Part shown: positions 1 through 64,000 of the stretch, piece by piece
How the letters are laid out: each line of letters starts with the position of its first letter
How positions within the stretch are numbered: position 1 is the stretch's first letter
DNA from: Chloroflexota bacterium
GTDB taxonomy: Bacteria > Chloroflexota > UBA6077 > JACCZL01
DNA: 64,000 nucleotides
Reading direction: 5' to 3'
Assembly: GCA_020850535.1 (NCBI GenBank)
Contig: JADZEM010000116.1
Span: 45,419-109,418, forward strand
Translations under genes and position numbers: made by a program
The notes under the pieces: model-generated
Database searches by the model: none
What the model saw: only the letters and a program-made list of their open reading frames with translations
What the model was told of the DNA's origin: nothing

Positions 1-470
1 CTCGGGGCCGTCAGCTCGTTCTGCATCTTCATGGCCGAGAGCACGACCAGCGTCGCCCCGCGCGTCACGACCTGGCCCCTGTCTACGGGAATGCTGACGA
101 CCAGCCCCGGCATCGGCGCGCGCACGGCCGCCTCGACGTGGCGATGCCGCCCGCCGGCGGCCGCGCTGGCGAGTCTGGCGGCGCGCTCGTCCAGCACCAG
201 CGCCGACACCAGTTGCCCATCCAGCGCCATCGTCACGCGGTCATCCTGCCGCCCGATCAGCCCCCGCAGCACCGATCCACCGACCAGCACCGACAGCTCA
301 CCGTCAGTCGTCGTGGCAAGGACGTCGATCCGTTGCTCGTCGCCCTCGTCCAGGCGCACGTAGCGACCGTCCTCGCGGTCCACCACCGTCACCGTGACGG
401 TGCGCTCGCCGATCTCGACGCGATACGCCGTCGAGGCCAGCAGTCGGGAGACGCCGTTCCCTTCGCTCAT
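1..470 (-). CDS. Biotin carboxyl carrier protein (BCCP subunit of acyl-CoA carboxylase), 3' end runs off the window.
   Basis: Minus-strand translation from the ATG at 470-468 reads MSEGNGVSRLLASTAYRVEIGERTVTV...GATLVVLSAMKMQNELTAP. It contains the biotinyl-lysine motif AMKM in a biotin/lipoyl attachment context. The ATG overlaps the stop of the upstream biotin carboxylase (ATGA at 467-470). No ORF was called in the track because it lacks a stop within the window. Confidence 0.7.
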   Translation of the reverse strand, partial: MSEGNGVSRLLASTAYRVEIGERTVTVTVVDREDGRYVRLDEGDEQRIDVLATTTDGELSVLVGGSVLRGLIGRQDDRVTMALDGQLVSALVLDERAARLASAAAGGRHRHVEAAVRAPMPGLVVSIPVDRGQVVTRGATLVVLSAMKMQNELTAP

Positions 471-1975
471 GGCACGCGCAACCCGGCGCGTCGGGCGAAC
501 TGGAGCCAGCGCGGCTCCGGCTCGGCCGGCGCGACCGCCACTGCCGCGGCACGCCCCTGTCCCAGGTGCTCGGAGAGGGCCGCCAGGATCGCTGCGCGCG
601 CCAGCAGGTCGTCTGGTACGTTGTCGGCCGGCTGCCACTCGCGCGCCACCAGCTCGGTGTCGAGGTCGCCAACGACAAACGGCGGATGGCGCATCAGCCA
701 CCGGTGGAACGGCGTCGTCGTGCTGACGCCGAGGATGCCGTACTCGCCAAGCGCCCGGTGCATCCGCTCCAGCGCGCGGGGCCGGTCCTCGGCCCAGACG
801 ATCAGCTTGGACAGCAGCGAGTCGTAGAGCGGCGTGACATCCTGGCCGGGTTCGAGCGCGCCATCGATTCGGATGCCGGGGCCGGCCGGCTCGCGCACGG
901 AGGTGACCCGGCCCGTCGAAGGGAAGAACCGCCGGAACGGGTCTTCGGCCTGGATGCGGCACTCGACGGCGTGCCCACGGATCTGCACGTCGTCCTGCCT
1001 GAAGCCGAGCGGCTCGCCGGCCGCGACGCGCAGCTGCCAGTGGACGAGGTCGATGCCCGTCACCAGCTCCGTCACCGGGTGCTCGACCTGGAGGCGGGCG
1101 TTCACCTCAAGGAAGAAGAACTCACCGCTCTGGTCGAGCAGCATCTCGCAGGTGCCGGCGTTGGTGTAGCCCACGGCCTGCGCCGCCCGCACCGCGACAT
1201 CGCCCATACGCGCCCGCAGCTCCGGGCCAACGGCCGGCGACGGCGCTTCCTCGACCAGTTTCTGGTGCCGGCGCTGGACACTGCACTCGCGCTCGCCCAG
1301 GTGCACCACGTTGCCGTGATGGTCCGCAAGGATCTGGATCTCGACGTGCCGGGGCCGAACCACCAGCCGTTCCAGGTACATCGACGGATCGCCGAACGCC
1401 GCCAGCGCCTCGTCGGACGCCTGCCGGAACGACGCGACGAGGTCCTCCGGCCGCTCGACGACCCGCATGCCCTTGCCGCCACCGCCCGAGACGGCCTTCA
1501 GGGCGATGGGGTAGCCGATCCCCTCCGCGATCCTGGCGGCCTCCTCGGGCGTCGGGATCGGATCGAGGGTACCGGGCACGACCGGGACGCCGGCCGCCTG
1601 CATCACCGTCCGGGCGGCCGTCTTGCTGCCCATCGCGCGCATCGCGGCGGGCGGCGGCCCGACGAAGACCAGCCCGGCGTCGGCGCACGCCTGCGCAAAG
1701 TCCGGGTTCTCGGCCAGGAAGCCGTAGCCAGGATGGATCGCCTCGGCGCCGGCCGCCCGCGCGATCTCGATGATGCGGTCGCCCCGCAGGTAGCTTTCGG
1801 CGGCCGTCAATCCGCCCAGCGGGTACGCCTCGTCGGCAGTCCGCACGTGCAGCGCCGCGCGGTCAGGGTCGCTGAAGACGGCGACGGTCCGGACGCCCAG
1901 CTCGCGGCAGCCGCGCATCACCCGCACGGCGATCTCGCCCCGGTTGGCGACCAGCAGCTTGGAAAACGGCGGCAT
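467..1975 (-). CDS. accC: Biotin carboxylase (alpha subunit of acetyl/propionyl-CoA carboxylase, ATP-grasp).
   Basis: 502 aa. N-terminus MPPFSKLLVANRGEIAVRVMRGCRELG is the classic biotin carboxylase start. ATP-grasp and biotin carboxylase C-terminal regions are present. It has high GC3 codon usage and sits between the carboxyltransferase and BCCP genes. Confidence 0.9.
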   Translation of the reverse strand: MPPFSKLLVANRGEIAVRVMRGCRELGVRTVAVFSDPDRAALHVRTADEAYPLGGLTAAESYLRGDRIIEIARAAGAEAIHPGYGFLAENPDFAQACADAGLVFVGPPPAAMRAMGSKTAARTVMQAAGVPVVPGTLDPIPTPEEAARIAEGIGYPIALKAVSGGGGKGMRVVERPEDLVASFRQASDEALAAFGDPSMYLERLVVRPRHVEIQILADHHGNVVHLGERECSVQRRHQKLVEEAPSPAVGPELRARMGDVAVRAAQAVGYTNAGTCEMLLDQSGEFFFLEVNARLQVEHPVTELVTGIDLVHWQLRVAAGEPLGFRQDDVQIRGHAVECRIQAEDPFRRFFPSTGRVTSVREPAGPGIRIDGALEPGQDVTPLYDSLLSKLIVWAEDRPRALERMHRALGEYGILGVSTTTPFHRWLMRHPPFVVGDLDTELVAREWQPADNVPDDLLARAAILAALSEHLGQGRAAAVAVAPAEPEPRWLQFARRAGLRVP

Positions 1976-2003
1976 CAGCGCGCCGCCTCGCCCTGTCGGC
2001 CGG

Positions 2004-3599
2004 TCACAGCGGGATGTTCCCGTGCTTCTTCGGCGGGTTCGTGTCCCTCTTCGTGCGCACCACTTCCAGGGCCGCGATCAGCTTCCGACGCGTCTCGCGC
2101 GGCAGGATCACCTCGTCCACGTAGCCGCGCGCCGCCGCCTCGTAGGGGTTCGCGTGGCGCTCGCGGTACTCACGGGTCAGTTGGGCGCGCTCCGCGTCCG
2201 GGTCGGCAGCCTTCGCGATGCGGTCGCGGAAGATGATGTTGACCGCTCCCTCCACGCCCATCACTGCGATCTCAGCCGTGGGCCACGCGAAGTTGGCATC
2301 CCCGCGAATGTGCTTGCTCGACATCACGTCGTAGGCGCCGCCGTAGGCCTTGCGGGTGATCACCGTCAGCTTCGGCACGGTCGCCTCGCAGTAGGCGTAG
2401 AGCAGCTTCGCGCCGTGCCGGATGATGCCGTTGTGCTCCTGGCCGACGCCCGGCAGGAAGCCGGGCACGTCCACGAACGTCACCAGCGGGATGTTGAAGC
2501 AGTCGCAGAAGCGGACGAAGCGGGCGGCCTTCGTCGACGAGTCGATGTCGAGGACGCCGGCCAGCACGCTGGGCTGCTGCGCCACGATGCCGATGGGCCG
2601 GCCGTTCAGCCGCGCGAACCCGACGATGATGTTGCGGGCGTAGTGCTCCTGCACCTCCATGAACTCGCCGTCGTCCACCACCGCGCCGATGACGTTGTGC
2701 ATGTCGTAGGCACGCGTCGGGTCGTCGGGAATGATCGCGTCGAGGTCGGGCGCTTCTCGGTCCGGACGGTCAGTTGGCTGGGTCCGTGGCGGGTCATCCA
2801 CGTTGTTCGAGGGCAGGTATGCCAGCAGGCGACGGATCTCCTGCAGGCAGGAGACTTCGTCGTCCACGGCGAAGTGCGCGACGCCGCTCCGCCCGTTGTG
2901 GGTCATCGCGCCGCCAAGCTCCTCGAAGTCCACGACCTCGTGGGTCACGGTCCGCACGACATCCGGCCCGGTCACGAACATGAAGCTGGTGTCCTTGACC
3001 ATGAACGTGAAGTCGGTGATGGCCGGCGAGTAGACCGCGCCGCCGGCGCACGGCCCCATGATGGCGCTGATCTGCGGCACGACCCCTGATGCCAGCGTAT
3101 TTCGCAGGAAGATCTCAGCGTACGCACCGAGGCTGACGACACCCTCCTGAATCCGCGCGCCGCCGGAGTCGTTCAGGCCCACCACCGGCAGCCCGGACTT
3201 CGTCGCCAGATCCATCAGCTTGCAGATCTTCTCGCCGTACGCCTCCGACAGCGAGCCGCCGAAGACGGTGAAATCCTGCGAGAACACGGCGACCGGGCGG
3301 CCGTCCACTCGGCCGACGCCCGTGACGACGCCATCACCCAGGAATCTCGGGAGGCTCGCGTCGGCGGACCGGTGCACCACCAGGGCGTCGATCTCCTGAA
3401 ACGTGTCAGGGTCGAGCAGCAGCTCCAGCCGCTCGCGCGCCGTCAGCTTGCCGGCGTTGTGCTGGCGCTCGATGCGGGCCTGCCCGCCGCCTAGCCTCGC
3501 CTGACGCCGCAGCTCCTCAAGGCGCGCCAGCTTGGCAGCCGTCGTCTCGACGGCCGGCAAGCTGGTCTCCTGCACGTCGTCGGATGGGTGTACTGACAC
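2004..3599 (-). CDS. Acyl-CoA carboxylase carboxyltransferase beta subunit (propionyl-CoA carboxylase / methylmalonyl-CoA carboxyltransferase family).
   Basis: 531 aa. N-terminal region ...[33 protein letters not shown] is typical of PccB/AccD5-type carboxyltransferases. It is first in the minus-strand operon with accC and BCCP. Confidence 0.9.
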
Positions 3600-3755
3600 G
3601 TCACGCTCCGGTGCGGGGCTGCGAGCGACAGGTCGCCGCCGTCGAGCGCCGTCGTGGCGCAGACGGTGGCCTCGTCGCGGAACGGATGCTACACAGGCCG
3701 CGAACGCGCCGACAAGGCAGCCGTCGTTCGCCCGAGAAGCCCCAGCCGCACCCGC

Positions 3756-6161
3756 TTACAGCTCCTGCAGCACCTTGCGGAGGTCTGGGAGGCGGTACGG
3801 CTTCGCGATGACCGCACGCACGCCCCGTTCCAGTGCCTCGTCGGGATCGATCTCTGCGCCCCAGCCGGTGGTCAGGATGAACTGAGGCGGGTGGGGCTGC
3901 TGCTGCACCGCCGCGGCCAGGTCCCAGCCGTTCATTCCCGACCCCATACCCAGGTCGGAGATCACCACGTCGACGGAGGAGGTCGCCAGCAGCGACAGCG
4001 CCTCCTCACCGGACATCGCCACGAGGACCGTGTGGCCGTCAGACTCCAGGATCCGCGAGAGCATCGTGACCAGGGCCGGCTCATCATCCACCACCAGGAT
4101 GGTTTGCGGGCGCACCGCGTCCGGACGCTCGTCAGGCGGCCTCGCCGGCTCCCCCTGCGCTGCGATCGGGAAGACCAGCTCGAAGGTCGTTCCCTCGCCC
4201 AGCTCGCTGCGGACCGCGATCGAGCCGTCGTGGCGCTCCACGATCCCGAACACGATGGCGAGGCCCAGCCCGGAGCCGCCCTCACCCTTCGTGCTGAAGA
4301 ACGGCTCGAACAGCTTCTCTCGGGTTTCCGGCGTCATGCCAACCCCGGAGTCGATTACCTGAACGACCACGTGCGAGGCCAGCGTGACCGCCCGCAGCCG
4401 AATCAATCCACCATCGGGCAGCGCGTCCACCGCGTTGAGCAGGAGGTTCGTGAAGGCCTCGCGCAGGTCGCTGGGCCAGCCATCGATGGCAACATCGCCT
4501 TCGACCTCCAGGCTCACCTGAATCGTGCGGCCCTCCTGCTGGGCCGCGTCTCGCCAGCGGGGAGCCGTGAGCTTGGCAACCTGGCGCAGCACGTCGTCCA
4601 GATCCACGCGACTCTTGGTGCCCTCAGCGTCCGGGCGAGCGAACAGCAGCAGGCGCCGCACGGCCTCGGCCCCGTCGACGGCCGCGCGAATCATGGTGTG
4701 CACCGAATCCTGCACGCTGTCCAGGTCGAGCGCCGGCCGTTCAAGCTCCTGGAGCGCCAGGTCGCCGTACCCGACGACCAGTCCGAGGTACTGGTTCAGG
4801 TCGTGCGCAACGCCGCCCGCCAGTTGGCCGAGCGCGCGCAGCTTCGCGCCCTGGGCAACCTGCCGCTCGCGCGCGACCTCGTCCGTGATGTCGTGGACGA
4901 CGTGCACCGCGCCGGCGATCTGCCCGGTCTCGTCCCGCACGGGCGCGCTCGCCGCCCGTACCACGAGATCGCGGGCATCTGCCGTCTTCATCCGGTAGAC
5001 GGCGCTGAACTGCTCTCCGCGCAATGCGCGAATGATCGGGCGGTCCTCAAGCGCGACCGGCAGGCCCTGCTCGTCCAGGGTCTGCCACGACTGACGGTGG
5101 ATCGGCAGGCCGACAAGCTGCTCGGAATCCACGCCCAGCACCTGCCCGGCCGCGGCATTGACGAGGACGATTCGCCCGTCTCGGTCGGTGACAATCACCG
5201 CGTCGAGCATCTGCTGCAAGATCAGCGACTTTTCCGTCGCCTCACGGCGGGTCTCGGCAATCGCCTGCCGCTCCCGTTCGAGCAGCAGCAGGCGCTCCTC
5301 CTCCGCCCGCAGCCGCTCGCCGATGTCGCGCATCATGCCCGTGAACAGGCGGCGGCCACCCAGTCGGATCTCGCTGACGGCAAGATCGATCTTGACGGCG
5401 GCGCCGTCCTTGCGCCGCCCCTCGACGATCCGCCCGATGCCGATGATGTGCGGCTCGTCGGTCTCGAGATAACGGGCCAGGTAGCCGTCATGCTCGACGG
5501 CGATGGCTGACGGCATCAGCATCGAGACGTTCTTTCCGATCAGCTCACGCGGCTCGTACCCGAAGACGGCCATCACCGCCGGATTGACCGATTCCATGAT
5601 GCCGTGCACGTCTATCGTGACGATGACGTCCGACGCACCCTCGACAATCACCCGGTGACGCGCCTCGTTCTCGAAAAGCGCCTGTTCCGCGCGTCGGCGG
5701 GCAGCCCGCTCGTCCGCCGTCTTGAGCGCGGCGCTGACCGCCGCAGCCAGCCGCCCGCTTTGGTCAGGCCCTTTCCGCAGGTAGGCGTCAAAGCCGGCCT
5801 GCAGCGCCGAGACGGCCAGATCCTCGTCGCCGTACTCGGTCAGCATCAGGACCGGATGCTCTGGTCGCGCGTTGCGGACGGCGTCGAGCACGCCCAGTCC
5901 GTCCGTCCAGGACAGGCGCGACTCGGTAATGACCACGTCGAACTGGCAATGGGCCAGTGCCTCGCAGAGCGCAGCCTCGCCGGGCGCCTGGTGCACTTCG
6001 GCGAGCGGGAGATCCCCACAGATCCAGTCCGAAACGCGGGCTTCGGCTCCTGGCGACTCGTCGACGAGCAGGATCCGCAGCGGCGAGCCCTTGCTCACAG
6101 CGACACGTCCCCCGTCAATCTCTCTGCTGAAGCGTCGGTACGTTCCTTGTACCACAAGCAA
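3756..6161 (-). CDS. Hybrid sensor histidine kinase: N-terminal receiver-like domain, PAS domains, HisKA, HATPase_c, and C-terminal receiver.
   Basis: 801 aa. H-box GGVAHDLNQYLG. ATP-binding G-boxes GSGLGLAIVFGIVERHDGSIAV. C-terminal REC ILVVDDEPALV...VDVVISDLGMGSGMNG with phospho-acceptor Asp. The N-terminal REC-like segment LRILLVDESPG...FDVVITESRL has Glu where the acceptor Asp is expected. The exact start is uncertain. Confidence 0.85.
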   Translation of the reverse strand: MLVVQGTYRRFSREIDGGRVAVSKGSPLRILLVDESPGAEARVSDWICGDLPLAEVHQAPGEAALCEALAHCQFDVVITESRLSWTDGLGVLDAVRNARPEHPVLMLTEYGDEDLAVSALQAGFDAYLRKGPDQSGRLAAAVSAALKTADERAARRRAEQALFENEARHRVIVEGASDVIVTIDVHGIMESVNPAVMAVFGYEPRELIGKNVSMLMPSAIAVEHDGYLARYLETDEPHIIGIGRIVEGRRKDGAAVKIDLAVSEIRLGGRRLFTGMMRDIGERLRAEEERLLLLERERQAIAETRREATEKSLILQQMLDAVIVTDRDGRIVLVNAAAGQVLGVDSEQLVGLPIHRQSWQTLDEQGLPVALEDRPIIRALRGEQFSAVYRMKTADARDLVVRAASAPVRDETGQIAGAVHVVHDITDEVARERQVAQGAKLRALGQLAGGVAHDLNQYLGLVVGYGDLALQELERPALDLDSVQDSVHTMIRAAVDGAEAVRRLLLFARPDAEGTKSRVDLDDVLRQVAKLTAPRWRDAAQQEGRTIQVSLEVEGDVAIDGWPSDLREAFTNLLLNAVDALPDGGLIRLRAVTLASHVVVQVIDSGVGMTPETREKLFEPFFSTKGEGGSGLGLAIVFGIVERHDGSIAVRSELGEGTTFELVFPIAAQGEPARPPDERPDAVRPQTILVVDDEPALVTMLSRILESDGHTVLVAMSGEEALSLLATSSVDVVISDLGMGSGMNGWDLAAAVQQQPHPPQFILTTGWGAEIDPDEALERGVRAVIAKPYRLPDLRKVLQEL

Positions 6162-6405
6162 AAGGGGATTTTAGGGCGTCGGCCAGGGGCTCTCAGGCAG
6201 TTTCTGGTGTGAATCCGGTCAAAGAACGTCCGGAAGAAGCCGTCAGCAGGTCGCATTCGACGCTTCCTTGCATCTGATCGAAGCGCACATGCATGTTGCA
6301 CGGATGTCGCTCGCCCGCGCATGCTCCGAGCGTATCGGTCGGGCCTTCGCGGTACCATGCCTGCGTGATCCGGGACGCGGCAGCCATGCGCGGAGGACGG
6401 CGAGT

Positions 6406-7095
6406 ATGACCTACGCCGAGCAGCGACAGCGCCTTCTTGAGGAGCTGCGGGATCAGGGCGTGCGCGACGAGCGGATACTCCTGGCCATCGGTCGGGCGCC
6501 CCGCGAGCGCTTTCTGCCGCCCGAGCTGGCCGCGCGCGCCTACGAGAACACCTCCCTGCCGATTGGCCTGGATCAGACGATCTCTCAGCCCATCGTGGTG
6601 GCCAACATGACCGAAGCGTTGGCGCTGACCGGCGGCGAGCGCGTCCTGGAAATCGGCACCGGGTCGGGCTACCAGGCGGCAGTGCTCGCGGAGATGGGCG
6701 TGTCGGTGACCAGTGTCGAGCGCGTGCCAGCCCTCCGTGAGCGCGCCGCCGCCCTGTTGGCCGAGCTGGGCTACGCGCACGTCGCCGTCCACCAGGCTGA
6801 AGAGCAGATCGGGTGGGCGGCCGGCGCTCCGTACGACCGCATCATCGTGACGGCGGCCGGGCCGTCCGTGCCGATGTCGCTGCTCGACCAGCTTGCCGTT
6901 GGCGGGCGGCTGGTGATGCCCGTCGGGTCGCTGCGGCAGCAGCGGCTGGTGGTGATCGAGCGCACGGCCGGCGGCGTCGACGTCTCGGACCTGGGCCGGG
7001 TGCGCTTCGTGCCGCTGATCGGCAGCGAGGCCTGGACCGAGCAGCAGGTCAGCGCGGACCGCGCAAGCGATCCTGAGGAGGCCGACAGCGCGTAG
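6406..7095 (+). CDS. pcm: Protein-L-isoaspartate(D-aspartate) O-methyltransferase.
   Basis: MTYAEQRQRLLEELRDQGVRDERILLAIGRAPRERFLP, then SQPIVVANMTEALAL and the SAM motif VLEIGTGSGYQAAVLA. The called ORF begins upstream at 6268, but the homologous N-terminus starts at the ATG at 6406. Confidence 0.85.
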   Translation: MTYAEQRQRLLEELRDQGVRDERILLAIGRAPRERFLPPELAARAYENTSLPIGLDQTISQPIVVANMTEALALTGGERVLEIGTGSGYQAAVLAEMGVSVTSVERVPALRERAAALLAELGYAHVAVHQAEEQIGWAAGAPYDRIIVTAAGPSVPMSLLDQLAVGGRLVMPVGSLRQQRLVVIERTAGGVDVSDLGRVRFVPLIGSEAWTEQQVSADRASDPEEADSA

Positions 7096-7110
7096 ACGTC
7101 TTGCGAGCGT

Positions 7111-8697
7111 CTACGGTTTGCGGAGCGGTTCGAGCGGCTCGACGTGTGTGTAGACGTGGTACACAGCGATGGTCTCACGGTCGGCGCGCCCGCCCACGCC
7201 TGCGAGCCGCGCCTGAAACTCGGCGTCGCCGGGCGTGCCCTGCGCGAAGACGAAGGCCGGCCGCTCGGCCACCGAGACCAGATGCGAGTAGACGGCCCGC
7301 CGCCCGAACCCGCTCGACCAGACGGACGGCACGATGCGCTCGCGGCTCTCGAAGGCCAGCGGATACGCCAGCCAGTAGTCGGTATAGATCCGGTCGATGT
7401 CCCGCGCCTGGAGCGCCGCGATCAACTCGGCGCGGTTCGCCGCCGTTGACGCACCGGCGCTCGTCGGCAGCGACAGCCGGTAGTCGCTCGCCAGCAGGCT
7501 ACAGACATTCAACCCGAGCAGCAGCGCCATCAACAGACCGCCGAGGACGCGCCGCCGCCGCCATACCTCCCAGATGATGGCGGTCACCAACGGAGCTGCC
7601 GCGTAGACGGGCAGCGCGTAGCGCGGCTCGGCCCAGAGGTTCGCGAATCGGCTGACGGCGACGAACGGCGGCACCAGCAGGAGTACCAACACGAAGATGG
7701 CCGCTCGGCGGCGCTCGTCCTCGCCACCGGCGACCAGCGCCACCAGCGACCGCCGGTGCCACCAGACGACGCCGAGCGCGAACAACGGGAGCGCCACCGT
7801 CACCAGCCAGCTGCTGCCCGGCCGAGTCGGCCAGTCCAGGGCCAGCAGCTCCCGGGACGGCGTGCCCTCGGCCAGCCCGACCAGCACCGGCAGGCCGTAG
7901 CGGACCAGCCCCCAGAGGTTGACCAGGGCGGCGCGCGGCTCGGTACCGCCCTCGGCGGCGAAGCGGAGGCTCGGGAAACCACCGGCCAGGTTGTGGGCTA
8001 TGGCCGGGCCGAGGCCGATCAGGAAACCGGCCGCCGCCACGCCAAGCGGGAGCGCCAGCCCGACCAGGGCCGTGCGGCTGGCGGCCCACGGTCTGAGCGC
8101 GCCCAGCAGGTAGAGTCCGGCTGCTGCCACCAGCACCGCCGCCATCGGATGGGTCCAGAGCGCCAGCCCGGCCGCCAGCCCGAGCAGTCCCCACCAGCCG
8201 AGGGCGCGCTGGCGCGTGTCCGCTGGCCGGTCAGCCAGCCGCTGGGCGGCCAGCAGACACAGTGTGCCGAGCGCCAGCGCCTCGGGATAGCCGCCTCGGG
8301 CCTTGACGCTCCAGGCCGCGAAGAACGACGGCGGCAGCGCGAGGTACGCAGCACCCAGCAGGGCTGGCCCCGCGCCGAACGCCCCCCGCGCGACGGCGAA
8401 GACGAGGCCGACGAACGCCACGGAGCAGAGGGCCGGCACGAGCTTGAGCGCCCAGGCCGACGGCCCGACGACGGCAAACAGCAGCGCGGCAGTGACCGGC
8501 TCCAGCGTGCCGAGGTAGTGCTGCTCCCAGTAGAACGCCGGCAGCTCCCCGGGCATCTGAAGCGCCATCAATCCGACGACGGCCTCGTCGGCGTCGATCT
8601 CCCCGAACGGGCCTGTAAGCAGCCAGACGCGGAGCCCAAGCCCCGCCAGCAGGATCAGGGCAAGCGCGAGCCGCTCAGTCAGCGTCGCGCGCGTCAC
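7111..8697 (-). CDS. Polytopic membrane glycosyltransferase, GT39/PMT_2 (ArnT/protein-mannosyltransferase-like) family; paralog 1 of 4.
   Basis: About 528 aa from GTG 8697. It has many TM helices (LALALILLAGLGLRVWLL, LLFAVVGPSAWALKLVPALCSVAFVGLVFAV, ...) and a C-terminal soluble domain. It resembles the other three GT39-like proteins in the window. The ORF-track start at 8919 would overlap the ComB-like gene by about 245 nt, so a downstream GTG start is preferred. The start is uncertain. Confidence 0.6.
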   Translation of the reverse strand: MTRATLTERLALALILLAGLGLRVWLLTGPFGEIDADEAVVGLMALQMPGELPAFYWEQHYLGTLEPVTAALLFAVVGPSAWALKLVPALCSVAFVGLVFAVARGAFGAGPALLGAAYLALPPSFFAAWSVKARGGYPEALALGTLCLLAAQRLADRPADTRQRALGWWGLLGLAAGLALWTHPMAAVLVAAAGLYLLGALRPWAASRTALVGLALPLGVAAAGFLIGLGPAIAHNLAGGFPSLRFAAEGGTEPRAALVNLWGLVRYGLPVLVGLAEGTPSRELLALDWPTRPGSSWLVTVALPLFALGVVWWHRRSLVALVAGGEDERRRAAIFVLVLLLVPPFVAVSRFANLWAEPRYALPVYAAAPLVTAIIWEVWRRRRVLGGLLMALLLGLNVCSLLASDYRLSLPTSAGASTAANRAELIAALQARDIDRIYTDYWLAYPLAFESRERIVPSVWSSGFGRRAVYSHLVSVAERPAFVFAQGTPGDAEFQARLAGVGGRADRETIAVYHVYTHVEPLEPLRKP

Positions 8698-9508
8698 CTG
8701 AACCCTGCGCCACCACGACCAGCCGCCCGTCGCGCAGCTCCAGGTGCGGCACCACGGTGGTGACGTCGATCTCCGAGCAGTAGAGCAGGTCGGCCCCGTA
8801 CCCCTTGCTGGGAAGATCGCGTCCGCTTCGCGACTCGGCAAACATGGCGCGGATCGTCTCCGACGAGGCGTGCTTCTCGTGGGGGGCAAGGTACGAGCGG
8901 AACAGCCGGTGGGCCACAATCGCCGAGTCCGACAACCCGAGCGCCATCGGGTCGGTCGCGGCCTCCTCCGGCGGCAGACGGCGCGGGCTGAGCTTCACCA
9001 GTCGCTCGACCAGCATGCCAGCCACAAACGTATCTTCGAGGCTCAGACTGAACGCCCGGTTGTCGCCGGCGCAGAGGATCAGGATGTCCCAGTTGTTCGC
9101 CGTGGCCTCGCGGAGCGCGTGGCGGACCACGGCGACCTCGTTGCGGGGGCTGCCGACCAGCACCAGCGGGGCTTCGGCCACGGCCCGCAGCGCGCCGGTC
9201 CCGTTCGAGGTGACGTAGACGACCTCGCGGCCGGCCAGGTTCGCATCGTCAACCTCGACCGGCGAGTTTCCGAAGTCGAACCCCGGCACCTTCAGCCCGT
9301 CGCGCTCGCCGCAGACCCAGAACTCGTCGCGGCGTCCCTCGGCGATCTCCAGCGCATCCTCCGGCGTCTCCGCCAGCCGCAGCTCGCGTGCGCCCGCCTC
9401 GAACATCGCCAGCATGGTGCTGGACGCCCGCAGCACGTCCAGCATGATGCAGACGCGCCCTTCAACTGACCGAACGCCACGCGCGTTCATCGCCACCGAG
9501 ACGATCAC
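8675..9508 (-). CDS. 2-phosphosulfolactate phosphatase family protein (ComB-like).
   Basis: 277 aa. IMLDVLRASSTMLAMFEAG...VYVTSNGTGAL...ILILCAGDNRAFSLEDTFVAG is the ComB family pattern (DVLRAST). An alternative start is the ATG at 9488 (MNARG...). Confidence 0.7.
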   Translation of the reverse strand: MIVSVAMNARGVRSVEGRVCIMLDVLRASSTMLAMFEAGARELRLAETPEDALEIAEGRRDEFWVCGERDGLKVPGFDFGNSPVEVDDANLAGREVVYVTSNGTGALRAVAEAPLVLVGSPRNEVAVVRHALREATANNWDILILCAGDNRAFSLSLEDTFVAGMLVERLVKLSPRRLPPEEAATDPMALGLSDSAIVAHRLFRSYLAPHEKHASSETIRAMFAESRSGRDLPSKGYGADLLYCSEIDVTTVVPHLELRDGRLVVVAQGSGDARDAD

Positions 9509-9649
9509 CAGACTTGCCCCTTCCTCAGCACGGCTGAGGATACCGGAAACGAGGCGGCCCCCCGGCCGATGACACCGGCCCTCTCGTGGACGCCGCCAGG
9601 ACGCGCGCCAGGCCAGCCCGGGTGTGAGCGGACCTGGCGCAGGCCGCGC

Positions 9650-10882
9650 CTACGAGATCGGCGGGTCGTACTTGAGGCCCATGCCGGTCTGGAACAGCAC
9701 GACCAGCTCGTCGGGCTTGACGAAGCCCGAGGCGACCAGCTTTCTGAGCGCGGCGTAGGTCGCCCCGCCTTCCGGCGCAGCGTAGATGCCGCCGAGCCGG
9801 CCGAGGTCGAGCTGCGCCTCCAGGATCTCGCCCTCGCTGACCGTGAGCGCCGTTCCACCGCTCTCGCGCACAGCGTCCAGGATCAGGTAGTCGCCGATGG
9901 CGACCGGAACGCGCATGCCCGCCGCCGCCGTGTGCGCGTTCTGCCAGAGCTCGGCGTGACGCTCGCCACGGTCGAAGGCCCGCACGATGGGCGCGCAGCC
10001 CTCGGCCTGCACGACGATCATCTTCGGGCGCTTCGGGCCGATCAGGCCCAGCTCCTCCATCTCGGCGAACGCCTTCCACATGCCGACGATGCCGGTGCCG
10101 CCGCCGGTCGGGTAGACGATCGCGTCCGGCAGGGTCCAGCCCAACTGCTCGGCCAGCTCGTACCCCATCGTCTTCTTGCCCTCCTGACGATAGGGCTCCT
10201 TGAGCGTTGACACGTCGAACCAGCCGCGCCGCGGGGCCAGCTCGCGGACCTTCGCGCCGGCGTCGTTGATCAGGCCGTCCACCAGTGTGACGTTCGCGCC
10301 GTACACCAGGCACTCGATGCGGTTGGCGTCTGGCACATCGCGCGGCATGAAGACGTTGACCTCAAGCCCGGCAGCCGCGCCGTACGCCGTGGCTGCCGAG
10401 GCCGCGTTGCCCGCCGACGGCAGCGCGATGGCCTTGACGCCCAGCTCCTTCGCCCGCGAGACCGCACAGCCAAGCCCGCGCGCCTTGAAGGAGCCGGTCG
10501 GGTTCTTCCCCTCGTCCTTGAGCAGCAGCCCGGCCAACCCGAGCGCATCGCCCGCCCGGCGCGCCGGGACCAGCGGCGTCATGCCCTCGCCCAGCGAGAC
10601 CATGTTGGCAGGGTCGCGGACGGGCAGCACTTCCTGGTACCGCCACATGTCCCAGCGCCGCCGCCCCAACGACTCGCGCGTCAACGTGTGCCGGGCACGG
10701 GCCAGATCGTAGCGAGCGTACAGCACCTTGCCGCACGACGCGCAGACCGTTTGCAGGCGATCGGCGTCGTAGCGCTGGTCACAGTACGTGCAGTCCAGGT
10801 GCGTCAGCGTGCTCGGGCCGGCGGGCGTCGGGGAGCCGGCCTGCCCGGAGACGGCGGCAAGGGCATCGCGGAGCGTCGTCAT
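9650..10882 (-). CDS. thrC: Threonine synthase (PLP-dependent).
   Basis: 410 aa from ATG 10882. N-terminal zinc-ribbon-like CTYCDQRYDADRLQTVCASCGKVLYARYDL. PLP lysine context GKNPTGSFKARGLGCAVSRAKELG. The upstream part of the ORF-track (464 aa) lacks homology, so ATG 10882 was chosen. Confidence 0.85.
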   Translation of the reverse strand: MTTLRDALAAVSGQAGSPTPAGPSTLTHLDCTYCDQRYDADRLQTVCASCGKVLYARYDLARARHTLTRESLGRRRWDMWRYQEVLPVRDPANMVSLGEGMTPLVPARRAGDALGLAGLLLKDEGKNPTGSFKARGLGCAVSRAKELGVKAIALPSAGNAASAATAYGAAAGLEVNVFMPRDVPDANRIECLVYGANVTLVDGLINDAGAKVRELAPRRGWFDVSTLKEPYRQEGKKTMGYELAEQLGWTLPDAIVYPTGGGTGIVGMWKAFAEMEELGLIGPKRPKMIVVQAEGCAPIVRAFDRGERHAELWQNAHTAAAGMRVPVAIGDYLILDAVRESGGTALTVSEGEILEAQLDLGRLGGIYAAPEGGATYAALRKLVASGFVKPDELVVLFQTGMGLKYDPPIS

Positions 10883-11064
10883 CGAAAAGCTCCAGGGCGG
10901 GGAGAGTGTGACGAATGATACGCGCCACACCCAGCACGCCTGCCGTGGGAAGGTGGTGGCGCGGTAGAATGCGAGCCGCTGACACGCAAGGGTCGCGAGC
11001 AACAGGCGCACGTGGGGCGGGATCGCCCCGCCGCACGCTCTCACCGAGGAAGGGACGGCGCACC

Positions 11065-11517
11065 ATGCTTCTCGGTCTGCACCACGCTGGCATCACCGTC
11101 TCGGACCTTGACCGAGCCATCGGGTTTTATCGTGACGTGCTCGGCCTGGAGCTGTTCGTCGTCGCCGACCGCGCGGACGAGACTATCGGGCAGATCGTCG
11201 GCTACCGGGGCGCCAGGATCAGGCTGGCGTTCTGTGGCATCCCCGGCGACACTGCCCGCGTCGAGCTGCTCCAGTACCTGCAGCCAACCGGCGCGTCCAA
11301 CGACGGCGAGACGTACCGACCGGCCAGCGGACACGTCTGTTTTCGGGTGGCCGACATCGAGCAGCACTATGCGCGGCTGGTGACCGCCGGGTATGCGCCC
11401 CGCTCCACCGGGCCGGTGACCATCCTCGAAGGGCCGAACACGGGCGCACGTGCCTTCTATGTGCGCGATCCTGACGGCAACACCGTCGAGTTCTTCCAGC
11501 CGCCGCCCGGACGCTGA
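11065..11517 (+). CDS. VOC family protein (glyoxalase / bleomycin resistance / dioxygenase fold).
   Basis: 150 aa. MLLGLHHAGITVSDLDRAIGFYRDVLGLEL...HVCFRVADIE...AFYVRDPDGNTVEFFQ is typical of VOC. The RBS gaggaagg is upstream of ATG 11065. Confidence 0.8.
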   Translation: MLLGLHHAGITVSDLDRAIGFYRDVLGLELFVVADRADETIGQIVGYRGARIRLAFCGIPGDTARVELLQYLQPTGASNDGETYRPASGHVCFRVADIEQHYARLVTAGYAPRSTGPVTILEGPNTGARAFYVRDPDGNTVEFFQPPPGR

Positions 11518-11523
11518 CCGCCG

Positions 11524-13872
11524 GTGATGGACGCGCAGGACGACAGCCCGACCCACCCGCCAGCCACCTCGGCCGAGACGCCAGCCACGCCGGTGGCAGG
11601 CGCGCCAGCGACGGCGAGCGCGCCAGCGTCGAACGCCGGATCCGCCACCGACTCACCAGCGGGGTCGGCCGGGCCTGACGCCGCTGCGCCCGGGCCGATC
11701 GCGCCCGGGCCGATCGCGCCCGGGCCGATCGCGCCCGGGCCGATCGCGCCCGAGCGCGTCCTGCTGGCGTTGCTGCTGGTCGCGGCTGCGCTCGTGCGCC
11801 TCGCCAGCCCCGGCATCTTTGAGCCGAACGTCTCCACGGCTGAGACCGTCCAGCTCGCGGCCGTCGAGGCCATCGCGGCGGATCGCGGGTTCAGCCTGTT
11901 CGGGCAGATGGGGCTGGGCGCATCGGGGCTCGCGCTGCTGCCCGTGACCGTGCTGCGCCTGCTGCGCCCCGAGCCAGAGCTTGCGTTGCGCCTCTACGCC
12001 GCCATCGGCAGCGTGGCGTTCGCCGGACTGTTCTACGCACTCTGCCGGACGCGCTTTGGCGCGGTGGTCAGCCTGACGGCGACGGCGCTGCTGGCGTTCA
12101 GCCCGTGGTCGATCTTCTTCGGACGGAACGGCGAGCTGCAGGCGTTCGCTGGCTGCTGGGCGACCGCCGCGATGCTCCTGCTGCACACCGCGATGCGGCG
12201 CGGCGGCCTGGGGCCGTGGCTCGCCGCCGGCGCGGCCAGCACAGCCGGTCTCTACTGGCATCCCTCGGCGATCTGGACCCTGCCGGTGCTGTGCGTGCCG
12301 GTCGTCTGGATGGCGGCTGTCAACCGCCGCTACCGGTCGCGCCTCTCGGTGGCGCTGTGCTTGCTGCTGGCCGGCGGCCTGCTGGTGGCCGCGCCCCGGG
12401 TTTCGGCGCTGATCTCGGCGCCGCTCTCAACACCCGCCATGCTCGTGGCAGCCGGCGCGCCACTTGACCCGCCCAACACCGTGCGGGCGCGTGCCCAGCA
12501 CCTGATCCGCGCCTTCATCTTCCTGGACCCGAGCGTCCCCGCCGATCAGCGCTACCAGCCGCCAGCTACCGCGCCGCTCGACAGCCTGACCGGCGTGCTG
12601 CTGCTGGCTGGCCTGGGGCTGGCCGCCTGGAAGATGCCATCGCGGGCGCTCCCGCTGGCCGCCCTGCTGATACCGCTGGTCGGCAGTCAGCTGGTCAGCC
12701 CCCGCGTCCCGACGCTTGGGGATGCGCTGGTAGCCCTGCCCGGCCTCTACCTGCTGGTGGCCGAGGCGCTCGAGCGGTTAGTGCTGGTGCTGCCGTTCCC
12801 ATCGATCACCCGGGCCATCCTCCTGGCGGCGATCCCAGCCTACGCCGTGTTCGGCTGGCAGGGGTACGGCGGCTGGATCGGGACGCCGGCCAGCGCACAG
12901 GCCCGCCAGCCCGCCATCGACTATGACGAGATCGACGCCTGGATCGGCGAACTGCAAGCCGGACAGCCAGCGCTGACGGCCAGAGTCTGGCGGGACGAGC
13001 ATCCGCGCCTCTCGACAGGCTCGCGCGTGATCCGCCGGCCGCGTGAGACGGCTGGATCTGCGACGAACACGACGGCGCTGGCGCGACTGGGCCTGCAGCC
13101 GGCCGGGGACGCGCAGGGGGAAGGCGGCGCTCGTGCCGCGCGCACGCTGGCCGCCTCACGGAACGGCGCGGTCTACGCGTCTGACATGACGGGGCACGTG
13201 GCGCGCCTCGACGAGGAACGGCAGCGGCTCACGGCCCTGCAGCAGCGCGCTCCGGCCCTGGAGCAGGTCTCGGACATCGCGGCCGACGCCGACGGGTTCG
13301 TGTACCTCGCCGACTCCGAGCGCTCGCTGATCGTCAAGCTGGCGCCGACCGGCGAGGTCGTGGCGACGCTCGGCGGCGAGTGGGGCATGTACCGCCCTCG
13401 TGGTCTCGCCATCGGGCCAGATGGACGCATCTACGTGGCCGACACCGGCCGCAACCGGCTGGTGATCGGCGAGACCGGCGGCCGGCTCGTCAAGGCCGTC
13501 ACGCCGACGTCGTCGTTCGGGCCGTTCGAGCAGCCGACCGAGGTGGCGGTGGACGCCTCCGGGCGCATCTACGTCGGGCTGCCGGAGATCGGCCGGCTCG
13601 CGATCCTGGACGAGAGCGGCCAGGTGCTGGGCGGCTGGTCGATGGCGAAGGGCAACACCATCGACTCGGCCCGCCTCGCCGTCGTGGCGGACGGCGCGAT
13701 CGCCGTCACCGACCCGCAGGAGTCGAAAGTTCGGCTGCTGGACGCTGACGGTCGCGAGCTGGCGGTGGCCGACGTGCCCGGCAAGCCGTACGGCGTGGCG
13801 TCGGTGGCGGGGCGGCTGTTCGTGGCCGACGCCGCCAGCGGACGGCTGTTCATCTTCGCGCTGGGCCAGTAG
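11524..13872 (+). CDS. Fusion protein: N-terminal GT39/PMT-like polytopic membrane domain plus C-terminal NHL-repeat beta-propeller; paralog 2 of 4.
   Basis: 782 aa. Low-complexity N-terminus with PGPIA x4. The TM-rich region is similar in architecture to the other GT39-like genes. The C-terminus has repeated NHL-like blades: RPRGLAIGPDGRIYVADTGRNRLVI, PTEVAVDASGRIYVG, GVASVAGRLFVADAASGRLFIF. Confidence 0.65.
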   Translation: MMDAQDDSPTHPPATSAETPATPVAGAPATASAPASNAGSATDSPAGSAGPDAAAPGPIAPGPIAPGPIAPGPIAPERVLLALLLVAAALVRLASPGIFEPNVSTAETVQLAAVEAIAADRGFSLFGQMGLGASGLALLPVTVLRLLRPEPELALRLYAAIGSVAFAGLFYALCRTRFGAVVSLTATALLAFSPWSIFFGRNGELQAFAGCWATAAMLLLHTAMRRGGLGPWLAAGAASTAGLYWHPSAIWTLPVLCVPVVWMAAVNRRYRSRLSVALCLLLAGGLLVAAPRVSALISAPLSTPAMLVAAGAPLDPPNTVRARAQHLIRAFIFLDPSVPADQRYQPPATAPLDSLTGVLLLAGLGLAAWKMPSRALPLAALLIPLVGSQLVSPRVPTLGDALVALPGLYLLVAEALERLVLVLPFPSITRAILLAAIPAYAVFGWQGYGGWIGTPASAQARQPAIDYDEIDAWIGELQAGQPALTARVWRDEHPRLSTGSRVIRRPRETAGSATNTTALARLGLQPAGDAQGEGGARAARTLAASRNGAVYASDMTGHVARLDEERQRLTALQQRAPALEQVSDIAADADGFVYLADSERSLIVKLAPTGEVVATLGGEWGMYRPRGLAIGPDGRIYVADTGRNRLVIGETGGRLVKAVTPTSSFGPFEQPTEVAVDASGRIYVGLPEIGRLAILDESGQVLGGWSMAKGNTIDSARLAVVADGAIAVTDPQESKVRLLDADGRELAVADVPGKPYGVASVAGRLFVADAASGRLFIFALGQ
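11693..11755. repeat. In-frame 15-bp tandem repeat (gcccgggccgatcgc) x4 encoding (PGPIA)4 inside the 11524-13872 gene.
   Basis: Four exact direct copies are visible in the sequence at 11693-11755. Confidence 0.9.
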
Positions 13873-13938
13873 GGCCGAGCGTCAGCTTTCGGCGGGCCGA
13901 GCGTCAGCTTTCGGCGGGCCGAGCGTCAGTCCTCGGCG
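13872..13938. repeat. Intergenic 22-bp tandem repeat x3 (gggccgagcgtcagctttcggc; third copy is a variant), each unit hairpin-forming.
   Basis: Seen directly. Copies are at 13872-13893, 13894-13915 and 13916-13938. They lie between convergent genes, and the last copy overlaps the stop of the DUF3090 gene. It probably acts as a tandem terminator. Confidence 0.8.
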
Positions 13939-14466
13939 GCGCGGGCGGCGTGCCCGTTCGAGCGCGGACAGACGTGCTTTCCGGACCCGAGCGGCGCTTC
14001 GCAGGCCGGGCAGCGCGGCCGGCCGGCGGCCAGCAGCGGGACAATCGTCTCGGCCAGCGCCCGCAGCTGCGGACGGGTCGCCTGGCAGCTGAAGCGAGCC
14101 GGACCATCGCCATCGGACTCGACGTCGTGCGCGAGTATCAGGTAGAGCCGCTCGGCCTCGTCGTAGCCGAGCGCAAGCTGCCCGACCTTGAACTCGACGT
14201 CTGGCGAGGCTGCCGCCGCGCCCTCCTGCTGCGGGTTCGACGCCTGACCGCGCGGTGCGGAGGCGCGCAAGTCGAGGGCCGGCAGCCCGGTCAACAGTTG
14301 CTCGATCAGCATCGCGAGGGCCTGTAACTGCTCGCGCTCGACCCACAGCCAGGCCGTCGCGTCGTCACGAATCGCGAGCAGCCGGAACGCGCGCCGCCCC
14401 GGAGGGCCGACCGCGTCTGCCTCAATGCGCACCACGGGACCGAACTCTGTCTGTCCTGACGCCACC
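13926..14466 (-). CDS. DUF3090 family protein.
   Basis: 180 aa from GTG 14466, preceded by the RBS ccaggagg. ...FGPVVRIEADAVGPPGRRAFRLLA...RCPACEAPLGSGKHVCPRSNGH carries the conserved C-terminal Cys/His cluster of DUF3090. The upstream 34 codons of the ORF-track lack an RBS and homology. Confidence 0.7.
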
Positions 14467-14805
14467 TGTTGTCGTGCCTCCTGGTATCGAGCGCGGAAGA
14501 TCAGGATAGCACGCTGCCCGAGGCCAGAGCAGCAACGGCGGGGCGGCAAACGTCCACCTTTGGCCGGCAACGGCCGTTGTCACGGATGAAGCGGCGTCGG
14601 ATCTTGCCTCTCGCGTGCGCGCTTCGCACGGCGACGGGAAACCGAGACGCTCGCATTTGCTACAACAGGGAGCGACTTGTCGCGGCGCAGGGTTGGACAA
14701 CCGCTGGCTGGTGTGGTAACGTAGCCAGCGGCTCGCCTTCCGACTCCCGTGCTGCCCAATTCGAGCCGAAGGAGCGGACCAATAGCACGCTTGACGTTTC
14801 TGTGG

Positions 14806-15669
14806 ATGGCCGCCGTCGTCGCACTGGTCGGCATCCCTCTCACAGCAGTCGCCCAGCAGCTGACTCCACCGGAGCAGCGCATCGTCCAGTTGATCAACCA
14901 GGCGCGTGTGGCGCAGGGCCTCGGCCCGTTGGCGTTGACGCCCGAGTTGAACGCCGCTGCCAAGGGGCACGCACAGGACATGGCGGCGAAGAGCTACATG
15001 GAGCACGAGGGTCTGGACGGCTCGACGCCGCAGTCTCGGGCGCTCAAGGCGGGCTACGGCGCACCGGCCGGCACGGCGTGGCTGGTGCTGGAAGTGATCT
15101 CGGCCCGCCAGACCGCCGAAGCTGCCGCCAACTGGCTCCTCTCTGACCGGCTGCATCGCGGCGTGCTGCTGCGTGGCTACTGGCGCGAGATGGGCGCGGC
15201 CTATGTCGAGGGTGGCCCGTACGGTCAGTTCTGGGTCGTTGAGTTCGGATGCAGGCCGAACGTCCTCCCGATCATCTCCGAGCCGAACACGAGCGGTGGC
15301 GTGACGGTGCGGCTCTCGAATGAAGAGTGCACGCCGGCTGGCTCGACCGAGGCCATCGGCAAGGCGACCGAGGTCATGGTGTCGAACAAGCCGGACTTCG
15401 CTGGCGCGACCTGGGAGCCGTTCGCGACCTCCAAGACGGTGGCCTCCGGCGGCAACGTGTTCGTGCGATACCGCGATGCGAAGGGCCGCGAGACGACAGC
15501 CTCCTCGGGCGGTCAGGGCGGAAGCGCGGTCACCGTGACGGCCGCCTCGGCAGCGACGTCGACGCTCAACCAGGCAGCACCGCCAGCCGGTGGATCAAAC
15601 GAGGCAGAGGACCCGGGCCTGTTCGCCCCGAAGCCGACGTTCGTGTTCCAGCCTGCCACCAGGCCGTAG
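14806..15669 (+). CDS. Secreted CAP (SCP/PR-1-like) domain protein with signal peptide and C-terminal low-complexity tail.
   Basis: MAAVVALVGIPLTAVAQQ signal. CAP-like core ...LNAAAKGHAQDMAAKSYMEHEG...GENI-like...YWREMGAAYVEGGPYGQFWVVEFG. The ORF-track begins at 14749, so the start is uncertain. Confidence 0.65.
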   Translation: MAAVVALVGIPLTAVAQQLTPPEQRIVQLINQARVAQGLGPLALTPELNAAAKGHAQDMAAKSYMEHEGLDGSTPQSRALKAGYGAPAGTAWLVLEVISARQTAEAAANWLLSDRLHRGVLLRGYWREMGAAYVEGGPYGQFWVVEFGCRPNVLPIISEPNTSGGVTVRLSNEECTPAGSTEAIGKATEVMVSNKPDFAGATWEPFATSKTVASGGNVFVRYRDAKGRETTASSGGQGGSAVTVTAASAATSTLNQAAPPAGGSNEAEDPGLFAPKPTFVFQPATRP

Positions 15670-16359
15670 GCGGGCGGGCGCTCGGCCCGCGGGCACACGG
15701 TCGGGCCGACCAGGCAGCCGGCGCCAGGACAGACAAGAGGGCCGCTCCAGTGTTGGAGCGGCCCTCTACGCGTTCTCAGGCGCTACGTGGTCGAGGTGAC
15801 CTTCCGCCCCGCACAGATCGCTGCACGAGGCTTACGTGTCCACCTGCCACCTGCAATGAAGCACAATCGGCTTGATGAGTCGCATACGCTCCTCCTTCAT
15901 TCCGTGTGTTTCGGGGTGGAGGTGCATCCCTGCTGAGAAGCACGCTCCGTCTTTTCACTATACGCATCGACCGGTGGGCCGTCAAGCTATTCTCGTGAGG
16001 AATCGAGTGGCTGTGACATGACCGCAAGGAAGAACGCCGTCAGGCTACCCACGCACCCGTCCTTGCAGATGCGCAATGGAGGCCGTCACCCCGGGCATCA
16101 TTGCGACGTTATACAGGACGAAGCGATGGGATTCCGTGAGGCCTAGGCAACCGCGCGGTATACTTACGTTTACTGGATCGGGAGCGGACTTCCTGTCTGC
16201 CGTACGGCAGGGGCGAAACTGCTGGCAGACACCTGTTCCTGACCCAGACTCCTCAGACCCACGGGCGTTCGAGCAGATGGCTTGAGCGCCTGTGGTCGCT
16301 TCTGGTGCGGCGCGCCTTCGACACGTCGCCCATCCGGGTGACGCCCCGCCTGCAACAGA

Positions 16360-16387
16360 GAAGCCGCCTCAAGGCTGAGACGGCTTC
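16360..16387 (-). terminator. Hairpin just downstream of the tRNA-Leu 3' end: gaagccg-(loop)-cggcttc.
   Basis: Inverted repeat at 16360-16366 / 16381-16387, seen in the sequence. Its position 6 nt past the tRNA 3' end is consistent with a terminator. Confidence 0.45.
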
Positions 16388-16393
16388 GGAGTC

Positions 16394-16478
16394 GGTGGGG
16401 AAGAGGGGACTTGAACCCCTACGCCTTGCGGGCACATGATCCTAAGTCATGCTCGTCTGCCAATTCCGACACTTCCCC
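16394..16478 (-). tRNA. tRNA-Leu (anticodon TAG), class II with long variable arm; CCA not fully encoded.
   Basis: Reverse complement GGGGAAGTGTCGGAATTGGCAGACGAGCATGACTTAGGATCATGTGCCCGCAAGGCGTAGGGGTTCAAGTCCCCTCTTCCCCACC. Acceptor stem GGGGAAG/CTTCCCC. Anticodon loop CTTAGGA. T-loop GGTTCAAGTCC. Confidence 0.8.
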
Positions 16479-16538
16479 AGAGGCGCCCGTCACCGACAGC
16501 TTCGGCCTGGGGCCGGCTCGCCGTCGTGCAGGGGCGGC

Positions 16539-16628
16539 TGGCGGAGAGGGAGGGATTCGAACCCTCGACTCCCGGAGGAGTACGCGATTTCCAGTCGCGC
16601 GCACTAGGCCAGGCTATGCGACCTCTCC
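16539..16628 (-). tRNA. tRNA-Ser (anticodon GGA), class II; CCA encoded.
   Basis: Reverse complement GGAGAGGTCGCATAGCCTGGCCTAGTGCGCGCGACTGGAAATCGCGTACTCCTCCGGGAGTCGAGGGTTCGAATCCCTCCCTCTCCGCCA. Anticodon loop CTGGAAA. Long variable arm. T-loop GGTTCGAATCC. Confidence 0.8.
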
Positions 16629-16770
16629 AGGGCGCACCGGACAGCAGCCCGGGGCCGAGCGTCAGTATAGCATGTCCGGATATCCCTCCTGACGAGCGGC
16701 GTCCGCTCACCCGCGCACGCCCTGACCCTTCGCTACAATCGGCGCGGTACTCTTCGGAGGGGCGCACACG

Positions 16771-18378
16771 ATGTCACTTCCTCGGACCGGCCGGCAGCCG
16801 GTTCTCGCCACCCAGGGGGCCGTCGCCGCGCCCCACCACAACGCCTCCCAGGCCGGCCTCGCCATGCTGCAGCGCGGTGGCTCGGCAGCCGACGCTATCA
16901 TCGCCGCCAACCTCGTGCTGGCCGTGGTCTACCCACACATGGCAGGCGTCGGCGGCGACCTCTTCGCACTGGTCTGGGACGGAAAGACGCGCACCGTCGA
17001 AGGGCTGAACGCCAGCGGGCGCTCGGGCGCGGCAGCCAGCATCGACTGGTACCGCGAGCGCGGCCACTCATCGATCCCGATGCGCGGCCCGCTGGCCTGC
17101 GTCACCGTGCCCGGGGCCGTCGGCGGCTGGTGGGCGCTTCACCAGCGGCTCGGCAAGCTGCCCTGGGCCGACCTGTTCGGGCCGGCGATCCGGCTGGCGC
17201 GGGACGGCTTCGGCGTCCCTGAGAGCCTCGCCGCCTGGTCGATCCCCGACGCCGAGGTGCTCGACGCCGATCCGACCACCCGCGCGACATTCCGGCCGGA
17301 CGGCCAGCCGCTCAGGATGGGCCAGAAGCTGGCGATGCCAGCCCTCGCACGCACCCTCACGGCCATCGCCGCGGGCGGCCCCAACGCCTTCTACCGGGGC
17401 GAGCTGGCCGAGCGCATCGCGGGCTACGTCAGCCCTCTTGGCAGCCTGCTAACCGCCGACGACTTCGCGGCCAACCAGGCAAACTGGGTGCAGCCGATCC
17501 AATCCACCTATCGCGGCCACGCCGCCTACCAGATGCCGCCGAACACCCAGGGCTTCGCAGCGCTGGAGATCCTCGGCATCCTCGACCGCATCGACGTGGC
17601 CGCCCTTGGCGACAGCTCGGCCGCCTACGTCCACACGCTCGCCGAAGCCGCGCGCATCGCCTTCGTGGACCGTGACCGCTACCTGACCGATCCCGACTTC
17701 AACGCGATCCCGCTCGACCGGCTGCTGTCGAAGGAGCACGCGGCATCGCTGCGAGCCCAGCTCGATCCGAACCGCAAGGGCAGCAGTCAGACCGCCCCAA
17801 CTGGCGGCGATACCTGCTACCTCTGCGCCGTGGACGCCGACGGCAACGCCGTCTCGCTGATCCAGAGCGTCTTCTTCGACTTCGGATCGGGCGTCGTGGC
17901 GGGCGACACCGGCGTGCTGCTCCAGAATCGCGGTGCGTTCTTCTCGCTGGACCCGTCCCACCCGAACCGTCTGGAGCCGGGCAAGCGCACCTTCCACACA
18001 CTCATCCCGGCCATGCTGGTCAAGGACGACGCCCTCTCGCTGGTCTACGGCACGATGGGCGGCGAGGGCCAGCCGCAGACCCAGGCGGCCATGGTCACCC
18101 GCATCCTCGACTTTGGGTACGACGTGCAGCGGGCCATCGAGGCGCCGCGCTGGCTGTACGGACGGACCTGGGGCAACGCCTCGCTGGCGCTGAGCCTGGA
18201 GGCCCCGCTTGCCGAGACGGCCGGCCAGCAGCTTGCCGCCATGGGCCACGAGGTCCGCGCCACTCCAGCCTGGAGCGACACCATGGGCCACGCCCAGGCG
18301 ATCCAGATCGACCGCGCGCAGGGCGTGCTCTGGGCCGCCGCCGATCCGCGCAGCGACGGAGCCGCCGCCGGCTGGTAA
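16771..18378 (+). CDS. ggt: Gamma-glutamyltranspeptidase.
   Basis: 535 aa. VLATQGAVAAPHHNASQAGLAMLQRGGSAADA...TGGDTCYLCAVDADGNAVSLIQS...GTMGGEGQPQTQ. Ntn-hydrolase GGT family with a conserved Thr autoprocessing region. Confidence 0.85.
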   Translation: MSLPRTGRQPVLATQGAVAAPHHNASQAGLAMLQRGGSAADAIIAANLVLAVVYPHMAGVGGDLFALVWDGKTRTVEGLNASGRSGAAASIDWYRERGHSSIPMRGPLACVTVPGAVGGWWALHQRLGKLPWADLFGPAIRLARDGFGVPESLAAWSIPDAEVLDADPTTRATFRPDGQPLRMGQKLAMPALARTLTAIAAGGPNAFYRGELAERIAGYVSPLGSLLTADDFAANQANWVQPIQSTYRGHAAYQMPPNTQGFAALEILGILDRIDVAALGDSSAAYVHTLAEAARIAFVDRDRYLTDPDFNAIPLDRLLSKEHAASLRAQLDPNRKGSSQTAPTGGDTCYLCAVDADGNAVSLIQSVFFDFGSGVVAGDTGVLLQNRGAFFSLDPSHPNRLEPGKRTFHTLIPAMLVKDDALSLVYGTMGGEGQPQTQAAMVTRILDFGYDVQRAIEAPRWLYGRTWGNASLALSLEAPLAETAGQQLAAMGHEVRATPAWSDTMGHAQAIQIDRAQGVLWAAADPRSDGAAAGW

Positions 18379-18395
18379 GACTCGCCCCACGCGAA

Positions 18396-18434
18396 GCGCC
18401 CCGCCTCAGCGACCGGTTCGCTGAGGCGGGGCGC
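18396..18434. terminator. Bidirectional hairpin between convergent ggt and HTH regulator genes (gcgccccgcctcagcga ... tcgctgaggcggggcgc).
   Basis: Perfect 17-bp inverted repeat with a 5-nt loop, seen in the sequence. Confidence 0.5.
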
Positions 18435-18469
18435 TCGTCGTCTGTTCGATGTCCGGCGGCGCCCGCGGA

Positions 18470-18793
18470 TCAGGCCAGGGCGACGAGCGTCCCCTCGGCC
18501 CGGCGCACGCCGTTCAGCGTGCCGCGCCCCATGACCGGAGCCAGCAGCTCGCCCAGCGTCAGGGTCGGGAAGGCCGGGTGCCCGACAGACATCTCAGGAT
18601 GGACGGTGTACTGGTTGCGATACCCGCGCTTGCCGATGGTGATGTATCCGCTCTCGGCAAGGTCACGCAGAATGCGGTGGACCGCCCGTTCGGTGATGCC
18701 GAGCGAGAGCGCAAGCTCCCGAGTGGTAACCTCACTGTGGACCGCGAGGAGCATCAGCAGCGACAACTGGTTGGAAAGACACGTGGTGGTCAT
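18470..18793 (-). CDS. Small winged-helix HTH transcriptional regulator (MarR/ArsR-like).
   Basis: 107 aa from ATG 18793, with the RBS GGAGGGGAC immediately upstream. SLLMLLAVHSEVTTRELALSLGITERAVHRILRDLAESGYITIGKRG is an HTH pattern. It is divergent from the folP-folK fusion. Confidence 0.6.
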   Translation of the reverse strand: MTTTCLSNQLSLLMLLAVHSEVTTRELALSLGITERAVHRILRDLAESGYITIGKRGYRNQYTVHPEMSVGHPAFPTLTLGELLAPVMGRGTLNGVRRAEGTLVALA

Positions 18794-19081
18794 GTCCCCT
18801 CCGTCAGACGAGGTGGTACGACTCGCCTCGGGTGCGCCCGTACACCCCACATGACAGGCACATCATGGCTGCAGATACCGTACCGTTCTGTCCTGAGTTG
18901 TCGGTGAATGCCATCTGAACCGTAGTTGAAAGTCTCATGAAAATCGTGACCGGACACCAGTAGCTCTCGGTCGCTGCTACGACCCTGGTCAGCCGCCCTG
19001 CCTGGCCACCGGCACGGCGCGTCACCCCTTTGCAGCCACCTCTCACCCTGAGCAGCCACCTCTCGCCCTGAATGGAGCGGC

Positions 19082-20419
19082 ATGCCATTTCCAGGCGCAC
19101 TCGACCCCCACACACCCGACCTGCGGGCCGGCACGCGCACCCTCGTCATGGGCATTCTGAACATCACGCCGGATTCGTTCTCGGGGGACGGGCTGGCCGG
19201 CGGCCTGGACGCGGCCATCCAGCGGGCGCACCGGCTGGCGGAGGCAGGTGCGGACGTACTGGACCTGGGAGGCGAGAGCACCCGCCCGGGCCACACCACG
19301 ATCTCGGCTGACGAGGAGCTTCGGCGGGTGTTGCCCGTCGTCGCGCGGCTGCGCGGCCAGCTTCCGATTCCGATCTCGATCGACACCCGCAAGGCAGAGG
19401 TCGCGGCGGCGGCGCTCGAGGCCGGCGCATCCATCGTCAACGATGTCAGCGGGCTGACCTTCGACCCACGGCTGGCCGAGGTCGCGGCCCAGGCCGGCGC
19501 AACGTTGATCGTCGGGCACTGGCGCCGCCGCCAACCCGACGATCCAGATGACGTGGTCGCCTGGCTGACCGCTGGCCTCGCGGAGAGCGTTCGAGTCGCG
19601 GCAGCAGCCGGGATGCCCCGCAGTCGGCTGCTGGTCGATCCAGGCCTGGGGTTCGCCAAGCTGCCGCCGGTCAGCATCGCCATCATGCGCCGCCTGCGCG
19701 AGGTGCGGGCGGCGCTCGGGCTGCCGCTGCTGGTGGGCGCGTCCCGCAAAGGCTTTGTCGGGGCTGTCCTCGGGCGGCCGGTCGAGGAGCGGCTGGCCGG
19801 GTCGCTGGCGACCGTGTCGATCTCGGTGGCCGCCGGCGCGGACATGGTCCGGGTCCACGACGTCGAGCCGGCCGTGCAGGTCGCCAGGATGTCCGATGCG
19901 CTGGTCTACGGCTGGGACGGGTCACCGCCGACCTGGACGCCAGTCTACCTGGGCCTGGGCGCAAACCTGGGCGACCGCGCAGCCATCCTCGCGCGGGCGA
20001 TCCAAGAGCTCGACGCCGAGCAGGAGATCCGCGTTCTGCGACGGGCGACCCTCTACGAGACGGCCCCGGTCGGGGTGCTCGATCAGCCGCCGTTTCTGAA
20101 CACCGTCGTCGAGGCGCTGACCACCCTGTCCGGTCGAACGCTGCTCGACACCCTCAAGCGGCTGGAACGCTCGCTTGGGCGTCAGGCCCGCGAGCGCTGG
20201 GGCCCGCGCGAGATCGACATCGACGTGCTGCTGCACGGGGCGTCGCACATCAGCGAGCCGGGCCTTGAGGTGCCCCACCGCCACATGTGGGACCGGCTGT
20301 TCGTGCTTGCGCCGCTCGCCGAGCTGCGTCCCGATCTTCTCGGGCCAGGCGGGCAACCGATTGGGGCGCATCTGCACCGACTCCGCGCACAGCAGGAGGG
20401 ACGCTCGCTCGGCTGGTGA
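19082..20419 (+). CDS. folP: Bifunctional dihydropteroate synthase / 2-amino-4-hydroxy-6-hydroxymethyldihydropteridine pyrophosphokinase (FolP-FolK fusion, DHPS N-terminal).
   Basis: 445 aa. N-terminal DHPS: LVMGILNITPDSFSGDG...DVLDLGGESTRPG...ISIDTRKAEVAAAALEAGASIVNDVSG. C-terminal HPPK: VYLGLGANLGDR...LYETAPVG...REIDIDVL. Confidence 0.85.
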   Translation: MPFPGALDPHTPDLRAGTRTLVMGILNITPDSFSGDGLAGGLDAAIQRAHRLAEAGADVLDLGGESTRPGHTTISADEELRRVLPVVARLRGQLPIPISIDTRKAEVAAAALEAGASIVNDVSGLTFDPRLAEVAAQAGATLIVGHWRRRQPDDPDDVVAWLTAGLAESVRVAAAAGMPRSRLLVDPGLGFAKLPPVSIAIMRRLREVRAALGLPLLVGASRKGFVGAVLGRPVEERLAGSLATVSISVAAGADMVRVHDVEPAVQVARMSDALVYGWDGSPPTWTPVYLGLGANLGDRAAILARAIQELDAEQEIRVLRRATLYETAPVGVLDQPPFLNTVVEALTTLSGRTLLDTLKRLERSLGRQARERWGPREIDIDVLLHGASHISEPGLEVPHRHMWDRLFVLAPLAELRPDLLGPGGQPIGAHLHRLRAQQEGRSLGW

Positions 20420-20427
20420 GCGGCCGC

Positions 20428-21291
20428 CTACACCGTGCGCAGCGGCTCGCCGAACGGCGGTGCGAGCGCCGCCAGCCGCACCGCCACCAGCAGTCGCACC
20501 ACCTTCGCCCAGGCCAGCAGCAGCGCCACCCCCTGACCGTAGGCCAGCGCCGCCAGCAGATCGGTTGCTGACCCGTCGGCGGAGAGCGCCGGCGGGTTGA
20601 TGGCCGCGAAACCGAGGCCCAACGTCGGGAGCGGCAGCGCGAGCCACAGGAGCAGCACCAGCGGGCGGCGGACGACCGCGAGCGCCCGGCTGACCGCCCG
20701 GAAGACACTCCTTGTCTCATCTCTCACTGCGAGAGCGCGGGCCAGCTCCACCCAGCCAGCGATGAGCCCCTGCACCGCCACCACCAGCGCGATCCCCAGG
20801 TCAGACGGCAGCCAGTCGCCCACCAGCGCGAAGGCCACCTGAATCGTGAAGCTCGTGCCCGTCCCGAGCACCCAGCCGAACAGCGACAGGCGGAGCATCG
20901 GCCAGAACCAGCGGCGGCACGCGCTCCTGAAGGTCGCCATGTCGGCGTGGCCCTGCCAGAGGCAGGCCAGCACACCGCCGGCGAGGTACCCATACACCAG
21001 GACGTGGGCCACGGCCACCAGCGGCAACAGCACCACGCCCGCGAGCGCCATCAGCGCCAGCACGCGCGACCCGCCGGCCTGGATCGCCTCCGAGCCAAGC
21101 TCGGCGAGCAGGTTGAGCCAGTTCGGCCCGAGCAACTCGGACCGCCACGGTCGCGCGTCGGCCAGGGAGCTGAACCCGATCAGTACCACCAGCCCTGGCA
21201 GCAACGCCAGCACCAGCGACGCCCCGTAGAGCGGCAGCGCCAGACGGACTGTCCGGACCAGGAGGACGCCAGTGCTCACGCGGGCGATCAC
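20428..21291 (-). CDS. Polytopic membrane protein of unknown function, translationally coupled to the upstream M1 peptidase.
   Basis: About 287 aa from GTG 21291, which overlaps the peptidase stop (GTGA). There are at least 6 predicted TM helices. The N-terminal 430 aa of the 714-aa track ORF is antisense to the peptidase gene and was discarded. Confidence 0.5.
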   Translation of the reverse strand: MIARVSTGVLLVRTVRLALPLYGASLVLALLPGLVVLIGFSSLADARPWRSELLGPNWLNLLAELGSEAIQAGGSRVLALMALAGVVLLPLVAVAHVLVYGYLAGGVLACLWQGHADMATFRSACRRWFWPMLRLSLFGWVLGTGTSFTIQVAFALVGDWLPSDLGIALVVAVQGLIAGWVELARALAVRDETRSVFRAVSRALAVVRRPLVLLLWLALPLPTLGLGFAAINPPALSADGSATDLLAALAYGQGVALLLAWAKVVRLLVAVRLAALAPPFGEPLRTV

Positions 21292-23240
21292 CCGGGCATC
21301 CCCACAAGCAGCGCCGCCTGAACCACTCCGAGCACGCGCGCCAGCAGCGTCGCCAGTGGCAGCGGGCTGGGCGACACGTCCTGACCGTTGTCGAGGCGGT
21401 TCAGCTCCAGGCGAATCTTCCAGGACGGGTCGATCTGGACCCGCGCAAGCTGGCCGGATACCCCGGCGATCCGCAGGCGGCCGGAGACACCGTCCCACGG
21501 CACGAGGTCGGTGCGGCCATCGGCGTAGGTCAGCGCGATCTCGACCGGGAAGGGGACGTCTCCCTGCCGGAGAACAGTCGCCCCTGAGGCTGACACGTCT
21601 TCGAGGCCGTACTCGACGACGCCTGCCCCGAAGACCAGCGGCCCGAAGAACCAGTCCAGCGGCTCGCCAAGGCTCGCTTCGAGTGACTGCTGGAGATCGG
21701 TCGTCGTCGGGTGACGCCAGCGCCAGCGGTCGGCGTGGTCGTGCATGGCCCGCAGGAACCGCTCCTCGCCGTACTGCTTTTCGAGGGTCAGCAGCACCAG
21801 CGCCCCCTTGGAGTAGACGGTCACGCCGTAGGCCAGAAAGTCGGAATACTCCCAGGACGGCTGGGCCAACCGCTCGCGCGCGCCCGCGATCAAGAACTGG
21901 GTGCGGTGCGACTCCTCGTATCCGAAGTGGACCGGTCCGAGGTCGAGCATGGTGCGGTCGGCCGGGAACATCTCGGCCAGCACGCGGATCGTGGCGTAGT
22001 CGGCAAAGCCCTCGTCGAGCCACGCCTCGCGGCCCTCGTTGGACGCCAGTTGCAGCGGCGACCACTGGTGTGCGATCTCGTGCGCCGTCACGATCTCGAC
22101 GATCCGCACACCCTGCTCGATACCGAGCGGCCCATGCACCGGCAGCTCGAGCGTCACCAGCGATGGGTACTCCATCCCGCCCGCCCCTTCGGCATCGTCC
22201 GGCGGCACCACCAGCGTCAGCTTGGGCCAAGGATACGGCCCGAACCACCGTCCGAAGGCGTCGAGGGAGACCTGAGCGGCGGTGAAGTACCGACGCTCGG
22301 TGCTGGCCGGCAACGAACGCGGCGTCAGCAACTCCAGCTCGATGGGCCGCCCGGCCACCTCTACGACCGTCCCCGACAGACGGTACTCGGGCCACGCCGT
22401 CCAGGCGATGTCGCTGACCGACTCGGCAAGGTAGCGCGTCGTGGTGGTGCCGTCCGGGTTCGTCATCGACCCGACGCGCGTCCCCGAGGCCCCGGTCAGG
22501 TAGCTCGACGGGACCGTGAGCGCCAGGCTGTAGCTGCCGAAATCGGCGAAGAACTCGGCGTTGGCGTGCCACGGCTCAGTGTCCCAGGCACCCCGGTCGT
22601 AGACGGCCAGCTTCGGATACCACTGGCCGGCCATGACGAAGTCGCCGGCCACGCCGGTCCGGGCGAAGACGCGCGGCAGCTGGCTCGTCCAGGCGATCTC
22701 GATCTGGACCGTCTCGCCCGGCTGGATCGCGCGGGCAGCCGGCAGCCGGGCCTCCACGGTCGTCGCCAGCGGATCGACCGTCGCCGGCAGCAGGCTCTCG
22801 CCGGTCTGGGCCAGCGTCAGCCGTTCCAGGTCGATCCAGCCGGGCTGGGCGGGATCGTAGTCGCTGCCACGGTGCTGCCCGGACGACTCGCGCATCCAGG
22901 TGGTCTGCTCGCCGCGGAAGGCGTTCAGATAGAGCTTGATCCAGATGCTGCTCAGCACGTCCGGCGAGTCGTTGCGGTAGGTGATCACCCCGGCACCACG
23001 GATCTGGCGGTGAGCCGTGTCCCAGGTCGCTCGCAGATCGTAGGAAGCCCGATCCTGTGAGGCCGGCAAGGCCGGCCCCGTCGGCGCACCGGCCGGCGCG
23101 CGGGGCGTCGGGCTGGCGATGGGCGGGGCAGTCTGGGCCAGCACCGGGACGGGCGACGGTCCGACCGCGACCACCATGACCAGCATCAGCAGCACGGCGA
23201 GCGCGTGCAGGGCCGGCAGACATCGTCGTACTCGCGTCAT
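21288..23240 (-). CDS. M1 family zinc metallopeptidase (aminopeptidase N-like), secreted or anchored.
   Basis: 650 aa from ATG 23240. Signal/TM LPALHALAVLLMLVMVVAVG. HEXXH motif VTAHEIAHQWSP plus the downstream WLDEGFADY glutamate ligand. Confidence 0.8.
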   Translation of the reverse strand: MTRVRRCLPALHALAVLLMLVMVVAVGPSPVPVLAQTAPPIASPTPRAPAGAPTGPALPASQDRASYDLRATWDTAHRQIRGAGVITYRNDSPDVLSSIWIKLYLNAFRGEQTTWMRESSGQHRGSDYDPAQPGWIDLERLTLAQTGESLLPATVDPLATTVEARLPAARAIQPGETVQIEIAWTSQLPRVFARTGVAGDFVMAGQWYPKLAVYDRGAWDTEPWHANAEFFADFGSYSLALTVPSSYLTGASGTRVGSMTNPDGTTTTRYLAESVSDIAWTAWPEYRLSGTVVEVAGRPIELELLTPRSLPASTERRYFTAAQVSLDAFGRWFGPYPWPKLTLVVPPDDAEGAGGMEYPSLVTLELPVHGPLGIEQGVRIVEIVTAHEIAHQWSPLQLASNEGREAWLDEGFADYATIRVLAEMFPADRTMLDLGPVHFGYEESHRTQFLIAGARERLAQPSWEYSDFLAYGVTVYSKGALVLLTLEKQYGEERFLRAMHDHADRWRWRHPTTTDLQQSLEASLGEPLDWFFGPLVFGAGVVEYGLEDVSASGATVLRQGDVPFPVEIALTYADGRTDLVPWDGVSGRLRIAGVSGQLARVQIDPSWKIRLELNRLDNGQDVSPSPLPLATLLARVLGVVQAALLVGMPG

Positions 23241-23331
23241 GTGGTGCGAGTGTACCGTCTGCGAGGTCGGACATTCGGCCATTTCGTGCGATGACGCGCC
23301 ACGGATCGAGCGAAGGCGGCCGAACGGTCGC

Positions 23332-23604
23332 TCAGCGGCGTGGGCCGCCCGACCGCGCCCGGTACTCCAGCACGGCCCGCGTGGCGGCCCAGCCGATCAG
23401 CCAGATGACCAGGAAGATGGCGGCGACGGCCAGCATGTCGAGGATGTTGTCCGAATCCTGGAAGCCGAACAGAACCAGGCGCACCACCAGGACAATCGCA
23501 TAGAGGACCGCGCCGATCTGACAGGCGCGCTTGACGCGGTCTCTGGCGAAGAAGATGCCCAGCGCCAGCAGGACGAACGCCCCGAGGAACAGCAGGTTTC
23601 TCAT
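23332..23604 (-). CDS. Small membrane protein (90 aa, 3 TM).
   Basis: MRNLLFLGAFVLLALGIFFARD...AIVLVVRLVLFGF...LAVAAIFLVIWLIGW. It has high GC3 in frame and is intergenic otherwise. Confidence 0.45.
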   Translation of the reverse strand: MRNLLFLGAFVLLALGIFFARDRVKRACQIGAVLYAIVLVVRLVLFGFQDSDNILDMLAVAAIFLVIWLIGWAATRAVLEYRARSGGPRR

Positions 23605-23644
23605 ACGGCGCCCCCAGGCCGACCGGTATCCCGCCGCCTGGCGT

Positions 23645-24856
23645 TCACGGGCCGTACCGCTCGAAGAGGCGGCGGCCGGGGTGCGCCTTGAGCGGCAGGA
23701 CGCGGCCGTTGACCAGATACGGCGAATCGTACTCGGTGAGGTCGCCGGCGGACTTGCCGGGCACGGGAAACAGCCGGCAGCTCAGCGGCTTCTTCAGGGC
23801 GCAAGCCAGCGCCGTCACGTCCAGCACAATTGCCGCGAGGTCCTCCGCTGTCGCGTCGCCGGGCAGCGGCACAGTATCGAGGCCGGTGCCGCAGACCGCC
23901 GAGTAGAGCAGCAGCTCGGACACGCTGACCATCCCCGCCGACGCCCGCGCTGCCAGCAGGGTGTCCTCCAGGACCGGCAGCATCAGGCCGGAGTAGCCGA
24001 CGTGGGCCAGCGGCAGCCGCTTGACCATCCCCGTGAGCGCCGCCGACGCCGCCAGCGTGCCGGCCGCTCCGAACGTCTCGACGCCGAGGTCTTCGAGCAT
24101 CCCGACCGCGCTGTCGGCGTCGTCCACGAATGGCGCCGGCGTCAGGTCAACCCCGCCGTACAGGACGCCGGTCTCGTCCGCGAGCCGCCGGGACACAGCC
24201 TCGACGTGCTGGACCGCCGCCCCCAGCGTCTCACCGAGCCGCCGCTCCAGCTCGTCCAGGCCGCCGTCCTGGCTGAACGCTCGCCGGACCTCGTCGGCGG
24301 CCTGCAGCCCGATGCTGAAGCGCGGCGGCCCGCAGCTGTGGTAGGCGGCCGGGAAGAAGGGAATGGTCGGCCCGCACTGGGCGATGGCGCAGAAGCGGAA
24401 GTTGCCGAAGCCGCGATCCGTGCCGCGCGCCAGCCGGGCCATGATCCGGCCGGCTGCCAGCGCTGCGCCCCCCGAGGGCCGGCCGTCGACGACGGTGTCG
24501 ATGGCGCCGTTCACGGCCTCAGTGGACACCAGCGCATCGGCCAGGGCGTTCGCGTAGCGCTGTCCGGCCTCGGGTCCGACCACGCCCCAGCGGATCGGCC
24601 CCATCGAGATGAAGCCGATGCTCTCAGCCTTGCAGGCAGCCTCAAGCTCGCGGGCGAACGGTCCGACCCAGGAAGCATCGCCGGCGGGGCCGCCCTCGGC
24701 GAACGGCGTCAGGGCCAGGCGGGTGGTCTGCACGTCGTAGCCGGCCGCGGAGAAGCGCTCAGCCGCTTGCGCCAGGAAGCGCCCGGCCTGCTTGATGGCC
24801 GCCACGTCGACCTGCGGCCCCGACTCGATTCCCAGGCAGACCGATCGGATCTTCAT
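23645..24856 (-). CDS. UPF0210 / DUF711 family protein.
   Basis: 403 aa. MKIRSVCLGIESGP... is a DUF711-like N-terminus. The length is typical of the family. Confidence 0.6.
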   Translation of the reverse strand: MKIRSVCLGIESGPQVDVAAIKQAGRFLAQAAERFSAAGYDVQTTRLALTPFAEGGPAGDASWVGPFARELEAACKAESIGFISMGPIRWGVVGPEAGQRYANALADALVSTEAVNGAIDTVVDGRPSGGAALAAGRIMARLARGTDRGFGNFRFCAIAQCGPTIPFFPAAYHSCGPPRFSIGLQAADEVRRAFSQDGGLDELERRLGETLGAAVQHVEAVSRRLADETGVLYGGVDLTPAPFVDDADSAVGMLEDLGVETFGAAGTLAASAALTGMVKRLPLAHVGYSGLMLPVLEDTLLAARASAGMVSVSELLLYSAVCGTGLDTVPLPGDATAEDLAAIVLDVTALACALKKPLSCRLFPVPGKSAGDLTEYDSPYLVNGRVLPLKAHPGRRLFERYGP

Positions 24857-24961
24857 GCCATCCTCCGTCCTGACAGCGTGAAAGGGTAGCAGGATGCTGC
24901 GGATCGGGCCGCCGGTCGTCTACGATCACCGCAGGGTCGGGTGCTGGAGGGAGGCTGCAAC

Positions 24962-25144
24962 ATGGCGGTGCGCCGAAATCCCGAGTTGAGCGTCGGGGAG
25001 ATCGAGGCGGCGCTGCGCTCAGCCGCCTCGGCGGCCTGGGGCGACGATGCGCTCCCGGAGGTCGAGCAAGCGGTCCCATCCGCCGCGCGCGCCCTCTGGC
25101 GCATCTCGCAGGAGTCGTTCGAGCGGTCCGATATCGAGCCGTAG
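24962..25144 (+). CDS. Small hypothetical protein (60 aa) upstream of the amidase.
   Basis: ATG 24962 is preceded by the RBS GGAGGGAGG with a 7-nt spacer. It is acidic and helical: MAVRRNPELSVGEIEAALRSAASAAWGDDALPEVEQAV... Confidence 0.4.
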   Translation: MAVRRNPELSVGEIEAALRSAASAAWGDDALPEVEQAVPSAARALWRISQESFERSDIEP

Positions 25145-25171
25145 CACCGCGCAGAGACGGAGCCGACGCCC

Positions 25172-26524
25172 ATGAGCGAGCCGCACAACCTGACCGTGGT
25201 GGAGGCCGCCCACCAGATCCGCACTGGCAAACGGTCGCCCATCGAGCTGACCGAGGCGCTGCTGGCACGGATCGAGCGATCCCAGCCGGCCCTGCGGACC
25301 TTCGTAACGGTCGATGCCGAGGGAGCGCGCGCGGCAGCCCGCGCGGCTGACGCAGCCGTCCGCAGCGGTCATCCGCTGGGGCCGCTCCACGGCGTGCCGT
25401 TCGCGGTGAAGGACATCTTCAACGCGGCCGGCCTGCCGACGGTCGCCGGCTATGCGCCGTTCGAGGAGAATCTCGCCCAGGACGACGCCCACGCCGTCGC
25501 GCGGCTCAAGGCAGCCGGCGCCGTGCTGCTGGGAAAGACCGTCACCACGCAGTTTGCGTCCGCCGATCCCTCGCCCACCGTCAACCCATGGCGGGCCGAC
25601 CGCACACCAGGCGGCTCCAGCAGCGGCTCTGGGGCGAGCGTCGGGGCGCGGCTGGTGCCGCTGGCGCTCGGGACGCAGACCGGCGGCTCCATCCTGCGCC
25701 CGGCAGCCTACAACGGGGCGGTGGGCCTCAAGCCGACCTATGGCCGGGTGAGTCGCCACGGCATCCTGCCGCTGGCCTGGAGCCTCGACCACGCCGGTCC
25801 GATCGTGCGGACCGTCCATGACGCCGCGCTGGTGCTCGAAGCGATCGCCGGGCATGACCCGCGCGATCCGCACGCGCTGGATGCGCCGGTCGCCAACTAC
25901 TCGGCCAGCCTCCGCGAGCCGATCTCGCCGCCGCGCCTCGCCCTGCTGACAGACCTCCTGGAGCGCGCCGAACCGGCCGTCGCGGCGCACGTCGAGGCGC
26001 TGGCCCGCCAGTGCGAACGGGCCGGCGCGACCGTCGAGCGGCTCGCCCTGCCGGCCGACTTCGACCTCTACCTCGCGGTGCACGGCATCACCAACCTCTC
26101 GGAGGCCGCCGAAGTCCACGCCGACGCCCTCGGCCGCGACCGCTCGGCGTATCACCCGCGCATCCGCTCGACCACGATGCTCGGACAGGTGCTGCCGGCC
26201 TGGGCCTACCTGCACGCGCAGCGGCTGCGCCGGCAGCTTGCGGCCCAGACGACGGCGTTCATGGCCCCGTATGACGCCCTGCTGCTGCCAACGGCGTCCA
26301 ACCTGCCGCCCGGCCGGGACACCACCGGCGATCCCTCGTTTCAGTCGCCATGGTCGCTGCTCGGATTGCCGTCGATCAGCCTGCCGAGCGGCATCAGCGC
26401 CGATGGCCTGCCGTTCGCCGTGCAACTGGTCAGCCGGCGGCTGGAGGAGCCGACCCTCTTTCGGGCGGCGGCCTGGGTCGAGCGCGAGGTGCAGTTTCAG
26501 GCCCGGCCGCCGGAGGCCTGGTGA
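25172..26524 (+). CDS. Amidase signature family enzyme (GatA-like).
   Basis: 450 aa. PLHGVPFAVKDIFNAAGLPTVAG...GGSSSGSGASVGARLVPLALGTQTGGSIRPAAYNG is the amidase signature (Ser-cisSer-Lys). Confidence 0.8.
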   Translation: MSEPHNLTVVEAAHQIRTGKRSPIELTEALLARIERSQPALRTFVTVDAEGARAAARAADAAVRSGHPLGPLHGVPFAVKDIFNAAGLPTVAGYAPFEENLAQDDAHAVARLKAAGAVLLGKTVTTQFASADPSPTVNPWRADRTPGGSSSGSGASVGARLVPLALGTQTGGSILRPAAYNGAVGLKPTYGRVSRHGILPLAWSLDHAGPIVRTVHDAALVLEAIAGHDPRDPHALDAPVANYSASLREPISPPRLALLTDLLERAEPAVAAHVEALARQCERAGATVERLALPADFDLYLAVHGITNLSEAAEVHADALGRDRSAYHPRIRSTTMLGQVLPAWAYLHAQRLRRQLAAQTTAFMAPYDALLLPTASNLPPGRDTTGDPSFQSPWSLLGLPSISLPSGISADGLPFAVQLVSRRLEEPTLFRAAAWVEREVQFQARPPEAW

Positions 26525-27372
26525 CGGCGCAGCCCCAGGCAGACCCGGCGGCGTCGGTGAAGCGGGACATGCGTGGCGCGTACGATCTCGCCGCGCCACG
26601 CTACGAGCGCCTGATCGCGCCGACGTTCGTGCCCATCGCGCGGCGCGTGGTGTCGCTCGCCCGGCCGCTCAACGACGATATCCACCTGGATCTCGCCACC
26701 GGTACCGGCCTGGTGCCGGCCATGACGGACGACCGACGCACCATCGGCTGCATCGCGCCCTGGCGCGTGGCGATGGACCTCTCGGCCAATATGCTGCGGG
26801 CGGCGCGCCTGGCCTCGCCGCCGACCCGGCTGGTGCAAGGCGATCTGGAGCGGCTGCCGTTCGGCACTGGCGCCATCGATCTGATCACGCTGGCCTTGGC
26901 GCTCCACCACCTGCCGACGCCGCGCCGCGCCCTGGCCGAGCTTCGGCGCATCCTCAGCCCACGCGGTCGGCTGGTGCTGGCGGCCTGGGGCGACGAGCTC
27001 AGCCCCTTGTGGCGCGAGTTCGACCGCTGGTACGGGGCCCAGGGGCTCGGTCCGAGCCGCGCCGCCCCGCCGAACGATCTGCCCATCGACACGCCCGAGC
27101 GGCTGGCGGCGGCCCTCGGCGAGGTCGGCGGCTTCGGCGCGGCTGAGGTGGTCCGCGAGCGCCCGCCGATCCACTTCGCGTCGCTGGCCGAGTTCTGGGA
27201 GTGGCGCATCTCGTTCCCCGCCCCGAACCAGATGTTCGCGCCGATGCCGCCCGACCGGCGGGCGCGCTTGCGTGACGCCTGCCTCGCCGAACTCGCGCCA
27301 CAGGTCACGCTCACCGCCGATGGGCTGATCGACGCATCGCAGGCCGTCCTGTTCGCCGTCGCCCGCCCGTAA
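26521..27372 (+). CDS. Class I SAM-dependent methyltransferase.
   Basis: GTG 26521 overlaps the amidase stop (GTGA). Motif I HLDLATGTGLVPAM; motif post-I LVQGDLERLPFGTGAIDLI. An alternative ATG is at 26569. Confidence 0.65.
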   Translation: MTAQPQADPAASVKRDMRGAYDLAAPRYERLIAPTFVPIARRVVSLARPLNDDIHLDLATGTGLVPAMTDDRRTIGCIAPWRVAMDLSANMLRAARLASPPTRLVQGDLERLPFGTGAIDLITLALALHHLPTPRRALAELRRILSPRGRLVLAAWGDELSPLWREFDRWYGAQGLGPSRAAPPNDLPIDTPERLAAALGEVGGFGAAEVVRERPPIHFASLAEFWEWRISFPAPNQMFAPMPPDRRARLRDACLAELAPQVTLTADGLIDASQAVLFAVARP

Positions 27373-27451
27373 AGCCGGACCGTTTTCGGGGTATCCTCTC
27401 CTGGCCGGTGCGTCTGGCTGGTGTGTAGGTCCGAGCGTCGTCGTCGGGAGG

Positions 27452-27832
27452 GTGCGCGTGAAGATCGGGATTCACCTCGGCAGCAATGGCCCCGCCGCGA
27501 GCGCCGAGTCCATCGGCACGCTCGCCCGCACCGCCGAAACGCTCGGCCTGGACTCGGTCTGGGTCTCCGACCACGTCGCCATTCCGACGGCGATGACGTC
27601 GATGCATCCATACGGTCCGCCCGGCTCGTCCAACCCCGAGGCGACGAAGAACTTCTGGGAGCCGTTCGCCGTCCTGGCGTTCGTGGCCGGCCTGACAACG
27701 CGCGTCGAGCTGGGCACGTCGGTGATCGTGGCGCCGCAACGCCCGCCGCTGCTGATCGCCAAGCAGTGGGCCACGCTCGACGCCATCGAGTTTGTGGCGC
27801 ACGAGGTTCGGCCACACCTGGAGGCCGCATGA
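27452..27832 (+). pseudogene. Truncated LLM-class (luciferase-like / F420- or flavin-dependent) oxidoreductase remnant, 126 aa.
   Basis: The N-terminus MRVKIGIHLGS...TLGLDSVWVSDHV and the C-terminal ...AIEFVAHEVRPHLEAA resemble the termini of LLM enzymes of about 300-350 aa. The middle of the TIM barrel is missing. This is consistent with an internal deletion. Confidence 0.4.
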
Positions 27833-27860
27833 GTGGCGAGCCGCTGCGCAGAGAGACGCC

Positions 27861-28487
27861 ATGCGTGTGATCGCCGGGATGGCGCGCGGCCGGCCGCTGA
27901 GCGCGCCGGACCGCGCGCCCACCCGTCCCACCGGCGACAAGGCTAAGGGGGCGATCTTCTCGATGCTCGAGGCCGAGGCCTTGCGGCGCGGCGTCGAGCC
28001 GGCCTCGGACGACGACGGGGATGGCCGCTTCGCAGCGGCCGTCGCGTGGCCGCGCGTGCTGGAGCTGTACGCCGGCAGCGGCGCGCTGGCCATCGAGGCG
28101 CTGAGCCGTGGCGCGACGCACGCGGACCTTGTCGATTCGAGCGGAGACGCCCGCCGAGCCATCGCGGCCAACCTGGCGAAGACCGGCCTCGCCGGCCGTG
28201 CGCGCGTCCATGCGCTTTCGAGTGAGCGGGCCGTATCGACATTCCGTGAACCCTATGATTTAATACTGCTCGATCCGCCGTACGACGCCGAAGGCGTAGA
28301 ATCTCTGCTTGGTCAACTGGTGACGGGGGGTCTGCTCGCGGAACACGGGGTGCTCATCTGGGAGCATGGCAGCACGACCGAGCCCCCAGACCGAATTGGC
28401 GAAGGCAGCAACGGTCAGTGCCTGCAGCTCCAGCGGTCCCGTCGGCACGGCGCGGCAGCGGTGAGCCTGTACACCCTGGAAGCCTGA
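27861..28487 (+). CDS. rsmD: 16S rRNA (guanine966-N2)-methyltransferase.
   Basis: MRVIAGMARGRPL...RPTGDKAKGAIFSML...ELYAGSGALAIEALSRGA...DLILLDPPY is the RsmD pattern. The conserved rsmD-coaD order is present. Confidence 0.8.
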   Translation: MRVIAGMARGRPLSAPDRAPTRPTGDKAKGAIFSMLEAEALRRGVEPASDDDGDGRFAAAVAWPRVLELYAGSGALAIEALSRGATHADLVDSSGDARRAIAANLAKTGLAGRARVHALSSERAVSTFREPYDLILLDPPYDAEGVESLLGQLVTGGLLAEHGVLIWEHGSTTEPPDRIGEGSNGQCLQLQRSRRHGAAAVSLYTLEA

Positions 28488-28508
28488 GCCTGACTCACGG
28501 AGGACACA

Positions 28509-29033
28509 CTGAGTACCCCGAGCACGCCGCCTGCGAAGCGGCTCGCAATCTACCCGGGCACGTTTGACCCGGTCCACAACGGTCACGTCGACATCGCGCG
28601 GCGGGCGGCGCTGCTGTTCGACGAGTTGATCGTTGCCGTCTATGACCGGCCAGCCAAGTCGCTGCTGTTCAGCCCGGAGGAGCGGATCAAGTTGGCGCGG
28701 CAGAGCATCGGCGACGGCAGCCCGCACGGGCGGATCATCGTCGAGGGCTACTCCGGGCTGACGGTGAAGTACGCGCGCAAGCGGGGCGCTTGCGCCATCG
28801 TGCGCGGCCTGCGTGCCGTCAGCGACTTCGACTACGAGTACCAGATGACGATTATGAACCGTCACCTGGAGTCGGACATCGAGACGCTGTTCCTGATGAC
28901 CTCGCTGCGGTTCGCGTACCTCAGCTCCAGCCGCCTCAAGGAAGTGGCGAGCGGCGGCGCGGAGATCGACGATCTGGTCCCATCGTCGGTGGCAGCCGCG
29001 CTGCGCGAGCGCTACGAGCGAGCGCACTCATGA
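28509..29033 (+). CDS. coaD: Phosphopantetheine adenylyltransferase.
   Basis: ...KRLAIYPGTFDPVHNGHVDIARRAALLFDELIVAV...RGLRAVSDFDYEYQMTIMNRHL. The homologous N-terminus lies upstream of the first in-frame TTG (28626). There is no ATG/GTG/TTG between the in-frame stop at 28491 and 28626. CTG 28509, preceded by GGAGGA, is the proposed start, but it is uncertain. Confidence 0.7.
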   Translation: MSTPSTPPAKRLAIYPGTFDPVHNGHVDIARRAALLFDELIVAVYDRPAKSLLFSPEERIKLARQSIGDGSPHGRIIVEGYSGLTVKYARKRGACAIVRGLRAVSDFDYEYQMTIMNRHLESDIETLFLMTSLRFAYLSSSRLKEVASGGAEIDDLVPSSVAAALRERYERAHS

Positions 29034-29527
29034 CCGGCGAGCCGATGTCCGACGCTGAAGCCGGAGCCGTCGACTTCATGTACCTGCTCGACCGGCTCGA
29101 AGAGACGCTGGTGACCGGCTCGCGCGTGCCACTGATGGCGCGCACCCTGGTAGACGAGCAGGAGTGCCTGGACATCCTGGATCAGCTTCGCGTCGCCATG
29201 CCGAACGAGATCAAGGAGGCCCGGCGGATCATCGCCGAGCGCGACCACCTCCTGGCCCAGGCCCGCGAGGAGACGGAGCGGATCATCCGTGGCGCTGAGA
29301 ACCGCGCGAACCGCATGATCGACGAGCACGCGGTGGTGCGCGGCGCGCAGAACCGCGCCAACCAGATCGAGGAGCAGGCTGAGCGCGAATCACAGCAGGT
29401 GCGCGAGGAGGCCGAGCAGTACGCCGAGACCGTGCTGTCCCGGGTTCAGGAGCGGCTGGAACAGGCGTTGACGAACGTTCGCACCGGTCTGCGCGAGCTT
29501 GAGGCCGGCGACCGCGCACCGCGATAG
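29030..29527 (+). CDS. Coiled-coil protein of unknown function, overlapping the coaD stop (ATGA).
   Basis: 165 aa, highly charged helical sequence (EIKEARRIIAERDHLLAQAREETERIIRGAENRANRMIDEHAV...). It is reminiscent of ATP-synthase-b-like or DivIVA-like coiled coils, but no specific assignment is possible. Confidence 0.5.
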   Translation: MTGEPMSDAEAGAVDFMYLLDRLEETLVTGSRVPLMARTLVDEQECLDILDQLRVAMPNEIKEARRIIAERDHLLAQAREETERIIRGAENRANRMIDEHAVVRGAQNRANQIEEQAERESQQVREEAEQYAETVLSRVQERLEQALTNVRTGLRELEAGDRAPR

Positions 29528-29732
29528 CGCGTCAGCCGGCCCGGCGAGCGCAGTTTCGCCATATGTCAGCCACGACCGCCGGGTTTTCCCTCAGGGCACG
29601 TATATAATTGCCGCCACTTGAGCCCCCGGGCAGCATGTTCGTCCGACTCCCGCGCGACGACTCGGCACGGCCACCTCGCGCCCCTCGGACGCTCGGCGAC
29701 CTCGGCTCCAACGTTCTGAACGGACGGGCCAG

Positions 29733-30458
29733 ATGCACGTCGTCGTCAATCAGAAGCTGATCACCACCCGTGTCAGGTTCGCCAGCGCGGCGCATCTCGG
29801 CGCACTCGCCGTGTTCGCCGTGGGGCTCTACATCTCCTGGTCGAACCCCGAGCCGTCGCTCGAACAGATGGGCATGGCCTACGGGGCCATCATCATCGGC
29901 CTGATCCTCTACAACGTCGGGCAGGTCTTCCTGCGGCGGTTCGGGCCGCGCAACCGGCAGGATGCCGTCCTGGTCAAGACGCTCAAGAGCCTGGACCGAC
30001 GGTTCCACTTCGTCGCCTTCGCCTCCACGAAGCTGCCCGACTATCTGCTCGTCGGGCCAGCCGGCATCCAGGTGATCGTGACGCGGACGCACGACGGCAG
30101 CATCTCCTGCCGCTCGAACACCTGGAGTCGCGACGCGGGGTCGGGGTTCAAGCGGCTCAGCGGCCTGTTCGGCGGGCAGCCGTTCGGCGATCCGGGCGAG
30201 GATGCCGCGAAGGCCATCGCCAGCGTCCGCAAGAAGCTGGCTGAGGGTGGCATCCCCGAGACAAGCCAGCCGCCCGTCGACGCGGTCATCGCGTTCACCA
30301 ACCCGGCCGCCAAACTACGGATCGACGGCAGCACCTACCCCGTCACCAACCTCAAGGGCCTGCGCGGAACGATTCGCGGCGGGGGCGGCAAGGCATCGCG
30401 CGACCGTGCGCTTGACGAGCGGGCGGCCGAGCGGGTGGTGCAGGCGCTCACGGGATGA
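29733..30458 (+). CDS. NERD (nuclease-related) domain membrane protein.
   Basis: 241 aa. Two N-terminal TM helices, then FHFVAFASTKLPDYLLVGPAGIQVIVTRTHDG, which resembles the NERD core. A -10-like TATAAT is at 29604-29609 upstream. The stop overlaps the subtilase start (ATGA). Confidence 0.55.
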   Translation: MHVVVNQKLITTRVRFASAAHLGALAVFAVGLYISWSNPEPSLEQMGMAYGAIIIGLILYNVGQVFLRRFGPRNRQDAVLVKTLKSLDRRFHFVAFASTKLPDYLLVGPAGIQVIVTRTHDGSISCRSNTWSRDAGSGFKRLSGLFGGQPFGDPGEDAAKAIASVRKKLAEGGIPETSQPPVDAVIAFTNPAAKLRIDGSTYPVTNLKGLRGTIRGGGGKASRDRALDERAAERVVQALTG

Positions 30459-33058
30459 ACACCAGCGCTGCTCGCAGCCGTGGCGTCGGTGGCGGGTGGA
30501 GGCGGCTGATCGCAGCCATGCTCACCCTTGCGCTGATCGCTGGCTGCATTCCGAGCAGCGATCCAGCGGCGGAAGCGCCAGCCGGTCAGACCGCCGAGCA
30601 GGCCGACGCGGGCCTCGTTCCGGGGCACGTGGTCGTCATCGTCGGGGCCGATGCATCGCTGCCGGCGGTCCTGGACGACGCGATCGGCGGAAGCATTCGC
30701 CTCCTCGACACGCTCCCCGAGCTGCGGGCTGCCGTCCTTGGCGTGCCGCTCGGGCGGGAGGCGGCGGCCATCGCACAGCTCCAGCACGATCCACGGATCG
30801 TGAGCGCCCAGCGGAGCGCCGTCCTCAGCACGCTGACGGTCCCCGATGACCCGATCTACAAGGAGTTTCAGTGGGGCGTCCGCAAGATCGGCATGGAGAC
30901 CGTCTGGGATGTCACCACCGGCAGCCCTGATGTGATCGTGGCGGTGCTCGACACTGGCGTGGACGAGGCCCACCCCGACCTTGAGCCGAACGTCATCGAC
31001 GGCTACGACTTCGTGAACGACGACCCGGACGCCTGGGACGACTCGTCGCACGGGACGCATGTGGCGGGCGTCATCGCCGCCGTCGGCGACAACGACGAGG
31101 GGACGGCCGGCATGACGTGGCGCTCCAAGATCATGCCGATCAAGGTGCTGGACGCGAAAGGCCTGGGACCGGACGCTGCCGTCTCTAAGGGCATCATCTA
31201 CGCCGTCGAGAACAAGGCGCGGATCATCAACCTCTCGTCCGGGACGCCGTATCAGTCGAAACTGCTGGACGACGCCGTCAAGTTTGCTGAGCGCCGTGGC
31301 GTGCTGGTCGTCGCGGCGGCCGGCAACACCGGCGACAAGGGCAACGAGGTCATCTACCCGGCCGCGTACGCGAATGTACTGGCCGTGGGAGCCACCGACG
31401 AGAAGGACCAGGCGCCGCCATTCTCCCAGCGGCAGCCGTATGTGGCCATCGCGGCCCCCGGCGTCGATATCCCTGGGCCAGCGTGGCGCGACGCCGGCAA
31501 CGGCCCCTACATCCTGCACACCGGCACCTCGGCGGCGGCCCCACACGTCTCCGGCCTCGCAGCCCTGCTGCTCTCGATCCAGCCGACGCTCTCGCCCCAG
31601 CAGATCCGAGACATCATCATCGGCACGGCGGATCAGGTGAACCCACGCTCGCGAGATGCTTTCCTGGGCGCGGGACGCATCAACGCCCTGAAGGCGGTCA
31701 ACTCGCTGCGCCCGATTCCCGTGCCGACGCGCCCGGTCATCCGCCCGACGGCCACGCCCGAGCGGCTGCCAGGGACGCCAGCCGTGCCGCAGGCGCCACG
31801 TATCGTCCTGCCGTCGATCAAGCCGCTGCCACAGCCTGGCCCGCTTCCGGAGGAGCCGATCTCCTGGTTCTTCGCCGAGGGCAACACCACGGCCGGCTTC
31901 GAGACCTGGCTGACCATTCAGAACCCGATGCCCGCGCCGGCCTCGGCGCGCGTGACGTTCATGACCCAGGATGGACCGGTCGCACGGCAGACCGTCGTGG
32001 TGCCGCCCAGCTCCCGCAAGAGCCTGCACGTCAACGAGATCGTGCCGGGCGCGCTGGTGGCGACGCGGGTCGACTCCAACACGCCTGTCTTCGCCGAGCG
32101 CACGGTGTACTTCGGGCACGACGCCATCGGCGGCATCGGCACGCGGTCCGGCGCGCGCTCGTGGTACCTCGCCGAAGGCTCGACGCAGCCGCCGTTTGAC
32201 ACCTGGATTCTCCTGCTGAACCCGAACGACGAGGAGACCGTCGCCCACCTGACGTTCATGCTGGAGAACGGCGGGACCATCGAGGCCACCCAGCCGCTGC
32301 CGCCGCAATCTCGCGTCAGCTTCGACTCGAACGATGTCATCGAGTCGGCCGGGTTCGCCACCGAAGTCCGCGCCGATCTACCCATCGTGGTCGAGCGGTC
32401 GATGTACTTCGGGTCCGGCGGCGGCCACGGGACCATCGGCGTCAAGACGCCCGGCAAGACCTGGTTCCTGGCCGAGGGCGACAGCCGCCCGGGCGTGGAC
32501 ACCTGGATCCTGCTCCAGAACCCGAGCGCCACCGACGTCGCCAACGTCTCCGTCACGTTCATCAAGGACGACGGCACGACCGAGGTCGCCTACTACGCGC
32601 TCGATCCACGCACGCGCTTGAGCCTGTTCGCCGATACCGTGGTGCCGAACACGACGTTCGGGGCGCGCATCGACGCCGACCAGCAGATCATCGTCGAGCG
32701 GTCGATCTACCTCGCCAACGGGGCGGGCGGGCATGCATCAGCCGCCGTGCAGATCCCCGAGACGGAGTGGTTTCTGCCGGAGGGGAGCACTCGCGCCCCC
32801 TACCGTGAGATCATCGCCATCCTGAACCCCAGCCCCGAGCAGACGCAGGTGGACTTGACGTTCACCCAGCCGGACGGGCAGCCGCCCGTCACCCAGAGCT
32901 TCGTCATGGAGCCGACGAGCCGCCTGTCCGTCGAGGCCAACAAGTACGTGCCGGACGCCGACATCTCGACCCGGGTGATCGCAGACCACCCGGTCGTGGT
33001 GGAGCGGTCGATGTACTGGGAGCGCGGGGCGACCAGCTCGCCCGGCCTGACCCGATAG
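30455..33058 (+). CDS. S8 subtilisin-like serine peptidase lipoprotein with five tandem ~100-aa C-terminal repeat domains.
   Basis: 867 aa. Lipobox LALIAGC. Catalytic triad contexts VAVLDTGVDEAHPDL, HGTHVAGVIAA, GTSAAAPHVSGLAALL. After a Pro-rich linker, there are 5 repeats each starting W[FY][FL][AP]EG.T and containing TW[IL].[IL].NP. Confidence 0.85.
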   Translation: MNTSAARSRGVGGGWRRLIAAMLTLALIAGCIPSSDPAAEAPAGQTAEQADAGLVPGHVVVIVGADASLPAVLDDAIGGSIRLLDTLPELRAAVLGVPLGREAAAIAQLQHDPRIVSAQRSAVLSTLTVPDDPIYKEFQWGVRKIGMETVWDVTTGSPDVIVAVLDTGVDEAHPDLEPNVIDGYDFVNDDPDAWDDSSHGTHVAGVIAAVGDNDEGTAGMTWRSKIMPIKVLDAKGLGPDAAVSKGIIYAVENKARIINLSSGTPYQSKLLDDAVKFAERRGVLVVAAAGNTGDKGNEVIYPAAYANVLAVGATDEKDQAPPFSQRQPYVAIAAPGVDIPGPAWRDAGNGPYILHTGTSAAAPHVSGLAALLLSIQPTLSPQQIRDIIIGTADQVNPRSRDAFLGAGRINALKAVNSLRPIPVPTRPVIRPTATPERLPGTPAVPQAPRIVLPSIKPLPQPGPLPEEPISWFFAEGNTTAGFETWLTIQNPMPAPASARVTFMTQDGPVARQTVVVPPSSRKSLHVNEIVPGALVATRVDSNTPVFAERTVYFGHDAIGGIGTRSGARSWYLAEGSTQPPFDTWILLLNPNDEETVAHLTFMLENGGTIEATQPLPPQSRVSFDSNDVIESAGFATEVRADLPIVVERSMYFGSGGGHGTIGVKTPGKTWFLAEGDSRPGVDTWILLQNPSATDVANVSVTFIKDDGTTEVAYYALDPRTRLSLFADTVVPNTTFGARIDADQQIIVERSIYLANGAGGHASAAVQIPETEWFLPEGSTRAPYREIIAILNPSPEQTQVDLTFTQPDGQPPVTQSFVMEPTSRLSVEANKYVPDADISTRVIADHPVVVERSMYWERGATSSPGLTR

Positions 33059-33105
33059 TGGCCTGTCAGTCGTGAACGACCGGGACGGGTCACTCGACGC
33101 TTCCC

Positions 33106-33224
33106 CCGTCATCCCGAGCGGAGTGAGCGTGCGAACGCAGTCGAGGGATCTTCCTCGTCAGTCGTCCCTCACCTGGGGAAGATCCCTCCGCTCCGCTCGT
33201 TCCTCGCCGCGGTCGGGATGACAG
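33106..33224. mobile_element. MITE-like element, copy 1: terminal inverted repeats GTCATCCCGAGCGG ... CCGCGGTCGGGATGAC flanking an internal hairpin (gagggatcttcc...ggaagatccctc).
   Basis: Seen directly. The right end, cgctcgttcctcgcCGcggtcgggatgaca, matches copy 2 at 42907-42936 with 2 mismatches. It is intergenic, immediately after the subtilase stop. Confidence 0.5.
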
Positions 33225-33450
33225 ACGGGAGGGCGTTTCTCGCTGCTGTCAGGTTGACGATGGGCACCGAGCGACCCTGCGATTCACGTCTGCCGAGCCA
33301 CTTGTCCGGCGCCGGACAGTTGCTACGAGAAACTGGCACGGACGTTGCCACCCCTCTTCTGCCAACGTCCGTGCGCGAAGCGCTGCTGCACCGTCGCCGG
33401 TCTCCAAGGCGGCGCTCTCGCCGGGCCATCCTCCGTAGAGGGACACGACG

Positions 33451-33723
33451 ATGGCTCATCACTTCAACGTGCGCTGCATGCTGTGTGGCCGAAACGCCGG
33501 ACTCGTTCGCGCGGGCGTCTTCCATCGACTGCCGGACACTCCACCCCTGACCGCTCGTGGCAGCCGCTCGACGTGCGGCTACTGTCGCGGGAGCCTCTAC
33601 CTCGAACCGGACAACGGCCCCGTGTCACTGGTGGCCTCAACAGCCGAGCCGCAACAGGCTCAGCCTCGACGGTCAGGCCGAGCGGCGGTCGCGCAGCAGA
33701 CGGTGCGCCGCCGCTCGGCCTGA
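33451..33723 (+). CDS. Small zinc-ribbon protein (90 aa).
   Basis: MAHHFNVRCMLCGRN...STCGYCRGSLYLE has two CxxC pairs. The RBS AGAGGGA is 7 nt upstream. The basic C-terminal tail is low complexity. Confidence 0.45.
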   Translation: MAHHFNVRCMLCGRNAGLVRAGVFHRLPDTPPLTARGSRSTCGYCRGSLYLEPDNGPVSLVASTAEPQQAQPRRSGRAAVAQQTVRRRSA

Positions 33724-33801
33724 GGGGAGAGGGCGGCCCGGCCGGCGAGGGCGGACCGGCCTTCTGGCGCGGGCCGCCCTTGCCTCGCGTATCCTTGTAC
33801 C

Positions 33802-34152
33802 GTGACCCACCGAGACGAGCTGGAAGTCCAGGCCCGCGAGCAGGCCGATGTGCTGCTGGAGTACCTCGTCCAGCGGTCGGAACAGGTCGAGTATCGCCAG
33901 GGCACCTACCTGTTGGCCGCGCTGGCCGCCGAGCTTGGCGGCATCGTGCAGCGGCGCTGCTGGGAGTTGGCGAAGGAGGGCGATCCGTCCTGGGAGATGG
34001 CGGCCGGCGAGGCCGAGACGCTGATCAACGCCGCCTGGCGCTGTATGGCCTCGGTGGATGGCCTGATCGAGCAGGACGCCCGCCGCATCCGCGAGCAGGA
34101 GGCCCGGCTCGAACGGGAGCGCCAGCAGCGCGGCGACGAGCCCCCGCACTGA
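33802..34152 (+). CDS. Hypothetical protein (116 aa), helical and charged.
   Basis: GTG start. It has high GC3 in frame and a non-repetitive composition (EYLVQRSEQVEYRQGTYLLAALAAELGGIVQRRCWELAKEGDPSWEM...). The antisense 200-aa ORF is Arg/Gly-rich and was judged spurious. Confidence 0.45.
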   Translation: MTHRDELEVQAREQADVLLEYLVQRSEQVEYRQGTYLLAALAAELGGIVQRRCWELAKEGDPSWEMAAGEAETLINAAWRCMASVDGLIEQDARRIREQEARLERERQQRGDEPPH

Positions 34153-34250
34153 CCGGCCACACGCCGCCGCCCCGCGAACCTGTCCAGAAGTGATGCCGGA
34201 CCGGCCCGCCGGCCCATCCCTCTGCCCTCCATGAGGTCGTTTTTCCTCAT

Positions 34251-34532
34251 GTGAGCAGCAACAATCTCGCATCACCCTCCGAATCTACTCCCGACTTCTC
34301 GGTGCAGATTTCGCTCGGGCCGATCATTGCCGAAGGGCGCGTCCTGGACGCCGTCGCCGGCCGTGACCTGTGCGGAACCCTGGACGATATCGCGGACGCG
34401 CTCGGGATCAGCTACGGCGATCTCCGAACCGCGCTCGACGAGCTGGTCAGCATCGGCTGGGTCTCGCTGGACCTGCGCCGCGACGGCCTGATCGTCCTGA
34501 GCCTCCCAGAAGACGCCCGCGCCGCTAGCTGA
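34251..34532 (+). CDS. Hypothetical small protein (93 aa), possible winged-helix fold.
   Basis: GTG start. RVLDAVAGRDLCGTLDDIADALGISYGDLRTALDELVSIGWVSLD is HTH-like. Confidence 0.4.
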   Translation: MSSNNLASPSESTPDFSVQISLGPIIAEGRVLDAVAGRDLCGTLDDIADALGISYGDLRTALDELVSIGWVSLDLRRDGLIVLSLPEDARAAS

Positions 34533-34569
34533 CCGACCGTCCCGGCAGGCTCCACGGGGGAGCCTGAAT

Positions 34570-35283
34570 CTACCGGGGGATCGGGCTGCCTGGCGCCGCG
34601 TCCGGGATGACCAGGCGCTCGCCGATCCGAAGAATTCGGTTCCGATCCGTGAAGCCGTTCGCCTGCATGATCGCGTCGATGGTGACGCCGTAGCGCTGCG
34701 CGATCCGGTTCAGCGTATCGCCACCCTCCACGACGTGCACCCGCTGCTGCGGCGGCGATGCCACGCTCGACGCGGGCGATGGGGACGGCGACGGAACCAG
34801 GAACGGCGGCGGACTGGAGATCGGGTTCGGGCTGGCGATGGCCGTCGTGCCGGCGGCGACCGGCGTTGGCGTGCCGCTGGCCGTGGACGACCCGGACGAG
34901 TCGAACACCCAGCGCAGCGTGAAGAACAGCACCACCACGCCGACCAGCAGGACGCCAGCCAGAATCCAGGTGTAGGCGCTCATGGCGGCACGGTCGTTGC
35001 GGCCACGGCCAGCCCGCGCCGGCCGGGAACCGCCCATCGGGCGTGCCGCTCCCACGGGCACAGCCTGCGCGCGAAGTCCAGGACGACGGCCAATAGCAGG
35101 ACGCCGCGCTGGCTGGCGAGTCTGGCCCCTGGCGCCTCCCATCAGGCGCGCGCGGACCTTCTCGATCCACTCGCGAGCTTGATCGACGAGGTCTCCGCCG
35201 GTCGAACTCATTGGCGGCACGCGCTCCTCCCCGGCTGTGGAACCGTCGAACCCGGCCGCTGGGCGACCTGGAGCGTGGCGCAT
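34570..35283 (-). CDS. LysM domain membrane protein.
   Basis: C-terminal Lys[47 protein letters not shown]. Single [18 protein letters not shown]. Pro/Ser-rich linker. An alternative start is at 35211. Confidence 0.6.
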
Positions 35284-35420
35284 TATACGTCAACTGCGAT
35301 CAGCCGTCCTGGACCGCACCGGGGAAATCGGTCATCCGGCCGACCCAGCGAGGCAAAATCGCGTCAGGGGCGACGCCTTCGCTGGCATCCACGGCCCCCG
35401 ACGCGGCACAGCTGTGCGCG

Positions 35421-36191
35421 CTACGGCATCGAGATCGAGTAGCCACCGTCGACCGGAATGGCCGTGCCGGTGACGTAGTCGCTGGCCGGAGCGGCCAGGA
35501 AGCAGGCCAGACCCGCCAGGTCATACGGTGTGCCCCAGCGGCCGGCGGGAGTCCGCATGTTGACGCGCGCCTCCAGGTCAGTGCGGTACTTGCGCGCGCT
35601 CTGCGTCAGCTCGGTGTCGATCCAGCCGGGCAGGATACAGTTCACCTGGATGTTCTGCTCGGCCCAGGCCACCGCGATGGACCGGCTCCACTGGACCACC
35701 GCTCCCTTGGAGGCGGCGTAGATCGGGCCGTACGGGTGCCCGAGGAAGCTGGCCATCGACCCGATGTTGATGATTTTGCCACCCCCGGCGTCGCGCATCG
35801 GGAAGTAGGCCGCCTGGCAGCAGAGGAAGATCGACGTCATGTTGGTGTTCATCAACTGGTGGTACTCGTCGAGCGTGTACTCCTCGGGCCGCCGCCGGAT
35901 CCCGATGCCGGCGTTGTTCACCATGATGTGCAGGCCGCCCAGCTGATCCACCGTCCGGCTCACCAGCGCCGTCACCTGCTCGGGGACCGTCACATCGCAC
36001 TCGATGGCGATGGCGGCGCCGGCCCGCGTCCGGTTCAACTGCTCGGCGGCCGCTGCCGACTTCTCGGCGTTGCGCCCGGAGACGACAACCGACGCGCCAC
36101 ACTCGACCAGCCCCTGCGCGATGCCGAGGCCAATGCCGCCGTTGCCGCCGGTGACGATGGCCACGCGGCCCGACAGATCGAACAACTTCAT
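35421..36191 (-). CDS. SDR family oxidoreductase.
   Basis: 256 aa from ATG 36191. MKLFDLSGRVAIVTGGNGGIGLG (TGxxxGxG). Catalytic YAASKGAV (YxxxK). Confidence 0.85.
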   Translation of the reverse strand: MKLFDLSGRVAIVTGGNGGIGLGIAQGLVECGASVVVSGRNAEKSAAAAEQLNRTRAGAAIAIECDVTVPEQVTALVSRTVDQLGGLHIMVNNAGIGIRRRPEEYTLDEYHQLMNTNMTSIFLCCQAAYFPMRDAGGGKIINIGSMASFLGHPYGPIYAASKGAVVQWSRSIAVAWAEQNIQVNCILPGWIDTELTQSARKYRTDLEARVNMRTPAGRWGTPYDLAGLACFLAAPASDYVTGTAIPVDGGYSISMP

Positions 36192-36268
36192 GCAACAACT
36201 CCTGTGCGCCGGGGACACAGCCAGCCGGCCGCCCCGACGCGATGGTGCGGTGTGGGCGTCGCCGGCCG

Positions 36269-36733
36269 CTACTCGGCAGGCTCGTCCGGCAGCTTCAGCT
36301 CGCCGCGCGCTTCGAGAACGTCGGCCAGCAGGCCGGCGCCCGTCATAGTGACGGGGAAGCCAGCGTAGACGCCGCAGTGGATCAGCAGCTCGACCAGCTC
36401 ATCCTTGCTGATGCCGACGTTCAGCGCCGCGTGGAGGTGGGTTGTCGCCTCGCGATCCCGCCCGAGCGCCAGCAGCACGCCGCAGGTGATCAGCTCGCGG
36501 TCCCGCTCGCTGAGTCCCGGCCGGTCGAGAATAGTGCCCCAGGCGAACTCGATCAGAACCTTTTCGAGATCCGGGTGGACAGCTTGCAGCATCCGACGGC
36601 GGCGGGTGCCGGCCCCGCCCACGATGCGGTTCCGGCGAGCCAGCCCTCGACGATACGCCTCGGAGTGGCCGTCATCGGCCGGCAGAGCCTGCTGATCGTT
36701 CTCGTCGCTCACGTGCGCCCCCTTGACCAGCAC
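36269..36733 (-). CDS. Carboxymuconolactone decarboxylase (CMD/AhpD-like) family protein.
   Basis: ...DLEKVLIEFAWGTILDRPGLSERDRELITCGVLLALGRDREATTHLHAALNVGISKDELVELLIHCGVYAGFP is a CMD-family core. Confidence 0.7.
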   Translation of the reverse strand: MLVKGAHVSDENDQQALPADDGHSEAYRRGLARRNRIVGGAGTRRRRMLQAVHPDLEKVLIEFAWGTILDRPGLSERDRELITCGVLLALGRDREATTHLHAALNVGISKDELVELLIHCGVYAGFPVTMTGAGLLADVLEARGELKLPDEPAE

Positions 36734-36802
36734 GAGGATCGCAAAGTGAGGCCGCGGGCGGCAACCAGGGGCGAACGCGCAGCCTGGGCGTTCAGGACTC
36801 CG

Positions 36803-37591
36803 TCACGCCCGCACGAACTCCGCTACGGCCTTCGCGAACTCGCGGGGCCGAGAGGCGTGGACCGCGTGGCGCGCCCCCGGAATCGTCAGCAGCGTGCCGT
36901 GCGGGAGCGCATCCACGGCGCGCTGCGCGGCGTCGGCGCTCATGGCTGCGTCGAGGGCCGGATCGGCGGCGATCAGCAAGGTCTCGGCCTGGACGTTCCG
37001 CAGCATCCCGACAACTGACGGGTAGCCTGCCTCGGCGCGCAGCGCTGCCTGAAACGCACCATCGGCGGCCGACCGGTACAGGTCGGCCAGGGCTTTCGCG
37101 TACAGATCGCCGATGCCCGGCTCGCGGCGCAGCAGCTCGTCCTCCAGCGCCCCCGGGCGGCCGTGACGCAGCCGCTCGACCACCTCGATATGCTCGCGGG
37201 AGCGGGTCGGGTCGAATGGAGGATCCACCAGGATCAGCTTGCCGAGCAGCTCCGGGCGCTCGGCGGCCAGTTGCGCGGCGACGACCGCCCCCAGTGAGTG
37301 CCCGATGACGGCCAGCGGGCGCGACGGCTCGTGTGCCAGCAGCGCGGAGATGTCGCCGACGTAGTCACGAGGGAGGTAGCCGGCCGAGGGCTTGTCGCTC
37401 TCGCCGTGACCGCGCAGGTCGGGTGCCACCAGCCGCCCCAGCTCCCCGATCAGCCGTCCGATACCCTGCCAGACCGCCCCTGAGACGCCTAACCCGTGCA
37501 GCAGCACGATCGGAGCGGCGTCCGCGCCGAGCGTGCGGATCATCAGGGTGACCCCACCCACATCTTCGCGGCGGCGCGTCCACGATGCCAT
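36803..37591 (-). CDS. Alpha/beta hydrolase fold protein.
   Basis: PIVLLHGLGVSGAVWQ, nucleophile elbow VIGHSLGAVVA, C-terminal His region. Confidence 0.8.
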   Translation of the reverse strand: MASWTRRREDVGGVTLMIRTLGADAAPIVLLHGLGVSGAVWQGIGRLIGELGRLVAPDLRGHGESDKPSAGYLPRDYVGDISALLAHEPSRPLAVIGHSLGAVVAAQLAAERPELLGKLILVDPPFDPTRSREHIEVVERLRHGRPGALEDELLRREPGIGDLYAKALADLYRSAADGAFQAALRAEAGYPSVVGMLRNVQAETLLIAADPALDAAMSADAAQRAVDALPHGTLLTIPGARHAVHASRPREFAKAVAEFVRA

Positions 37592-37602
37592 AGGAGATGA
37601 TT

Positions 37603-39075
37603 CTAGCGCGCCGGTTCGGCCGGAGCGTGGCCCGGCTCGGCGGCGGGTCGATGGGTGGCGCTCGGTCTCGTCGCCGGCTCGGACGAGCGCGCCGCCGGGC
37701 GCAGCCGCGCCAGGGCGAGCGTTCCGAGGCTCACCAGGCCGGACACACTCACCAGTGCGATCAGCGGATCCTGCGGAAAGCGGTAGCGCAGCTCGCCGCC
37801 GACCAGCGTGGCCGAGCCGCCGATCAGCGCCAGCGTGGCCAGCGCCGGCAGCAGCAGCCAGCGCTGCCCCGGCACGGCGGCGGCGACCACCACCCCGACC
37901 AGAAAGAGCAGCGGGACAGCCGCGCCCCAGCGTGACGGGTCGTAGACCGACAGGATCGCCTGGGCACGGTTCGCGTCGAGCTTGTAGATCGGGGCGCGCA
38001 GGGCCGCTCGCGCCCGCCGCTCGAAGTCGGCATCGGCGACAGGCACCCCCTCGCGTCGAATGTTGATCGGCTCGCCCACCATGATCTCGACGAACGCCTC
38101 AACGGAGCTGGTCGCGAAGTAGACCGGCCGGTTGCGGATCGCCTCGATGGCGAAGCTCTGCATCAGCGGGTACGCTTCGGCGTCGGTCAGGCCGAGGTCG
38201 TCGCGGAAGCGCTGGGCCACCGAGCCCGGTCGGCGCTTGGCGGCCTCCTCCTGCACGATGTTGCGCGCGGCGGTCGTCCGCTCGTCCTCGACCACGCCGG
38301 CCGGCCTCTCGAAGGTGAAGCCGCCGGGGTCCATCTTCAGGGTGCGGGCCAGCAAGAACCGCCCGCCCCCGGCGATGACGAACTGGCCCTGCGTCGCCTT
38401 GTTATAGGCCATCCACGGCACGACCGCGACGAGCGCCAGGGCGGCGAACAGGCCAGCGGCGGCGGCCCGCCTGCGCCAGCCGCCGGGCAGCAGGAGCAGC
38501 ATGCCGAGCGCCAGCGGCGCCAGGATCTGGCCGGACGGCCGACAGAGCACCAGCAGGCCGAACAGCAGCCCTGACGCCGCCGCCCAGCGCAGGCTCGCGC
38601 GCTTCACCAGGAGCAGCAAGCTGCACAGCAGCGCCAGCAGCAAGATGCCGAACGGGATCTCCGTCATGACGTAGTGCTCGTAGAGCAGCAACGGGCCGGA
38701 GATCGCCACCAGCGTCGCCGCGAGCAGGCTCGCCAGCCGGCCGGTCGTGAGACGGCCCAGCGCGTAGGTCAACAGCACCAGCAGCGGCCCGAAGATGACG
38801 TGCTGGACCGTCACGATCTTCTGAAGATCCTCGCCCACGAACGAGATCACGCCGGCCAGGAACAGCGGGTAGGTCGGCGTGCGCCGCAGGCCGAGTTCGA
38901 AGCCGTCGCCGTAGACGAGGTTCCTCGCCGGCACGTAGTAGCCGGCGCTGTCGGGGTTCAACATCGGGGGTACGACCCCGTAGAAGGCCAGCCGCGCGCC
39001 GATGCACAGCGCCAGCAGCAGTCCCAGCGCGAGGATGTCCAGGCGAGACCCAGCCGCCAACGCCGCCAGCCTCAC
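37603..39075 (-). CDS. GT39/PMT_2-like polytopic membrane glycosyltransferase; paralog 3 of 4.
   Basis: About 490 aa from GTG 39075, which overlaps the stop of the upstream paralog (GTGA). N-terminal TM region with YGDGFELGLRRTPTYPLFLAG. Confidence 0.65.
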   Translation of the reverse strand: MRLAALAAGSRLDILALGLLLALCIGARLAFYGVVPPMLNPDSAGYYVPARNLVYGDGFELGLRRTPTYPLFLAGVISFVGEDLQKIVTVQHVIFGPLLVLLTYALGRLTTGRLASLLAATLVAISGPLLLYEHYVMTEIPFGILLLALLCSLLLLVKRASLRWAAASGLLFGLLVLCRPSGQILAPLALGMLLLLPGGWRRRAAAAGLFAALALVAVVPWMAYNKATQGQFVIAGGGRFLLARTLKMDPGGFTFERPAGVVEDERTTAARNIVQEEAAKRRPGSVAQRFRDDLGLTDAEAYPLMQSFAIEAIRNRPVYFATSSVEAFVEIMVGEPINIRREGVPVADADFERRARAALRAPIYKLDANRAQAILSVYDPSRWGAAVPLLFLVGVVVAAAVPGQRWLLLPALATLALIGGSATLVGGELRYRFPQDPLIALVSVSGLVSLGTLALARLRPAARSSEPATRPSATHRPAAEPGHAPAEPAR

Positions 39076-40538
39076 GTGCCCGATCCGCTCGCCTGGGCGA
39101 CGGCCGGCGACGTCGGGGTCGTGGGTCGGTGAACACGCGTGGCGAGCGCTCCCACCAGGGACGTCAGCCCGCCGGCCGCCAGCACGTTGATGAGCGGGTC
39201 CAGCGGGAAGCGGTACCGCCATTCGATGCCGATCAGCGCCGCGCCGGCCAGCAGCAGCCCGTAGACCAGGACGCCGACCATCACGGCATCCCATCGACGC
39301 TGGCGGGCGGCCAGCACGATGCCGAGCAGGCTCAGCAGGGCCAGGGCCGGCGCGAAGGGGGCCGGATCGTAGAGTGTGGCCAGCCGCTCGGCGGTGGTGA
39401 AGCTGCGCGCCTCGACGGGGGTCGGCTCTGGCAGGAGATGCTGGACGCGCTCCTCCCAGGCGATGTTCCGCCAGGGGAGCCAGTCCTGCCGCAGGCGGAC
39501 CGGCCGACCCACGAAGGTCTGCACGAACATATCCGCCGTGCCCAGCAGGTAGTAGCCCGGCTGCTTCAGGATCGCTTGCAGCGCGAACGTCCGCATGAAG
39601 CGCTCGGCCTCGATCTCGGTGATGCCAAGCTCGACGCGCAGGCGCTTCGCCAACTCGAACGCCGAGCCGTCCTCAGCCTCGTCACGGTAGATGCTGCGCG
39701 CCCGCGAGGTCAGCCGATCAGGGTCACCGCCGGGCGGCGCTTTGAAGTCGAACTTCTGCTCGTAGCGGATCGTTCGGACGGCCAATCCTTCGCCCGAGCC
39801 GCCGGCGATGGCGAACGTCCCCTGCACGGCCTGGTTGCGGAGCATCCAGGGCAGCGCCACCAGCACGAACACGGCGGCCAGCAGGCCAGCGCCGAGCAGG
39901 GCCGGCCGCCAGCGCGGCAGGAGCAGCGGCAAGGCCGCCAACAGCAACGCCAGAACCACCTGCGCGATGGGGCGCGTCAGCGCGGCCAGCGACAGCAGCA
40001 CGCCCGCGAGCGCCAGCAGCCAGAGCCTCGTCGTCAGGCGTTCGACGCGGAGAGCGCCCAGGTAGGTCAGCAGGCTCCCCGCCAGCAGGAGGCCGAACAG
40101 GGTCTCGCTCATCAGGTAGTGCTCGGTGACGATCAGCGGGCCGCTGAGGGCGGTCAGCAATGCCGCCAGCAGGCCAGCACTGGCGCCGAACAGCAGCCGG
40201 CCGATGCCGAACGTCAGCAGCACCGTGCCGACGCCCATCAGGTGCTGCACGAGCATCAGCACCCGCAGCTCCTCGCCGAACGCGGCGATCACCCCGCCGA
40301 TGAACAGCGAGTAGAGCGGCGGACGCTTGAGGATCGGCGCGAACGTGCCGCCATGCACGAGGTCGAAGCCCGGCAGCAGATAGCTGAGACTGTCGTTGGT
40401 GACAAACGGCGGCGCGCGAAACGAGAACGCCACTCGCAGGCCCAACGCCAGCAGCACGATGGCCGCGAGCAGCAGCCAGACGACCCGTCCCTCAGGCAGG
40501 CCCGCCCAGGGCCGGCCAGAACCGGCCGGCCTGGACAT
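39072..40538 (-). CDS. GT39/PMT_2-like polytopic membrane glycosyltransferase; paralog 4 of 4.
   Basis: About 488 aa from ATG 40538 (MSRPAGSG...). LVHGGTFAPILKRPPLYSLFIGG parallels the paralog downstream. There are many TM helices. Confidence 0.65.
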   Translation of the reverse strand: MSRPAGSGRPWAGLPEGRVVWLLLAAIVLLALGLRVAFSFRAPPFVTNDSLSYLLPGFDLVHGGTFAPILKRPPLYSLFIGGVIAAFGEELRVLMLVQHLMGVGTVLLTFGIGRLLFGASAGLLAALLTALSGPLIVTEHYLMSETLFGLLLAGSLLTYLGALRVERLTTRLWLLALAGVLLSLAALTRPIAQVVLALLLAALPLLLPRWRPALLGAGLLAAVFVLVALPWMLRNQAVQGTFAIAGGSGEGLAVRTIRYEQKFDFKAPPGGDPDRLTSRARSIYRDEAEDGSAFELAKRLRVELGITEIEAERFMRTFALQAILKQPGYYLLGTADMFVQTFVGRPVRLRQDWLPWRNIAWEERVQHLLPEPTPVEARSFTTAERLATLYDPAPFAPALALLSLLGIVLAARQRRWDAVMVGVLVYGLLLAGAALIGIEWRYRFPLDPLINVLAAGGLTSLVGALATRVHRPTTPTSPAVAQASGSGT

Positions 40539-40593
40539 CCCTACGGGTTCGGTCTGCCGCGCAGGCGAGAAGCCGACAGGCACCGGGCGTCGG

Positions 40594-40944
40594 CTACCAG
40601 ATGCCCAGCTCGACCTTCGCTTCCTCACTCGCCATCGTGCGCGGATCCCAGCGCGGCGTCCAGACGAGATTCATGTTCACGTCCTTGATGGCCGGGAACG
40701 TCGTGGTCAAGACAGCGTGCGCCTGGGTCTGGATCATCGGGCCGAGCGGGCAGGCCGGGGTGGTGAGCGTCATATCGACGATCACCTTCTTCTCGTCCTC
40801 AACCGTGTTGACGCCGTACACCAGCCCCAAATCGACGATGCTGATGCCCAGTTCGGGGTCGTACACGGCGCGCAACGCCTGCATGATCTCGTGCTCGGAC
40901 GGCAGCGCGGCAGCCTGCGCGGTGCTCTCTTGCTCAGTAGACAT
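40594..40944 (-). CDS. DUF59 / SufT-like (MIP18 family) Fe-S cluster assembly protein.
   Basis: 116 aa. ALRAVYDPELGISIVDLGLVYGV...VDMTLTTPACPLGPMI has the conserved Cys in the TTPxC motif. Confidence 0.7.
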   Translation of the reverse strand: MSTEQESTAQAAALPSEHEIMQALRAVYDPELGISIVDLGLVYGVNTVEDEKKVIVDMTLTTPACPLGPMIQTQAHAVLTTTFPAIKDVNMNLVWTPRWDPRTMASEEAKVELGIW

Positions 40945-41122
40945 TCAGTTCCTCCACGCACCACTCGGCGGCGGTGGTCTCGCACCGGGATTGTACCAGG
41001 GTCTCGGGAGCCGTCCCCCGATTGCCGGGCGAGCCTGCCTCGCTGATCCGGCCAGCCGCCGCTCGCGCGGCCTACAATCCGTACCGCTCTGTCCGTTCAC
41101 CCTGGCGAAAGGACCGCCCGAC

Positions 41123-42344
41123 GATGCCAGCCGACGCCCCGTTGTCCGCCGCTGACGCCCCCCACGCCCTCGAGGGGCTGCATGTCCTCGACCTGTCGAC
41201 GTTCATCGCCGGTCCGTTCTGCGGCGGCCTCCTGGCCGAGTACGGCGCGGACGTGATCAAGGTCGAGCAGCCGGGCAGCGGCGACTCGCTGCGCGAGCTG
41301 GGCCATAAGGCGAAGGGGCGCGGGCTGTTCTGGGCGCTCGAAGCGCGCGGGCGTCGCTCGATCACGTTGAACCTGCGCGAGCCGCGCGGCCAGGAGCTGG
41401 CCCTCAAGCTGATCGCTCAGAGCGACATCGTGATCGAGAACTTCCGTCCGGGCACCCTCGAACGGTGGAATCTGGGCTTCGAGCGGATGCAGTCGGCCAA
41501 CCCGGGCGTGATCCTGGTGCGGGTCTCCGCCTACGGCCAGACGGGGCCGTATGCCAGCCGTCCGGGCTTCGGACGGATCGCGCAGGCGTTCGGCGGCCTC
41601 ACCTACCTGGCAGGGCATCCGGACCGGCCGCCAGTCAACCCTGGATCGGCCACGCTCGCGGACTACGCGGCGGGTCTGTTCTCCACGACGGCAGCCCTGG
41701 CCGCGCTCGACCACCGACGGCGCACGGGCCAGGGTCAGCAGATCGACGTCTCGCTGTATGAGTCGATCTTCCGCCTGTGCGACGTGCTGGCCTTGGAGTA
41801 CGACGCCCTCGGAACGGTCCGTGAGCGCAAGGGCTCGGACGCCCACGCTGCGCCGCATAACCACTACCCGACCGGCGACGACAAGTGGATCGCCATCGCC
41901 TGCACCAACGACCGGCTGTTCCGCCGCCTGAACGGGGTCATGGGTGAGCACGGCTGGGGCGACGACCCGTCTCTTGCGACGATGGGCCTGCGCGCGGCCC
42001 GCCGTGCGGAGCTTGACGAGCGGGTCTCGGCCTGGACGCGCCGCTACACCCTGGCAGAGCTGCGCGACCTGCTGGACGCCGCTGAGGTGCCGAACGCCCC
42101 GATCTCCAGCATCGCGGACATCGTGGCCGAGCCGCACGTCCAGGCACGCGGCACGCTCACCACGATTGACGATCCCGAGATCGGGCCGGTGCTGATGCCG
42201 GCCCCGGTCCCGCGCCTCTCGTTGACGCCGGCGCGGGTGCCGCGCCCGGCCCCGCTGCTCGGGGAGCACAACGGGGAGGTGTACGGATCGCTCGGCCTGT
42301 CGCCTGACGAGATCGAGTCGCTGCGGCGCGAGGGGATCATCTGA
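41123..42344 (+). CDS. Family III CoA-transferase (CaiB/BaiF/Frc-like).
   Basis: 407 aa. LEGLHVLDLSTFIAGPFCGGLLAEYGADVIKVEQPG is the characteristic N-terminus. Confidence 0.85.
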
Positions 42345-42346
42345 TC

Positions 42347-42595
42347 GTGGACGAGCACGAGCGGATGGTCTTCTTCGAGGTCTGGGACACCGAAGTCCAC
42401 CTGATGATCGACGACTTCGACGCGCTGGAGATGGCGCTCGAAGCGGCGCGCGAGATGGTCGCCATCGACCCGCACAAGTACCCGGCCTACCTGGCCATCG
42501 CCCAGGTCAACGAGGACGAGACGACGACCTGGCTGGCCAAGGGCGACAGCCTGGCGGCGCTCCTCGAAGTCCAGCGTCCCACGTCATCCGAATAG
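42347..42595 (+). CDS. Hypothetical small acidic protein (82 aa).
   Basis: GTG 42347 is 3 nt after the CoA-transferase stop. It has high GC3 and is otherwise intergenic. Confidence 0.4.
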   Translation: MDEHERMVFFEVWDTEVHLMIDDFDALEMALEAAREMVAIDPHKYPAYLAIAQVNEDETTTWLAKGDSLAALLEVQRPTSSE

Positions 42596-42837
42596 GCACG
42601 CATGCGTCTGCCCCACGCCTACAGCGGTTCTCTCGGGCCTCGATCCCGACAGTCGTCGCCCTAACCAGGAGGGGCTGACAGGATCAACGGCAAGGAAACC
42701 CGCTGTAGTGCTGTGCTGTGCTGTGCAACGTGCTGGGGAATGCCCACTGGGGGCAGACAAGTCTCCATGATTCTCGGATACGTCACATGATGCTGCACGA
42801 TAGGACAATCTGGAGTAAAAAATGCAACATACCATAT

Positions 42838-42936
42838 CGTCCTGAGCGCAGCGAAGGATCTCACCCAATAACGGTCACTTGTTGCATCAGCGGGTGAGAT
42901 CCCACTTCGCTCGTTCCTCGCGTCGGTCGGGATGAC
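42838..42936. mobile_element. MITE-like element, copy 2 (left end GTCCTGAGCGCAGCGAAGG, internal hairpin gaaggatctcaccc/gggtgagatcc, right end cgctcgttcctcgcGTcggtcgggatgaca).
   Basis: Seen directly. The right end matches copy 1. It is embedded in a low-GC intergenic region. Confidence 0.5.
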
Positions 42937-43005
42937 AAACCAATCGCGTGCGGCGTCGCCAAGAACGAGCCGAGGCCGGTAGGCTCTGTGATGGCGATGG
43001 CCGAT

Positions 43006-44136
43006 CTAGCGAGCCATGAGGGCCGAGTTGACGGCGTCCAGCGTCGGCGGGATCGGCACGGCGCGCCCGCCGTCCGCCGGCAGCCAGCGCTGATCCTTGA
43101 GGCCGGTGCCGCTCACCAGGGCCACCACCGACTCGCCCGACGCCGCCAGCCGGTCGCGGTCCACGATCACACCGGCCAGCGCCGCCGCCCCGGCCGGCTC
43201 AGCCAGCAGGCCGGCGCCGCGGGCGAGCGTCGCGATGGCCGTCCGCAGGTCGTCGTCGGTGACCGACAGCCACGAGCCGCCCGTCCGCTGCACGGCTTCG
43301 AGCGCTTCCTGCCCGAAGTACGGATCGCCGACGTCGATGCCGTCCGCGAACGTCTGTGTGGCCATCGGCTCCCACCGGGTACGGCCGGCCGCCACCGCGC
43401 GCACGAGCGGCGACGCCCCGCTGACCTGCACCCCGACCACGCGCGGCAGTCGGTCGGCGACTCCGCAACGAATCAGCTCCTCGCAGCCGCGGACGAACGC
43501 CGCCAGCGTGACGCCGTCGCCGACGGGCAGGTAGACCACGTCGGGCATCGCCCGGCCAAGCTGCTCCCAGACCTCGAACGCGACGGTCTTCTTCGCCTGC
43601 ATCGGCAGCGGGCTGGTGGCCGTGTTCCGGTTGTACCAGCCGAATCGCTCGCAGGCAGCGTCACAGAGGCGGTAGGCCGTCTCGTAGGGCGCGTCGACCA
43701 GCAGGACCGTCGCCCCGAACGAGCGCATAAACTGGACCTTGGCCGGCGAGACCGTCCGCGCCGAGACGAAGATGTACGCCTGCAAGCCCATCGCCGCCGC
43801 GCCGGCCGCCAGCGAACAGGCCACGTTGCCGCTCGACGCGCAGGCGATCGCGGTCGCTCCGGTCCGAACGGCGTCGACCGCGCACAACGCCGTCGCCCGG
43901 TCTTTGTTTGAGCCGGTCGGCGTGCGCGTCTCGTCCTTGAGCCAGAGGCGCGGCAGCCCGAGCGCCGCCCGCAGCCCCGCCGACCCGACGAGCGGTGTTC
44001 CGCCGATCTGCAGCGGGTAGACGCCGTGGCCGTCGAGCGGCAGGAGCCCCCGCCAGCGCCACATACCCTCGCCAGCGTCTGGCGCGGCAGGGATCAGATC
44101 AGGACCATACGGATAGGTCCGCGGCACGTGAACCAT
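43006..44136 (-). CDS. Threonine synthase-like PLP-dependent enzyme (tryptophan-synthase-beta fold); second paralog in the window.
   Basis: 376 aa from ATG 44136, with the RBS GAGGGGA. ...LWLKDETRTPTGSNKDRATALCAVDAV...ACASSGNVACSLAAGAAAMGL carries the PLP-lysine motif. Confidence 0.75.
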   Translation of the reverse strand: MVHVPRTYPYGPDLIPAAPDAGEGMWRWRGLLPLDGHGVYPLQIGGTPLVGSAGLRAALGLPRLWLKDETRTPTGSNKDRATALCAVDAVRTGATAIACASSGNVACSLAAGAAAMGLQAYIFVSARTVSPAKVQFMRSFGATVLLVDAPYETAYRLCDAACERFGWYNRNTATSPLPMQAKKTVAFEVWEQLGRAMPDVVYLPVGDGVTLAAFVRGCEELIRCGVADRLPRVVGVQVSGASPLVRAVAAGRTRWEPMATQTFADGIDVGDPYFGQEALEAVQRTGGSWLSVTDDDLRTAIATLARGAGLLAEPAGAAALAGVIVDRDRLAASGESVVALVSGTGLKDQRWLPADGGRAVPIPPTLDAVNSALMAR

Positions 44137-44173
44137 GCGCTCCCCTCGAATCGCCAGGGTCGTCGCGGCGCGG

Positions 44174-44803
44174 CTAGCCTGCCGACGCCTTTGGTGCGCC
44201 GTTTGCGTCGGTCGGCAGCAGGTGTGCGTCGCGGCCCGTCCAGTCGCGCTCGAACTCCAGCAGTGCTGCAAGCTGACGGTCGTTCGGGGCGGCCTGCCAG
44301 CGCATCGAGCGCAGCTTGCGGAGGGCGGCGCTGGCCGTCTCCCCCTGCGCCACCATGATTGCCAGTCCCATCAGTGGCCCGCGCCCAACGCCGTGCTTGC
44401 AGTGGGCGTAGACCTGTCCGCCGCGCTGGATGCGCTCCAGCGCCCACTCAGCGCCCGTCCGCAGCTGATCCTGACTGGCGGCGTAGCGGTCCGTTGCCGG
44501 GAGGTGAAGCAGCTCGATACCGTGTTTCGCCAGCGCCGCCTCGTCGTCTTTGGCTTCCTCGCGCAGGTCGATGACCGCCGTCACGCCCATCGCCTTGAGC
44601 CGCCCGTACGAGCGCACCGGGATCGAGCCGCCGACCACCAGTTGCGGCGTGATCCGCGACAGGTTCAGGCTCTGGCGATTGAGCTTCGTGGTGTACTCAA
44701 GAATCCGCGCGACGCCGCGCAGCCAGAGCTTCCCTGCGAAGTTGTACCAGCGCACAACGCCCCGCTCGTCAGCCGCGGCTCCGTAAAAATCAAACTTCCG
44801 CAT
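44174..44803 (-). CDS. Dual-specificity (Cys-based) protein phosphatase.
   Basis: 209 aa. Active-site CX5R in VYAHCKHGVGRGPLM. Confidence 0.7.
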   Translation of the reverse strand: MRKFDFYGAAADERGVVRWYNFAGKLWLRGVARILEYTTKLNRQSLNLSRITPQLVVGGSIPVRSYGRLKAMGVTAVIDLREEAKDDEAALAKHGIELLHLPATDRYAASQDQLRTGAEWALERIQRGGQVYAHCKHGVGRGPLMGLAIMVAQGETASAALRKLRSMRWQAAPNDRQLAALLEFERDWTGRDAHLLPTDANGAPKASAG

Positions 44804-44990
44804 CAGATCTCAGCCACCATCCCCACCACGTCCATCGTCTGCACGCCGGCTGGCGGCAGCGCTGCCCTGCCCCGCTCCGGACCATAATGATACGGGTCGG
44901 CGTCGCCTGCCTTTCGGTCTGTCGGGTAGAATCCGACGCTTCGGGCCGAGGATCCGCCGTCCGTCGCACCGCCGGAGGAGACCGCACCTC

Positions 44991-45897
44991 GATGCCAACC
45001 GCTGCCCCCACGCCGGCCGAGGCCGCTCCTCTGGCCGCATCACGGCTTGCCGACCGCCATCCGGTCGGCCCTGAGCACGAGGTCGTGACCCGCATTCGAC
45101 CGCCGGCCCCAGGTTTCGGCGTCGATCTGGCCGAGCTGTGGCAGTATCGACACCTGTTCGCAGCGCTCGTCTGGCGCAACGTCCGCATCGAGTTCGACGC
45201 CACCCGGCTCGGCTCGATCTGGGCTGTCGCGCGGCCGGTCCTGTTCACCCTGGTGTTCGTACTGTTCCGAGGCTTCTCGGGCGCCAACACCCGGGTTGAC
45301 CTGCCGTATGCGCTCTACGTCTTCAGTGGGCTGGTGCTCTGGACCTACTTTCTGGACGCCGCGACGTCGTCGGCGGGCGCGATCCGGGTGGACTCGGCCC
45401 TGCTGACGAAGGTCTACTATCCGCGCCTGCTGACGCCGCTGGTGCCAGTCGTCGCGGCGTTGATCTCCATCGGGATTGCCGCCGTGCCGCTCATCGGCAT
45501 GATGGTCTGGTTCGGGGTTCATCCCGGCTGGCAGCTGATCCTGCTGCCGCTGGTGCTGGTGCAGGCGATGGCCCTGTCGCTTGGCGTCGGCACCATCATC
45601 TCGTCGATGTCGATTGAGAATCGGGACTGGGAACGGGCGCTGGCCTTCATCCTGAGCGTGGGCCTGTGGATGTCCCCGGTCATCTACGCGCCGAGCATGA
45701 TCCCCGAGCCGTTCTCGACGCTCTACCACCTGAATCCGATGGTCGGCGTGCTGCTGTCGTTCCGGGCCGCCCTCTTCGACGGCTTCCCACTGCCGGCCTG
45801 GGAGTGGGGCTACTCCTGGCTCTGCACACTGGCGATCCTGGCGGTCGGCATCTGGGCGTTCCGACGCTCCGAAGCCTCGCTGGCGGACCGGCTCTGA
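44991..45897 (+). CDS. ABC-2 type polysaccharide/glycan export permease (Wzm/TagG/KpsM-like).
   Basis: 302 aa from ATG 44991. AELWQYRHLFAALVWRNVRIEFDATRLGSIWAVARP is a typical ABC-2 permease N-terminus. Six TM helices. Confidence 0.8.
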
Positions 45898-47276
45898 TGG
45901 CGCCGCAGACGCGGTCGCTGGCGATCTCGGCACGGGGGATCTCGAAGCAGTACACCCGTGGACAGGCGGGCGGCTGGTCCGTCCACGGCGGCCTGCGCGG
46001 CGCGGTCAAGGCGCTGCTCGGCCGGGCCGCGCCGAAGAAGGCGCGGGAGCCTGACACGTTCTGGGCGCTCGACGACATCACGTTTGACATCGCACGGGGC
46101 GAGCGCGTCGGCATCGTGGGGCGAAACGGCGCGGGCAAATCCACGCTGCTCAAAGTGCTCTCGCGCGTCGTCTTCCCGACCTCCGGCGAGGCCGAGATTC
46201 GTGGCCGCCTGACATCCTTGTTGGAGGTCGGGACCGGCTTCAACGAGAACCTGACCGGCCGCGAGAATGTCTACCTCAACGCTTCGATTCACGGCCTCAC
46301 GCGCGCCGAGATCGATGCCCGCTTCGACGAGATCGTGGACTTCGCCGGGGTGCGGCCCTTCCTGGACACGCCCGTCAAGCGCTATTCGAGCGGCATGCAG
46401 ATGCGGCTGGCGTTCGCGGTGGCCGCCCACCTGGACCCTGATATCCTGTTGCTGGACGAGGTGCTGGCCGTCGGCGACCTCTCGTTCCAGCAGAAGTGCC
46501 TGGAGCGGGTGGAGGGGCTGGTCAACGAGGGCCGCACGCTGGTGTTCGTGTCGCACAGCCTGGACGCGATTACCCGCTTCTGCGACCGCTGCCTGTGGAT
46601 CGACGGCGGCAAGCTGCGGATGGACGGCCGGTCCGAGCAGGTGGTCGAGGTCTACCTGGAAGAGCTGGCCGGCATCCGGTCCAGCCGCGACTGGTCGTCC
46701 GGATTGGGATTGCCGTTGTCGGGCCTCGGACGCGCGCCTGCGGCGACTGACAGCCGCCCTGGCGACGACGACGTGCGGCTCGTCGGGGCGCGGATCATCG
46801 GGACGGACGGCGACGAGCGGTCCAGCGTGCCCGTGGATGAGCCGTTCGGCATTGAAGTCACCTTCGACATCCTGCGCGAGGGCAACAACATCCAGCCTGC
46901 CCTGCACTTCAAGGGGCAGACCGACCAGATCCTGTTCGTCGTGGCCTACACGGACGCCGAGTGGCTGGAGCGCCCGCCGCCAGTCGGACGCCACGTCGCG
47001 ACGGCCTGGGTCCCAGCCCACCTGCTGAATGTCGGCATCATCTACGTTACCGTGGTGCTGCAGACGCCAGACCCGTTCCAGACCCATTGCGCCGTAGAAC
47101 GGGCCGTCTCCCTGAACGTCTTCGAGCGGTTCGGGGCGGAGGGCACGGCGCGTGGCCTCTACGCCCGTGAGTTTCCGGGGGCGGTGCGCCCACGCCTGGC
47201 CTGGGACACCCACCGGAGCGTTCCCATCGAGGATACCGCCGCGTCGGCCCCTGCCGCCGAGCCGGTGACCCCATGA
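45897..47276 (+). CDS. ABC transporter ATP-binding protein (Wzt/TagH/KpsT-like) with C-terminal extension.
   Basis: Walker A GRNGAGKST, signature YSSGMQMRLAFA, Walker B ILLLDEVLAVGD. The C-terminal domain of about 200 aa may bind substrate. Confidence 0.85.
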   Translation: MAPQTRSLAISARGISKQYTRGQAGGWSVHGGLRGAVKALLGRAAPKKAREPDTFWALDDITFDIARGERVGIVGRNGAGKSTLLKVLSRVVFPTSGEAEIRGRLTSLLEVGTGFNENLTGRENVYLNASIHGLTRAEIDARFDEIVDFAGVRPFLDTPVKRYSSGMQMRLAFAVAAHLDPDILLLDEVLAVGDLSFQQKCLERVEGLVNEGRTLVFVSHSLDAITRFCDRCLWIDGGKLRMDGRSEQVVEVYLEELAGIRSSRDWSSGLGLPLSGLGRAPAATDSRPGDDDVRLVGARIIGTDGDERSSVPVDEPFGIEVTFDILREGNNIQPALHFKGQTDQILFVVAYTDAEWLERPPPVGRHVATAWVPAHLLNVGIIYVTVVLQTPDPFQTHCAVERAVSLNVFERFGAEGTARGLYAREFPGAVRPRLAWDTHRSVPIEDTAASAPAAEPVTP

Positions 47277-48553
47277 CCGCCCGTCCGCCAGCAGCCACCA
47301 GCGACAGCGCTGCCATGCTCGCTCGGTCGGAGGCGCAGTTGCGGGTGCTCCACGAGCTGCGCGTCGAAGCGCGTCTACGGCCAGACTTCGAGGCCCACTA
47401 CGTCGGCTTCCTACGTGCCCTGCGCGAGCGCCTTCACCCGCGCGGCGTCTACGACGCTCGCACGATTCGCCTGGCGAACGGCCTGACCTTCCAGGTCGAC
47501 CTGGGCGACCGGCTCGGGTGCGACGTGTTCTACGGCTACTACGATGAACGCTTTGAGGCTGGCCTGTTCGTGGAGCTGCTGGCGGCCGGCCAGACGATGT
47601 TCGACGTCGGGGCGAACTTTGGGTACTACGCCGTTCACTGCGCGCACGCCGTTGGCGCGGCAGGCGCGGTCCACGCCTTCGAGCCAGATCCCGCCGCCGC
47701 CGCCCTCCTCCGCGAAAATGCCTGTGCGAACGGGCTGGACGGCTGGCTGACGCACCACGCGGCAGCCGTCTCGGACCACAACGGCGCAACCGAGTACCAC
47801 CTTGCGGAGGAAGCGGCGTTCAGCGGCATGACCTCGACGGGCCGCTCGGCGGTGCGCGGGGTCGTACAGGTGCCGACGCGCAGCCTGGACTCAGTAGCAG
47901 CCGAGCATGGCGTCACGGCAATCGATGCCCTGAAGATCGATGTGGAAGGCCATGAGGCCAAGGTCTTGCGCGGAGCGGCTGGCCTGCTCGAGCGGTCACC
48001 CGACCCGCTGGTCATGCTGGAAGTGAGCGCGAAAAACCTGACGGACGAGGCTCGAAGCGCGCTGACGGCGGCGCTGCGGCCGATCTTTGCCGCTGGTTTC
48101 GTCGGGCTGATCCCCGACCTGTCCTCTGGTGCTGGACTGCGCGCAGTCATCACGCCGACTGAGGCCGCCAGCCTCCCCAGCGCAAACCTTCTCCTGGTCC
48201 GCGCGGGCGGCGAACGCGAGCGGCAGCTCCGGGCAGCGGTCGCCAGGCGACGGTCGACTGCCTCGCCGCTCCTCGACGTCGAGCCGGTCGACGCCGACGC
48301 CCGCGTGCTCCGGCTGGTGGCGGGGCCCGATCCAGAGTTCATCGCCGCCGCCCTGCGGGACAAGTCGGACGCGGAGGGGCGGGCGACCACGCTCGCCGCC
48401 GAGGTCAGCGAGCTGCGCACTGAGATCGGGCGGCTACGGGCCGAGCGCGCCGCGCTGCGGGCTGAGGTGCGTCGTCTGGGCTCCACACCGGTCGGACTGG
48501 CCGTTCGCGCAGCGCTGAAGCTTGCGCGGACGGTGGTGGGCGGTCAGCGCTAG
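47273..48553 (+). CDS. FkbM-family methyltransferase with C-terminal coiled-coil.
   Basis: MFDVGANFGYYAVH...HAFEPDP...KIDVEGHE. The start overlaps the ABC ATPase stop (ATGA). Confidence 0.75.
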   Translation: MTARPPAATSDSAAMLARSEAQLRVLHELRVEARLRPDFEAHYVGFLRALRERLHPRGVYDARTIRLANGLTFQVDLGDRLGCDVFYGYYDERFEAGLFVELLAAGQTMFDVGANFGYYAVHCAHAVGAAGAVHAFEPDPAAAALLRENACANGLDGWLTHHAAAVSDHNGATEYHLAEEAAFSGMTSTGRSAVRGVVQVPTRSLDSVAAEHGVTAIDALKIDVEGHEAKVLRGAAGLLERSPDPLVMLEVSAKNLTDEARSALTAALRPIFAAGFVGLIPDLSSGAGLRAVITPTEAASLPSANLLLVRAGGERERQLRAAVARRRSTASPLLDVEPVDADARVLRLVAGPDPEFIAAALRDKSDAEGRATTLAAEVSELRTEIGRLRAERAALRAEVRRLGSTPVGLAVRAALKLARTVVGGQR

Positions 48554-48568
48554 GCCGGGGCGCACGTC

Positions 48569-49702
48569 ATGCCGAGCCGCTCACTCCGCATCCTCTACGA
48601 CCACCAGATGTTCGCGCTTCAGCGGTTCGGCGGCATCACGCGCATCTTCGTCGAGCTGGCACGGCGGCTCTCGGCGCGCGACGACTGCGAGATCTACTGG
48701 CATCGTGGGTATCACCAGGACGGCTACGACGTCTCCGACTTCCAGGCCCGCCTGGCCCGCTACTGGAGCATCGACCGGCGGCCGCCAGTCATCGGCGGTT
48801 GGCCGCGCGAACGGATCAACCGCCACGCCTTCCGCTGCTTCGCCCGCACGATCTGGGGTGGCGTGGACATCTACCACCCGTCCTACTTCGAGGCTGGCCT
48901 GCTCGACATCCCCAGGACCGGGCACGTCGCCGTGACCGTCTACGACATGATCCTTGAGCGGTTCATGGCCGATCAGCCGCGCGTCCGGGCGCAGATCGCG
49001 GGGAAGCGCCGGCTGGTCGAGCGGGCAGACCTGGTGTTCGTGATCTCGGAGCACACCCGCCGGGACGTCGTCGAGTTGCTGGGCGTCGATCCCGCGCGGA
49101 CGGTCCTCACCTACCCGGCCAGCGACCTCGCCAGCGTGCCGGCCGCATCGCTCCCTCAGGGGTTGGTCGAACGGCCCTACCTGCTCTACGTGGGTCCGCG
49201 CTCGAAGTACAAGAACTTCCCGCTGCTGCTGGAGACGTTCCGTCAGTCTGCGTGGCTGCGGCGTGAGCTTCGCGTCGTCTGCCTGGGCGGCGGACCGTTC
49301 CTGGAGCCGGAGCAGCAGTTCCTGCGCGACCACGCCCTGACGGAGTGCTTCACGCAGGTGAGCGGCGACGACCGCATCCTCAAGGCCCTCTACGAGCGGG
49401 CCGTCGCGCTGGCCTGGACGAGCCACTTCGAGGGGTTTGGCATCCCGCCGCTCGAAGCGATGGAGGTCGGCTGCCCGGTCGTCTGCGCGCCGACCTCCTC
49501 GATGCCGGAGGTTGTCGGAGACGCCGCGCTGTTCTTCGATCCGGACCGCGCCGACGAGTTGGCCGAGCGCCTCCAACAGATCGCAGAGGACACGGCGCTG
49601 CGCCGACGGCTCATCGCCGGCGGCAGGGGCCGGGCGCGGCTGTTCTCGTGGGACGCGATGACGGCGGCCACCCTCGACGGCTACCGCCGGCTGGTACACT
49701 GA
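48569..49702 (+). CDS. Glycosyltransferase family 4 (GT-B, GT1-like).
   Basis: C-terminal EX7E region EGFGIPPLEAMEVGCPVVCAPTSSMPEVVGDAALFFDP. Confidence 0.8.
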   Translation: MPSRSLRILYDHQMFALQRFGGITRIFVELARRLSARDDCEIYWHRGYHQDGYDVSDFQARLARYWSIDRRPPVIGGWPRERINRHAFRCFARTIWGGVDIYHPSYFEAGLLDIPRTGHVAVTVYDMILERFMADQPRVRAQIAGKRRLVERADLVFVISEHTRRDVVELLGVDPARTVLTYPASDLASVPAASLPQGLVERPYLLYVGPRSKYKNFPLLLETFRQSAWLRRELRVVCLGGGPFLEPEQQFLRDHALTECFTQVSGDDRILKALYERAVALAWTSHFEGFGIPPLEAMEVGCPVVCAPTSSMPEVVGDAALFFDPDRADELAERLQQIAEDTALRRRLIAGGRGRARLFSWDAMTAATLDGYRRLVH

Positions 49703-49739
49703 CGCAGAGATCCATGCAGCCGAACGTGAGCGCCGCTCG

Positions 49740-50648
49740 ATGACCGCTTCCCCACCATCTGGCCCCATCCGACCGCTGGTGTCGGTCGTGATTGGCAGCT
49801 ACAACCGCCGACCGTTCTTGCAGCAGGCCATCGAGACCGTGCGCGAGAACGGGGCCAACCTGAGCTACGAGACCATCGTCGTGGACGGCGGCTCGACCGA
49901 CGGCTCGGTCGGCTGGCTGGTGAAGCAGAAGGACGTGGTCACCATCGTCCAGCACAATCGCGGCGAGTTTCGCGGCCAGCCGATCCGCCGCCGAAGCTGG
50001 GGCTACTTCATGAACCTCGGGTTCAAGAGCGCCCAGGGCCACTACATCCTGATGATCAGCGACGACTGCCTGCTGGTCCCCGGAGCGATGGAACGCGGAG
50101 TCGAGCATCTCCAGCAACTTAAGGCGGCCGGACGGAAGATCGGCGGTGGCGCGTTCTACTTCCGGAACTGGCCCAACGAGCGCGACTACTACGTGCAGCG
50201 CACGCTCGGCGGCAAGCTGATGGTCAACCACGGCCTCTACACACGCGTGGCACTGGAGGCGGTCGGCTTCGTGGACGAGGACCGCTACGGCTTCTACAAG
50301 GCAGACGGCGACCTGTGCCTCAAGATGTGGGAGGCCGGCTTCGAGGTGGTGGACTGCCCCGGCGCGTACGTGGAGCACTTCGAGGGCGCGAACCGGGCCG
50401 TTCGCAAGAGCAACCGCGAGCTGCTGGCGCGGGACCGCGAAGCGTATCGTCAGCGCTGGGAGGGCATTTTCTGGGATCCAGAAGGCCCTGAGCTGCGTGA
50501 CCAGTTGACGGCCGCGTTTGACGACCCGCACCGCACGGCCAGCCGCTTCCCGAGCGACGCGCCGCCCCTGCCAAAGCGCCTGGTGCGCCGGGCCGGCTCG
50601 ACCGGCAAGCGCGCGCTCGGCCACCTGACCCGGCTGGTCAATGCCTAG
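49740..50648 (+). CDS. Glycosyltransferase family 2.
   Basis: VSVVIGSYNRRPFLQQAIETV...ETIVVDGGSTDGS is a GT-A DXD-type N-terminus. Confidence 0.8.
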   Translation: MTASPPSGPIRPLVSVVIGSYNRRPFLQQAIETVRENGANLSYETIVVDGGSTDGSVGWLVKQKDVVTIVQHNRGEFRGQPIRRRSWGYFMNLGFKSAQGHYILMISDDCLLVPGAMERGVEHLQQLKAAGRKIGGGAFYFRNWPNERDYYVQRTLGGKLMVNHGLYTRVALEAVGFVDEDRYGFYKADGDLCLKMWEAGFEVVDCPGAYVEHFEGANRAVRKSNRELLARDREAYRQRWEGIFWDPEGPELRDQLTAAFDDPHRTASRFPSDAPPLPKRLVRRAGSTGKRALGHLTRLVNA

Positions 50649-52347
50649 CGCCGCGCGACTGCTCAAGCGGCTGCTGTCACGCCCAAGCGCCCCGCAGCCC
50701 GATCCGCTCCCGTCCGGCCACATCCTGCCAGACTGGAACGCCCTGCTCGACACCGACCGCGCCCTCTGGGAGCGCGCGAAAGCTCAGGCTCAGGCCGGCC
50801 CGGGCGTGCTGCTCGCCACGAACGTCGGCGGGCACTCGCCGGCCACGGTCGTCGAGAGCGTCCTGGCCGTGGCGCTGACGCTGCGCGGCGCACGCGTCCA
50901 CACGCTCGTCTGCGACAAGGTCATGCCGGCGTGCCTGCGAGCGCAGGCGGACAACGTCCTCGATCCCGGCGTCTTCTCTCGCTACGAGCTGCCAGAGAAG
51001 CTGTGCGGCAGTTGCTACCCCATCGGCGAGCACGTTTACGGGCCGCTCGGGCTGCCGCACCACCGATTCTCGGAGCTGCTCTCGCCGGACGAGCAGCGGG
51101 CCTGCCGCGCACTGGCCGACTCGACGCCCTACGAGGCGATCCCTGGCGCCATCGTGGACGGGCTGCCCATCGGGGAGCAGGCCTACGCCGGGGCGCTCCG
51201 CTACTTCGCGCGGGGCGACCTGGACGACGAGCCGTACGGCGAGAGCGTGCTGCGCCGCTACTTCGAGGCCTCGTTGCAGGCCGCCAGCGTGACCCGCTCG
51301 CTGCTCGCCACCCGCCGATTCGAGGCCGCCTGTATGCACCACGGCATCTACGTGCCCCAGGGCGTCAGCAGCGCCGTCGCGCGGCAGCTTGGCGTGCGCG
51401 TCTCGACCTGGAACCCGGCCTACCGCAGCAACTGCTTCATCTTCAGCCTACACGACACCTACCACCACACCCTGTTGGACGAGCCGACGGAGTCGTGGGA
51501 CACGATGCCCTGGACCGCCCAGATGGAAGAGCAGATCCTGAACTACCTCAAGAGCCGCTGGTCCGGCTCGCGTGACTGGATCTGGTTCCACGACCGTCCA
51601 GACGAGGACTTTGCGAAGTACGCCGCCGAGATCGGGCTGGACCTCGGGAAGCCGATCGTCGGGATGCTCTCCAACGTCATCTGGGACGCGCAACTGCACT
51701 ACCGTGCCAACGCCTTCCCGACTATGCTCGCCTGGGTGATCGAGACGATCCGGTACTTCGAGCGGCGGCCAGACCTCCAGCTGCTGCTGCGGGTCCACCC
51801 CGCCGAGCTGCGGGGCACGGCACGCTCGCGCCAGCCGCTGGTGGACGAGATCGCGCGGGCATTCCCGACGCTCCCGCCCAACGTCTTCATCATCCCGCCA
51901 GAGTCACAGGTCTCGACCTACGCCGCGATGGCCCAGGCGAACGCCGTCATCATCTTCGGCACCAAGACCGGCGTCGAGCTGACCTCGATGGGTATTCCCG
52001 TGATCGTGGCCGGCGAGGCCTGGATTCGGAACAAGGGGCTGACCCTCGACGCCAGCTCGGCGGCCGGCTACTTCGAGATCCTCGACGGCCTGCCACTGGC
52101 CGCGCGGATGCCGGCCGAACAGGTCGCCCGCGCCCGCAAGTACGCCTACCATTTCTTCTTCCGGCGGATGGTCCCGCTGGAGTTCATGGAGGTGACCGGC
52201 GCGTGGCCGCCCTACCGCGTGGCGCTCGAATCGCTCGGCGACCTGCTGCCTGGGCGGCACGCCGGGCTGGACATCATCTGCGACGGCATCCTGAACGGCT
52301 CGCCGTTCATCTACCCGGCCGAGGAGCTGGGCGTTCATGACCGCTGA
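50641..52347 (+). CDS. Large GT-B-like protein of unassigned family, paralog A (possibly KpsC/KpsS 'capsule polysaccharide biosynthesis' type).
   Basis: 568 aa and soluble. The C-terminal half has a Rossmann-like NAVIIFGTKTGVELTSMGIPVIVAGEAW. The N-terminal half is Cys-rich: HTLVCDKVMPACLR...CGSCYP. It overlaps its neighbours by 8 and 11 nt. The family assignment is not verifiable from sequence alone. Confidence 0.5.
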   Translation: MPSAARLLKRLLSRPSAPQPDPLPSGHILPDWNALLDTDRALWERAKAQAQAGPGVLLATNVGGHSPATVVESVLAVALTLRGARVHTLVCDKVMPACLRAQADNVLDPGVFSRYELPEKLCGSCYPIGEHVYGPLGLPHHRFSELLSPDEQRACRALADSTPYEAIPGAIVDGLPIGEQAYAGALRYFARGDLDDEPYGESVLRRYFEASLQAASVTRSLLATRRFEAACMHHGIYVPQGVSSAVARQLGVRVSTWNPAYRSNCFIFSLHDTYHHTLLDEPTESWDTMPWTAQMEEQILNYLKSRWSGSRDWIWFHDRPDEDFAKYAAEIGLDLGKPIVGMLSNVIWDAQLHYRANAFPTMLAWVIETIRYFERRPDLQLLLRVHPAELRGTARSRQPLVDEIARAFPTLPPNVFIIPPESQVSTYAAMAQANAVIIFGTKTGVELTSMGIPVIVAGEAWIRNKGLTLDASSAAGYFEILDGLPLAARMPAEQVARARKYAYHFFFRRMVPLEFMEVTGAWPPYRVALESLGDLLPGRHAGLDIICDGILNGSPFIYPAEELGVHDR

Positions 52348-53152
52348 CGCCTTGCTGGATCGACTGGGCCGGCTGCCGGTCGGTCGGCTGGTGTCGCCAG
52401 CGCGCCGCCGCTGGCTGTTGAAGCTGCTGCAGCGGCGCGCGCGTCGGTACGGCTATTCGCTGGTGCCGGCCCCGCCGCCAACGGCTGGCGTGGCACAGTG
52501 GGACATCTGGACGTGGGTGCGCGCCACCTCGACCATCCGGACCGTCGTAGACATCGGCGCGAACGACGGCGTCTACGCCCGCTACCTGAACGAGTTCTTT
52601 CGCCCGGCCGCCGTGCACGCGTTCGAGCCGCTGCCCGGCTGCCAGCCGAAGCTCGCCGCGCTGAAGCGGGAGATGCCAAACGTCACGCTGCATCAACTGG
52701 CGCTCTCCGATCGCGCTGGCGAGGCGACGTTCTACAGCAACGAGTATGCGCCGGCCTCTTCGCTGCTCGAAGTGAGCGCCGTGTCCCGCCGCGCCTTCCC
52801 CGAGACCGAGCGCGCGACGGCCACCGCCGTCCAGGTGGCGCGCCTCGACGACGTGCTGCCAGCAGACTCGCTCGAACGCGACATCCTGGTCAAGATCGAC
52901 GTCCAGGGCGTCGAGGACCGGGTGATCCGGGGCGGGCGCGCGCTCTTCTCGGCGGCATCCGTCGTGCTGATCGAGATGGCCTTCGTCGCCGTCTACGAGA
53001 ACCAGCCGCTCTTCGAGGAAGTCCACACCCTGCTCGCCGGGTGCGGCCTGCGGCTGGCCGGCTTCAAGAATCAGATCGACGACGCCGAGAGCGGCCAGCC
53101 CCTCTTCGCGCACTGCCTGTACCGCCGCCCCGACCACCGAACGCCAGACTGA
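52337..53152 (+). CDS. FkbM-family methyltransferase (second copy).
   Basis: VVDIGANDGVYARYL...HAFEPLP...KIDVQGVE. Confidence 0.75.
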   Translation: MTADALLDRLGRLPVGRLVSPARRRWLLKLLQRRARRYGYSLVPAPPPTAGVAQWDIWTWVRATSTIRTVVDIGANDGVYARYLNEFFRPAAVHAFEPLPGCQPKLAALKREMPNVTLHQLALSDRAGEATFYSNEYAPASSLLEVSAVSRRAFPETERATATAVQVARLDDVLPADSLERDILVKIDVQGVEDRVIRGGRALFSAASVVLIEMAFVAVYENQPLFEEVHTLLAGCGLRLAGFKNQIDDAESGQPLFAHCLYRRPDHRTPD

Positions 53153-53340
53153 CCTGGGAGCCATCGTTGCGGCCTGCTACCGTCTTCCCCGATCGTGGCC
53201 GGTTCGGCCGGTACGTCGGCCATGTCCTATCATCCTCTGCGCGATTCCAGACCGAAAGCCGTAGGTAGACGCTCCTTGCTGGTGAACTCGCTCGATTCAG
53301 GACCGGCCTGTCGCGCGGATCGGCCGCCGCGAGGCCGCTC

Positions 53341-55059
53341 GTGAACCCGATCATCCGCCGAGCGCGGACCGCTGTCGCCCGGGCGCTGGGACGCCGACGC
53401 AAGGGTGTGCCGACAGCGCACGATCCGCGCTTCCCGGACTGGCAACAGATCCTGGCCGCCAACCGCGAGCAGTGGGACGCTGCCCGGCGGCGCGCGGCCG
53501 GCGGCCCGCCGGTGCTGGTCGCCAGCACGGTCGGCGGGTACGGCGCCGGCTCGGTGTTCGAGAGTATGCTGTCTGTGGCGCTGACCCTGCGGGGCGCGCG
53601 CGTGCACACCCTGCTCTGCGACCGCGCCCTGCCCGGCTGCCAGCGGGCCGAGTACACGGACGTGCCAGACCCGCGCGTGCTGGTGGACTACCAGTTGCCG
53701 GACCGCCTCTGCGATGGCTGTTTCGCCACCGGCCGCTACAACTTCGCGCCGCTCGGCCTGAGCGACCACCGGGTCGGGGCGCTGGCGTCGCGGGCTGAGA
53801 AACACGAGGCCCGTCGCATCGCGAACGAGACCCCCATCGGCGAGATCCGGGACTTCGCCTGGAATGGCCTGAACATCGGCGAGCACGCCTACGCTGGCGC
53901 GCTCCGCTACTTCGCGCGGGGCGACCTGGAAGCTGAGGCGCTGGGCGAGCCGGTCCTGCGCCGCTACCTGGAAGCCTCGATCCTGATGGCCGCCGCCTCA
54001 ACCCGGTTGATCCAGCAGGAAGGCATCCAGATCGCCGCGTTCAACCACGGGCTGTACGTGCCGCAGGGCGTCCTCGGGGAGGTCTGCCGGCGGCTCGGCG
54101 TGCGGGTTGCCAACTGGAACCCGGCCTACCGCACCTCCTGCTTCATCTTCAGCCACGGCGACACCTATCACCACACGCTGATGGCCGAGCCAACCGAAGC
54201 CTGGGACACGATGGCGTGGACGCCGGCGCTCGAAGCCCAGATTCAGGCGTACCTGAAGAGTCGGTGGTCGGGCTCGCGGGACTGGATCTGGTTCCACGAC
54301 GAGCCAGACGAGGATTTCGCGGCGTATGCCCGCGAGGTCGGCCTGGATCTCAAGAAGCCGATCGTTGGGCTGCTCACCAACGTGATGTGGGACGCCCAGC
54401 TGCACTACCCGGCCAACGCCTTCCCGAGCATGCTGGACTGGGTGCTCCGCACCATCGAGTGGTTCAAGGGCCGTCCCGATCTCCAGCTGCTGATTCGGGT
54501 GCATCCCGCCGAGATCCGAGGGACAGCCCGCTCGCGGCAGCCCCTGGTGCCGGAGATCGAGAAGGCGTTCCCAGACCTGCCGCCGAACGTCTTCATCATC
54601 CCGCCCGAGTCGCAGATCTCGACCTACGCCGCCGTGGCGACCGTGAACGCGGCCATCATCTACGGCACCAAGACGGGCGTCGAGCTGACCTCGTCCGGCA
54701 TCCCGACCATCGTGGCGGGCGAGGCCTGGATCCGAAACAAGGGCATCACCCTGGACGCCTCGTCCCCAGACGACTATTTCGGCATCCTCGACACGCTGCC
54801 GCTCGCGGGCCGGATGCCGCCCGAGCAGATCGAACGGGCCCGCCAGTACGCCTTTCACTTCTTCTTCCGACGGATGGTGCCGGTGCCGGCGATGGTCCCC
54901 ACCAAAGCCGTTCCGCCGTTCCGCGTCGCCATCGACTCGCTGGACGATCTGCTGCCCGGCAAGCAGCCGGGCCTGGACATCATCTGTGACGGCATCCTGC
55001 GCGGCTCGCCGTTCATCTACCCGGCCGAGACCTACGGGCTCCACGACGATGGACGGTAG
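53341..55059 (+). CDS. Large GT-B-like protein of unassigned family, paralog B.
   Basis: 572 aa, collinear with paralog A. For example, NPAYRTSCFIFSHGDTYHHTLMAEPTEAWDTMAWT versus NPAYRSNCFIFSLHDTYHHTLLDEPTESWDTMPWT. GTG start after a 189-bp gap. Confidence 0.5.
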   Translation: MNPIIRRARTAVARALGRRRKGVPTAHDPRFPDWQQILAANREQWDAARRRAAGGPPVLVASTVGGYGAGSVFESMLSVALTLRGARVHTLLCDRALPGCQRAEYTDVPDPRVLVDYQLPDRLCDGCFATGRYNFAPLGLSDHRVGALASRAEKHEARRIANETPIGEIRDFAWNGLNIGEHAYAGALRYFARGDLEAEALGEPVLRRYLEASILMAAASTRLIQQEGIQIAAFNHGLYVPQGVLGEVCRRLGVRVANWNPAYRTSCFIFSHGDTYHHTLMAEPTEAWDTMAWTPALEAQIQAYLKSRWSGSRDWIWFHDEPDEDFAAYAREVGLDLKKPIVGLLTNVMWDAQLHYPANAFPSMLDWVLRTIEWFKGRPDLQLLIRVHPAEIRGTARSRQPLVPEIEKAFPDLPPNVFIIPPESQISTYAAVATVNAAIIYGTKTGVELTSSGIPTIVAGEAWIRNKGITLDASSPDDYFGILDTLPLAGRMPPEQIERARQYAFHFFFRRMVPVPAMVPTKAVPPFRVAIDSLDDLLPGKQPGLDIICDGILRGSPFIYPAETYGLHDDGR

Positions 55060-55957
55060 GCGGCTGGCGCGTGGGGCGCGACGCGTCGTGCGACGCCTCG
55101 CGCACGAGGTCAAGGAGCAGGTCCGCCCGACCCCTCCCCCGCCCTCCCCCGTCGAGCTGTATCTCGCAGGCGGGCGCGTGCCCTGGAGCGAGGGCTACGG
55201 GCGGTATCGGCGTGAGGTGACCGTCAAGGCCCTCAACGACCCTGACCTGATGCGTCGGTTCCGCGGCGGCGAGCCGCTCCCCGAGGGCTACGGCAGCAAG
55301 CTCGACGAGCGCGTGGTTGAGTATCCGTGGGTGCTCTCGCGGCTGCCTGACGGCCCGGGCACGCTGCTCGACGCCGGCTCGACGCTCAGCTATCCGTTTA
55401 CACTGGAGCTGGCGTCCGTGGCGGCCAAGAAGCTGGTGGTGGTGACACTCGCGCCCCCCGCCCACATGGCCCACGCCGCCAACGTCTCGTACCTGTTCGA
55501 CGACCTCCGCAATCTGATGCTGCGCGACGCCGTGTTTGATACCGTGGTATGCATCAGCACGCTGGAGCACATCGGCCTGGACAACACGCAGCTCTACTCC
55601 GAGGATGCCCGCTTCGCCGAGCACAACCTGTCCGGCTACCAGCCGGCCCTGGACGAGTTGCGCCGCGTCCTGAAGCCGGGCGGCACGCTGCTGCTGACGG
55701 TGCCCTTCGGCAAAGCCGAAGACCACGGCTGGCTGCAGCAGTTCGACCGTGACGGGATCGGGCGGATCGTCGGGCGGTTCGGCGGCGCGCTGGTCAGCGA
55801 GGCGTACTTCGCGCATGGGCCGGCCGGCTGGCAGGTCACGACTGCCGAGGCCTGCGCCGACGCTCACTACTTCAACGTCCACGCCAGCAAGGAGCCGGCC
55901 CCGGACGGCGCCGCCGCCGCGCGCGCGGTGTGCTGCCTGGAGCTGGTCAAATCGTGA
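55049..55957 (+). CDS. SAM-dependent methyltransferase.
   Basis: LLDAGSTLSYPF (motif I-like) ... VLKPGGTLLLTVPFG. ATG 55049 overlaps the upstream gene by 11 nt. Confidence 0.6.
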   Translation: MDGRRLARGARRVVRRLAHEVKEQVRPTPPPPSPVELYLAGGRVPWSEGYGRYRREVTVKALNDPDLMRRFRGGEPLPEGYGSKLDERVVEYPWVLSRLPDGPGTLLDAGSTLSYPFTLELASVAAKKLVVVTLAPPAHMAHAANVSYLFDDLRNLMLRDAVFDTVVCISTLEHIGLDNTQLYSEDARFAEHNLSGYQPALDELRRVLKPGGTLLLTVPFGKAEDHGWLQQFDRDGIGRIVGRFGGALVSEAYFAHGPAGWQVTTAEACADAHYFNVHASKEPAPDGAAAARAVCCLELVKS

Positions 55958-57297
55958 GCACCCCACCGGGCGGCAGCACGGGCCAGAGTCCCCCGACGGG
56001 CCAGAGTCCGCTGACGGTGGCGATCAACGCCCAGGTGAACCCGGCCAACGCCGGCGGCGTCGAGTCAGCGCTCCAGGGGCTGATCACCTACCTCAGCGAG
56101 CTGCCGCTGGAGGAGCGCTATCTGCTGCTCTCGACGGTCAAGTACGCGCCGTCGATGGAGAAGCTGGCGGCCGGCAAGCTCCAGGTCGTCCCCTGGCCCT
56201 TCCCGCAGAAGGCGTACGCGCCATACCGCAGCATGACGCGGCGCTGGTCGCGGTGGCAGGCGCGGGCCGGCGCGCTCGGGCCGGGTGTGGACGCCCTGCA
56301 CTGGAGCTGGTGGCAGGCCCGCCGCGCGATGGCCCGCAACCCGAACGCCCGCCAGTCGGACGCCTTCCTGCACTCCCGCGGGGTCTCGGTGGTGCATTTC
56401 GCCTACGGCGTCCGCTTCGGCACCACGCTGCCGTTCCTGTACGAGCCGTGGGACTTGCAGCACCGTCACTATCCAGAGTTCTTCAAGCCGGGCGAGTGGG
56501 AGTGGCGCGACCAGCTGTACCGTGAGGGGTGCGAGCAGGCGACGCTGGTCGTCACGGCGACACGCTGGACGAAGCGCGACATCATCGAGCAGTACAAGAT
56601 CCCGGCCGAGCGGATCGCCGTGATCCCACGCGGCCCCTGGGTGACGCCGACCATGCCCGGCCCGCGCGATGTCGAGAAGGTCCGCAAGCAGTACGGGCTG
56701 CCGAGCAAGTTCGCGTTCTACCCGGCGATGAGCTTCCCGCACAAGAACCATCTGCGGCTGTTCGAGGCCCTGGCGATCCTGCGCGACCGCCACGGCCTGA
56801 CGCTGCCGCTGGTCTGCACCGGCCGCCAGTACGAACCGTACTGGCCGGAGCTGCTGGCCGGCGTCGAGCGGTTCAACCTGCAACGTCAGGTCTTCCTGCT
56901 GGAGTCGGTGCCGGCCGACACGTTGGCGGCCATCTTCAAGTCCGCGTCGCTGCTGGTGTTCCCATCGCTGTTCGAGGGGCTGGGGCTGCCAGTGATCGAA
57001 GCCCTGGAGTACGAGTTGCCGGTGGTGTCGTCGCGGGCGACCTGCCTGCCGGAGGTGGCCGGCGACGCTGCGCTCTACTTCGACGGCAGCGACGTGGATT
57101 CGATCGTCGATGCCCTGCTGCGGGCCGAACGCGATCCAGACTCGCTCAAGGCCGCCAGACGGGCCGCGCCGGCCGCCCTCGCCCGATTCTCCTGGCCGAA
57201 AGCGGCCCAGACGTTCATCGCCTGCTACCGGGCGGTGGGCGGCGCGCCACTGACGGCGGAGCAGCAAGCCCTCTATCAGGAAGCCATCGAAGCATGA
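55954..57297 (+). CDS. Glycosyltransferase family 4 (second copy).
   Basis: SLFEGLGLPVIEALEYELPVVSSRATCLPEVAGDAALYFD. GTG 55954 overlaps the upstream stop (GTGA). Confidence 0.8.
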   Translation: MSTPPGGSTGQSPPTGQSPLTVAINAQVNPANAGGVESALQGLITYLSELPLEERYLLLSTVKYAPSMEKLAAGKLQVVPWPFPQKAYAPYRSMTRRWSRWQARAGALGPGVDALHWSWWQARRAMARNPNARQSDAFLHSRGVSVVHFAYGVRFGTTLPFLYEPWDLQHRHYPEFFKPGEWEWRDQLYREGCEQATLVVTATRWTKRDIIEQYKIPAERIAVIPRGPWVTPTMPGPRDVEKVRKQYGLPSKFAFYPAMSFPHKNHLRLFEALAILRDRHGLTLPLVCTGRQYEPYWPELLAGVERFNLQRQVFLLESVPADTLAAIFKSASLLVFPSLFEGLGLPVIEALEYELPVVSSRATCLPEVAGDAALYFDGSDVDSIVDALLRAERDPDSLKAARRAAPAALARFSWPKAAQTFIACYRAVGGAPLTAEQQALYQEAIEA

Positions 57298-58244
57298 ATG
57301 CTGCGCCGTTGACGCTGTCGCCTGTCGATCCTTCTGTCAAACTCGCCGTCGTGCTTGGCACCTACAACCGCCTCGACAGTCTCAAGATCTGCATCGACAG
57401 TATCGTTGCCCAGACACGGACGCCGACCATCGTCTACGTGTCCGATGCCGGTTCCACGGATGGCACCGTCGAGTACCTGCAGTCCATCGCCTCGGATCGG
57501 CTGGTGCCGATCCTGGTCGGCAGGAAGCTCGGCCAGGCGCGCGCGTACAACGACGTCTTCATGGCGCTCACCACACCGTACGTCGTCTGGATCTCAGACG
57601 ACAACAAGATCGTGAATCACGGGCTGGACCGTGCGGTAGACATCCTCGACCACATGCCGAAGGTCGGGATGGTCGGCGTAAAGGTGAAGGATGTCGAAGG
57701 GCCGTTCACCGAAGCGCCGTACCTGGGGGCGGTGTCGTCCATCGGCATCCTGAACGTCAACCAGGGGATGCTGCGGACGCACGCGCTCCAGCAGGTCGGC
57801 GGCTTCAGCGAGCGCTTCCGCGACTACGGCATCGACCCTGACCTGACGGCGAAGATCCTGTTCGATGGCTGGGACGTGGCCTACACGAAGGCCGTCGGCA
57901 TCCACCACTACCGGGCCTGGGCAGACGGCTCGGCGGCCAGCGGGGAGCAGCGCGCCCGCCAGCTTGGCTACGTCAACCTCTACGCCGAGAAGTGGGGCCA
58001 GTACGCCCCGCCCGATCTGCTCTGGAAGGCGCGCAAGAAGGCCTGGGGCGCGTTCCAGAAGGCGACCGGCCTGCGGATCAACTCGTCACGCACGATCCTG
58101 GGCCTGAACGGCCGCGACTGGTGCAACCTACTGACGGGGCGCTACATCTGCCTGCTGGACGCCCTCCAGAACCGGCGCCGGCCGTACCACCTGCTCCAGC
58201 GAGCGCCCCGCTGGAGCCGCCCGCTGCCGCCCGACCCTGCCTGA
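57294..58244 (+). CDS. Glycosyltransferase family 2 (second copy).
   Basis: LAVVLGTYNRLDSLKICIDSIVAQTRTPTIVYVSDAGSTDGT. ATG 57294 overlaps the upstream stop (ATGA). Confidence 0.75.
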   Translation: MNAAPLTLSPVDPSVKLAVVLGTYNRLDSLKICIDSIVAQTRTPTIVYVSDAGSTDGTVEYLQSIASDRLVPILVGRKLGQARAYNDVFMALTTPYVVWISDDNKIVNHGLDRAVDILDHMPKVGMVGVKVKDVEGPFTEAPYLGAVSSIGILNVNQGMLRTHALQQVGGFSERFRDYGIDPDLTAKILFDGWDVAYTKAVGIHHYRAWADGSAASGEQRARQLGYVNLYAEKWGQYAPPDLLWKARKKAWGAFQKATGLRINSSRTILGLNGRDWCNLLTGRYICLLDALQNRRRPYHLLQRAPRWSRPLPPDPA

Positions 58245-58387
58245 GACGCCCGTCTGGGGGCGACGTTCGTCACGTCCGCACCTCATATCTCGTTGTCCTG
58301 ACCGGTGAGCAGTTGCGCTCGCCGACGCCGATGACGGCGTGCACGGTCTTTGGCAGCCGCAAGGCACGGCTGTGAGGTGGCGATGCA

Positions 58388-59617
58388 ATGAACGGTCAGG
58401 AGCAGTTGGCGTCTCTCGTCCTGGTGATCGCGGCGGCGGTGCTCGCGCCGGTCATCGTTGACCTTCCGCCGCGACTGCGTCTGCCGGCCGTCGTGGTCGA
58501 GACGGCGCTCGGGATCACGCTCGGGCCACACCTGCTCGGGTTCGTCACGCCCAATCCGCTGCTCGGCCTGTTCGGAACGCTCGGCATGGCATTCCTGTTC
58601 TTCATCGCCGGCCTGGAGCTGGACTTCGGGCGGGTGCGCGGCCAGCCGCTGAAGCTTGCGACGGTAGGCTGGCTCGTGTCGATCGGCCTGGCGCTCGGGA
58701 TCGGCACAGCGCTCCAGAGCGTCGGCTTCATCGTTTCGGGCCTGCTGATCGGCATCGTGCTCTCGACGACGGCGCTCGGAACGCTGGTGCCGATCCTCCG
58801 CGATTCCGGCGATCTCGACACGCGATTCGGCACCCTGGTGCTGGCGGCCGGCACGCTCGGCGAGCTTGGCCCGATCCTGATGATCTCCGTTCTGCTCACG
58901 CGAGAGCACACCAGCCTGGTGCAAAGCGTGCTGCTGGTCGGGTTCGCAGCCGTGGCCGTGCTGGTGGCGTTCGTCGGTCTGCGCTACCACCCGCCGAGAA
59001 TCGTCAGGCTGCTGAACCGGACGATGCACGCCAGCGCGCAGTTGCCAGTCCGTCTCTCGGTGCTGGTGCTGCTGGCGCTGACGTTGCTGGCCGGTGTGCT
59101 GGGTCTGGACATGATCCTCGGGGCGTTCGCAGCCGGCATGGTCGTCGGGCTGGTGGCGCGCGGCGAGGCGGCCGAAGCGCTGCGCGACAAGCTGGACGGT
59201 CTCGGGTTCGGCTTCTTCGTGCCGATCTTCTTCGTGGTCAGCGGCATGAAGTTCGACGTGGCGGCCCTGTTCGACAGCCCGACGGCGATCCTGCGACTGC
59301 CGGTCTTCCTGGCCCTGTTCCTGGTCTGCCGAGGGCTGCCCGCGCTGCTCTACCGACGCGAGCTTCGCGGGCGCGACCGGGTCGCGTTCGGCCTCTTCAC
59401 GTCCACGGCGCTGCCGCTGGTCGTCGCGATCTGCGAGATCGGTGTGGAGACGAACCGGATGCTGCCCGAGAACGCGGCGGCGCTGGTCGGCGCGGGACTG
59501 GTCTCGGTCTTCCTGTTCCCGCTGTTCGGCCTGGGGCTGCGGCAGGCGTCGCGGACACCAGTAGGGGCAGCAGTCACGCCGGCGCACCTGGCGGAGCCAG
59601 AGTCCCGGGCTGCGTAG
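58388..59617 (+). CDS. Cation:proton antiporter (CPA/Kef-type Na+/H+ exchanger family).
   Basis: 409 aa and polytopic. LAPVIVDLPPRLRLPAVVVETALGITLGPHLLG...FLFFIAGLELDF is typical of Na_H_Exchanger family members. Confidence 0.8.
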   Translation: MNGQEQLASLVLVIAAAVLAPVIVDLPPRLRLPAVVVETALGITLGPHLLGFVTPNPLLGLFGTLGMAFLFFIAGLELDFGRVRGQPLKLATVGWLVSIGLALGIGTALQSVGFIVSGLLIGIVLSTTALGTLVPILRDSGDLDTRFGTLVLAAGTLGELGPILMISVLLTREHTSLVQSVLLVGFAAVAVLVAFVGLRYHPPRIVRLLNRTMHASAQLPVRLSVLVLLALTLLAGVLGLDMILGAFAAGMVVGLVARGEAAEALRDKLDGLGFGFFVPIFFVVSGMKFDVAALFDSPTAILRLPVFLALFLVCRGLPALLYRRELRGRDRVAFGLFTSTALPLVVAICEIGVETNRMLPENAAALVGAGLVSVFLFPLFGLGLRQASRTPVGAAVTPAHLAEPESRAA

Positions 59618-59672
59618 GGCGGCAACCTCCGTGGCGGCGCCCCAGGTGGGAGAGTCCTTGCCGACGAGGAAG

Positions 59673-59721
59673 GGCGCTCACCCCCCGGCCTCCGGGGGCC
59701 GGGGGCCGGGGGGTGAGCGCC
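59673..59721. terminator. Bidirectional intrinsic terminator hairpin between convergent antiporter and transketolase genes.
   Basis: Perfect 18-bp inverted repeat ggcgctcaccccccggcc / ggccggggggtgagcgcc with a 13-nt loop, seen in the sequence. Confidence 0.6.
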
Positions 59722-59743
59722 TCGTCCTACGACCGTTGCCAGT

Positions 59744-61660
59744 TCAGGAGCGGTGGCCGAGCGACGACGCGATGGTGTCCGCGAGGCTCCGGGCGTCCAG
59801 GCCGTGGTAGCGCAGCACCTCGTCGTTGGTGCCGCAGGCCGGGATCGAGCGGATGCCCAGCGGCAGGCCGCGCGGCGGCGTCGGCAGGCCGAACCGCGAC
59901 ACCTGGCTGAGCAGGTACTCGCCCTGGCCGCCCCAGACGTAGTGGTTGTCCAGGGTCACCAGCAGCGGGTAGCCATCCACCGTCTGCCGCAGCCACTCCG
60001 AGTCGATGCGGTTCAGCCACGGCAGGTTGACGACCTTCAGGCCGATGCCGCGCTCGGCGAGCAGGCGGGCCGCCTCGACCGCCTGCGGCAGCAGGACCGG
60101 GCCGTACCCGACGAGCACCGCGTCCTTGCCCCCGGTCAGGGCCACGCCGCGCCCCTCGACAAACTCATAGTCGTCCGGCAGCGTGTACGGGATCGTGCAG
60201 GGGATCGAGACGAGGCGCAGGTAGACCGAGTGCCGCGCCTGGGTCAGCGCAAACTCGGTCGCCAATGTCGTCTCGGCCTCGCAGGACGGCTCGATCAGGA
60301 TCAGGCCCGGCACCGACGCCAGCGTCGCGATGTCGCGGACCGACTGATGCGAGTGGCCCGGACCGCCCGGCACCACGCCCGCCAGCGACCCGACGTACAC
60401 GACCTTCGTGCGCTCGGTGGACTGGTTGTAGATCTGCTCGTTCGGACGCGTCGAGAGGAAGCAGGCGAACGAGTGGCAGACCGGCAGCATGCCGGCCAGC
60501 GCCAGGCCGCTGGCCTGGGAGACCATGTCCTGCTCGGCGATGCCGCACTCGATGAAGCGATCCGTGAACCGCTCCTCGAATTCGAGCAGGCCAGTGTCCA
60601 GCACGAGGTCGGCGTCGAGCGCGACGATCTTCGGGTCGTTGGCGGCAGCCGCCACCAGTGCCTTCGAGTAGGCCGGCACCATCCGCTGCACCGTGCCCGG
60701 GGCCGGGCGGTCGGGGAACGGCGCCGACTCCAGCGCCAGCTCGGCCTGCCCGGCTTCGCGGAGGAGCCGGTTGGCGGTAGCGATCAGCTCGTCGGCCATC
60801 TTCTCGTGGACATCGGGGGCCGGCGCGCCGCTGTGGAATTTGTAGAGGCGGTCGGTCGGAGCCATCGCCGTGTGCTCGGCAAACGAGACGCCGCGCCCCT
60901 TGATCGTGTCGGCCACGATGATCTTCGGCTTGTTGCGCTCGGCGCGCACGGCCGTCAGCGCCCGCTTGAAGTCGGCCAGATTGTGGCCGTCGCAGCGGTC
61001 CACGGCCCAGCCGTAGGCCCGCAGCTTCCCGACCAGGTCGCCCAGGCTGTTGACGCGCTCCACCAGCGTGTCAGACTGCACCTTGTTGTGATCCACGATC
61101 ACGGTGATCTCGTGGAGGCCGTGGTTCACGGCGCCGGGCAGGGACTCCCAGAACTGGCCTTCCTGTAGCTCGCCGTCGCCGGTCAGGACATAGACCTCGC
61201 CGTTCCGACCTTGCAGCCGGTTCGCCTGCACGAAGCCTTTCGCCTTCGAGATGCCCATGCCGAGCGAGCCGGTGTTGGCGAAGATCCCCGGTGTGTCGAT
61301 GTCCGGGTGGCCCGGCAGGCCGTCGAGCCGCCGCAGCGTGTGGATGCTCTCGAACGGCAGCCGCCCCAGCCCGATCAGCACCGAGTACAGGGCCGGCACG
61401 TCGTGGCCCTTGGAGCTGAAAAAACGATCCACCGGCGTCTCGCGCTCGTCCGCGAGCCGCAGCTCCTCCAGGTGCAGCCAGGAGAGAATGTCCAGGCTGC
61501 TGAAGGTGCTCCCCAGGTGTCCGGAGCCGGCTTTACCGATCATGTAGAGCGCGTTGATCCGGCAGGCAGCGGCGAAAATGGCGGCACGCTCGACCGCGCC
61601 AACCCGGAGGCTGCGAAGGCGCTCCAACTCGGCGGCCGGGACATAGACAAGCTCGGTCAT
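59744..61660 (-). CDS. Transketolase-family TPP enzyme (N- and C-terminal sections fused in one 638-aa chain).
   Basis: GKAGSGHLGSTFSSLDIL (TPP-binding N-section). GDGELQEGQFWES. The C-section has the Pyr and transketolase C domains (...GSLAGVVPGGPGHSHQSVRDIA...). Confidence 0.8.
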   Translation of the reverse strand: MTELVYVPAAELERLRSLRVGAVERAAIFAAACRINALYMIGKAGSGHLGSTFSSLDILSWLHLEELRLADERETPVDRFFSSKGHDVPALYSVLIGLGRLPFESIHTLRRLDGLPGHPDIDTPGIFANTGSLGMGISKAKGFVQANRLQGRNGEVYVLTGDGELQEGQFWESLPGAVNHGLHEITVIVDHNKVQSDTLVERVNSLGDLVGKLRAYGWAVDRCDGHNLADFKRALTAVRAERNKPKIIVADTIKGRGVSFAEHTAMAPTDRLYKFHSGAPAPDVHEKMADELIATANRLLREAGQAELALESAPFPDRPAPGTVQRMVPAYSKALVAAAANDPKIVALDADLVLDTGLLEFEERFTDRFIECGIAEQDMVSQASGLALAGMLPVCHSFACFLSTRPNEQIYNQSTERTKVVYVGSLAGVVPGGPGHSHQSVRDIATLASVPGLILIEPSCEAETTLATEFALTQARHSVYLRLVSIPCTIPYTLPDDYEFVEGRGVALTGGKDAVLVGYGPVLLPQAVEAARLLAERGIGLKVVNLPWLNRIDSEWLRQTVDGYPLLVTLDNHYVWGGQGEYLLSQVSRFGLPTPPRGLPLGIRSIPACGTNDEVLRYHGLDARSLADTIASSLGHRS

Positions 61661-61720
61661 GCGGATGGTTCCTCAGAATGGGCGCAGAATGAGTGGGCCA
61701 ACCGGTGGCCCCGAGTGAGA

Positions 61721-62488
61721 CTAGACATCGACGGGGTACGGGGTCGCCGTGACTGGCGGCAGGCTCGCCTCGCCGGTCGAGAGCAGGTACTCGGCGTAGA
61801 TCCAGTCGGCCACGTCGTTGACGTCGTACCCCTCGTCGCCCTCGGAGATGAAGGGCACGTACGAGTCGCCGGCGATGGTCCGGTTCTCGAAGATCACCCG
61901 GCTCCAGGCGATCTCCAGACTGGCGTTCTGGATGTAGACCTCGGGGAGCGTCGGGTACTGGCTGCTGTGCCAGGGCTGCTCCTTCGGGCCGATGGGCAGC
62001 AGCGGGAACATCCGGTGTCCACGCACCACCCACATCTTGCCGGGGTGCTGCTTGCACTTCTCGACGGCCCGCAGCGAATCGACGCCGTCCTCAGCCAGGA
62101 AGGTGTCCCAGGCTCGACGAATGGTGTGGGCCTTGCGGAACGGGCTGGTGGGGCGCAAAATCGCGAAGCAGTCGTAGTTGCGGCCCTCGTCGCGCAGCCG
62201 ACCGAGCGTGTACTCGATCCACTCGATGTCGGGGGAGCGGTCGCCGGCGTACTCCTCGGGCCGCAGGAACGGCACGGACGCGCCGTAGTGCGTGGCGATG
62301 TCCGCGAACTGCTGCGAGTCCGTCGAGACGATCACTTCGCCGAAGATACCGCTCTCGACCGCCGCCGCGATGGTATAGGCGATGACGGGGTGGCCGGCCA
62401 GCGGCTTGATGTTCTTGTTCTTGACGCGCTTGGAGCCGGCCCGGGCCGGGATCAGGCCGACGATACTGGGGGTGCGCTCGCGAGGCAT
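61721..62488 (-). CDS. CMP-sugar cytidylyltransferase (CMP-N-acylneuraminate / CMP-Kdo synthetase family, NeuA/KdsB-like).
   Basis: VGLIPARAGSKRVKNKNIKPLAGHPVIAYTI is the signature N-terminus of the CTP_transf_3 family. Confidence 0.8.
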   Translation of the reverse strand: MPRERTPSIVGLIPARAGSKRVKNKNIKPLAGHPVIAYTIAAAVESGIFGEVIVSTDSQQFADIATHYGASVPFLRPEEYAGDRSPDIEWIEYTLGRLRDEGRNYDCFAILRPTSPFRKAHTIRRAWDTFLAEDGVDSLRAVEKCKQHPGKMWVVRGHRMFPLLPIGPKEQPWHSSQYPTLPEVYIQNASLEIAWSRVIFENRTIAGDSYVPFISEGDEGYDVNDVADWIYAEYLLSTGEASLPPVTATPYPVDV

Positions 62489-62527
62489 AGTCGTCCCCTC
62501 CGGCGAAGGAGTGTACCAGAGGAGTTA

Positions 62528-63058
62528 TCAGTCATCCTTCTCCGCGTTCAGAACACCTGGATGCACGGGCGAGACTCGCAGGCCAGCTGCGTGGAGACCT
62601 TTCCAGAGCAGCTTGTGTGTTCGCGCTTCCACCATCGTCGACGGGTCTTCCCACGCAATCGCACTGATCTCGTCCTGATCCTGGCGCCACTGTGGGTCTT
62701 GTTCGCCATCGACATAGCCGTGAAACAGCAACTGCAGCGAGCGCACGAAGCTCTGGTCTCTGTGCATGAGAAAGTTCCACTCAAGGATGCAGAGCGGGTC
62801 GTCGGCGGCAGCGACGAAGCGATACCCTGTTTCCTCCCAGCACTCCCGGATCGCAGCGTCAAACACCGATTCGCCCGGTTCGACCTCGCCGCCCGGTGGG
62901 TCCCATCGGCCCACACCTGGCGTTTCCACGACGAGCACCCTGCCGTCGTCGCGTGCAGCGAGGACGTAGCTGGCAACCCGCCAGGGAACCGGCGAGACAC
63001 CGTCGTACAGCCGCCGCTCACCGAGATGGTTCGAGAAGAGCGTCCCCGCTAGCACCAC
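62528..63058 (-). CDS. NUDIX hydrolase.
   Basis: Nudix box GGEVEPGESVFDAAIRECWEETG. Confidence 0.8.
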   Translation of the reverse strand: MVLAGTLFSNHLGERRLYDGVSPVPWRVASYVLAARDDGRVLVVETPGVGRWDPPGGEVEPGESVFDAAIRECWEETGYRFVAAADDPLCILEWNFLMHRDQSFVRSLQLLFHGYVDGEQDPQWRQDQDEISAIAWEDPSTMVEARTHKLLWKGLHAAGLRVSPVHPGVLNAEKDD

Positions 63059-63121
63059 CGCGACACTCCCTCGTGCAGCAGATCGGCACGATGCACACGC
63101 GTCGGGGACCGAAAGCCCCGC

Positions 63122-63934
63122 CTACCAGACGGTGATACCGCCGTCCACCTGGAGGTTGATGCCCGTCACGTAGGCCGAGGCGTCCGACGCCAGGAAGACC
63201 AGCGGGCCGACCAGATCGCTCGCAACCGCCATCCGGCGCAGCGGGATCTTGGCGTTGAGCTTCGCCTTGAACTCCTCGTCCTGGCCGCCCAGCACGCCGC
63301 CCGGAGAGAGCGCATTGACGCGGACGCCCCGCGGTCCCCAGAACCCTGCCAGGTACTTCGTCATGTTCAAGACGGCCGCCTTCGACGCCCCGTAGGCTGG
63401 CGGCTTCAAGAACGGCGGATCGAAGCCGAGATGGTCGTAGAGGCGCATGTCGGGCGAGATCACGGCGTACATCGAGCCGATGTTGACGATGGACCCGCGC
63501 CCAGCCTTCGCCATCTCGGTGCCGAAGACCTGGGACACCTGGAACGTCCCGAACGTGTTCACCTGCAGCACGCGCTGGAAAACGTCCGGCGGGATCTCGT
63601 CGATCTCGTACTGCGGAGCGTCGGTGTTCGGCGGCTGATCGATCCCGGCGTTGTTCACCAGCACGTGCGGCACGCCGAGATCGGCGAGGATCGCGTCGCG
63701 GGCGGCGTCGAGCTGCGCGCGATCACGCACGTCGGCGCGGTAGAGGCGCAGCCGGTCCTTGCCGTACTGCCCCTGCAGCGTCTCGAACTCGCCCGCGACG
63801 GGCGCACCTGCCAGGTCGACGCCGGCAACCGTCGCGCCGGCGTCGAGCAGGCCGCCGATCCAGATCGGGCCGAGCTTGCCGAGCGCCCCCGTGACGACGC
63901 CGACCCGCCCGGCCAGTGGCTGTGCTTCACTCAC
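63122..63934 (-). CDS. SDR family oxidoreductase.
   Basis: GRVGVVTGALGKLG (Rossmann). YGASKAAV (YxxxK). Confidence 0.85.
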   Translation of the reverse strand: MSEAQPLAGRVGVVTGALGKLGPIWIGGLLDAGATVAGVDLAGAPVAGEFETLQGQYGKDRLRLYRADVRDRAQLDAARDAILADLGVPHVLVNNAGIDQPPNTDAPQYEIDEIPPDVFQRVLQVNTFGTFQVSQVFGTEMAKAGRGSIVNIGSMYAVISPDMRLYDHLGFDPPFLKPPAYGASKAAVLNMTKYLAGFWGPRGVRVNALSPGGVLGGQDEEFKAKLNAKIPLRRMAVASDLVGPLVFLASDASAYVTGINLQVDGGITVW

Positions 63935-63949
63935 GGTCGAATGCCGTCC

Positions 63950-64000
63950 TCAGCGCGCGTCCACGCTGGCAGCGACCGGCGAGGCCGTTGCCCCGAGATG
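63950..64000 (-). CDS. 3' end of an upstream minus-strand gene (partial, about 17 codons in window).
   Basis: A TGA stop is on the minus strand at 63950-63952, 15 nt upstream of the SDR start, and the open frame continues to the window edge. The product is unknown. Confidence 0.25.
   Translation of the reverse strand, partial: HLGATASPVAASVDAR

Follow-up and report, generated by a model that had tools for sequence, protein, structure and literature searches.

Four genes for predicted multi-pass membrane glycosyltransferases lie within 33 kb of a 64,000-nucleotide stretch of DNA (hereafter, the window), the source of which is a high-GC Chloroflexota MAG. The first-pass annotation had read them as four paralogs of GT39/PMT or ArnT type and as a local expansion serving glycosylation. 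We asked which family these genes belong to, how closely they are related, and whether their proximity reflects one functional region.

Results

Gene set and fold

The four open reading frames, here named G1 to G4, were all present in the sequence (Table 1). The proposed size of 490-530 aa was right for G1 (528), G3 (490) and G4 (488), but not for G2 (782 aa). G1 is identical to NCBI protein P0127, and NCBI names all three of the genes checked (G1, G2 and G3) "glycosyltransferase family 39 protein". The NCBI version of G3 has 485 aa versus 490 aa here; a TTG five codons downstream of the GTG yields 485 aa, so PGAP probably starts there. A search of the six-frame ORFs of the window gave no further members of the G1, G2 or G3/G4 subfamilies, and the other called ORFs scanned against Pfam gave no match to PMT_2.

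Table 1 Genes and features of the locus (nt, position in the window; aa, residue of the protein)
Feature	Position	Strand	Remarks
G1	7111-8697	-	528-aa PMT_2/GT-C membrane protein, canonical DE motif; PMT_2 47.6 bits
G1 C-terminal soluble domain	aa 407-528, nt 7114-7479	-	~120 aa
G1 D37-E38 codons	8584-8589	-	putative catalytic DE motif (EIDADEAVVG), first extracytoplasmic loop
ComB-like gene	8675-9508	-	2-phosphosulfolactate-phosphatase family; PF04029 180 bits
Threonine synthase (thrC)	9650-11044	-	first gene of thrC-comB-G1 unit, divergent from G2; NF006050 597 bits vs 303-bit cut-off
G2	11524-13872	+	782-aa fusion: disordered N-tail, GT-C membrane domain, linker, NHL propeller; PMT_2 33.1 bits
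G2 disordered N-tail	aa 1-75	+	predicted cytoplasmic
Perfect 15-bp x 4.5 tandem repeat	11686-11752	+	encodes GPIAP x4 in G2 N-tail; TRF, 100% matches
G2 GT-C membrane domain	aa 76-452, nt 11749-12879	+
G2 A106-E107 codons	11839-11844	+	D-E in wider family
G2 linker	aa 453-523	+
G2 six-bladed NHL beta-propeller	aa 524-782, nt 13093-13869	+	predicted extracytoplasmic
SDR gene	35421-36218	-	after CMD; generic SDR matches
CMD gene	36269-36733	-	after hydrolase; PcaC-like matches
Alpha/beta-hydrolase gene	36803-37591	-	11 nt downstream of G3; NCBIfam PcaD-like matches
G3	37603-39075	-	490-aa GT-C membrane protein; downstream half of tandem pair; PMT_2 35.7 bits
G3 all-alpha extracytoplasmic domain	aa 230-383, nt 37927-38388	-	predicted; between TM7 and TM8
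G3 D42-S43 codons	38947-38952	-	invariant Asp directly before first juxtamembrane helix
G4	39072-40538	-	488-aa G3 paralog; upstream half of tandem pair; PMT_2 34.6 bits
G4 D49-S50 codons	40389-40394	-
SufT-like Fe-S assembly gene	40594-40944	-	55-nt gap upstream of G4; PF01883 68 bits; conserved in L001-L004

All four proteins scored above the gathering score of Pfam PMT_2 (PF13231; 26.1 bits). Structure models (AF2) were made for G2 and G3 and supply the fold evidence. The G2 membrane domain and G3 matched solved GT-C enzymes at 10-18% identity; the best structural match of G3 was ArnT, and for the G2 membrane domain Pmt4 and ALG12 ranked equal first among GT-C enzymes. The PMT_2 scores and fold matches thus identify GT-C-fold polytopic membrane proteins, as first supposed, and not transporters. 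Topology was taken from DSSP helices of the models, read by eye, together with the positive-inside rule, and G3 was read as having ~10 TM helices.

GT-C enzymes are described as typically having a catalytic Asp behind TM1 and a DE motif (PMC11127046; PMC8698208; PMC12705809). The corresponding Asp in the predicted first extracytoplasmic loop was present in G1 (D37), G3 (D42) and G4 (D49), while G2 has A106. In alignments, D37 and E38 of G1 were invariant across 44 homologs, the DE motif being kept also in the G1 ortholog of locus L006, and D42 of G3 was invariant in 39 sequences, G4 included; in the G3 model the helix that follows spans residues 43-54.

G2 carries an NHL propeller and lacks the DE-motif Asp

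A fusion to an NHL beta-propeller had been claimed for one of the four genes, and G2 indeed carries PF01436 repeats forming six blades at aa 524-782. The GPIAP tandem repeat of its N-tail was found in none of the G2 orthologs compared. At the sites of G2 A106 and E107, 59 other representatives of the wider family had D in 97% and E in 100%. Position 106 was A, V, I or G, never D, in 30 orthologs of G2, and this group without the Asp appears, on sequence comparison, to be a mildly novel point. E107 and most other family-invariant residues were kept, and the orthologs had a mean column identity of 66%. An hhalign register pairing G2 S104-T105 with G1 D37-E38 was rejected as off by two, because the 77-sequence family alignment sets D-E at 106-107.

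Since G2 lacks the canonical DE-motif Asp, transferase activity is not to be assumed. G2 could be a GT-C-derived membrane protein without transferase activity. Its NHL propeller would then bind a ligand outside the cytoplasm, and G2 would serve as a sensor or help its neighbour G1 by recruiting acceptors. We consider this unlikely, though worth weighing: the retained E107, the other conserved invariant residues and the column identity fit a working active site. The DE-motif Asp is reported as essential in S. coelicolor Pmt and ArnT (PMC8698208). The D113N variant of S. coelicolor Pmt is active and DE mutants of Mtb Pmt are partially active (PMC8698208), so the Asp is not absolutely required, which also speaks against a non-transferase G2.

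Our preferred account leaves both outcomes for G2: with the same fold and Ala at the Asp site, it would be an enzyme that works with Glu alone or by an altered mechanism, or else a binding partner without catalysis. We put forward, as a rather speculative proposal, that the G2 group permanently exchanged the hallmark Asp for Ala, Val, Ile or Gly, remained under strong purifying selection, and became a non-canonical transferase, or else a non-catalytic subunit whose PknD-like propeller recruits or senses the acceptor. If G2 is a non-catalytic subunit, it would work together with G1, the enzyme with the canonical DE motif, adjacent to G2 in five genomes. The propeller of PknD is not known to have an established ligand. 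In PknD (M. tuberculosis; sensor domain, PDB 1RWI) the propeller is carried by a Ser/Thr kinase, whereas that of G2 is carried by a GT-C membrane domain.

The four genes probably fall outside GT39 and GT83

Assignment to GT39/PMT or to ArnT (GT83) was not supported. PF02366, PMT_4TMC and MIR were absent at E<=1 in all four proteins, and at that threshold their membrane parts matched PMT_2 only, apart from weak matches to STT3 and DUF6057. The ArnT equivalog NF009784 was matched by G4 only (10.2 bits, E 0.21; cut-off 567 bits). No match to solved PMT or ArnT chains was obtained with phmmer, and phmmer and profile searches of PDB sequences found no GT-C relatives except AglB, weakly (E 0.0035; G1 and G3/G4 profiles). 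That the four are nevertheless genuine GT39 protein O-mannosyltransferases, as the NCBI names imply, or lipid A-modifying ArnT orthologs is improbable. The DE motif of G1 is PMT-style, and ArnT and Pmt4 are top or joint top structural matches, but these matches are at low identity and the family models are missing or far below cut-off. The general view is that Chloroflexota lack lipid A, and a lipid A acceptor is unlikely.

Comparison with known systems showed further differences. ArnT (GT83; Cupriavidus metallidurans, PDB 5F15/5EZM; 14% identity) has a C-terminal periplasmic domain, whereas in G3 an all-alpha domain is predicted between TM7 and TM8. The PMTs (GT39; yeast Pmt1/2/4 and bacterial Pmt of Mycobacterium and Streptomyces; 10-12% identity) carry a beta-trefoil, in contrast to the NHL propeller, alpha-helical insert or small C-terminal domain found here, and G2 differs from them also by its Ala at the site of the DE Asp. 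GT136 ORF12 (Kelly et al. 2024) is an 11-TM GT-C enzyme whose catalytic Asp follows TM1 and whose C-terminal domain is beta-rich and binds the substrate; it performs extracytoplasmic post-polymerisation glycosylation (PMC11127046). In function, G1 and G2 may best be compared with its three-component system, although GT136/Gtr-type loci encode a polyprenyl-P-sugar synthase and a flippase beside the GT-C gene, and neither is adjacent to G1-G4. The family model of Leptospira LA_3751/LA_3752 matched G3 weakly (E 4e-4, 19 bits vs a 200-bit cut-off).

Kinship and gene order

The description as four paralogs was correct for G3 and G4 (39% identity, E 8e-68, BLASTP), but G1 and G2 were undetectable against G3/G4 by BLASTP or phmmer. 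The early loop motif said to be common to all four was likewise absent from G1 and G2, and stood at aa 54-76 of G3 and aa 61-83 of G4. G1 and G2 shared one 27-residue patch (E 7e-4), and family HMMs of the G1, G2 and G3/G4 subfamilies did not detect one another at E<=10. Only in profile-profile comparison were the families connected, through their N-terminal core (probabilities of 95%, 96% and 54%). By these sequence comparisons, G1 and G2 are separate old PMT_2 subfamilies, very distant from G3/G4.

G4 and G3 form a tandem pair with a GTGA overlap, as proposed: the G4 stop TGA (39074-39072) lies over the G3 GTG start (39075-39073). Separate orthologs of G3 and of G4 occur in four other MAGs (L001-L004; 53-80% identical); because each copy keeps its own ortholog, the duplication is ancient. 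Judged from sequence, the two genes are translationally coupled products of this duplication, and no other expansion is seen among the four. Like EmbA-EmbB of mycobacteria, Pmt1-Pmt2 and the LA_3751/LA_3752 family, they are adjacent paralogs; the coupled G4-G3 pair is kept together in five genomes. Heterodimeric GT-C pairs provide a precedent (EmbA-EmbB, PDB 7BVF; Pmt1-Pmt2, PDB 6P2R; PMC12705809).

The SufT-like gene upstream of the pair matched TIGR03406 and TIGR02945 below their cut-offs. Downstream, the hydrolase is kept beside G4-G3 in L001, L002 and L004, CMD in L002 and L003, and SDR in L002-L004; these three genes are probably co-transcribed with G3, without a link to glycosylation. 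A role of the SDR as a DprE2-like epimerase subunit was considered and rejected, the protein being a generic glucose-1-dehydrogenase/FabG-like SDR.

The comB-like gene shares the 23 nt of its 3' end with the beginning of G1, with the same overlap by coordinates in related loci, and the two genes share one operon. A PALP-family gene 82-89% identical occupies the thrC position in L005 and L006, and PALP genes stand there in the other compared loci. This arrangement, thrC-comB-like-G1 with divergent G2 (Module A), is kept in four other contigs, down to ~50% G2 identity. In L005, another GT-C gene lies <10 kb from the G1 homolog.

The genes lying among the four, including those that separate Module A from the G4-G3 pair (Module B), are unrelated housekeeping genes (threonine synthase, GGT, DHPS-HPPK, peptidases, amidase and others). 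Next to the four genes, where thrC, comB-like, PCMT, DUF3090, SufT-like, hydrolase, CMD and SDR genes were seen, no polyprenyl-P-sugar synthase or flippase was found; a coherent glycosylation region is not supported. The only GT2 of the window (49662-50648) was rejected as such a synthase, being soluble and without TM helices. In Chloroflexi, genes of GT83 type make up one of the most abundant GT families (PMC6306507). We found no evidence that the 33-kb clustering exceeds chance, and argue that the proximity is coincidental. A local expansion of paralogs that together serve glycosylation as one functional region, with diversified acceptors, might explain four PMT_2 genes within 33 kb, one true duplication and a Wzm/Wzt polysaccharide cluster 4 kb beyond G4, also found in L001. 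We hold it to be very improbable, given the undetectable pairwise homology of G1, G2 and G3/G4, the intervening genes, and the separation of the two modules onto different contigs in the related MAG GCA_046328125.1. The Wzm/Wzt neighbourhood is missing in L003 and L004, and this cluster was rejected as a stable partner of G4-G3, since outside the window it stands next to the pair only in L001.

Discussion

The idea that the four match PMT_2 by chance, being polytopic transporters or membrane proteins of some other non-GT kind, could draw on the modest scores (33-48 bits) of hydrophobic, compositionally biased sequences, but it has negligible probability and is effectively refuted by the fold searches. 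The account that we consider likely as a whole is that of four GT-C genes from three mutually very distant subfamilies, in two independently conserved modules (thrC-comB-like-G1 with divergent G2, and SufT-like-G4-G3-hydrolase with its coupled tandem) that came to lie ~24 kb apart by chance, with G1, G3 and G4 as extracytoplasmic transferases.

G1, G3 and G4 would be proteins of the cytoplasmic membrane whose N-terminus faces the cytoplasm. By analogy with all characterised GT-C enzymes, the donor is most likely a polyprenyl-phosphate-linked sugar on the outward-facing side of this membrane. Each enzyme would take the sugar from a polyprenyl-phosphate-sugar flipped to that side and pass it to a protein or a cell-wall glycopolymer as the extracytoplasmic acceptor, with the invariant Asp just after TM1 (D37-E38, D42 and D49, respectively) as the putative catalytic residue. 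Acceptor choice may be set by the extracytoplasmic domains, namely the C-terminal domain of G1, the all-alpha insert of G3/G4 and the NHL propeller of G2. Because these domains differ, the diversified acceptor specificity first suggested for the four is plausible.

The four genes are ordinary members of a very large, already annotated superfamily that is abundant in the phylum; we found no literature specific to GT-C or protein glycosylation in Chloroflexi. The routine "GT39" label is corrected here, as none of the four qualifies as GT39 or GT83. The two conserved modules and their invariant residues are targets for study of the poorly known Chloroflexota cell envelope. Were G2 a non-catalytic subunit, its pairing with G1 would parallel, in bacteria, the cooperation of MIR domains in trans seen in Pmt1-Pmt2. 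The PMT_2-NHL clade without the Asp, if pseudo-enzyme or non-canonical, would inform on GT-C acceptor selection and on the requirement for the DE motif.

Identification and family assignment of four PMT_2 genes

With G+C making up about 70% of the window, ORFs were selected by their GC content at third codon positions. The results showed four membrane glycosyltransferase genes, G1–G4, all exceeding the PMT_2 (PF13231) gathering score of 26.1 bits, and the Pfam scan returned no transporter-family match for any of them. The GT-C fold and family proposed in the first-pass annotation are correct. The same scan found none of the features expected of GT39 (PF02366, PMT_4TMC, MIR), the ArnT/GT83 equivalog model scored 10 bits against a cut-off of 567 bits, and a three-component gene organisation was absent. 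The stop codon of G4 (TGA, 39074–39072) shares bases with the GTG at 39075–39073, so the G3/G4 tandem with a GTGA overlap is real. We looked up G1, G2, and G3 in NCBI, and each was 100% identical to a protein from a 'Chloroflexi bacterium' MAG, where all three lie on one contig of 110,833 bp; the NCBI version of G3 has 485 aa, the length that a start at the TTG five codons downstream of the GTG would give. All three are named 'glycosyltransferase family 39 protein', a generic label that they have not earned. Nearly all homologs came from Chloroflexota MAGs and metagenomes. The four genes are unremarkable members of the GT-C group, uncharacterised but with annotations already in place.

Features of the window and their coordinates
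Feature	Position	Strand	Length	Profile match
G1	7111–8697	−	528 aa	PMT_2 (PF13231), 47.6 bits
G2	11524–13872	+	782 aa	PMT_2 (PF13231), 33.1 bits
G3	37603–39075	−	490 aa	PMT_2 (PF13231), 35.7 bits
G4	39072–40538	−	488 aa	PMT_2 (PF13231), 34.6 bits
thrC, comB-like gene, G1	7111–11044	−		
thrC	9650–11044	−		NF006050, 597 bits (cut-off 303 bits)
Tandem repeat in G2	11686–11752	+	15 bp × 4.5	
DUF3090 and CAP-domain genes	13926–15669			
Luciferase-like ORF	27329–27832	+	167 aa	Only positions 17–94 of 314-position luciferase-like monooxygenase profile
Second threonine-synthase-like gene	43006–44370	−		204 bits (threonine synthase cut-off 303 bits)
Wzm/Wzt-type cluster	44683–57297	+		
First large soluble protein	50629–52347			Capsule_synth only, sub-threshold
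Second large soluble protein	53269–55059			No Pfam or NCBIfam match

The luciferase-like ORF may derive from a longer gene by truncation or a frameshift.

Relatedness of G1–G4

G3 and G4 share 39% identity over their full length (BLASTP, E 8e-68) and detected each other with phmmer. The similarity between G1 and G2 was one 27-residue patch (E 7e-4), and neither had detectable similarity to G3 or G4. Searches with the family HMMs against the other genes of the window gave no cross-detection even at E ≤ 10 and added no members. Profile–profile comparison of the family alignments around G3/G4 (A1), G2 (A2), and G1 (A3) linked A1 to A3 with 95% probability over 220 columns, A2 to A3 with 96% over 327 columns, and A1 to A2 with 54%, all confined to the N-terminal core. 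Since only G3 and G4 are mutually recognisable and the HMMs do not cross-detect, G1–G4 fall, as judged from these comparisons, into three old and distant PMT_2 subfamilies, one of which contains a true duplication (G3/G4). An expansion of four paralogs, as first suggested, was therefore not borne out, and the loop motif said to be common to all four occurs in G3 (aa 54–76) and G4 (aa 61–83) and is missing from G1 and G2.

Gene neighborhoods and clustering

In module A, G1 belongs to a conserved unit in which thrC and a gene of the ComB family (2-phosphosulfolactate phosphatase-like) run in the same direction. The comB-like gene and G1 overlap by 23 nt in the window, an overlap present in 3 of 5 genomes, and a PCMT gene flanks G1. 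To our knowledge, ComB-like phosphatases have not been functionally linked to GT-C enzymes. G2 is divergent from this unit and is followed by the DUF3090 and CAP-domain genes. Four other Chloroflexota contigs, including loci L005 and L006, also carry module A, with lowest identities of about 50% for G2 and 61% for G1. The DUF3090 gene and the gene for a secreted CAP-domain protein (cysteine-rich secretory protein family) directly adjoin G2 in all five genomes (L005, 3139–4887; L006, 12321–14091); it is conceivable that the CAP protein is an extracytoplasmic partner or acceptor.

Module B lies on one strand and comprises SufT-like, G4, G3, alpha/beta-hydrolase, CMD, and SDR genes with gaps of ≤69 nt. 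The arrangement recurs in four loci of other MAGs, L001–L004, with the hydrolase match lacking in L003, CMD in L001 and L004, and SDR in L001. Separate orthologs of G4 (58–80% identity) and G3 (53–74%) are present in these loci. The SDR downstream of G3 was rejected as a DprE2-like epimerase subunit, being generic.

No polyprenyl-phosphate-sugar synthase or flippase gene adjoins G1–G4 in the window, and its only GT2 was rejected as such a synthase, being soluble. Module B is adjoined, in the window and L001, by an ABC-transporter-dependent (Wzm/Wzt-type) polysaccharide cluster (44.7–57.3 kb), which is absent beside it in L003 and L004. This cluster encodes ABC2_membrane and ABC_tran proteins (the latter with a weakly Wzt_C-like, sub-threshold C-terminus), two FkbM methyltransferases and a further methyltransferase, two GT4s, the soluble GT2, and two large soluble proteins; only L001 shares the genes for Wzm, Wzt, and the first FkbM protein with the window. 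The nearby second threonine-synthase-like PLP enzyme is 34% identical to ThrC and probably has another function, since it scores under the threonine synthase cut-off; its gene adjoins a CoA-transferase gene, as in L001.

The 24 kb between the modules encodes GGT, DHPS-HPPK, M1 peptidase, DUF711, amidase, methyltransferases, an S8 subtilase, a LysM protein, and others. A single glycosylation region is made unlikely by these unrelated genes and by MAG GCA_046328125.1, which has module A on JAXLXF010000005 but module B on JAXLXF010000007. In Chloroflexi genomes, GT83-type genes have been reported as one of the most abundant GT families (PMC6306507; also listed in PMC11650866), and L005, from the same MAG, has a further GT-C gene <10 kb from its G1 homolog. 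Given the separate contigs, the abundance of GT83-type genes, and this extra gene, four PMT_2 genes in 33 kb are best read, by argument rather than statistic, as the proximity of two conserved but unrelated modules within a genome rich in GT-C genes. The extra gene (L005, 20054–21590, running off the locus, about 10 kb from the G1 homolog) encodes a predicted 1355-aa fusion of YfhO-type GT-C and Polysacc_synt/MurJ-type flippase domains, which would join flippase and GT-C in a single protein.

Predicted topology of G3 and G2

Sequence searches did not reach solved GT-C enzymes, except for a weak match between A1 and AglB (E 0.0035). Topology was predicted by reading the model helices together with the Arg/Lys distribution in short loops. 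For G3, this gives an inside N-terminus and 10 TM helices; the first outer loop holds two juxtamembrane helices (aa 43–54 and 68–80), and an all-alpha extracytoplasmic domain of ~150 residues (aa 230–383) is placed between TM7 and TM8. G2 (model pLDDT 81.2; residues 1–70 disordered) is likewise predicted to be N-in, with 11 TM helices, a disordered, Pro/Ala-rich cytoplasmic N-tail of 75 residues, and an outside part made of a linker (aa 453–523) and a propeller (aa 524–782). The reported NHL fusion is indeed present in G2, with NHL repeats at 68.8 bits and C-terminal matches to PknD-derived 'Pizza' propellers and PknD (E 2.7e-28 to 2.4e-16). The perfect tandem repeat in G2 encodes four copies of GPIAP in the N-tail; it was found in 0 of 30 G2 orthologs and is therefore a recent expansion specific to this genome.

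Catalytic motif and proposed functions

GT-C enzymes carry a catalytic Asp directly after TM1, often within a 'DE' motif (PMC11127046; PMC12705809). In S. coelicolor Pmt, function is abolished by D113A but not by E114A, and D113N is active but D113E inactive; ArnT is inactive when D55 is substituted, and activity is partly retained in DE mutants of Mtb Pmt (PMC8698208). D37-E38 of G1, within 'EIDADEAVVG', is invariant in A3, and D42-S43 of G3 and D49-S50 of G4, directly before the first juxtamembrane helix of the model, are invariant in A1. G1, G3, and G4 are probably inverting transferases using polyprenyl-phosphate-sugar on the outward-facing side of the membrane, and would act on proteins or on glycopolymers of the wall, picked by differing soluble domains. 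G4 and G3 have stayed together as a coupled pair, which suggests that they may carry out successive steps on a single acceptor or form a putative heterodimer, for which EmbA–EmbB and Pmt1–Pmt2 are precedents.

The G2 membrane-domain family is small (189 representatives at E ≤ 1e-3, exhaustive search), and a G2-like propeller is present in 38 of the best 150. Its motif is 'P-x-N-V-T-A-D-E-A-D-N', with Asp 97% and Glu 100% conserved in 59 other full-length representatives. In G2 (S104-T105-A106-E107) and its closest representatives, the Asp position is Ala or Val. Across 30 G2 orthologs (A2), position 106 was A (18), V (8), I (3), or G (1) and never D, and E107 was conserved in 30/30. G2 keeps the family-invariant residues R92, R156, R175, R201, Y244, P291, R343, Y344, D353, P396, W451, R461, and P463, with changes at S200G, R400D, G149P, W204E, and Y246H. 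Because most invariant residues are kept and mean column identity in A2 is 66%, the Asp replacement looks like a fixed, selected change rather than decay.

The PMT_2 plus NHL-propeller architecture is old and recurrent (NCBI proteins P0121, P0124, and P0126; the 38 of the best 150 representatives). It is also combined with PA14 domains in Anaerolineae and found in Agl23/TIGR03663-labelled proteins of Dehalococcoidia and Acidobacteria; these distant versions mostly keep the DE motif.

G2 could be an enzyme that depends on Glu or works by an altered mechanism, or else a partner or sensor that bears the propeller and has no catalytic role. A G1–G2 partnership is conceivable because the adjacency of the two genes is conserved. 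The loss of the DE-motif Asp, fixed in the NHL-fused clade, is the sole feature of these genes that merits follow-up.

What the first reader, a model, noticed from the sequence alone, without database searches (positions are those of the whole stretch)
29733..33058. Translationally coupled NERD-domain membrane protein and lipoprotein subtilase
The NERD gene stop overlaps the S8 peptidase start (ATGA at 30455-30458). A TATAAT-like box lies about 120 nt upstream of the NERD gene. NERD (nuclease-related) domains occur in stress/defense contexts, and pairing with a large cell-surface subtilase is not a described system. The NERD motif here (LLVGPAGIQVIVTRTHDG) appears divergent at the usual acidic/lysine positions, so it may be non-catalytic.
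Basis: partly seen in the sequence, partly recalled or inferred. Interest (0 to 1): 0.5.

Follow-up and report, generated by a model that had tools for sequence, protein, structure and literature searches.

The report
Membrane pseudo-nuclease and secreted protease operon
A Chloroflexota gene for a membrane-tethered, apparently inactive nuclease-fold (NERD-like) protein is followed, with overlapping stop and start codons, by a gene for an active secreted subtilisin-type protease; the pair is conserved across a whole subclade, but it looks like an envelope-related operon and not a new nuclease-protease or defence system.

Summary
A 241-aa ORF (29733-30458) and an 867-aa S8 peptidase ORF (30455-33058) overlap by ATGA. 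A TATAAT box lies 125 nt upstream; it is one of only two in the 64-kb window.

The 241-aa protein scores just below Pfam's NERD threshold (20.8 vs 22.1 bits). However, 38 of 75 members of its family hit NERD (best E = 7e-11). A confident model also has the PD-(D/E)xK restriction-endonuclease fold. The E and K of the ExK motif are V116 and R118, and these positions vary across the family, so the domain is probably non-catalytic. Predicted topology is N-in, with a two-helix membrane hairpin and a cytoplasmic domain.

The family has at least 1553 cluster representatives. All named members are Chloroflexota. Its ancestral neighbour is plsX/fabF, not a protease. The S8 link arose once, in one subclade. 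In that subclade S8 lies directly downstream in 22 of 24 informative loci and two genes away in three more. It was lost twice. The pair stayed together when it moved away from plsX.

The protease keeps its D/H/N/S catalytic residues. It carries a propeptide and four DUF5719 repeats, which are also found on other secreted hydrolases. Its lipobox is not conserved among orthologues. There are no defence signatures. Function is unproven; SmdA of S. aureus is the closest characterised analogue.

The parts
29600..29610 (+). Conserved -10 promoter element GTATATAATTG (TATAAT at 29603-29608), followed by a leader of about 125 nt
   Evidence: Unique in the window. Identical in L001 and L002. -10-like boxes occur in L003, L004 and L007. 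TTGACG-N17/18-GATAAT occurs in L008-L013 and L017. No Rfam family matches the leader.
29733..30458 (+). Gene for the 241-aa 2-TM NERD-like (PD-(D/E)xK-fold) membrane protein
   Evidence: ORF. 116 homologues, all Chloroflexota or metagenomic. Family of 1553 representatives. AF2 model with pLDDT 90.9.
29751..29942 (+). Transmembrane helical hairpin (residues 7-37 and 43-70) with a 5-residue outer turn (NPEPS). Basic residues on both flanks imply N-in topology and a cytoplasmic C-terminal domain.
   Evidence: DSSP on the model. Positive-inside rule applied to the sequence (K8, R13, R15; R68, R69, R73, R75).
29961..30452 (+). Cytoplasmic NERD-like restriction-endonuclease-fold domain (residues 77-240). 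The catalytic-motif equivalents are D103, V116 and R118.
30455..30458 (+). ATGA stop/start overlap
   Evidence: The same overlap is confirmed in L001, L002 and L004; tblastn coordinates in L022 and L023 are consistent with it.
30455..33058 (+). Gene for the 867-aa S8 serine peptidase precursor
   Evidence: Peptidase_S8 E 4.5e-61. D166/H199/N259/S359 are invariant in 12 orthologues.
30455..30547 (+). Signal peptide with lipobox LIAG|C31
   Evidence: Read from the sequence. Cys is present only in the window, L002 and L007; the other orthologues have ordinary signal peptides.
30578..30808 (+). Fervidolysin-type N-terminal propeptide (residues 42-118)
   Evidence: PF22148, 21.1 bits against a cut-off of 21.
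30929..31675 (+). S8 catalytic domain (residues 159-407)
   Evidence: PF00082, 207 bits.
31865..33055 (+). Four tandem ~100-aa DUF5719-type repeats (residues 471-569, 570-669, 670-771, 772-867)
   Evidence: PF18986 E 4.7e-13. Repeat alignment. The same module is fused to GH18, CAP, NlpC/P60 and IPT/TIG proteins.

Best explanation
This is a conserved two-gene operon of a Chloroflexota subclade, read from its own sigma-70-type promoter. Gene 1 encodes a core, phylum-wide inner-membrane protein. It has an N-in two-helix hairpin and a cytoplasmic NERD/PD-(D/E)xK-fold domain that has lost the catalytic acid and lysine. It therefore most likely acts as a membrane-tethered binding or scaffold module, not as a nuclease. 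Its ancestral operon partners are plsX and fabF, which points to membrane and envelope biogenesis. Gene 2 encodes an active S8 protease. It is exported as a propeptide-containing zymogen, is lipid-anchored in this genome, and carries four DUF5719 repeats that probably hold it on the cell surface or on its substrate. The S8 gene became linked to gene 1 once, while gene 1 was still in the plsX-fabF context. It then tightened to direct adjacency or a 4-nt overlap and has since travelled with gene 1. Its synthesis is therefore tied, transcriptionally and probably translationally, to a housekeeping membrane protein. The two products are predicted to sit on opposite faces of the membrane, so the link is best read as co-expression within envelope maintenance or remodelling, not a joint catalytic mechanism. 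Shown here: gene structure, conservation, fold, loss of catalytic residues, an intact protease active site, and the evolutionary order of events. Inferred: topology, co-transcription, translational coupling, and the envelope role.
Against: There are no expression data, so co-transcription and coupling are inferred from spacing only. No experiment or structure shows what the NERD-like domain binds. D77 and D103 are retained in this protein and R118 could partly replace K, so residual activity is not excluded. The envelope role rests on neighbourhood (plsX, fabF, LysM) and on analogy with SmdA, which was not shown here to be a specific relative. The S8 gene was lost in L005 and L006 with gene 1 retained, so the link is dispensable. 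The two main genomic contexts of the pair share a downstream Zn-ribbon gene, so part of the adjacency could be inherited synteny and not selection.
Confidence: 0.55

Rival explanations
1. Dedicated physical partnership. The 2-TM hairpin of the NERD-like protein binds the S8 precursor (its signal peptide or lipid anchor) at the membrane and controls its export, anchoring or activation. The cytoplasmic pseudo-nuclease domain acts as a sensor, which would make the pair a trans-membrane regulatory module.
For: Adjacency is tight, with an overlap or a gap of at most 30 nt across 32-100 % protein identity, and the pair was retained after leaving the plsX-fabF context. SmdA interacts with extracytoplasmic PBPs through its TM segment and pulls down secretion and folding factors.
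Against: The outer loop is only about 5 residues. The S8 membrane anchor (lipobox) is present in only 3 of 12 orthologues. Most of the family lives without any S8 neighbour. S8 was lost twice without loss of gene 1. No clade-specific conserved surface was identified.
Confidence: 0.2
2. Pure hitch-hiking. The S8 gene merely landed downstream of a constitutively expressed housekeeping gene and uses its promoter. There is no functional relationship between the two proteins.
For: S8 is dispensable in L005 and L006. DUF5719-bearing secreted enzymes are numerous and modular. ATGA overlaps are common in any operon (general knowledge). Part of the downstream synteny (the Zn-ribbon gene) is shared between contexts.
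Against: The linkage persisted through at least two relocations and from 'two genes away' to a 4-nt overlap. Among informative loci of the subclade only 2 lack S8.
Confidence: 0.2
3. Anti-phage or stress defence module in which a NERD nuclease effector works with a protease.
For: NERD and PD-(D/E)xK domains and S8 peptidases (IetS) do occur in defence systems. The S8 catalytic domain weakly hits the PADLOC subtilase and IetS models.
Against: The NERD-like protein has no PADLOC hit, and the S8 hits cover only the generic catalytic domain. The catalytic ExK is lost. Neighbours are housekeeping genes (rsmD, coaD, plsX, fabF). GC is uniform. Inheritance is vertical. The protease is secreted while the nuclease-fold domain is cytoplasmic.
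Confidence: 0.03

Closest known systems
NERD domain family (Pfam PF08378; Grynberg & Godzik 2004), a branch of the PD-(D/E)xK phosphodiesterase superfamily
   Different: This protein scores below the gathering threshold. The E and K of ExK are V and R, and these positions are not conserved in the family. There is a fixed 2-TM hairpin plus an N-terminal strand that packs into the domain. Distribution is restricted to Chloroflexota among named members.
SmdA of Staphylococcus aureus (PMC9040797)
   Same: A membrane-anchored cytoplasmic domain with only partial NERD similarity, lacking several canonical NERD residues. It works as a non-nuclease envelope and division factor through protein contacts, including contacts made by its TM segment.
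   Different: SmdA has one TM helix and 302 aa, is monocistronic, and is restricted to Staphylococcaceae. No specific sequence relationship to the Chloroflexota family was tested here. SmdA has no protease partner.
Mycosin (T7SS-associated S8 protease, TIGR03921) and other cell-envelope subtilases
   Same: The best NCBIfam match of the S8 domain (226 bits). Both are exported, envelope-associated S8 proteases with a classical D/H/S triad.
   Different: Below the family cut-off of 278.75 bits. It has no C-terminal TM anchor and no ESX genes nearby. Instead it has a fervidolysin-type propeptide and four DUF5719 repeats.
DUF5719-bearing secreted enzymes of Chloroflexota and Actinomycetota (GH18, CAP, NlpC/P60, IPT/TIG fusions)
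   Same: They share the same C-terminal repeat module at 33-47 % identity.
   Different: The catalytic head is an S8 protease, and the gene is linked to the 2-TM NERD-like gene.

Membership tests
NERD (PF08378) | Score at or above Pfam's gathering threshold (22.1 bits) | tested here: not met
   The window protein scores 20.8 bits, E 5.8e-4. At family level, 17/25 members hit at E<=0.1 and 38/75 at E<=0.01, best 7.1e-11. Homology is therefore supported by transitivity, although this protein fails on its own.
NERD (PF08378) | PD-(D/E)xK (restriction-endonuclease-like) alpha/beta fold | tested here: met
NERD (PF08378) | Catalytic D ... (D/E)xK residues | tested here: not met
   D103 is present, but the E position is V116 and the K position is R118. 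Across 75 family members position 116 is E in only 7, and position 103 is D/E in 31. The register was assigned from the members that keep (D/E)H...ExR and from my recollection of the NERD consensus. There was no residue-level alignment to the Pfam HMM.
SmdA-like membrane NERD proteins | N-terminal membrane anchor plus a cytoplasmic degenerate NERD domain | tested here: met
   Model and sequence. It has two TM helices instead of one.
SmdA-like membrane NERD proteins | Specific sequence relationship to SmdA; role in division and wall synthesis | not tested
Subtilase S8 (PF00082) | HMM above threshold and an intact Asp/His/Ser triad with the oxyanion Asn | tested here: met
   207 bits. D166, H199, N259 and S359 are invariant in 12 orthologues.
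T7SS mycosin (TIGR03921) | Equivalog cut-off of 278.75 bits, a C-terminal TM anchor, and an ESX locus | tested here: not met
   226 bits. The C-terminus is DUF5719 repeats. No ESX genes were seen among the neighbours.
Bacterial lipoprotein | Lipobox [LVI][ASTVI][GAS]C at the end of the signal peptide | tested here: met
   L27-I-A-G-C31 in the window protein. However, Cys is present in only 3 of 12 orthologues. Processing is not testable here.
Known anti-phage defence systems (PADLOC-DB v2) | Match of the component proteins to system models, and a defence-island context | tested here: not met
   No hit for the NERD-like protein. S8 matches only the generic subtilase and IetS catalytic region. 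The context is housekeeping genes.
DUF5719 (PF18986) | HMM above the gathering threshold | tested here: met
   49.4 bits against a cut-off of 26.2. Four repeats.

The most novel reading that the evidence does not exclude
The 2-TM NERD-like protein is a Chloroflexota-specific pseudo-nuclease that organises membrane and envelope biogenesis. It would be ancestrally coupled to PlsX, for instance by tethering or regulating phospholipid synthesis at the membrane. In one subclade it would have been co-opted as the dedicated inner-membrane partner that controls export, anchoring or activation of a surface S8 protease. That would be a new type of pseudo-nuclease-based trans-membrane control of an extracellular protease.
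Probability: 0.12. Interest if true: 0.55.

Novelty: new variant of a known kind. Interest (0 to 1): 0.3.

Why it matters
If the reading is right, the finding defines a large, unannotated, phylum-wide family: at least 1553 cluster representatives, none with a precomputed Pfam domain among the 116 homologues listed. Its members are membrane-tethered, catalytically degenerate NERD-fold proteins in Chloroflexota. Their conserved partners, plsX/fabF and in one subclade a secreted S8 protease, point to membrane and envelope biology, not DNA processing. After S. aureus SmdA, this would be a second, independent case of a NERD fold recruited as a non-nuclease membrane factor. It also gives a concrete handle for studying envelope biogenesis in a poorly studied phylum. 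It does not reveal a new enzymatic mechanism or a defence system, so its value is mainly for annotation and hypothesis generation.

Tried and rejected
- Sequence search of the family profile against PDB gave only a chance-level Cas9 hit (E 0.13).
- Foldseek of the full-length model against PDB found nothing significant.
- The afdb50 fold library was unavailable.
- The search for related loci with the diverse alignment A1 failed for lack of conserved stretches, so the closer alignment A2 was used instead.
- Rfam found nothing in the 125-nt leader.
- The consensus promoter scan found no two-hexamer promoter.
- Searching papers for DUF5719 returned nothing. The NERD domain + subtilase search returned one unrelated review.
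- L019, an S8 protein with CarboxypepD_reg plus a faint DUF5719, has no NERD-like neighbour. Its upstream 222-aa ORF did not match the NERD-like family profile and appears to be a fragment of the protease N-terminus. It is therefore a paralogue and not a counter-example.
- The defence-system reading was rejected.
- The mycosin assignment was rejected.
- A second round of cluster look-ups to widen the taxonomic picture returned no organism names.
- L032 and L039 have too little downstream sequence to score for S8.
Full report
**1. The observation**

The window carries a 241-aa ORF at 29733-30458 (+) and an 867-aa ORF at 30455-33058 (+). The four bases ATGA at 30455-30458 serve as the stop of the first and the start of the second.

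A perfect TATAAT lies at 29603-29608, 125 nt upstream of the first ATG. In this ~70 % GC window TATAAT occurs only twice on both strands, against 0.34 expected from shuffles. The 11-mer GTATATAATTG is unique in the window, against 0.01 expected.

The simple two-hexamer promoter scan found nothing because the -35 is poor. However, the same GCGTATATAATTG precedes the orthologues in L001 and L002. More distant orthologues (L008-L013, L017) carry a textbook TTGACG-N17/18-GATAAT about 35 nt before the start. A promoter in front of the first gene is thus a conserved feature. The intergenic space before the protease gene is never more than about 30 nt.

A 4-nt ATGA overlap is ordinary for operons (general knowledge). 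The meaningful test is conservation of the pair.

**2. The first protein**

Pfam gives NERD (PF08378) at E 5.8e-4 and 20.8 bits, just under the gathering score of 22.1. NCBIfam gives nothing.

At family level the result is different:
- NERD is the only recurrent family among 25 homologues, hitting 17 of them at E<=0.1.
- It hits 38 of 75 members of the wider family at E<=0.01, with a best E of 7.1e-11.

The protein is therefore a divergent member of the NERD/PD-(D/E)xK superfamily.

Basic residues flank both ends of the hairpin (K8, R13, R15; R68, R69, R73, R75), and the N-terminal strand packs into the domain. This implies an N-in topology with the domain in the cytoplasm (inference from sequence and model).

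**3. Catalytic residues**

The upstream acidic residue is D103.

Across 75 diverse family members:
- Position 116 is hydrophobic in most and E in only 7.
- Position 118 is R (32), K (21) or Y (12).
- Position 103 is D/E in 31 and P/S/A in 34.

The few members with (D/E)H...ExR fix the register. What is conserved across the family is instead R69, W70, R75, D77, L84, K85, G86, P109, G111, G122, W131, G152, P154, D/E157 and F188.

**4. Extent and ancestral context of the family**

A full HMMER scan of 1.84 billion representatives found 1553 family members at E<=1e-3 and 702 at E<=1e-10. Nearly all of the 150 best-scoring members listed are full-length proteins of 225-255 aa. Every member that carries an organism name is from Chloroflexota. 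None of the 116 homologues listed carries a precomputed Pfam domain.

In distant members (24-28 % identity) the gene sits 6-28 nt downstream of plsX on the same strand, in four independent contexts, with no protease nearby:
- L014-16
- the P0115 contig
- L045/46 (Anaerolineaceae)
- L047

L032 has plsX upstream, and L040 and L043 have plsX-fabF upstream. The ancestral partner of this family is thus phospholipid and fatty-acid synthesis, not a protease.

**5. Conservation of the pair**

| Source | Result |
|---|---|
| 13 genome loci | 12 informative; 10 have the S8-DUF5719 gene immediately downstream, with an ATGA overlap in L001, L002 and L004 and gaps of roughly 10-30 nt in the others |
| L005, L006 | Keep the flanking synteny but lack S8 |
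| L017, L018, L020 | Pair present |
| Metagenome loci | 9 of 9 informative loci have S8 adjacent |
| L038, L040, L041 | S8 is two genes further down |

Taken together, 22 of the 24 informative loci of the S8-adjacent clades have S8 directly downstream. L040 reads plsX-fabF-NERD-like-4HBT thioesterase-OmpR-type response regulator-S8.

A neighbour-joining tree of the NERD-like proteins places the plsX-only members as the outgroup. All S8-linked members form one clade, with the 'two genes away' group basal. The S8-less L005 and L006 are nested inside it.

The simplest history is as follows. The S8 gene became a neighbour once, within the plsX-fabF context. It tightened to adjacency or overlap. 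The pair then left plsX and now occurs in two contexts: rsmD-coaD-coiled-coil | pair | Zn-ribbon-orf-HTH-LysM, and AIRS-GntR/aminotransferase | pair | RibD_C. The S8 gene was lost twice.

The contexts are not fully independent, because a small Zn-ribbon gene lies downstream in both. Identity of the two proteins falls in parallel: 73/76, 54/62, 43/45 and 32/45 % for NERD-like/S8. This indicates vertical co-inheritance.

**6. The protease**

- Peptidase_S8 scores 207 bits. A fervidolysin-type propeptide scores at threshold.
- D166/H199/N259/S359 are invariant in 12 orthologues.
- The best NCBIfam model is the T7SS mycosin, but it scores below cut-off (226 vs 278.75 bits). There is no C-terminal anchor and no ESX context.
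- The C-terminal 400 residues are four ~100-aa DUF5719 repeats.
- Homologous repeat modules are fused to GH18, CAP, NlpC/P60, IPT/TIG and other extracellular domains in Chloroflexota and Actinomycetota. This marks the module as a portable surface- or substrate-binding unit (inference).
- The window protein has a lipobox (LIAG|C31), but only 3 of 12 orthologues keep the cysteine. The rest have plain signal peptides.

**7. Defence or mobile-element reading**

PADLOC models give no hit for the NERD-like protein, and only generic catalytic-domain hits for S8. GC content is flat at 0.67-0.73 across the region. Neighbours are housekeeping genes (rsmD, coaD, SDR, LysM). Inheritance is vertical. This reading is rejected.

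**8. Mechanism**

The best-supported account is a bicistronic operon. It ties synthesis of an exported, active S8 zymogen to a core membrane protein whose cytoplasmic nuclease-fold domain is a non-catalytic binding module linked to membrane and envelope biogenesis.

The nearest characterised analogue is S. aureus SmdA. It is a membrane-anchored protein with a degenerate NERD domain that is needed for septum formation and peptidoglycan synthesis. It contacts PBPs through its TM helix and EzrA through its cytoplasmic part (PMC9040797).

A direct physical partnership between the hairpin and the S8 precursor remains possible but has three points against it: the outer loop is only 5 residues, the S8 anchoring is not conserved, and most of the family has no S8 partner. 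Pure promoter hitch-hiking is also possible, but the linkage survived relocation.

**9. Verdict**

The pair is real, conserved and undescribed. The evidence points to an ordinary operon logic joining two known kinds of protein, not a new system. The more interesting by-product is the definition of a large, unannotated, plsX-linked family of membrane pseudo-nucleases in Chloroflexota. Interest is modest (0.3).

Noticed in passing
window 33451-33723 (+): A 90-aa ORF with two CxxC pairs (Zn-ribbon-like, no Pfam hit) is conserved just downstream of the S8 gene in L001, L002, L004, L005, L007, L023, L028 and L029. It lies 3-5 kb further downstream in L008, L010-L013, L017 and L018. It is probably a real small gene that shares synteny with the pair.
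   Followed up: partly
window 35282-35287 (-): The only other TATAAT in the 64-kb window sits about 70 nt upstream of the likely true start (M25) of the LysM-domain gene (34570-35283, -). Orthologue matches begin at residues 21-27. Perfect -10 boxes seem to mark promoters in this high-GC genome.
   Followed up: partly
L014-L016, L045-L047, L032, L040, L043 and the P0115 contig: Distant members of the 2-TM NERD-like family lie 6-28 nt downstream of plsX, or of plsX-fabF, on the same strand. This is a conserved and undescribed association with phospholipid and fatty-acid synthesis genes.
   Followed up: partly
L040 952-8093: Arrangement plsX-fabF-NERD-like-4HBT thioesterase-OmpR-type response regulator-S8/DUF5719. 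It looks like an evolutionary intermediate between the plsX-linked and the S8-adjacent states.
   Followed up: yes
window 29609-29732 (+); L001, L002, L003 equivalents: The ~125-nt leader between the -10 box and the start codon has conserved blocks (GCCACT just after the -10; CGGCTC...ACG...CGGxCGGGC before the ATG). It matches no Rfam family. No structure analysis was done.
   Followed up: partly
window 29027-29527 (+): A 166-aa coiled-coil protein with sub-threshold ATP-synt_B and DivIVA similarity is conserved immediately upstream of the NERD-like gene throughout the window's subclade.
   Followed up: no
window 33802-34152 (+), 34251-34532 (+), 34570-35283 (-): A conserved trio lies downstream of the pair: a 116-aa protein with no family hit, a 93-aa protein with weak (sub-threshold) winged-helix HTH similarity, and a LysM-domain protein on the opposite strand.
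   Followed up: no
window 30335-32308 (-) and other long antisense ORFs: Long ORFs on the strand opposite the S8 gene (for example 657 aa) are shadow ORFs typical of ~70 % GC DNA, not genes.
   Followed up: no
L018 5500-7911: The S8 orthologue is called as two genes (124 aa and 636 aa), which suggests a frameshift, an assembly error or a miscalled start.
   Followed up: no
window 16396-16478 and 16542-16628 (-): Two tRNA genes are the only Rfam gathering-level hits in the window.
   Followed up: no
proteins P0117-P0236: The four-repeat DUF5719 module is a widely shared C-terminal appendage of secreted GH18, CAP, NlpC/P60, IPT/TIG and FlgD-Ig proteins in Chloroflexota and Actinomycetota. No paper in the searched library mentions DUF5719.
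   Followed up: partly

Follow-up and report, generated by a model that had tools for sequence, protein, structure and literature searches.

Two intergenic palindromes in a Chloroflexota contig as probable gene-less doublets of an Ssn-related hairpin repeat family

Two short inverted-repeat elements stand past the 3′ ends of genes in the stretch of Chloroflexota DNA analysed here (64 kb, the whole of which is called the window), and they raise the question of what kind of element they are and which protein, if any, is their partner. A preliminary description, made from the letters of the window, had proposed a non-autonomous mobile element or a REP-like family that might double as terminators. 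We examined the structure of the two elements, the distribution of related sequences in genomes, metagenome contigs and viral contigs, the genes that lie beside or between such sequences, and the known systems that they resemble.

Two imperfect palindromes between genes

The two elements are imperfect palindromes at 33108–33222 (115 nt; copy 1) and 42839–42936 (copy 2) that have their ends in common (GTCATCCCGA...TCGGGATGAC). Copy 1 starts 50 nt past the stop codon of an S8 peptidase gene (30455–33058, + strand), and copy 2 ends 70 nt past the stop codon of a gene for a PLP-dependent enzyme (43006–44136, − strand), which confirms the earlier view of a two-copy, intergenic inverted-repeat element. 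The right ends (33194–33223 and 42908–42937) are identical at 28 of 30 positions, and each copy contains a perfect inner stem, of 12 bp in copy 1 (GAGGGATCTTCC/GGAAGATCCCTC) and of 11 bp in copy 2 (GGATCTCACCC/GGGTGAGATCC); the nearly identical 30-bp right end and the internal perfect hairpin of the preliminary description therefore stand. The terminal inverted repeats of about 14 bp that it gave to both copies hold for copy 1, the termini of which (GTCATCCCGAGCG / CGGTCGGGATGAC) are complementary at 12 of 13 positions, but not for copy 2, where the right arm is intact and the terminal repeat is imperfect because the left arm is a shorter variant (GTC--CTGAGCGCAGCGAAGGATCTCACCC). This left arm, which is without part of the tag region, may have decayed.

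Each palindrome resolves into two hairpin arms that face each other across an unpaired tip (Table 1). Those of copy 1, termed B and A, are both long and are similar without being identical. An unpaired HGTC tag lies directly 5′ of the hairpin in the window arms (CGTC at 33107–33110 and TGTC before the A arm of copy 1; CGTC and TGTC in copy 2), and the palindrome is directly followed by C in four of four arms, which read GGGATC or GGATC. A 20-nt arm pattern gave three exact matches in the window, and the only other close match was the degenerate arm beside copy 1, which is a reiterated outer arm of the sort found at many other copies. Short-query BLAST with the arm consensus sequences recovered no further copies in the 64-kb window.

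Table 1. Arms and hairpin tips of the two window elements (window coordinates).
Feature	Coordinates	Strand	Sequence and remarks
Copy 1, B arm	33108–33154	+	GTCATCCCGAGCGGAGTGAGCGTGCGAACGCAGTCGAGGGATCTTCC; preceded by C, giving a CGTC tag; 95% match to the B-arm consensus
Copy 1, unpaired loop at the tip of the long hairpin	33155–33174	none	20 nt between the B and A arms; from folding
Copy 1, A arm	33175–33222	−	GTCATCCCGACCGCGGCGAGGAACGAGCGGAGCGGAGGGATCTTCCCC (minus-strand reading); preceded by T, giving a TGTC tag
Degenerate extra arm beside copy 1	33232–33258	−	GTCAACCTGACAGCAGCGAGAAACGCC; 33239–33258 has 3 mismatches to the arm pattern
Copy 2, short-type arm	42839–42866	+	GTCCTGAGCGCAGCGAAGGATCTCACCC; preceded by C; without the AT of GTCAT; matches the short-arm consensus GTCATCCTGAGCGCAGCGAAGGATCTC at 23/23
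Copy 2, unpaired hairpin tip	42867–42891	none	From folding
Copy 2, A arm	42892–42936	−	GTCATCCCGACCGACGCGAGGAACGAGCGAAGTGGGATCTCACCC (minus-strand reading)

Several other features of the window were recorded in passing. The 410-nt intergenic region at copy 2 is absent from syntenic relatives, which have a hydrolase gene in its place, and the segment beside copy 2 (42600–42838) is unusually AT-rich (55–61% G+C, cf. ~70% elsewhere) and holds a short run of GCTGT (gtagtgctgtgctgtgctgtgc). A 90-aa ORF (33451–33723, +) with two CxxC pairs (zinc-ribbon-like) is located between copy 1 and the conserved gene that comes next, and is absent at the corresponding place in the relative L149; the C-terminal part of the S8 peptidase gene (31865–33017) contains three repeats of ~300 nt (DUF5719-like). 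Further away are tandem arrays at 11686–11760 (15-nt unit GCGCCCGGGCCGATC, ~5 copies) and 13872–13947 (22-nt unit GGGCCGAGCGTCAGCTTTCGGC, ~3 copies), two adjacent tRNA genes on the − strand (16396–16478 and 16542–16628), and two segments of 73–83% identity that lie 2,706 nt apart (50796–52323 and 53502–55029) and are probably tandem paralogous genes.

The arm family, its distribution and the long subtype of the window

The window arms belong to a family with the consensus (T/C)GTC-AT-CCC-GA-GC-GNA-GC-GA-GGG-AT-C, plus longer variants, in which the basic arm is (T/C)GTCATCCCGAGCGNAGCGAGGGATC. Base statistics were taken from 84 distinct short arms found with a scan pattern that left positions 14 and 15 free. 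Position 14 varied freely (A 27, C 36, G 10, T 11), and position 15 was A in 80 of the 84; the hairpin was followed by C, which the scan pattern did not prescribe, in 82, and the base before GTC was T or C in 74 (T 60, C 14). The predicted fold of a single arm pairs ATCCC with GGGAT around GA-GC-GNA-GC-GA, giving nine stacked positions (5 Watson-Crick, 2 G.A and 2 Watson-Crick pairs), a 3-nt loop and a C-T tail, not CCA. At the centre lies the motif GCGNAGC, which together with d(GCGNNAGC) is known as a DNA mini-hairpin (review PMC13037366); as in that motif, the N of the basic-arm core is free and the A is fixed, and the NTS core discussed below reads GCG-MAV-GC. The mini-hairpin is, by contrast, a motif of physical chemistry and not a genetic element, and its relevance to the arms is presumed. 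Nearest-neighbour folding of a single short arm was no better than that of shuffled sequences (z −0.7); since the energy model gives no advantage, it is from the published properties of GCGNAGC mini-hairpins that we infer any extra stability of the basic arm.

Arms usually occur in facing pairs with the tags outward and 44–265 nt end to end, and 50 such head-to-head dimers were found among the loci. The 20-nt pattern matched in 25 viral contigs; a viral scan for the exact right end of the window elements gave no match. A 21-nt pattern matched, among the matches listed, more than 120 genome loci, at least 66 of which have canonical arms, the rest being sequence variants or chance matches within genes of unrelated organisms. 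According to record titles, the hosts among the matches listed are mostly Acidobacteriota, followed by Gemmatimonadota, Chloroflexota, Alphaproteobacteria and others, and one Chloroflexota MAG (JBBQBU01) contributes seven of the listed loci, several of them at contig ends. The family is thus present in Acidobacteriota, Gemmatimonadota, Chloroflexota and Alphaproteobacteria as well as in soil phage contigs. Outside related phage contigs, no protein family recurred beside the arms.

Six related soil phage contigs (L003, L009, L011, L020, L022 and L024) each hold 5–7 solo arms, all on one strand and apparently opposite to the genes; a terminase-like ORF in L003 seems to contain one arm in frame (~3477). 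Such a bias would be relevant to any nuclease that cuts only one strand.

In the window subtype, the A and B arms carry an insertion of 27–29 nt between CCC and GGG that replaces the basic interior. Scanning for the long A arm yielded 38 metagenome contigs, and the long A/B doublet was found again, in the exact form of the window, in about 25 contigs of Chloroflexota type. A set of 23 non-identical doublets, drawn from metagenome contigs and genome loci, has a uniform plan of A arm, variable tip of ~20 nt and B arm, ~108 nt in total. Conservation extends to the B arm, which was absent from the search pattern, and to the mismatches that distinguish A from B, and it follows that the doublet is passed on as one unit. 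Partial outer arms frequently occur in tandem repeats, and 27 of 28 doublets were intergenic according to a home-made, and crude, GC3 gene caller.

Comparison with relatives of the window showed presence and absence of copies. None of four contigs syntenic with the window (75–79% nucleotide identity) has a copy after the PLP-enzyme gene, and one syntenic contig ends inside a copy that lies 125 nt upstream of the orthologue of window gene 33802–34152, a position that differs from that of copy 1. Related phage contigs likewise have arms present or absent at orthologous intergenic sites. No clean empty site was found among the syntenic relatives or the phage contigs, and no precise boundary can be drawn because the relatives are only 75–79% identical and their intergenic regions are rearranged.

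The A arm itself is a target of other elements. In four contigs (L162, L170, L177 and L183) it is interrupted at exactly one point, between GGAG and GGATC (in full, between ...GAGCGRAGYGGAG and GGATCTC...), and in L170 (transposase at 248–1405) and L183 (transposase at 422–1666) a complete IS110-family element (Pfam DEDD_Tnp_IS110 and Transposase_20) occupies the break, and the rest of the doublet resumes beyond it. IS110-family elements target REP sequences in other bacteria. About 60 nt in from its own end, each arm-inserted element has a AGGGATCTC stretch that could serve as a guide segment. With its fixed position in the arm, the insertion point gives studies of these recombinases a natural collection of target sites.

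A small GIY-YIG gene between inverted arms

A tagged hairpin of this general form is the substrate of a recently described enzyme. SsnA, a single-domain GIY-YIG nuclease of ~100 aa, binds and cuts the dRS3-containing NTS hairpin (CGTCATTCCCGCGMAVGCGGGAATCYRG); it requires single-stranded DNA and attacks just one of the two strands (Chenal et al. 2025, PMC11893778). Binding by SsnA depends above all on the C after the NTS palindrome, and cleavage above all on the three bases before it; ssnA sits between NTS copies, and thousands of homologues across phyla, reported mainly in Pseudomonadati, are flanked by related motifs (PMC11893778).

A search with a GIY-YIG probe sequence returned 7,994 small PF01541 proteins, of which the named ones came from Gemmatimonadaceae and Acidobacteria, and loci for a gene-association test were picked by protein similarity alone, blind to repeats. 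In six of six independent loci (L190, L200, L201, L203, L204 and L209), a small GIY-YIG gene of ~100 aa lies between inverted arms of the family, with the forward arm 30–194 nt upstream. In L190, L200, L201 and L209 the TGA stop codon of the gene lies inside the terminal GGGATGAC, and an arm-encoded C-terminal peptide, D[PS]S(S)LRS(S)[GE], ends 38 of 120 homologues among the matches listed. The gene of L209 is flanked by arms of the B type of the window (GTCATCCCGAGCGGAG...AGTCGAGGGATC). One arm-flanked protein (P0221) is 48% identical to its sole homologue in a Neisseria gonorrhoeae chromosome; that gonococcal ORF is surrounded by NTS copies and has Y6, Y17 and E64, exactly the residues mutated in the SsnA paper (PMC11893778). 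Judged by these likenesses of sequence, the arm-flanked GIY-YIG proteins are SsnA homologues. NCBIfam holds no model for them, and the PDB only distant UPF0213 structures.

The gene-less doublets and the gene-bearing units also share an inner extension, CTGCTT...AAGCAG, which in full units abuts the gene, and this fits an origin of doublets by internal deletion. Calling the window elements non-autonomous derivatives is fair, because elsewhere there is a longer form in which the same inverted ends enclose a protein gene, and the REP-like alternative of the preliminary description also survives insofar as the elements are dispersed, multi-copy, non-coding and of the REP kind; the cognate gene, however, is a small GIY-YIG single-strand nuclease and not a transposase of a known IS family. 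We found no Ssn-like ORF in the 64-kb window, nor in 188 loci (~1.38 Mb) that are mostly dispersed copies, and three other GIY-YIG probe sequences gave no match in the loci and one weak viral match in an alignment scan.

Two loci with the gene showed peculiarities of their own. The unit of arm, ssn and arm in L199 has a single sequence on either side of it, in opposite orientations; this reflects either an inversion across the arms or an artefact of fold-back assembly at the palindrome. In L200, ~300 nt downstream of the GIY-YIG gene, lies a copy of a 'class 3' HUH-associated repeat (CCGAGCCGCGACCGTAAGGGAGCGG), a hairpin with the same GA-bulged layout as the arms. This repeat class (CCGAGCCGCGACCGTNAGGGAGCGG, CnGA-footed; PMC6006769) was considered as a relative of the arms on account of its similar architecture and rejected, as its sequence is different and it was seen once, in L200.

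The closest parallel to the arms is therefore NTS/dRS3 and the wider class of Ssn-related motifs (SRM). Shared features are the (C/T)GTC tag, AT and a run of C at the start of the hairpin, a C as the next base after it, intergenic copies by the hundred, often in inverted pairs, and, at the level of the family, a single-domain GIY-YIG gene of ~100 aa bracketed by inverted copies of the motif. The arms differ in their tandem G.A mismatches and 3-nt GNA loop, in the long insertion that the window subtype has where SRM has a loop of 3–5 nt, in the existence of two arm types (A and B), and in their hosts (Chloroflexota, Acidobacteriota and Gemmatimonadota). The published SRM pattern, HGTCWYN(0-2)YYVSBRHN(0-5)WNVSBRGN(0-2)RNCYNB, matches NTS but no short, A or B arm, and has no match inside either window element; it is a search aid drawn from 29 genomes and not a functional definition (PMC11893778).

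A second parallel is formed by the CGTC-tagged REPs, of which Neisseria dRS3 is one family and which have a CGTC or TGTC tag, a stem that starts with AT and predominantly head-to-head dimers, with no transposase found beside them (Di Nocera, De Gregorio and Rocco 2013, PMC3733652). The arms agree with these REPs in the tag, in AT at the first two stem positions, roughly in stem length (8–9 bp there, nine stacked positions including two G.A pairs in the basic arm), and in being intergenic, mainly head-to-head dimers with common heterodimers (23 distinct copies keep the A/B heterodimer) and without an adjacent transposase. The 2013 study reports CGTC-tagged REPs only from Proteobacteria, Chlorobi, Bacteroidetes, Spirochaetes and Thermotogae and gives them loops of 4–5 nt and a CCA tail (PMC3733652); the arms, unlike these, have a loop of 3 nt or a long insertion and a C-T tail, a comparison that covers the features described for its four families. 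Searching the literature with literal sequence strings returned nothing relevant.

Taken together, these observations lead us to read the two window elements, with a probability of about 0.72, as gene-less head-to-head doublets of two hairpin arms from an Ssn-related repeat family, the part that concerns their role as substrates in this bacterium being what we infer. As a divergent member of a kind of element that is known and was described recently, the doublets are neither a private family nor a new kind. The proposed course of events begins with the anatomy of the arm. An unpaired (C/T)GTC tag precedes a hairpin with AT and CCC at its start and GGG and AT at its end, and the conserved C comes directly after it; in the basic arm, the interior GA-GC-GNA-GC-GA has tandem G.A mismatches around the GCGNAGC mini-hairpin. 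This anatomy matches that of NTS/dRS3 and other Ssn-related motifs, which Ssn cuts as single strands, and the same is predicted for the arms described here. Relative to the full unit, the window elements would be what a MITE is to its parent element, with a short variable tip between the facing arms. Whenever the DNA becomes single-stranded, during replication, repair or uptake, the arms may fold and be bound or cut by an Ssn homologue that we assume to be encoded elsewhere in the genome. The doublets presumably arose from a gene-bearing unit and may be spread by one; if the 3′ ends of neighbouring transcripts are affected at all, this would be a secondary consequence.

Competing explanations and significance

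Membership of the family does not by itself make the window copies active. They could be dead relics of Ssn-type descent, the nuclease having been lost from the genome or never having been present, that persist neutrally as stable imperfect palindromes. The left arm of copy 2, truncated at the tag, the window without an Ssn ORF and the mere two copies in 64 kb agree with this, as does the report that 81% of repeat-rich genomes, and not all, have an ssn gene (PMC11893778). Copy 1, however, is intact and close to the subfamily consensus, and the many near-identical copies in related Chloroflexota MAGs point to recent spread or maintenance, and we consider a dead relic unlikely.

An element that acts primarily at the RNA level, as a terminator, as a stabiliser of mRNA 3′ ends or as a small RNA, would account for the position of both copies just past stop codons, and E. 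coli REPs do stabilise upstream mRNA. Folding of both strands, which the preliminary description had suggested as a check, is also strong; as RNA, both copies fold far better than shuffled sequences (z −5.4/−6.7 for copy 1 and −4.0/−3.0 for copy 2), and as DNA the scores are z −3.8 and −4.7, respectively. Neither stem, on the other hand, is followed by the T-tract of an intrinsic terminator, which speaks against the terminator role raised at the outset. Neither the window nor 17 related loci matched an Rfam family at gathering score, and a threshold of E ≤ 10 added only noise. Covariation is almost absent, compensatory change being seen in only 2 of 32 pairs of the doublet hairpin, too few to indicate selection on structure. 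The two window copies, moreover, have opposite orientations relative to the upstream gene, and doublets in other genomes also occupy what appear, from crude gene calls, to be tandem and divergent intergenic regions. A primary function in RNA is accordingly improbable.

Strict REPINs, i.e. REP doublets mobilised in trans by a RAYT (an IS200-like Y1 tyrosine transposase), share with the window elements the general form of a 4-nt tag and a hairpin, the inverted doublets, the intergenic position and the lack of a target-site duplication, and the REP/REPIN-RAYT systems of E. coli and Pseudomonas also have a single-copy cognate gene flanked by repeats. The RAYT enzyme, by contrast, is a HUH tyrosine transposase that goes with GTAG or GTGG tags, whereas the arm tag is GTC, and REPs are lineage-specific, whereas the arm is nearly identical across phyla. 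An HMM of 17 RAYT/TIRYT sequences (PMC3733652 supplement) detected one Y1 gene fragment (L006) in the arm-bearing loci (1.38 Mb), and one more Y1 gene (L188) came from viral contigs, which were searched separately; both are flanked by palindrome families different from the arms (GCGCAGGCTTCAGCCTGTGG... and CCCACCCTCCCCGAC..., respectively). As the 2013 study likewise found no transposase next to CGTC-tagged REPs (PMC3733652), mobilisation by a RAYT is very improbable. The two genes are RAYT-like in their own right (L006, 1209–1795; L188, 1990–3160) and have palindromes of their own, that of L188 (CCCACCCTCCCCGAC-N7-GTCGGGGAGGATGGG) being inserted also inside its Y1 gene.

A classical MITE, that is, a deletion derivative of an IS with a DDE transposase, would likewise be short, gene-less, bounded by terminal inverted repeats and present in many copies, as is the Neisseria Correia element, but it is hardly tenable here, as MITEs have target-site duplications and a transposase-bearing parent IS and neither is seen: no direct repeats occur at the boundaries of the window copies or of the 28 doublets inspected, the flanks of which are often mutually complementary and tend to extend the palindrome; no transposase recurs as a neighbour of the copies; and the only transposases at copies are those of the IS110-family elements, which are inserted into an arm and not bounded by arms. 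The target-site duplication and the cognate transposase that the preliminary description had thought of looking for were thus both absent from the copies and loci examined.

The doublet of an Ssn-related repeat remains the preferred reading, and it admits a bolder extension. Chenal et al. raised, without showing it, the idea of a domesticated mobile element (PMC11893778). The unit of arm, ssn and arm could possibly be a self-propagating mobile element that moves via single-stranded DNA and a GIY-YIG nuclease instead of a transposase, with the gene-less doublets as its MITEs, and that has crossed phyla and entered phages, while IS110-family elements evolved to home into its arms. We put this forward tentatively and hold it to be the less probable case; the inner junctions common to doublets and gene-bearing units and the presence or absence of copies at orthologous sites agree with it, short of proof.

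For annotation, the two window elements can be labelled Ssn-type hairpin repeats instead of unknown regulatory RNAs or terminators. The published SRM pattern misses a variant that is very abundant in soil phyla (Acidobacteriota, Gemmatimonadota and Chloroflexota) and in phages, and the reach of Ssn proteins and their repeats has therefore probably been underestimated. The puzzle of 2013, that of CGTC REPs without a transposase, now has a candidate partner, an Ssn-type gene, for this sequence type too.
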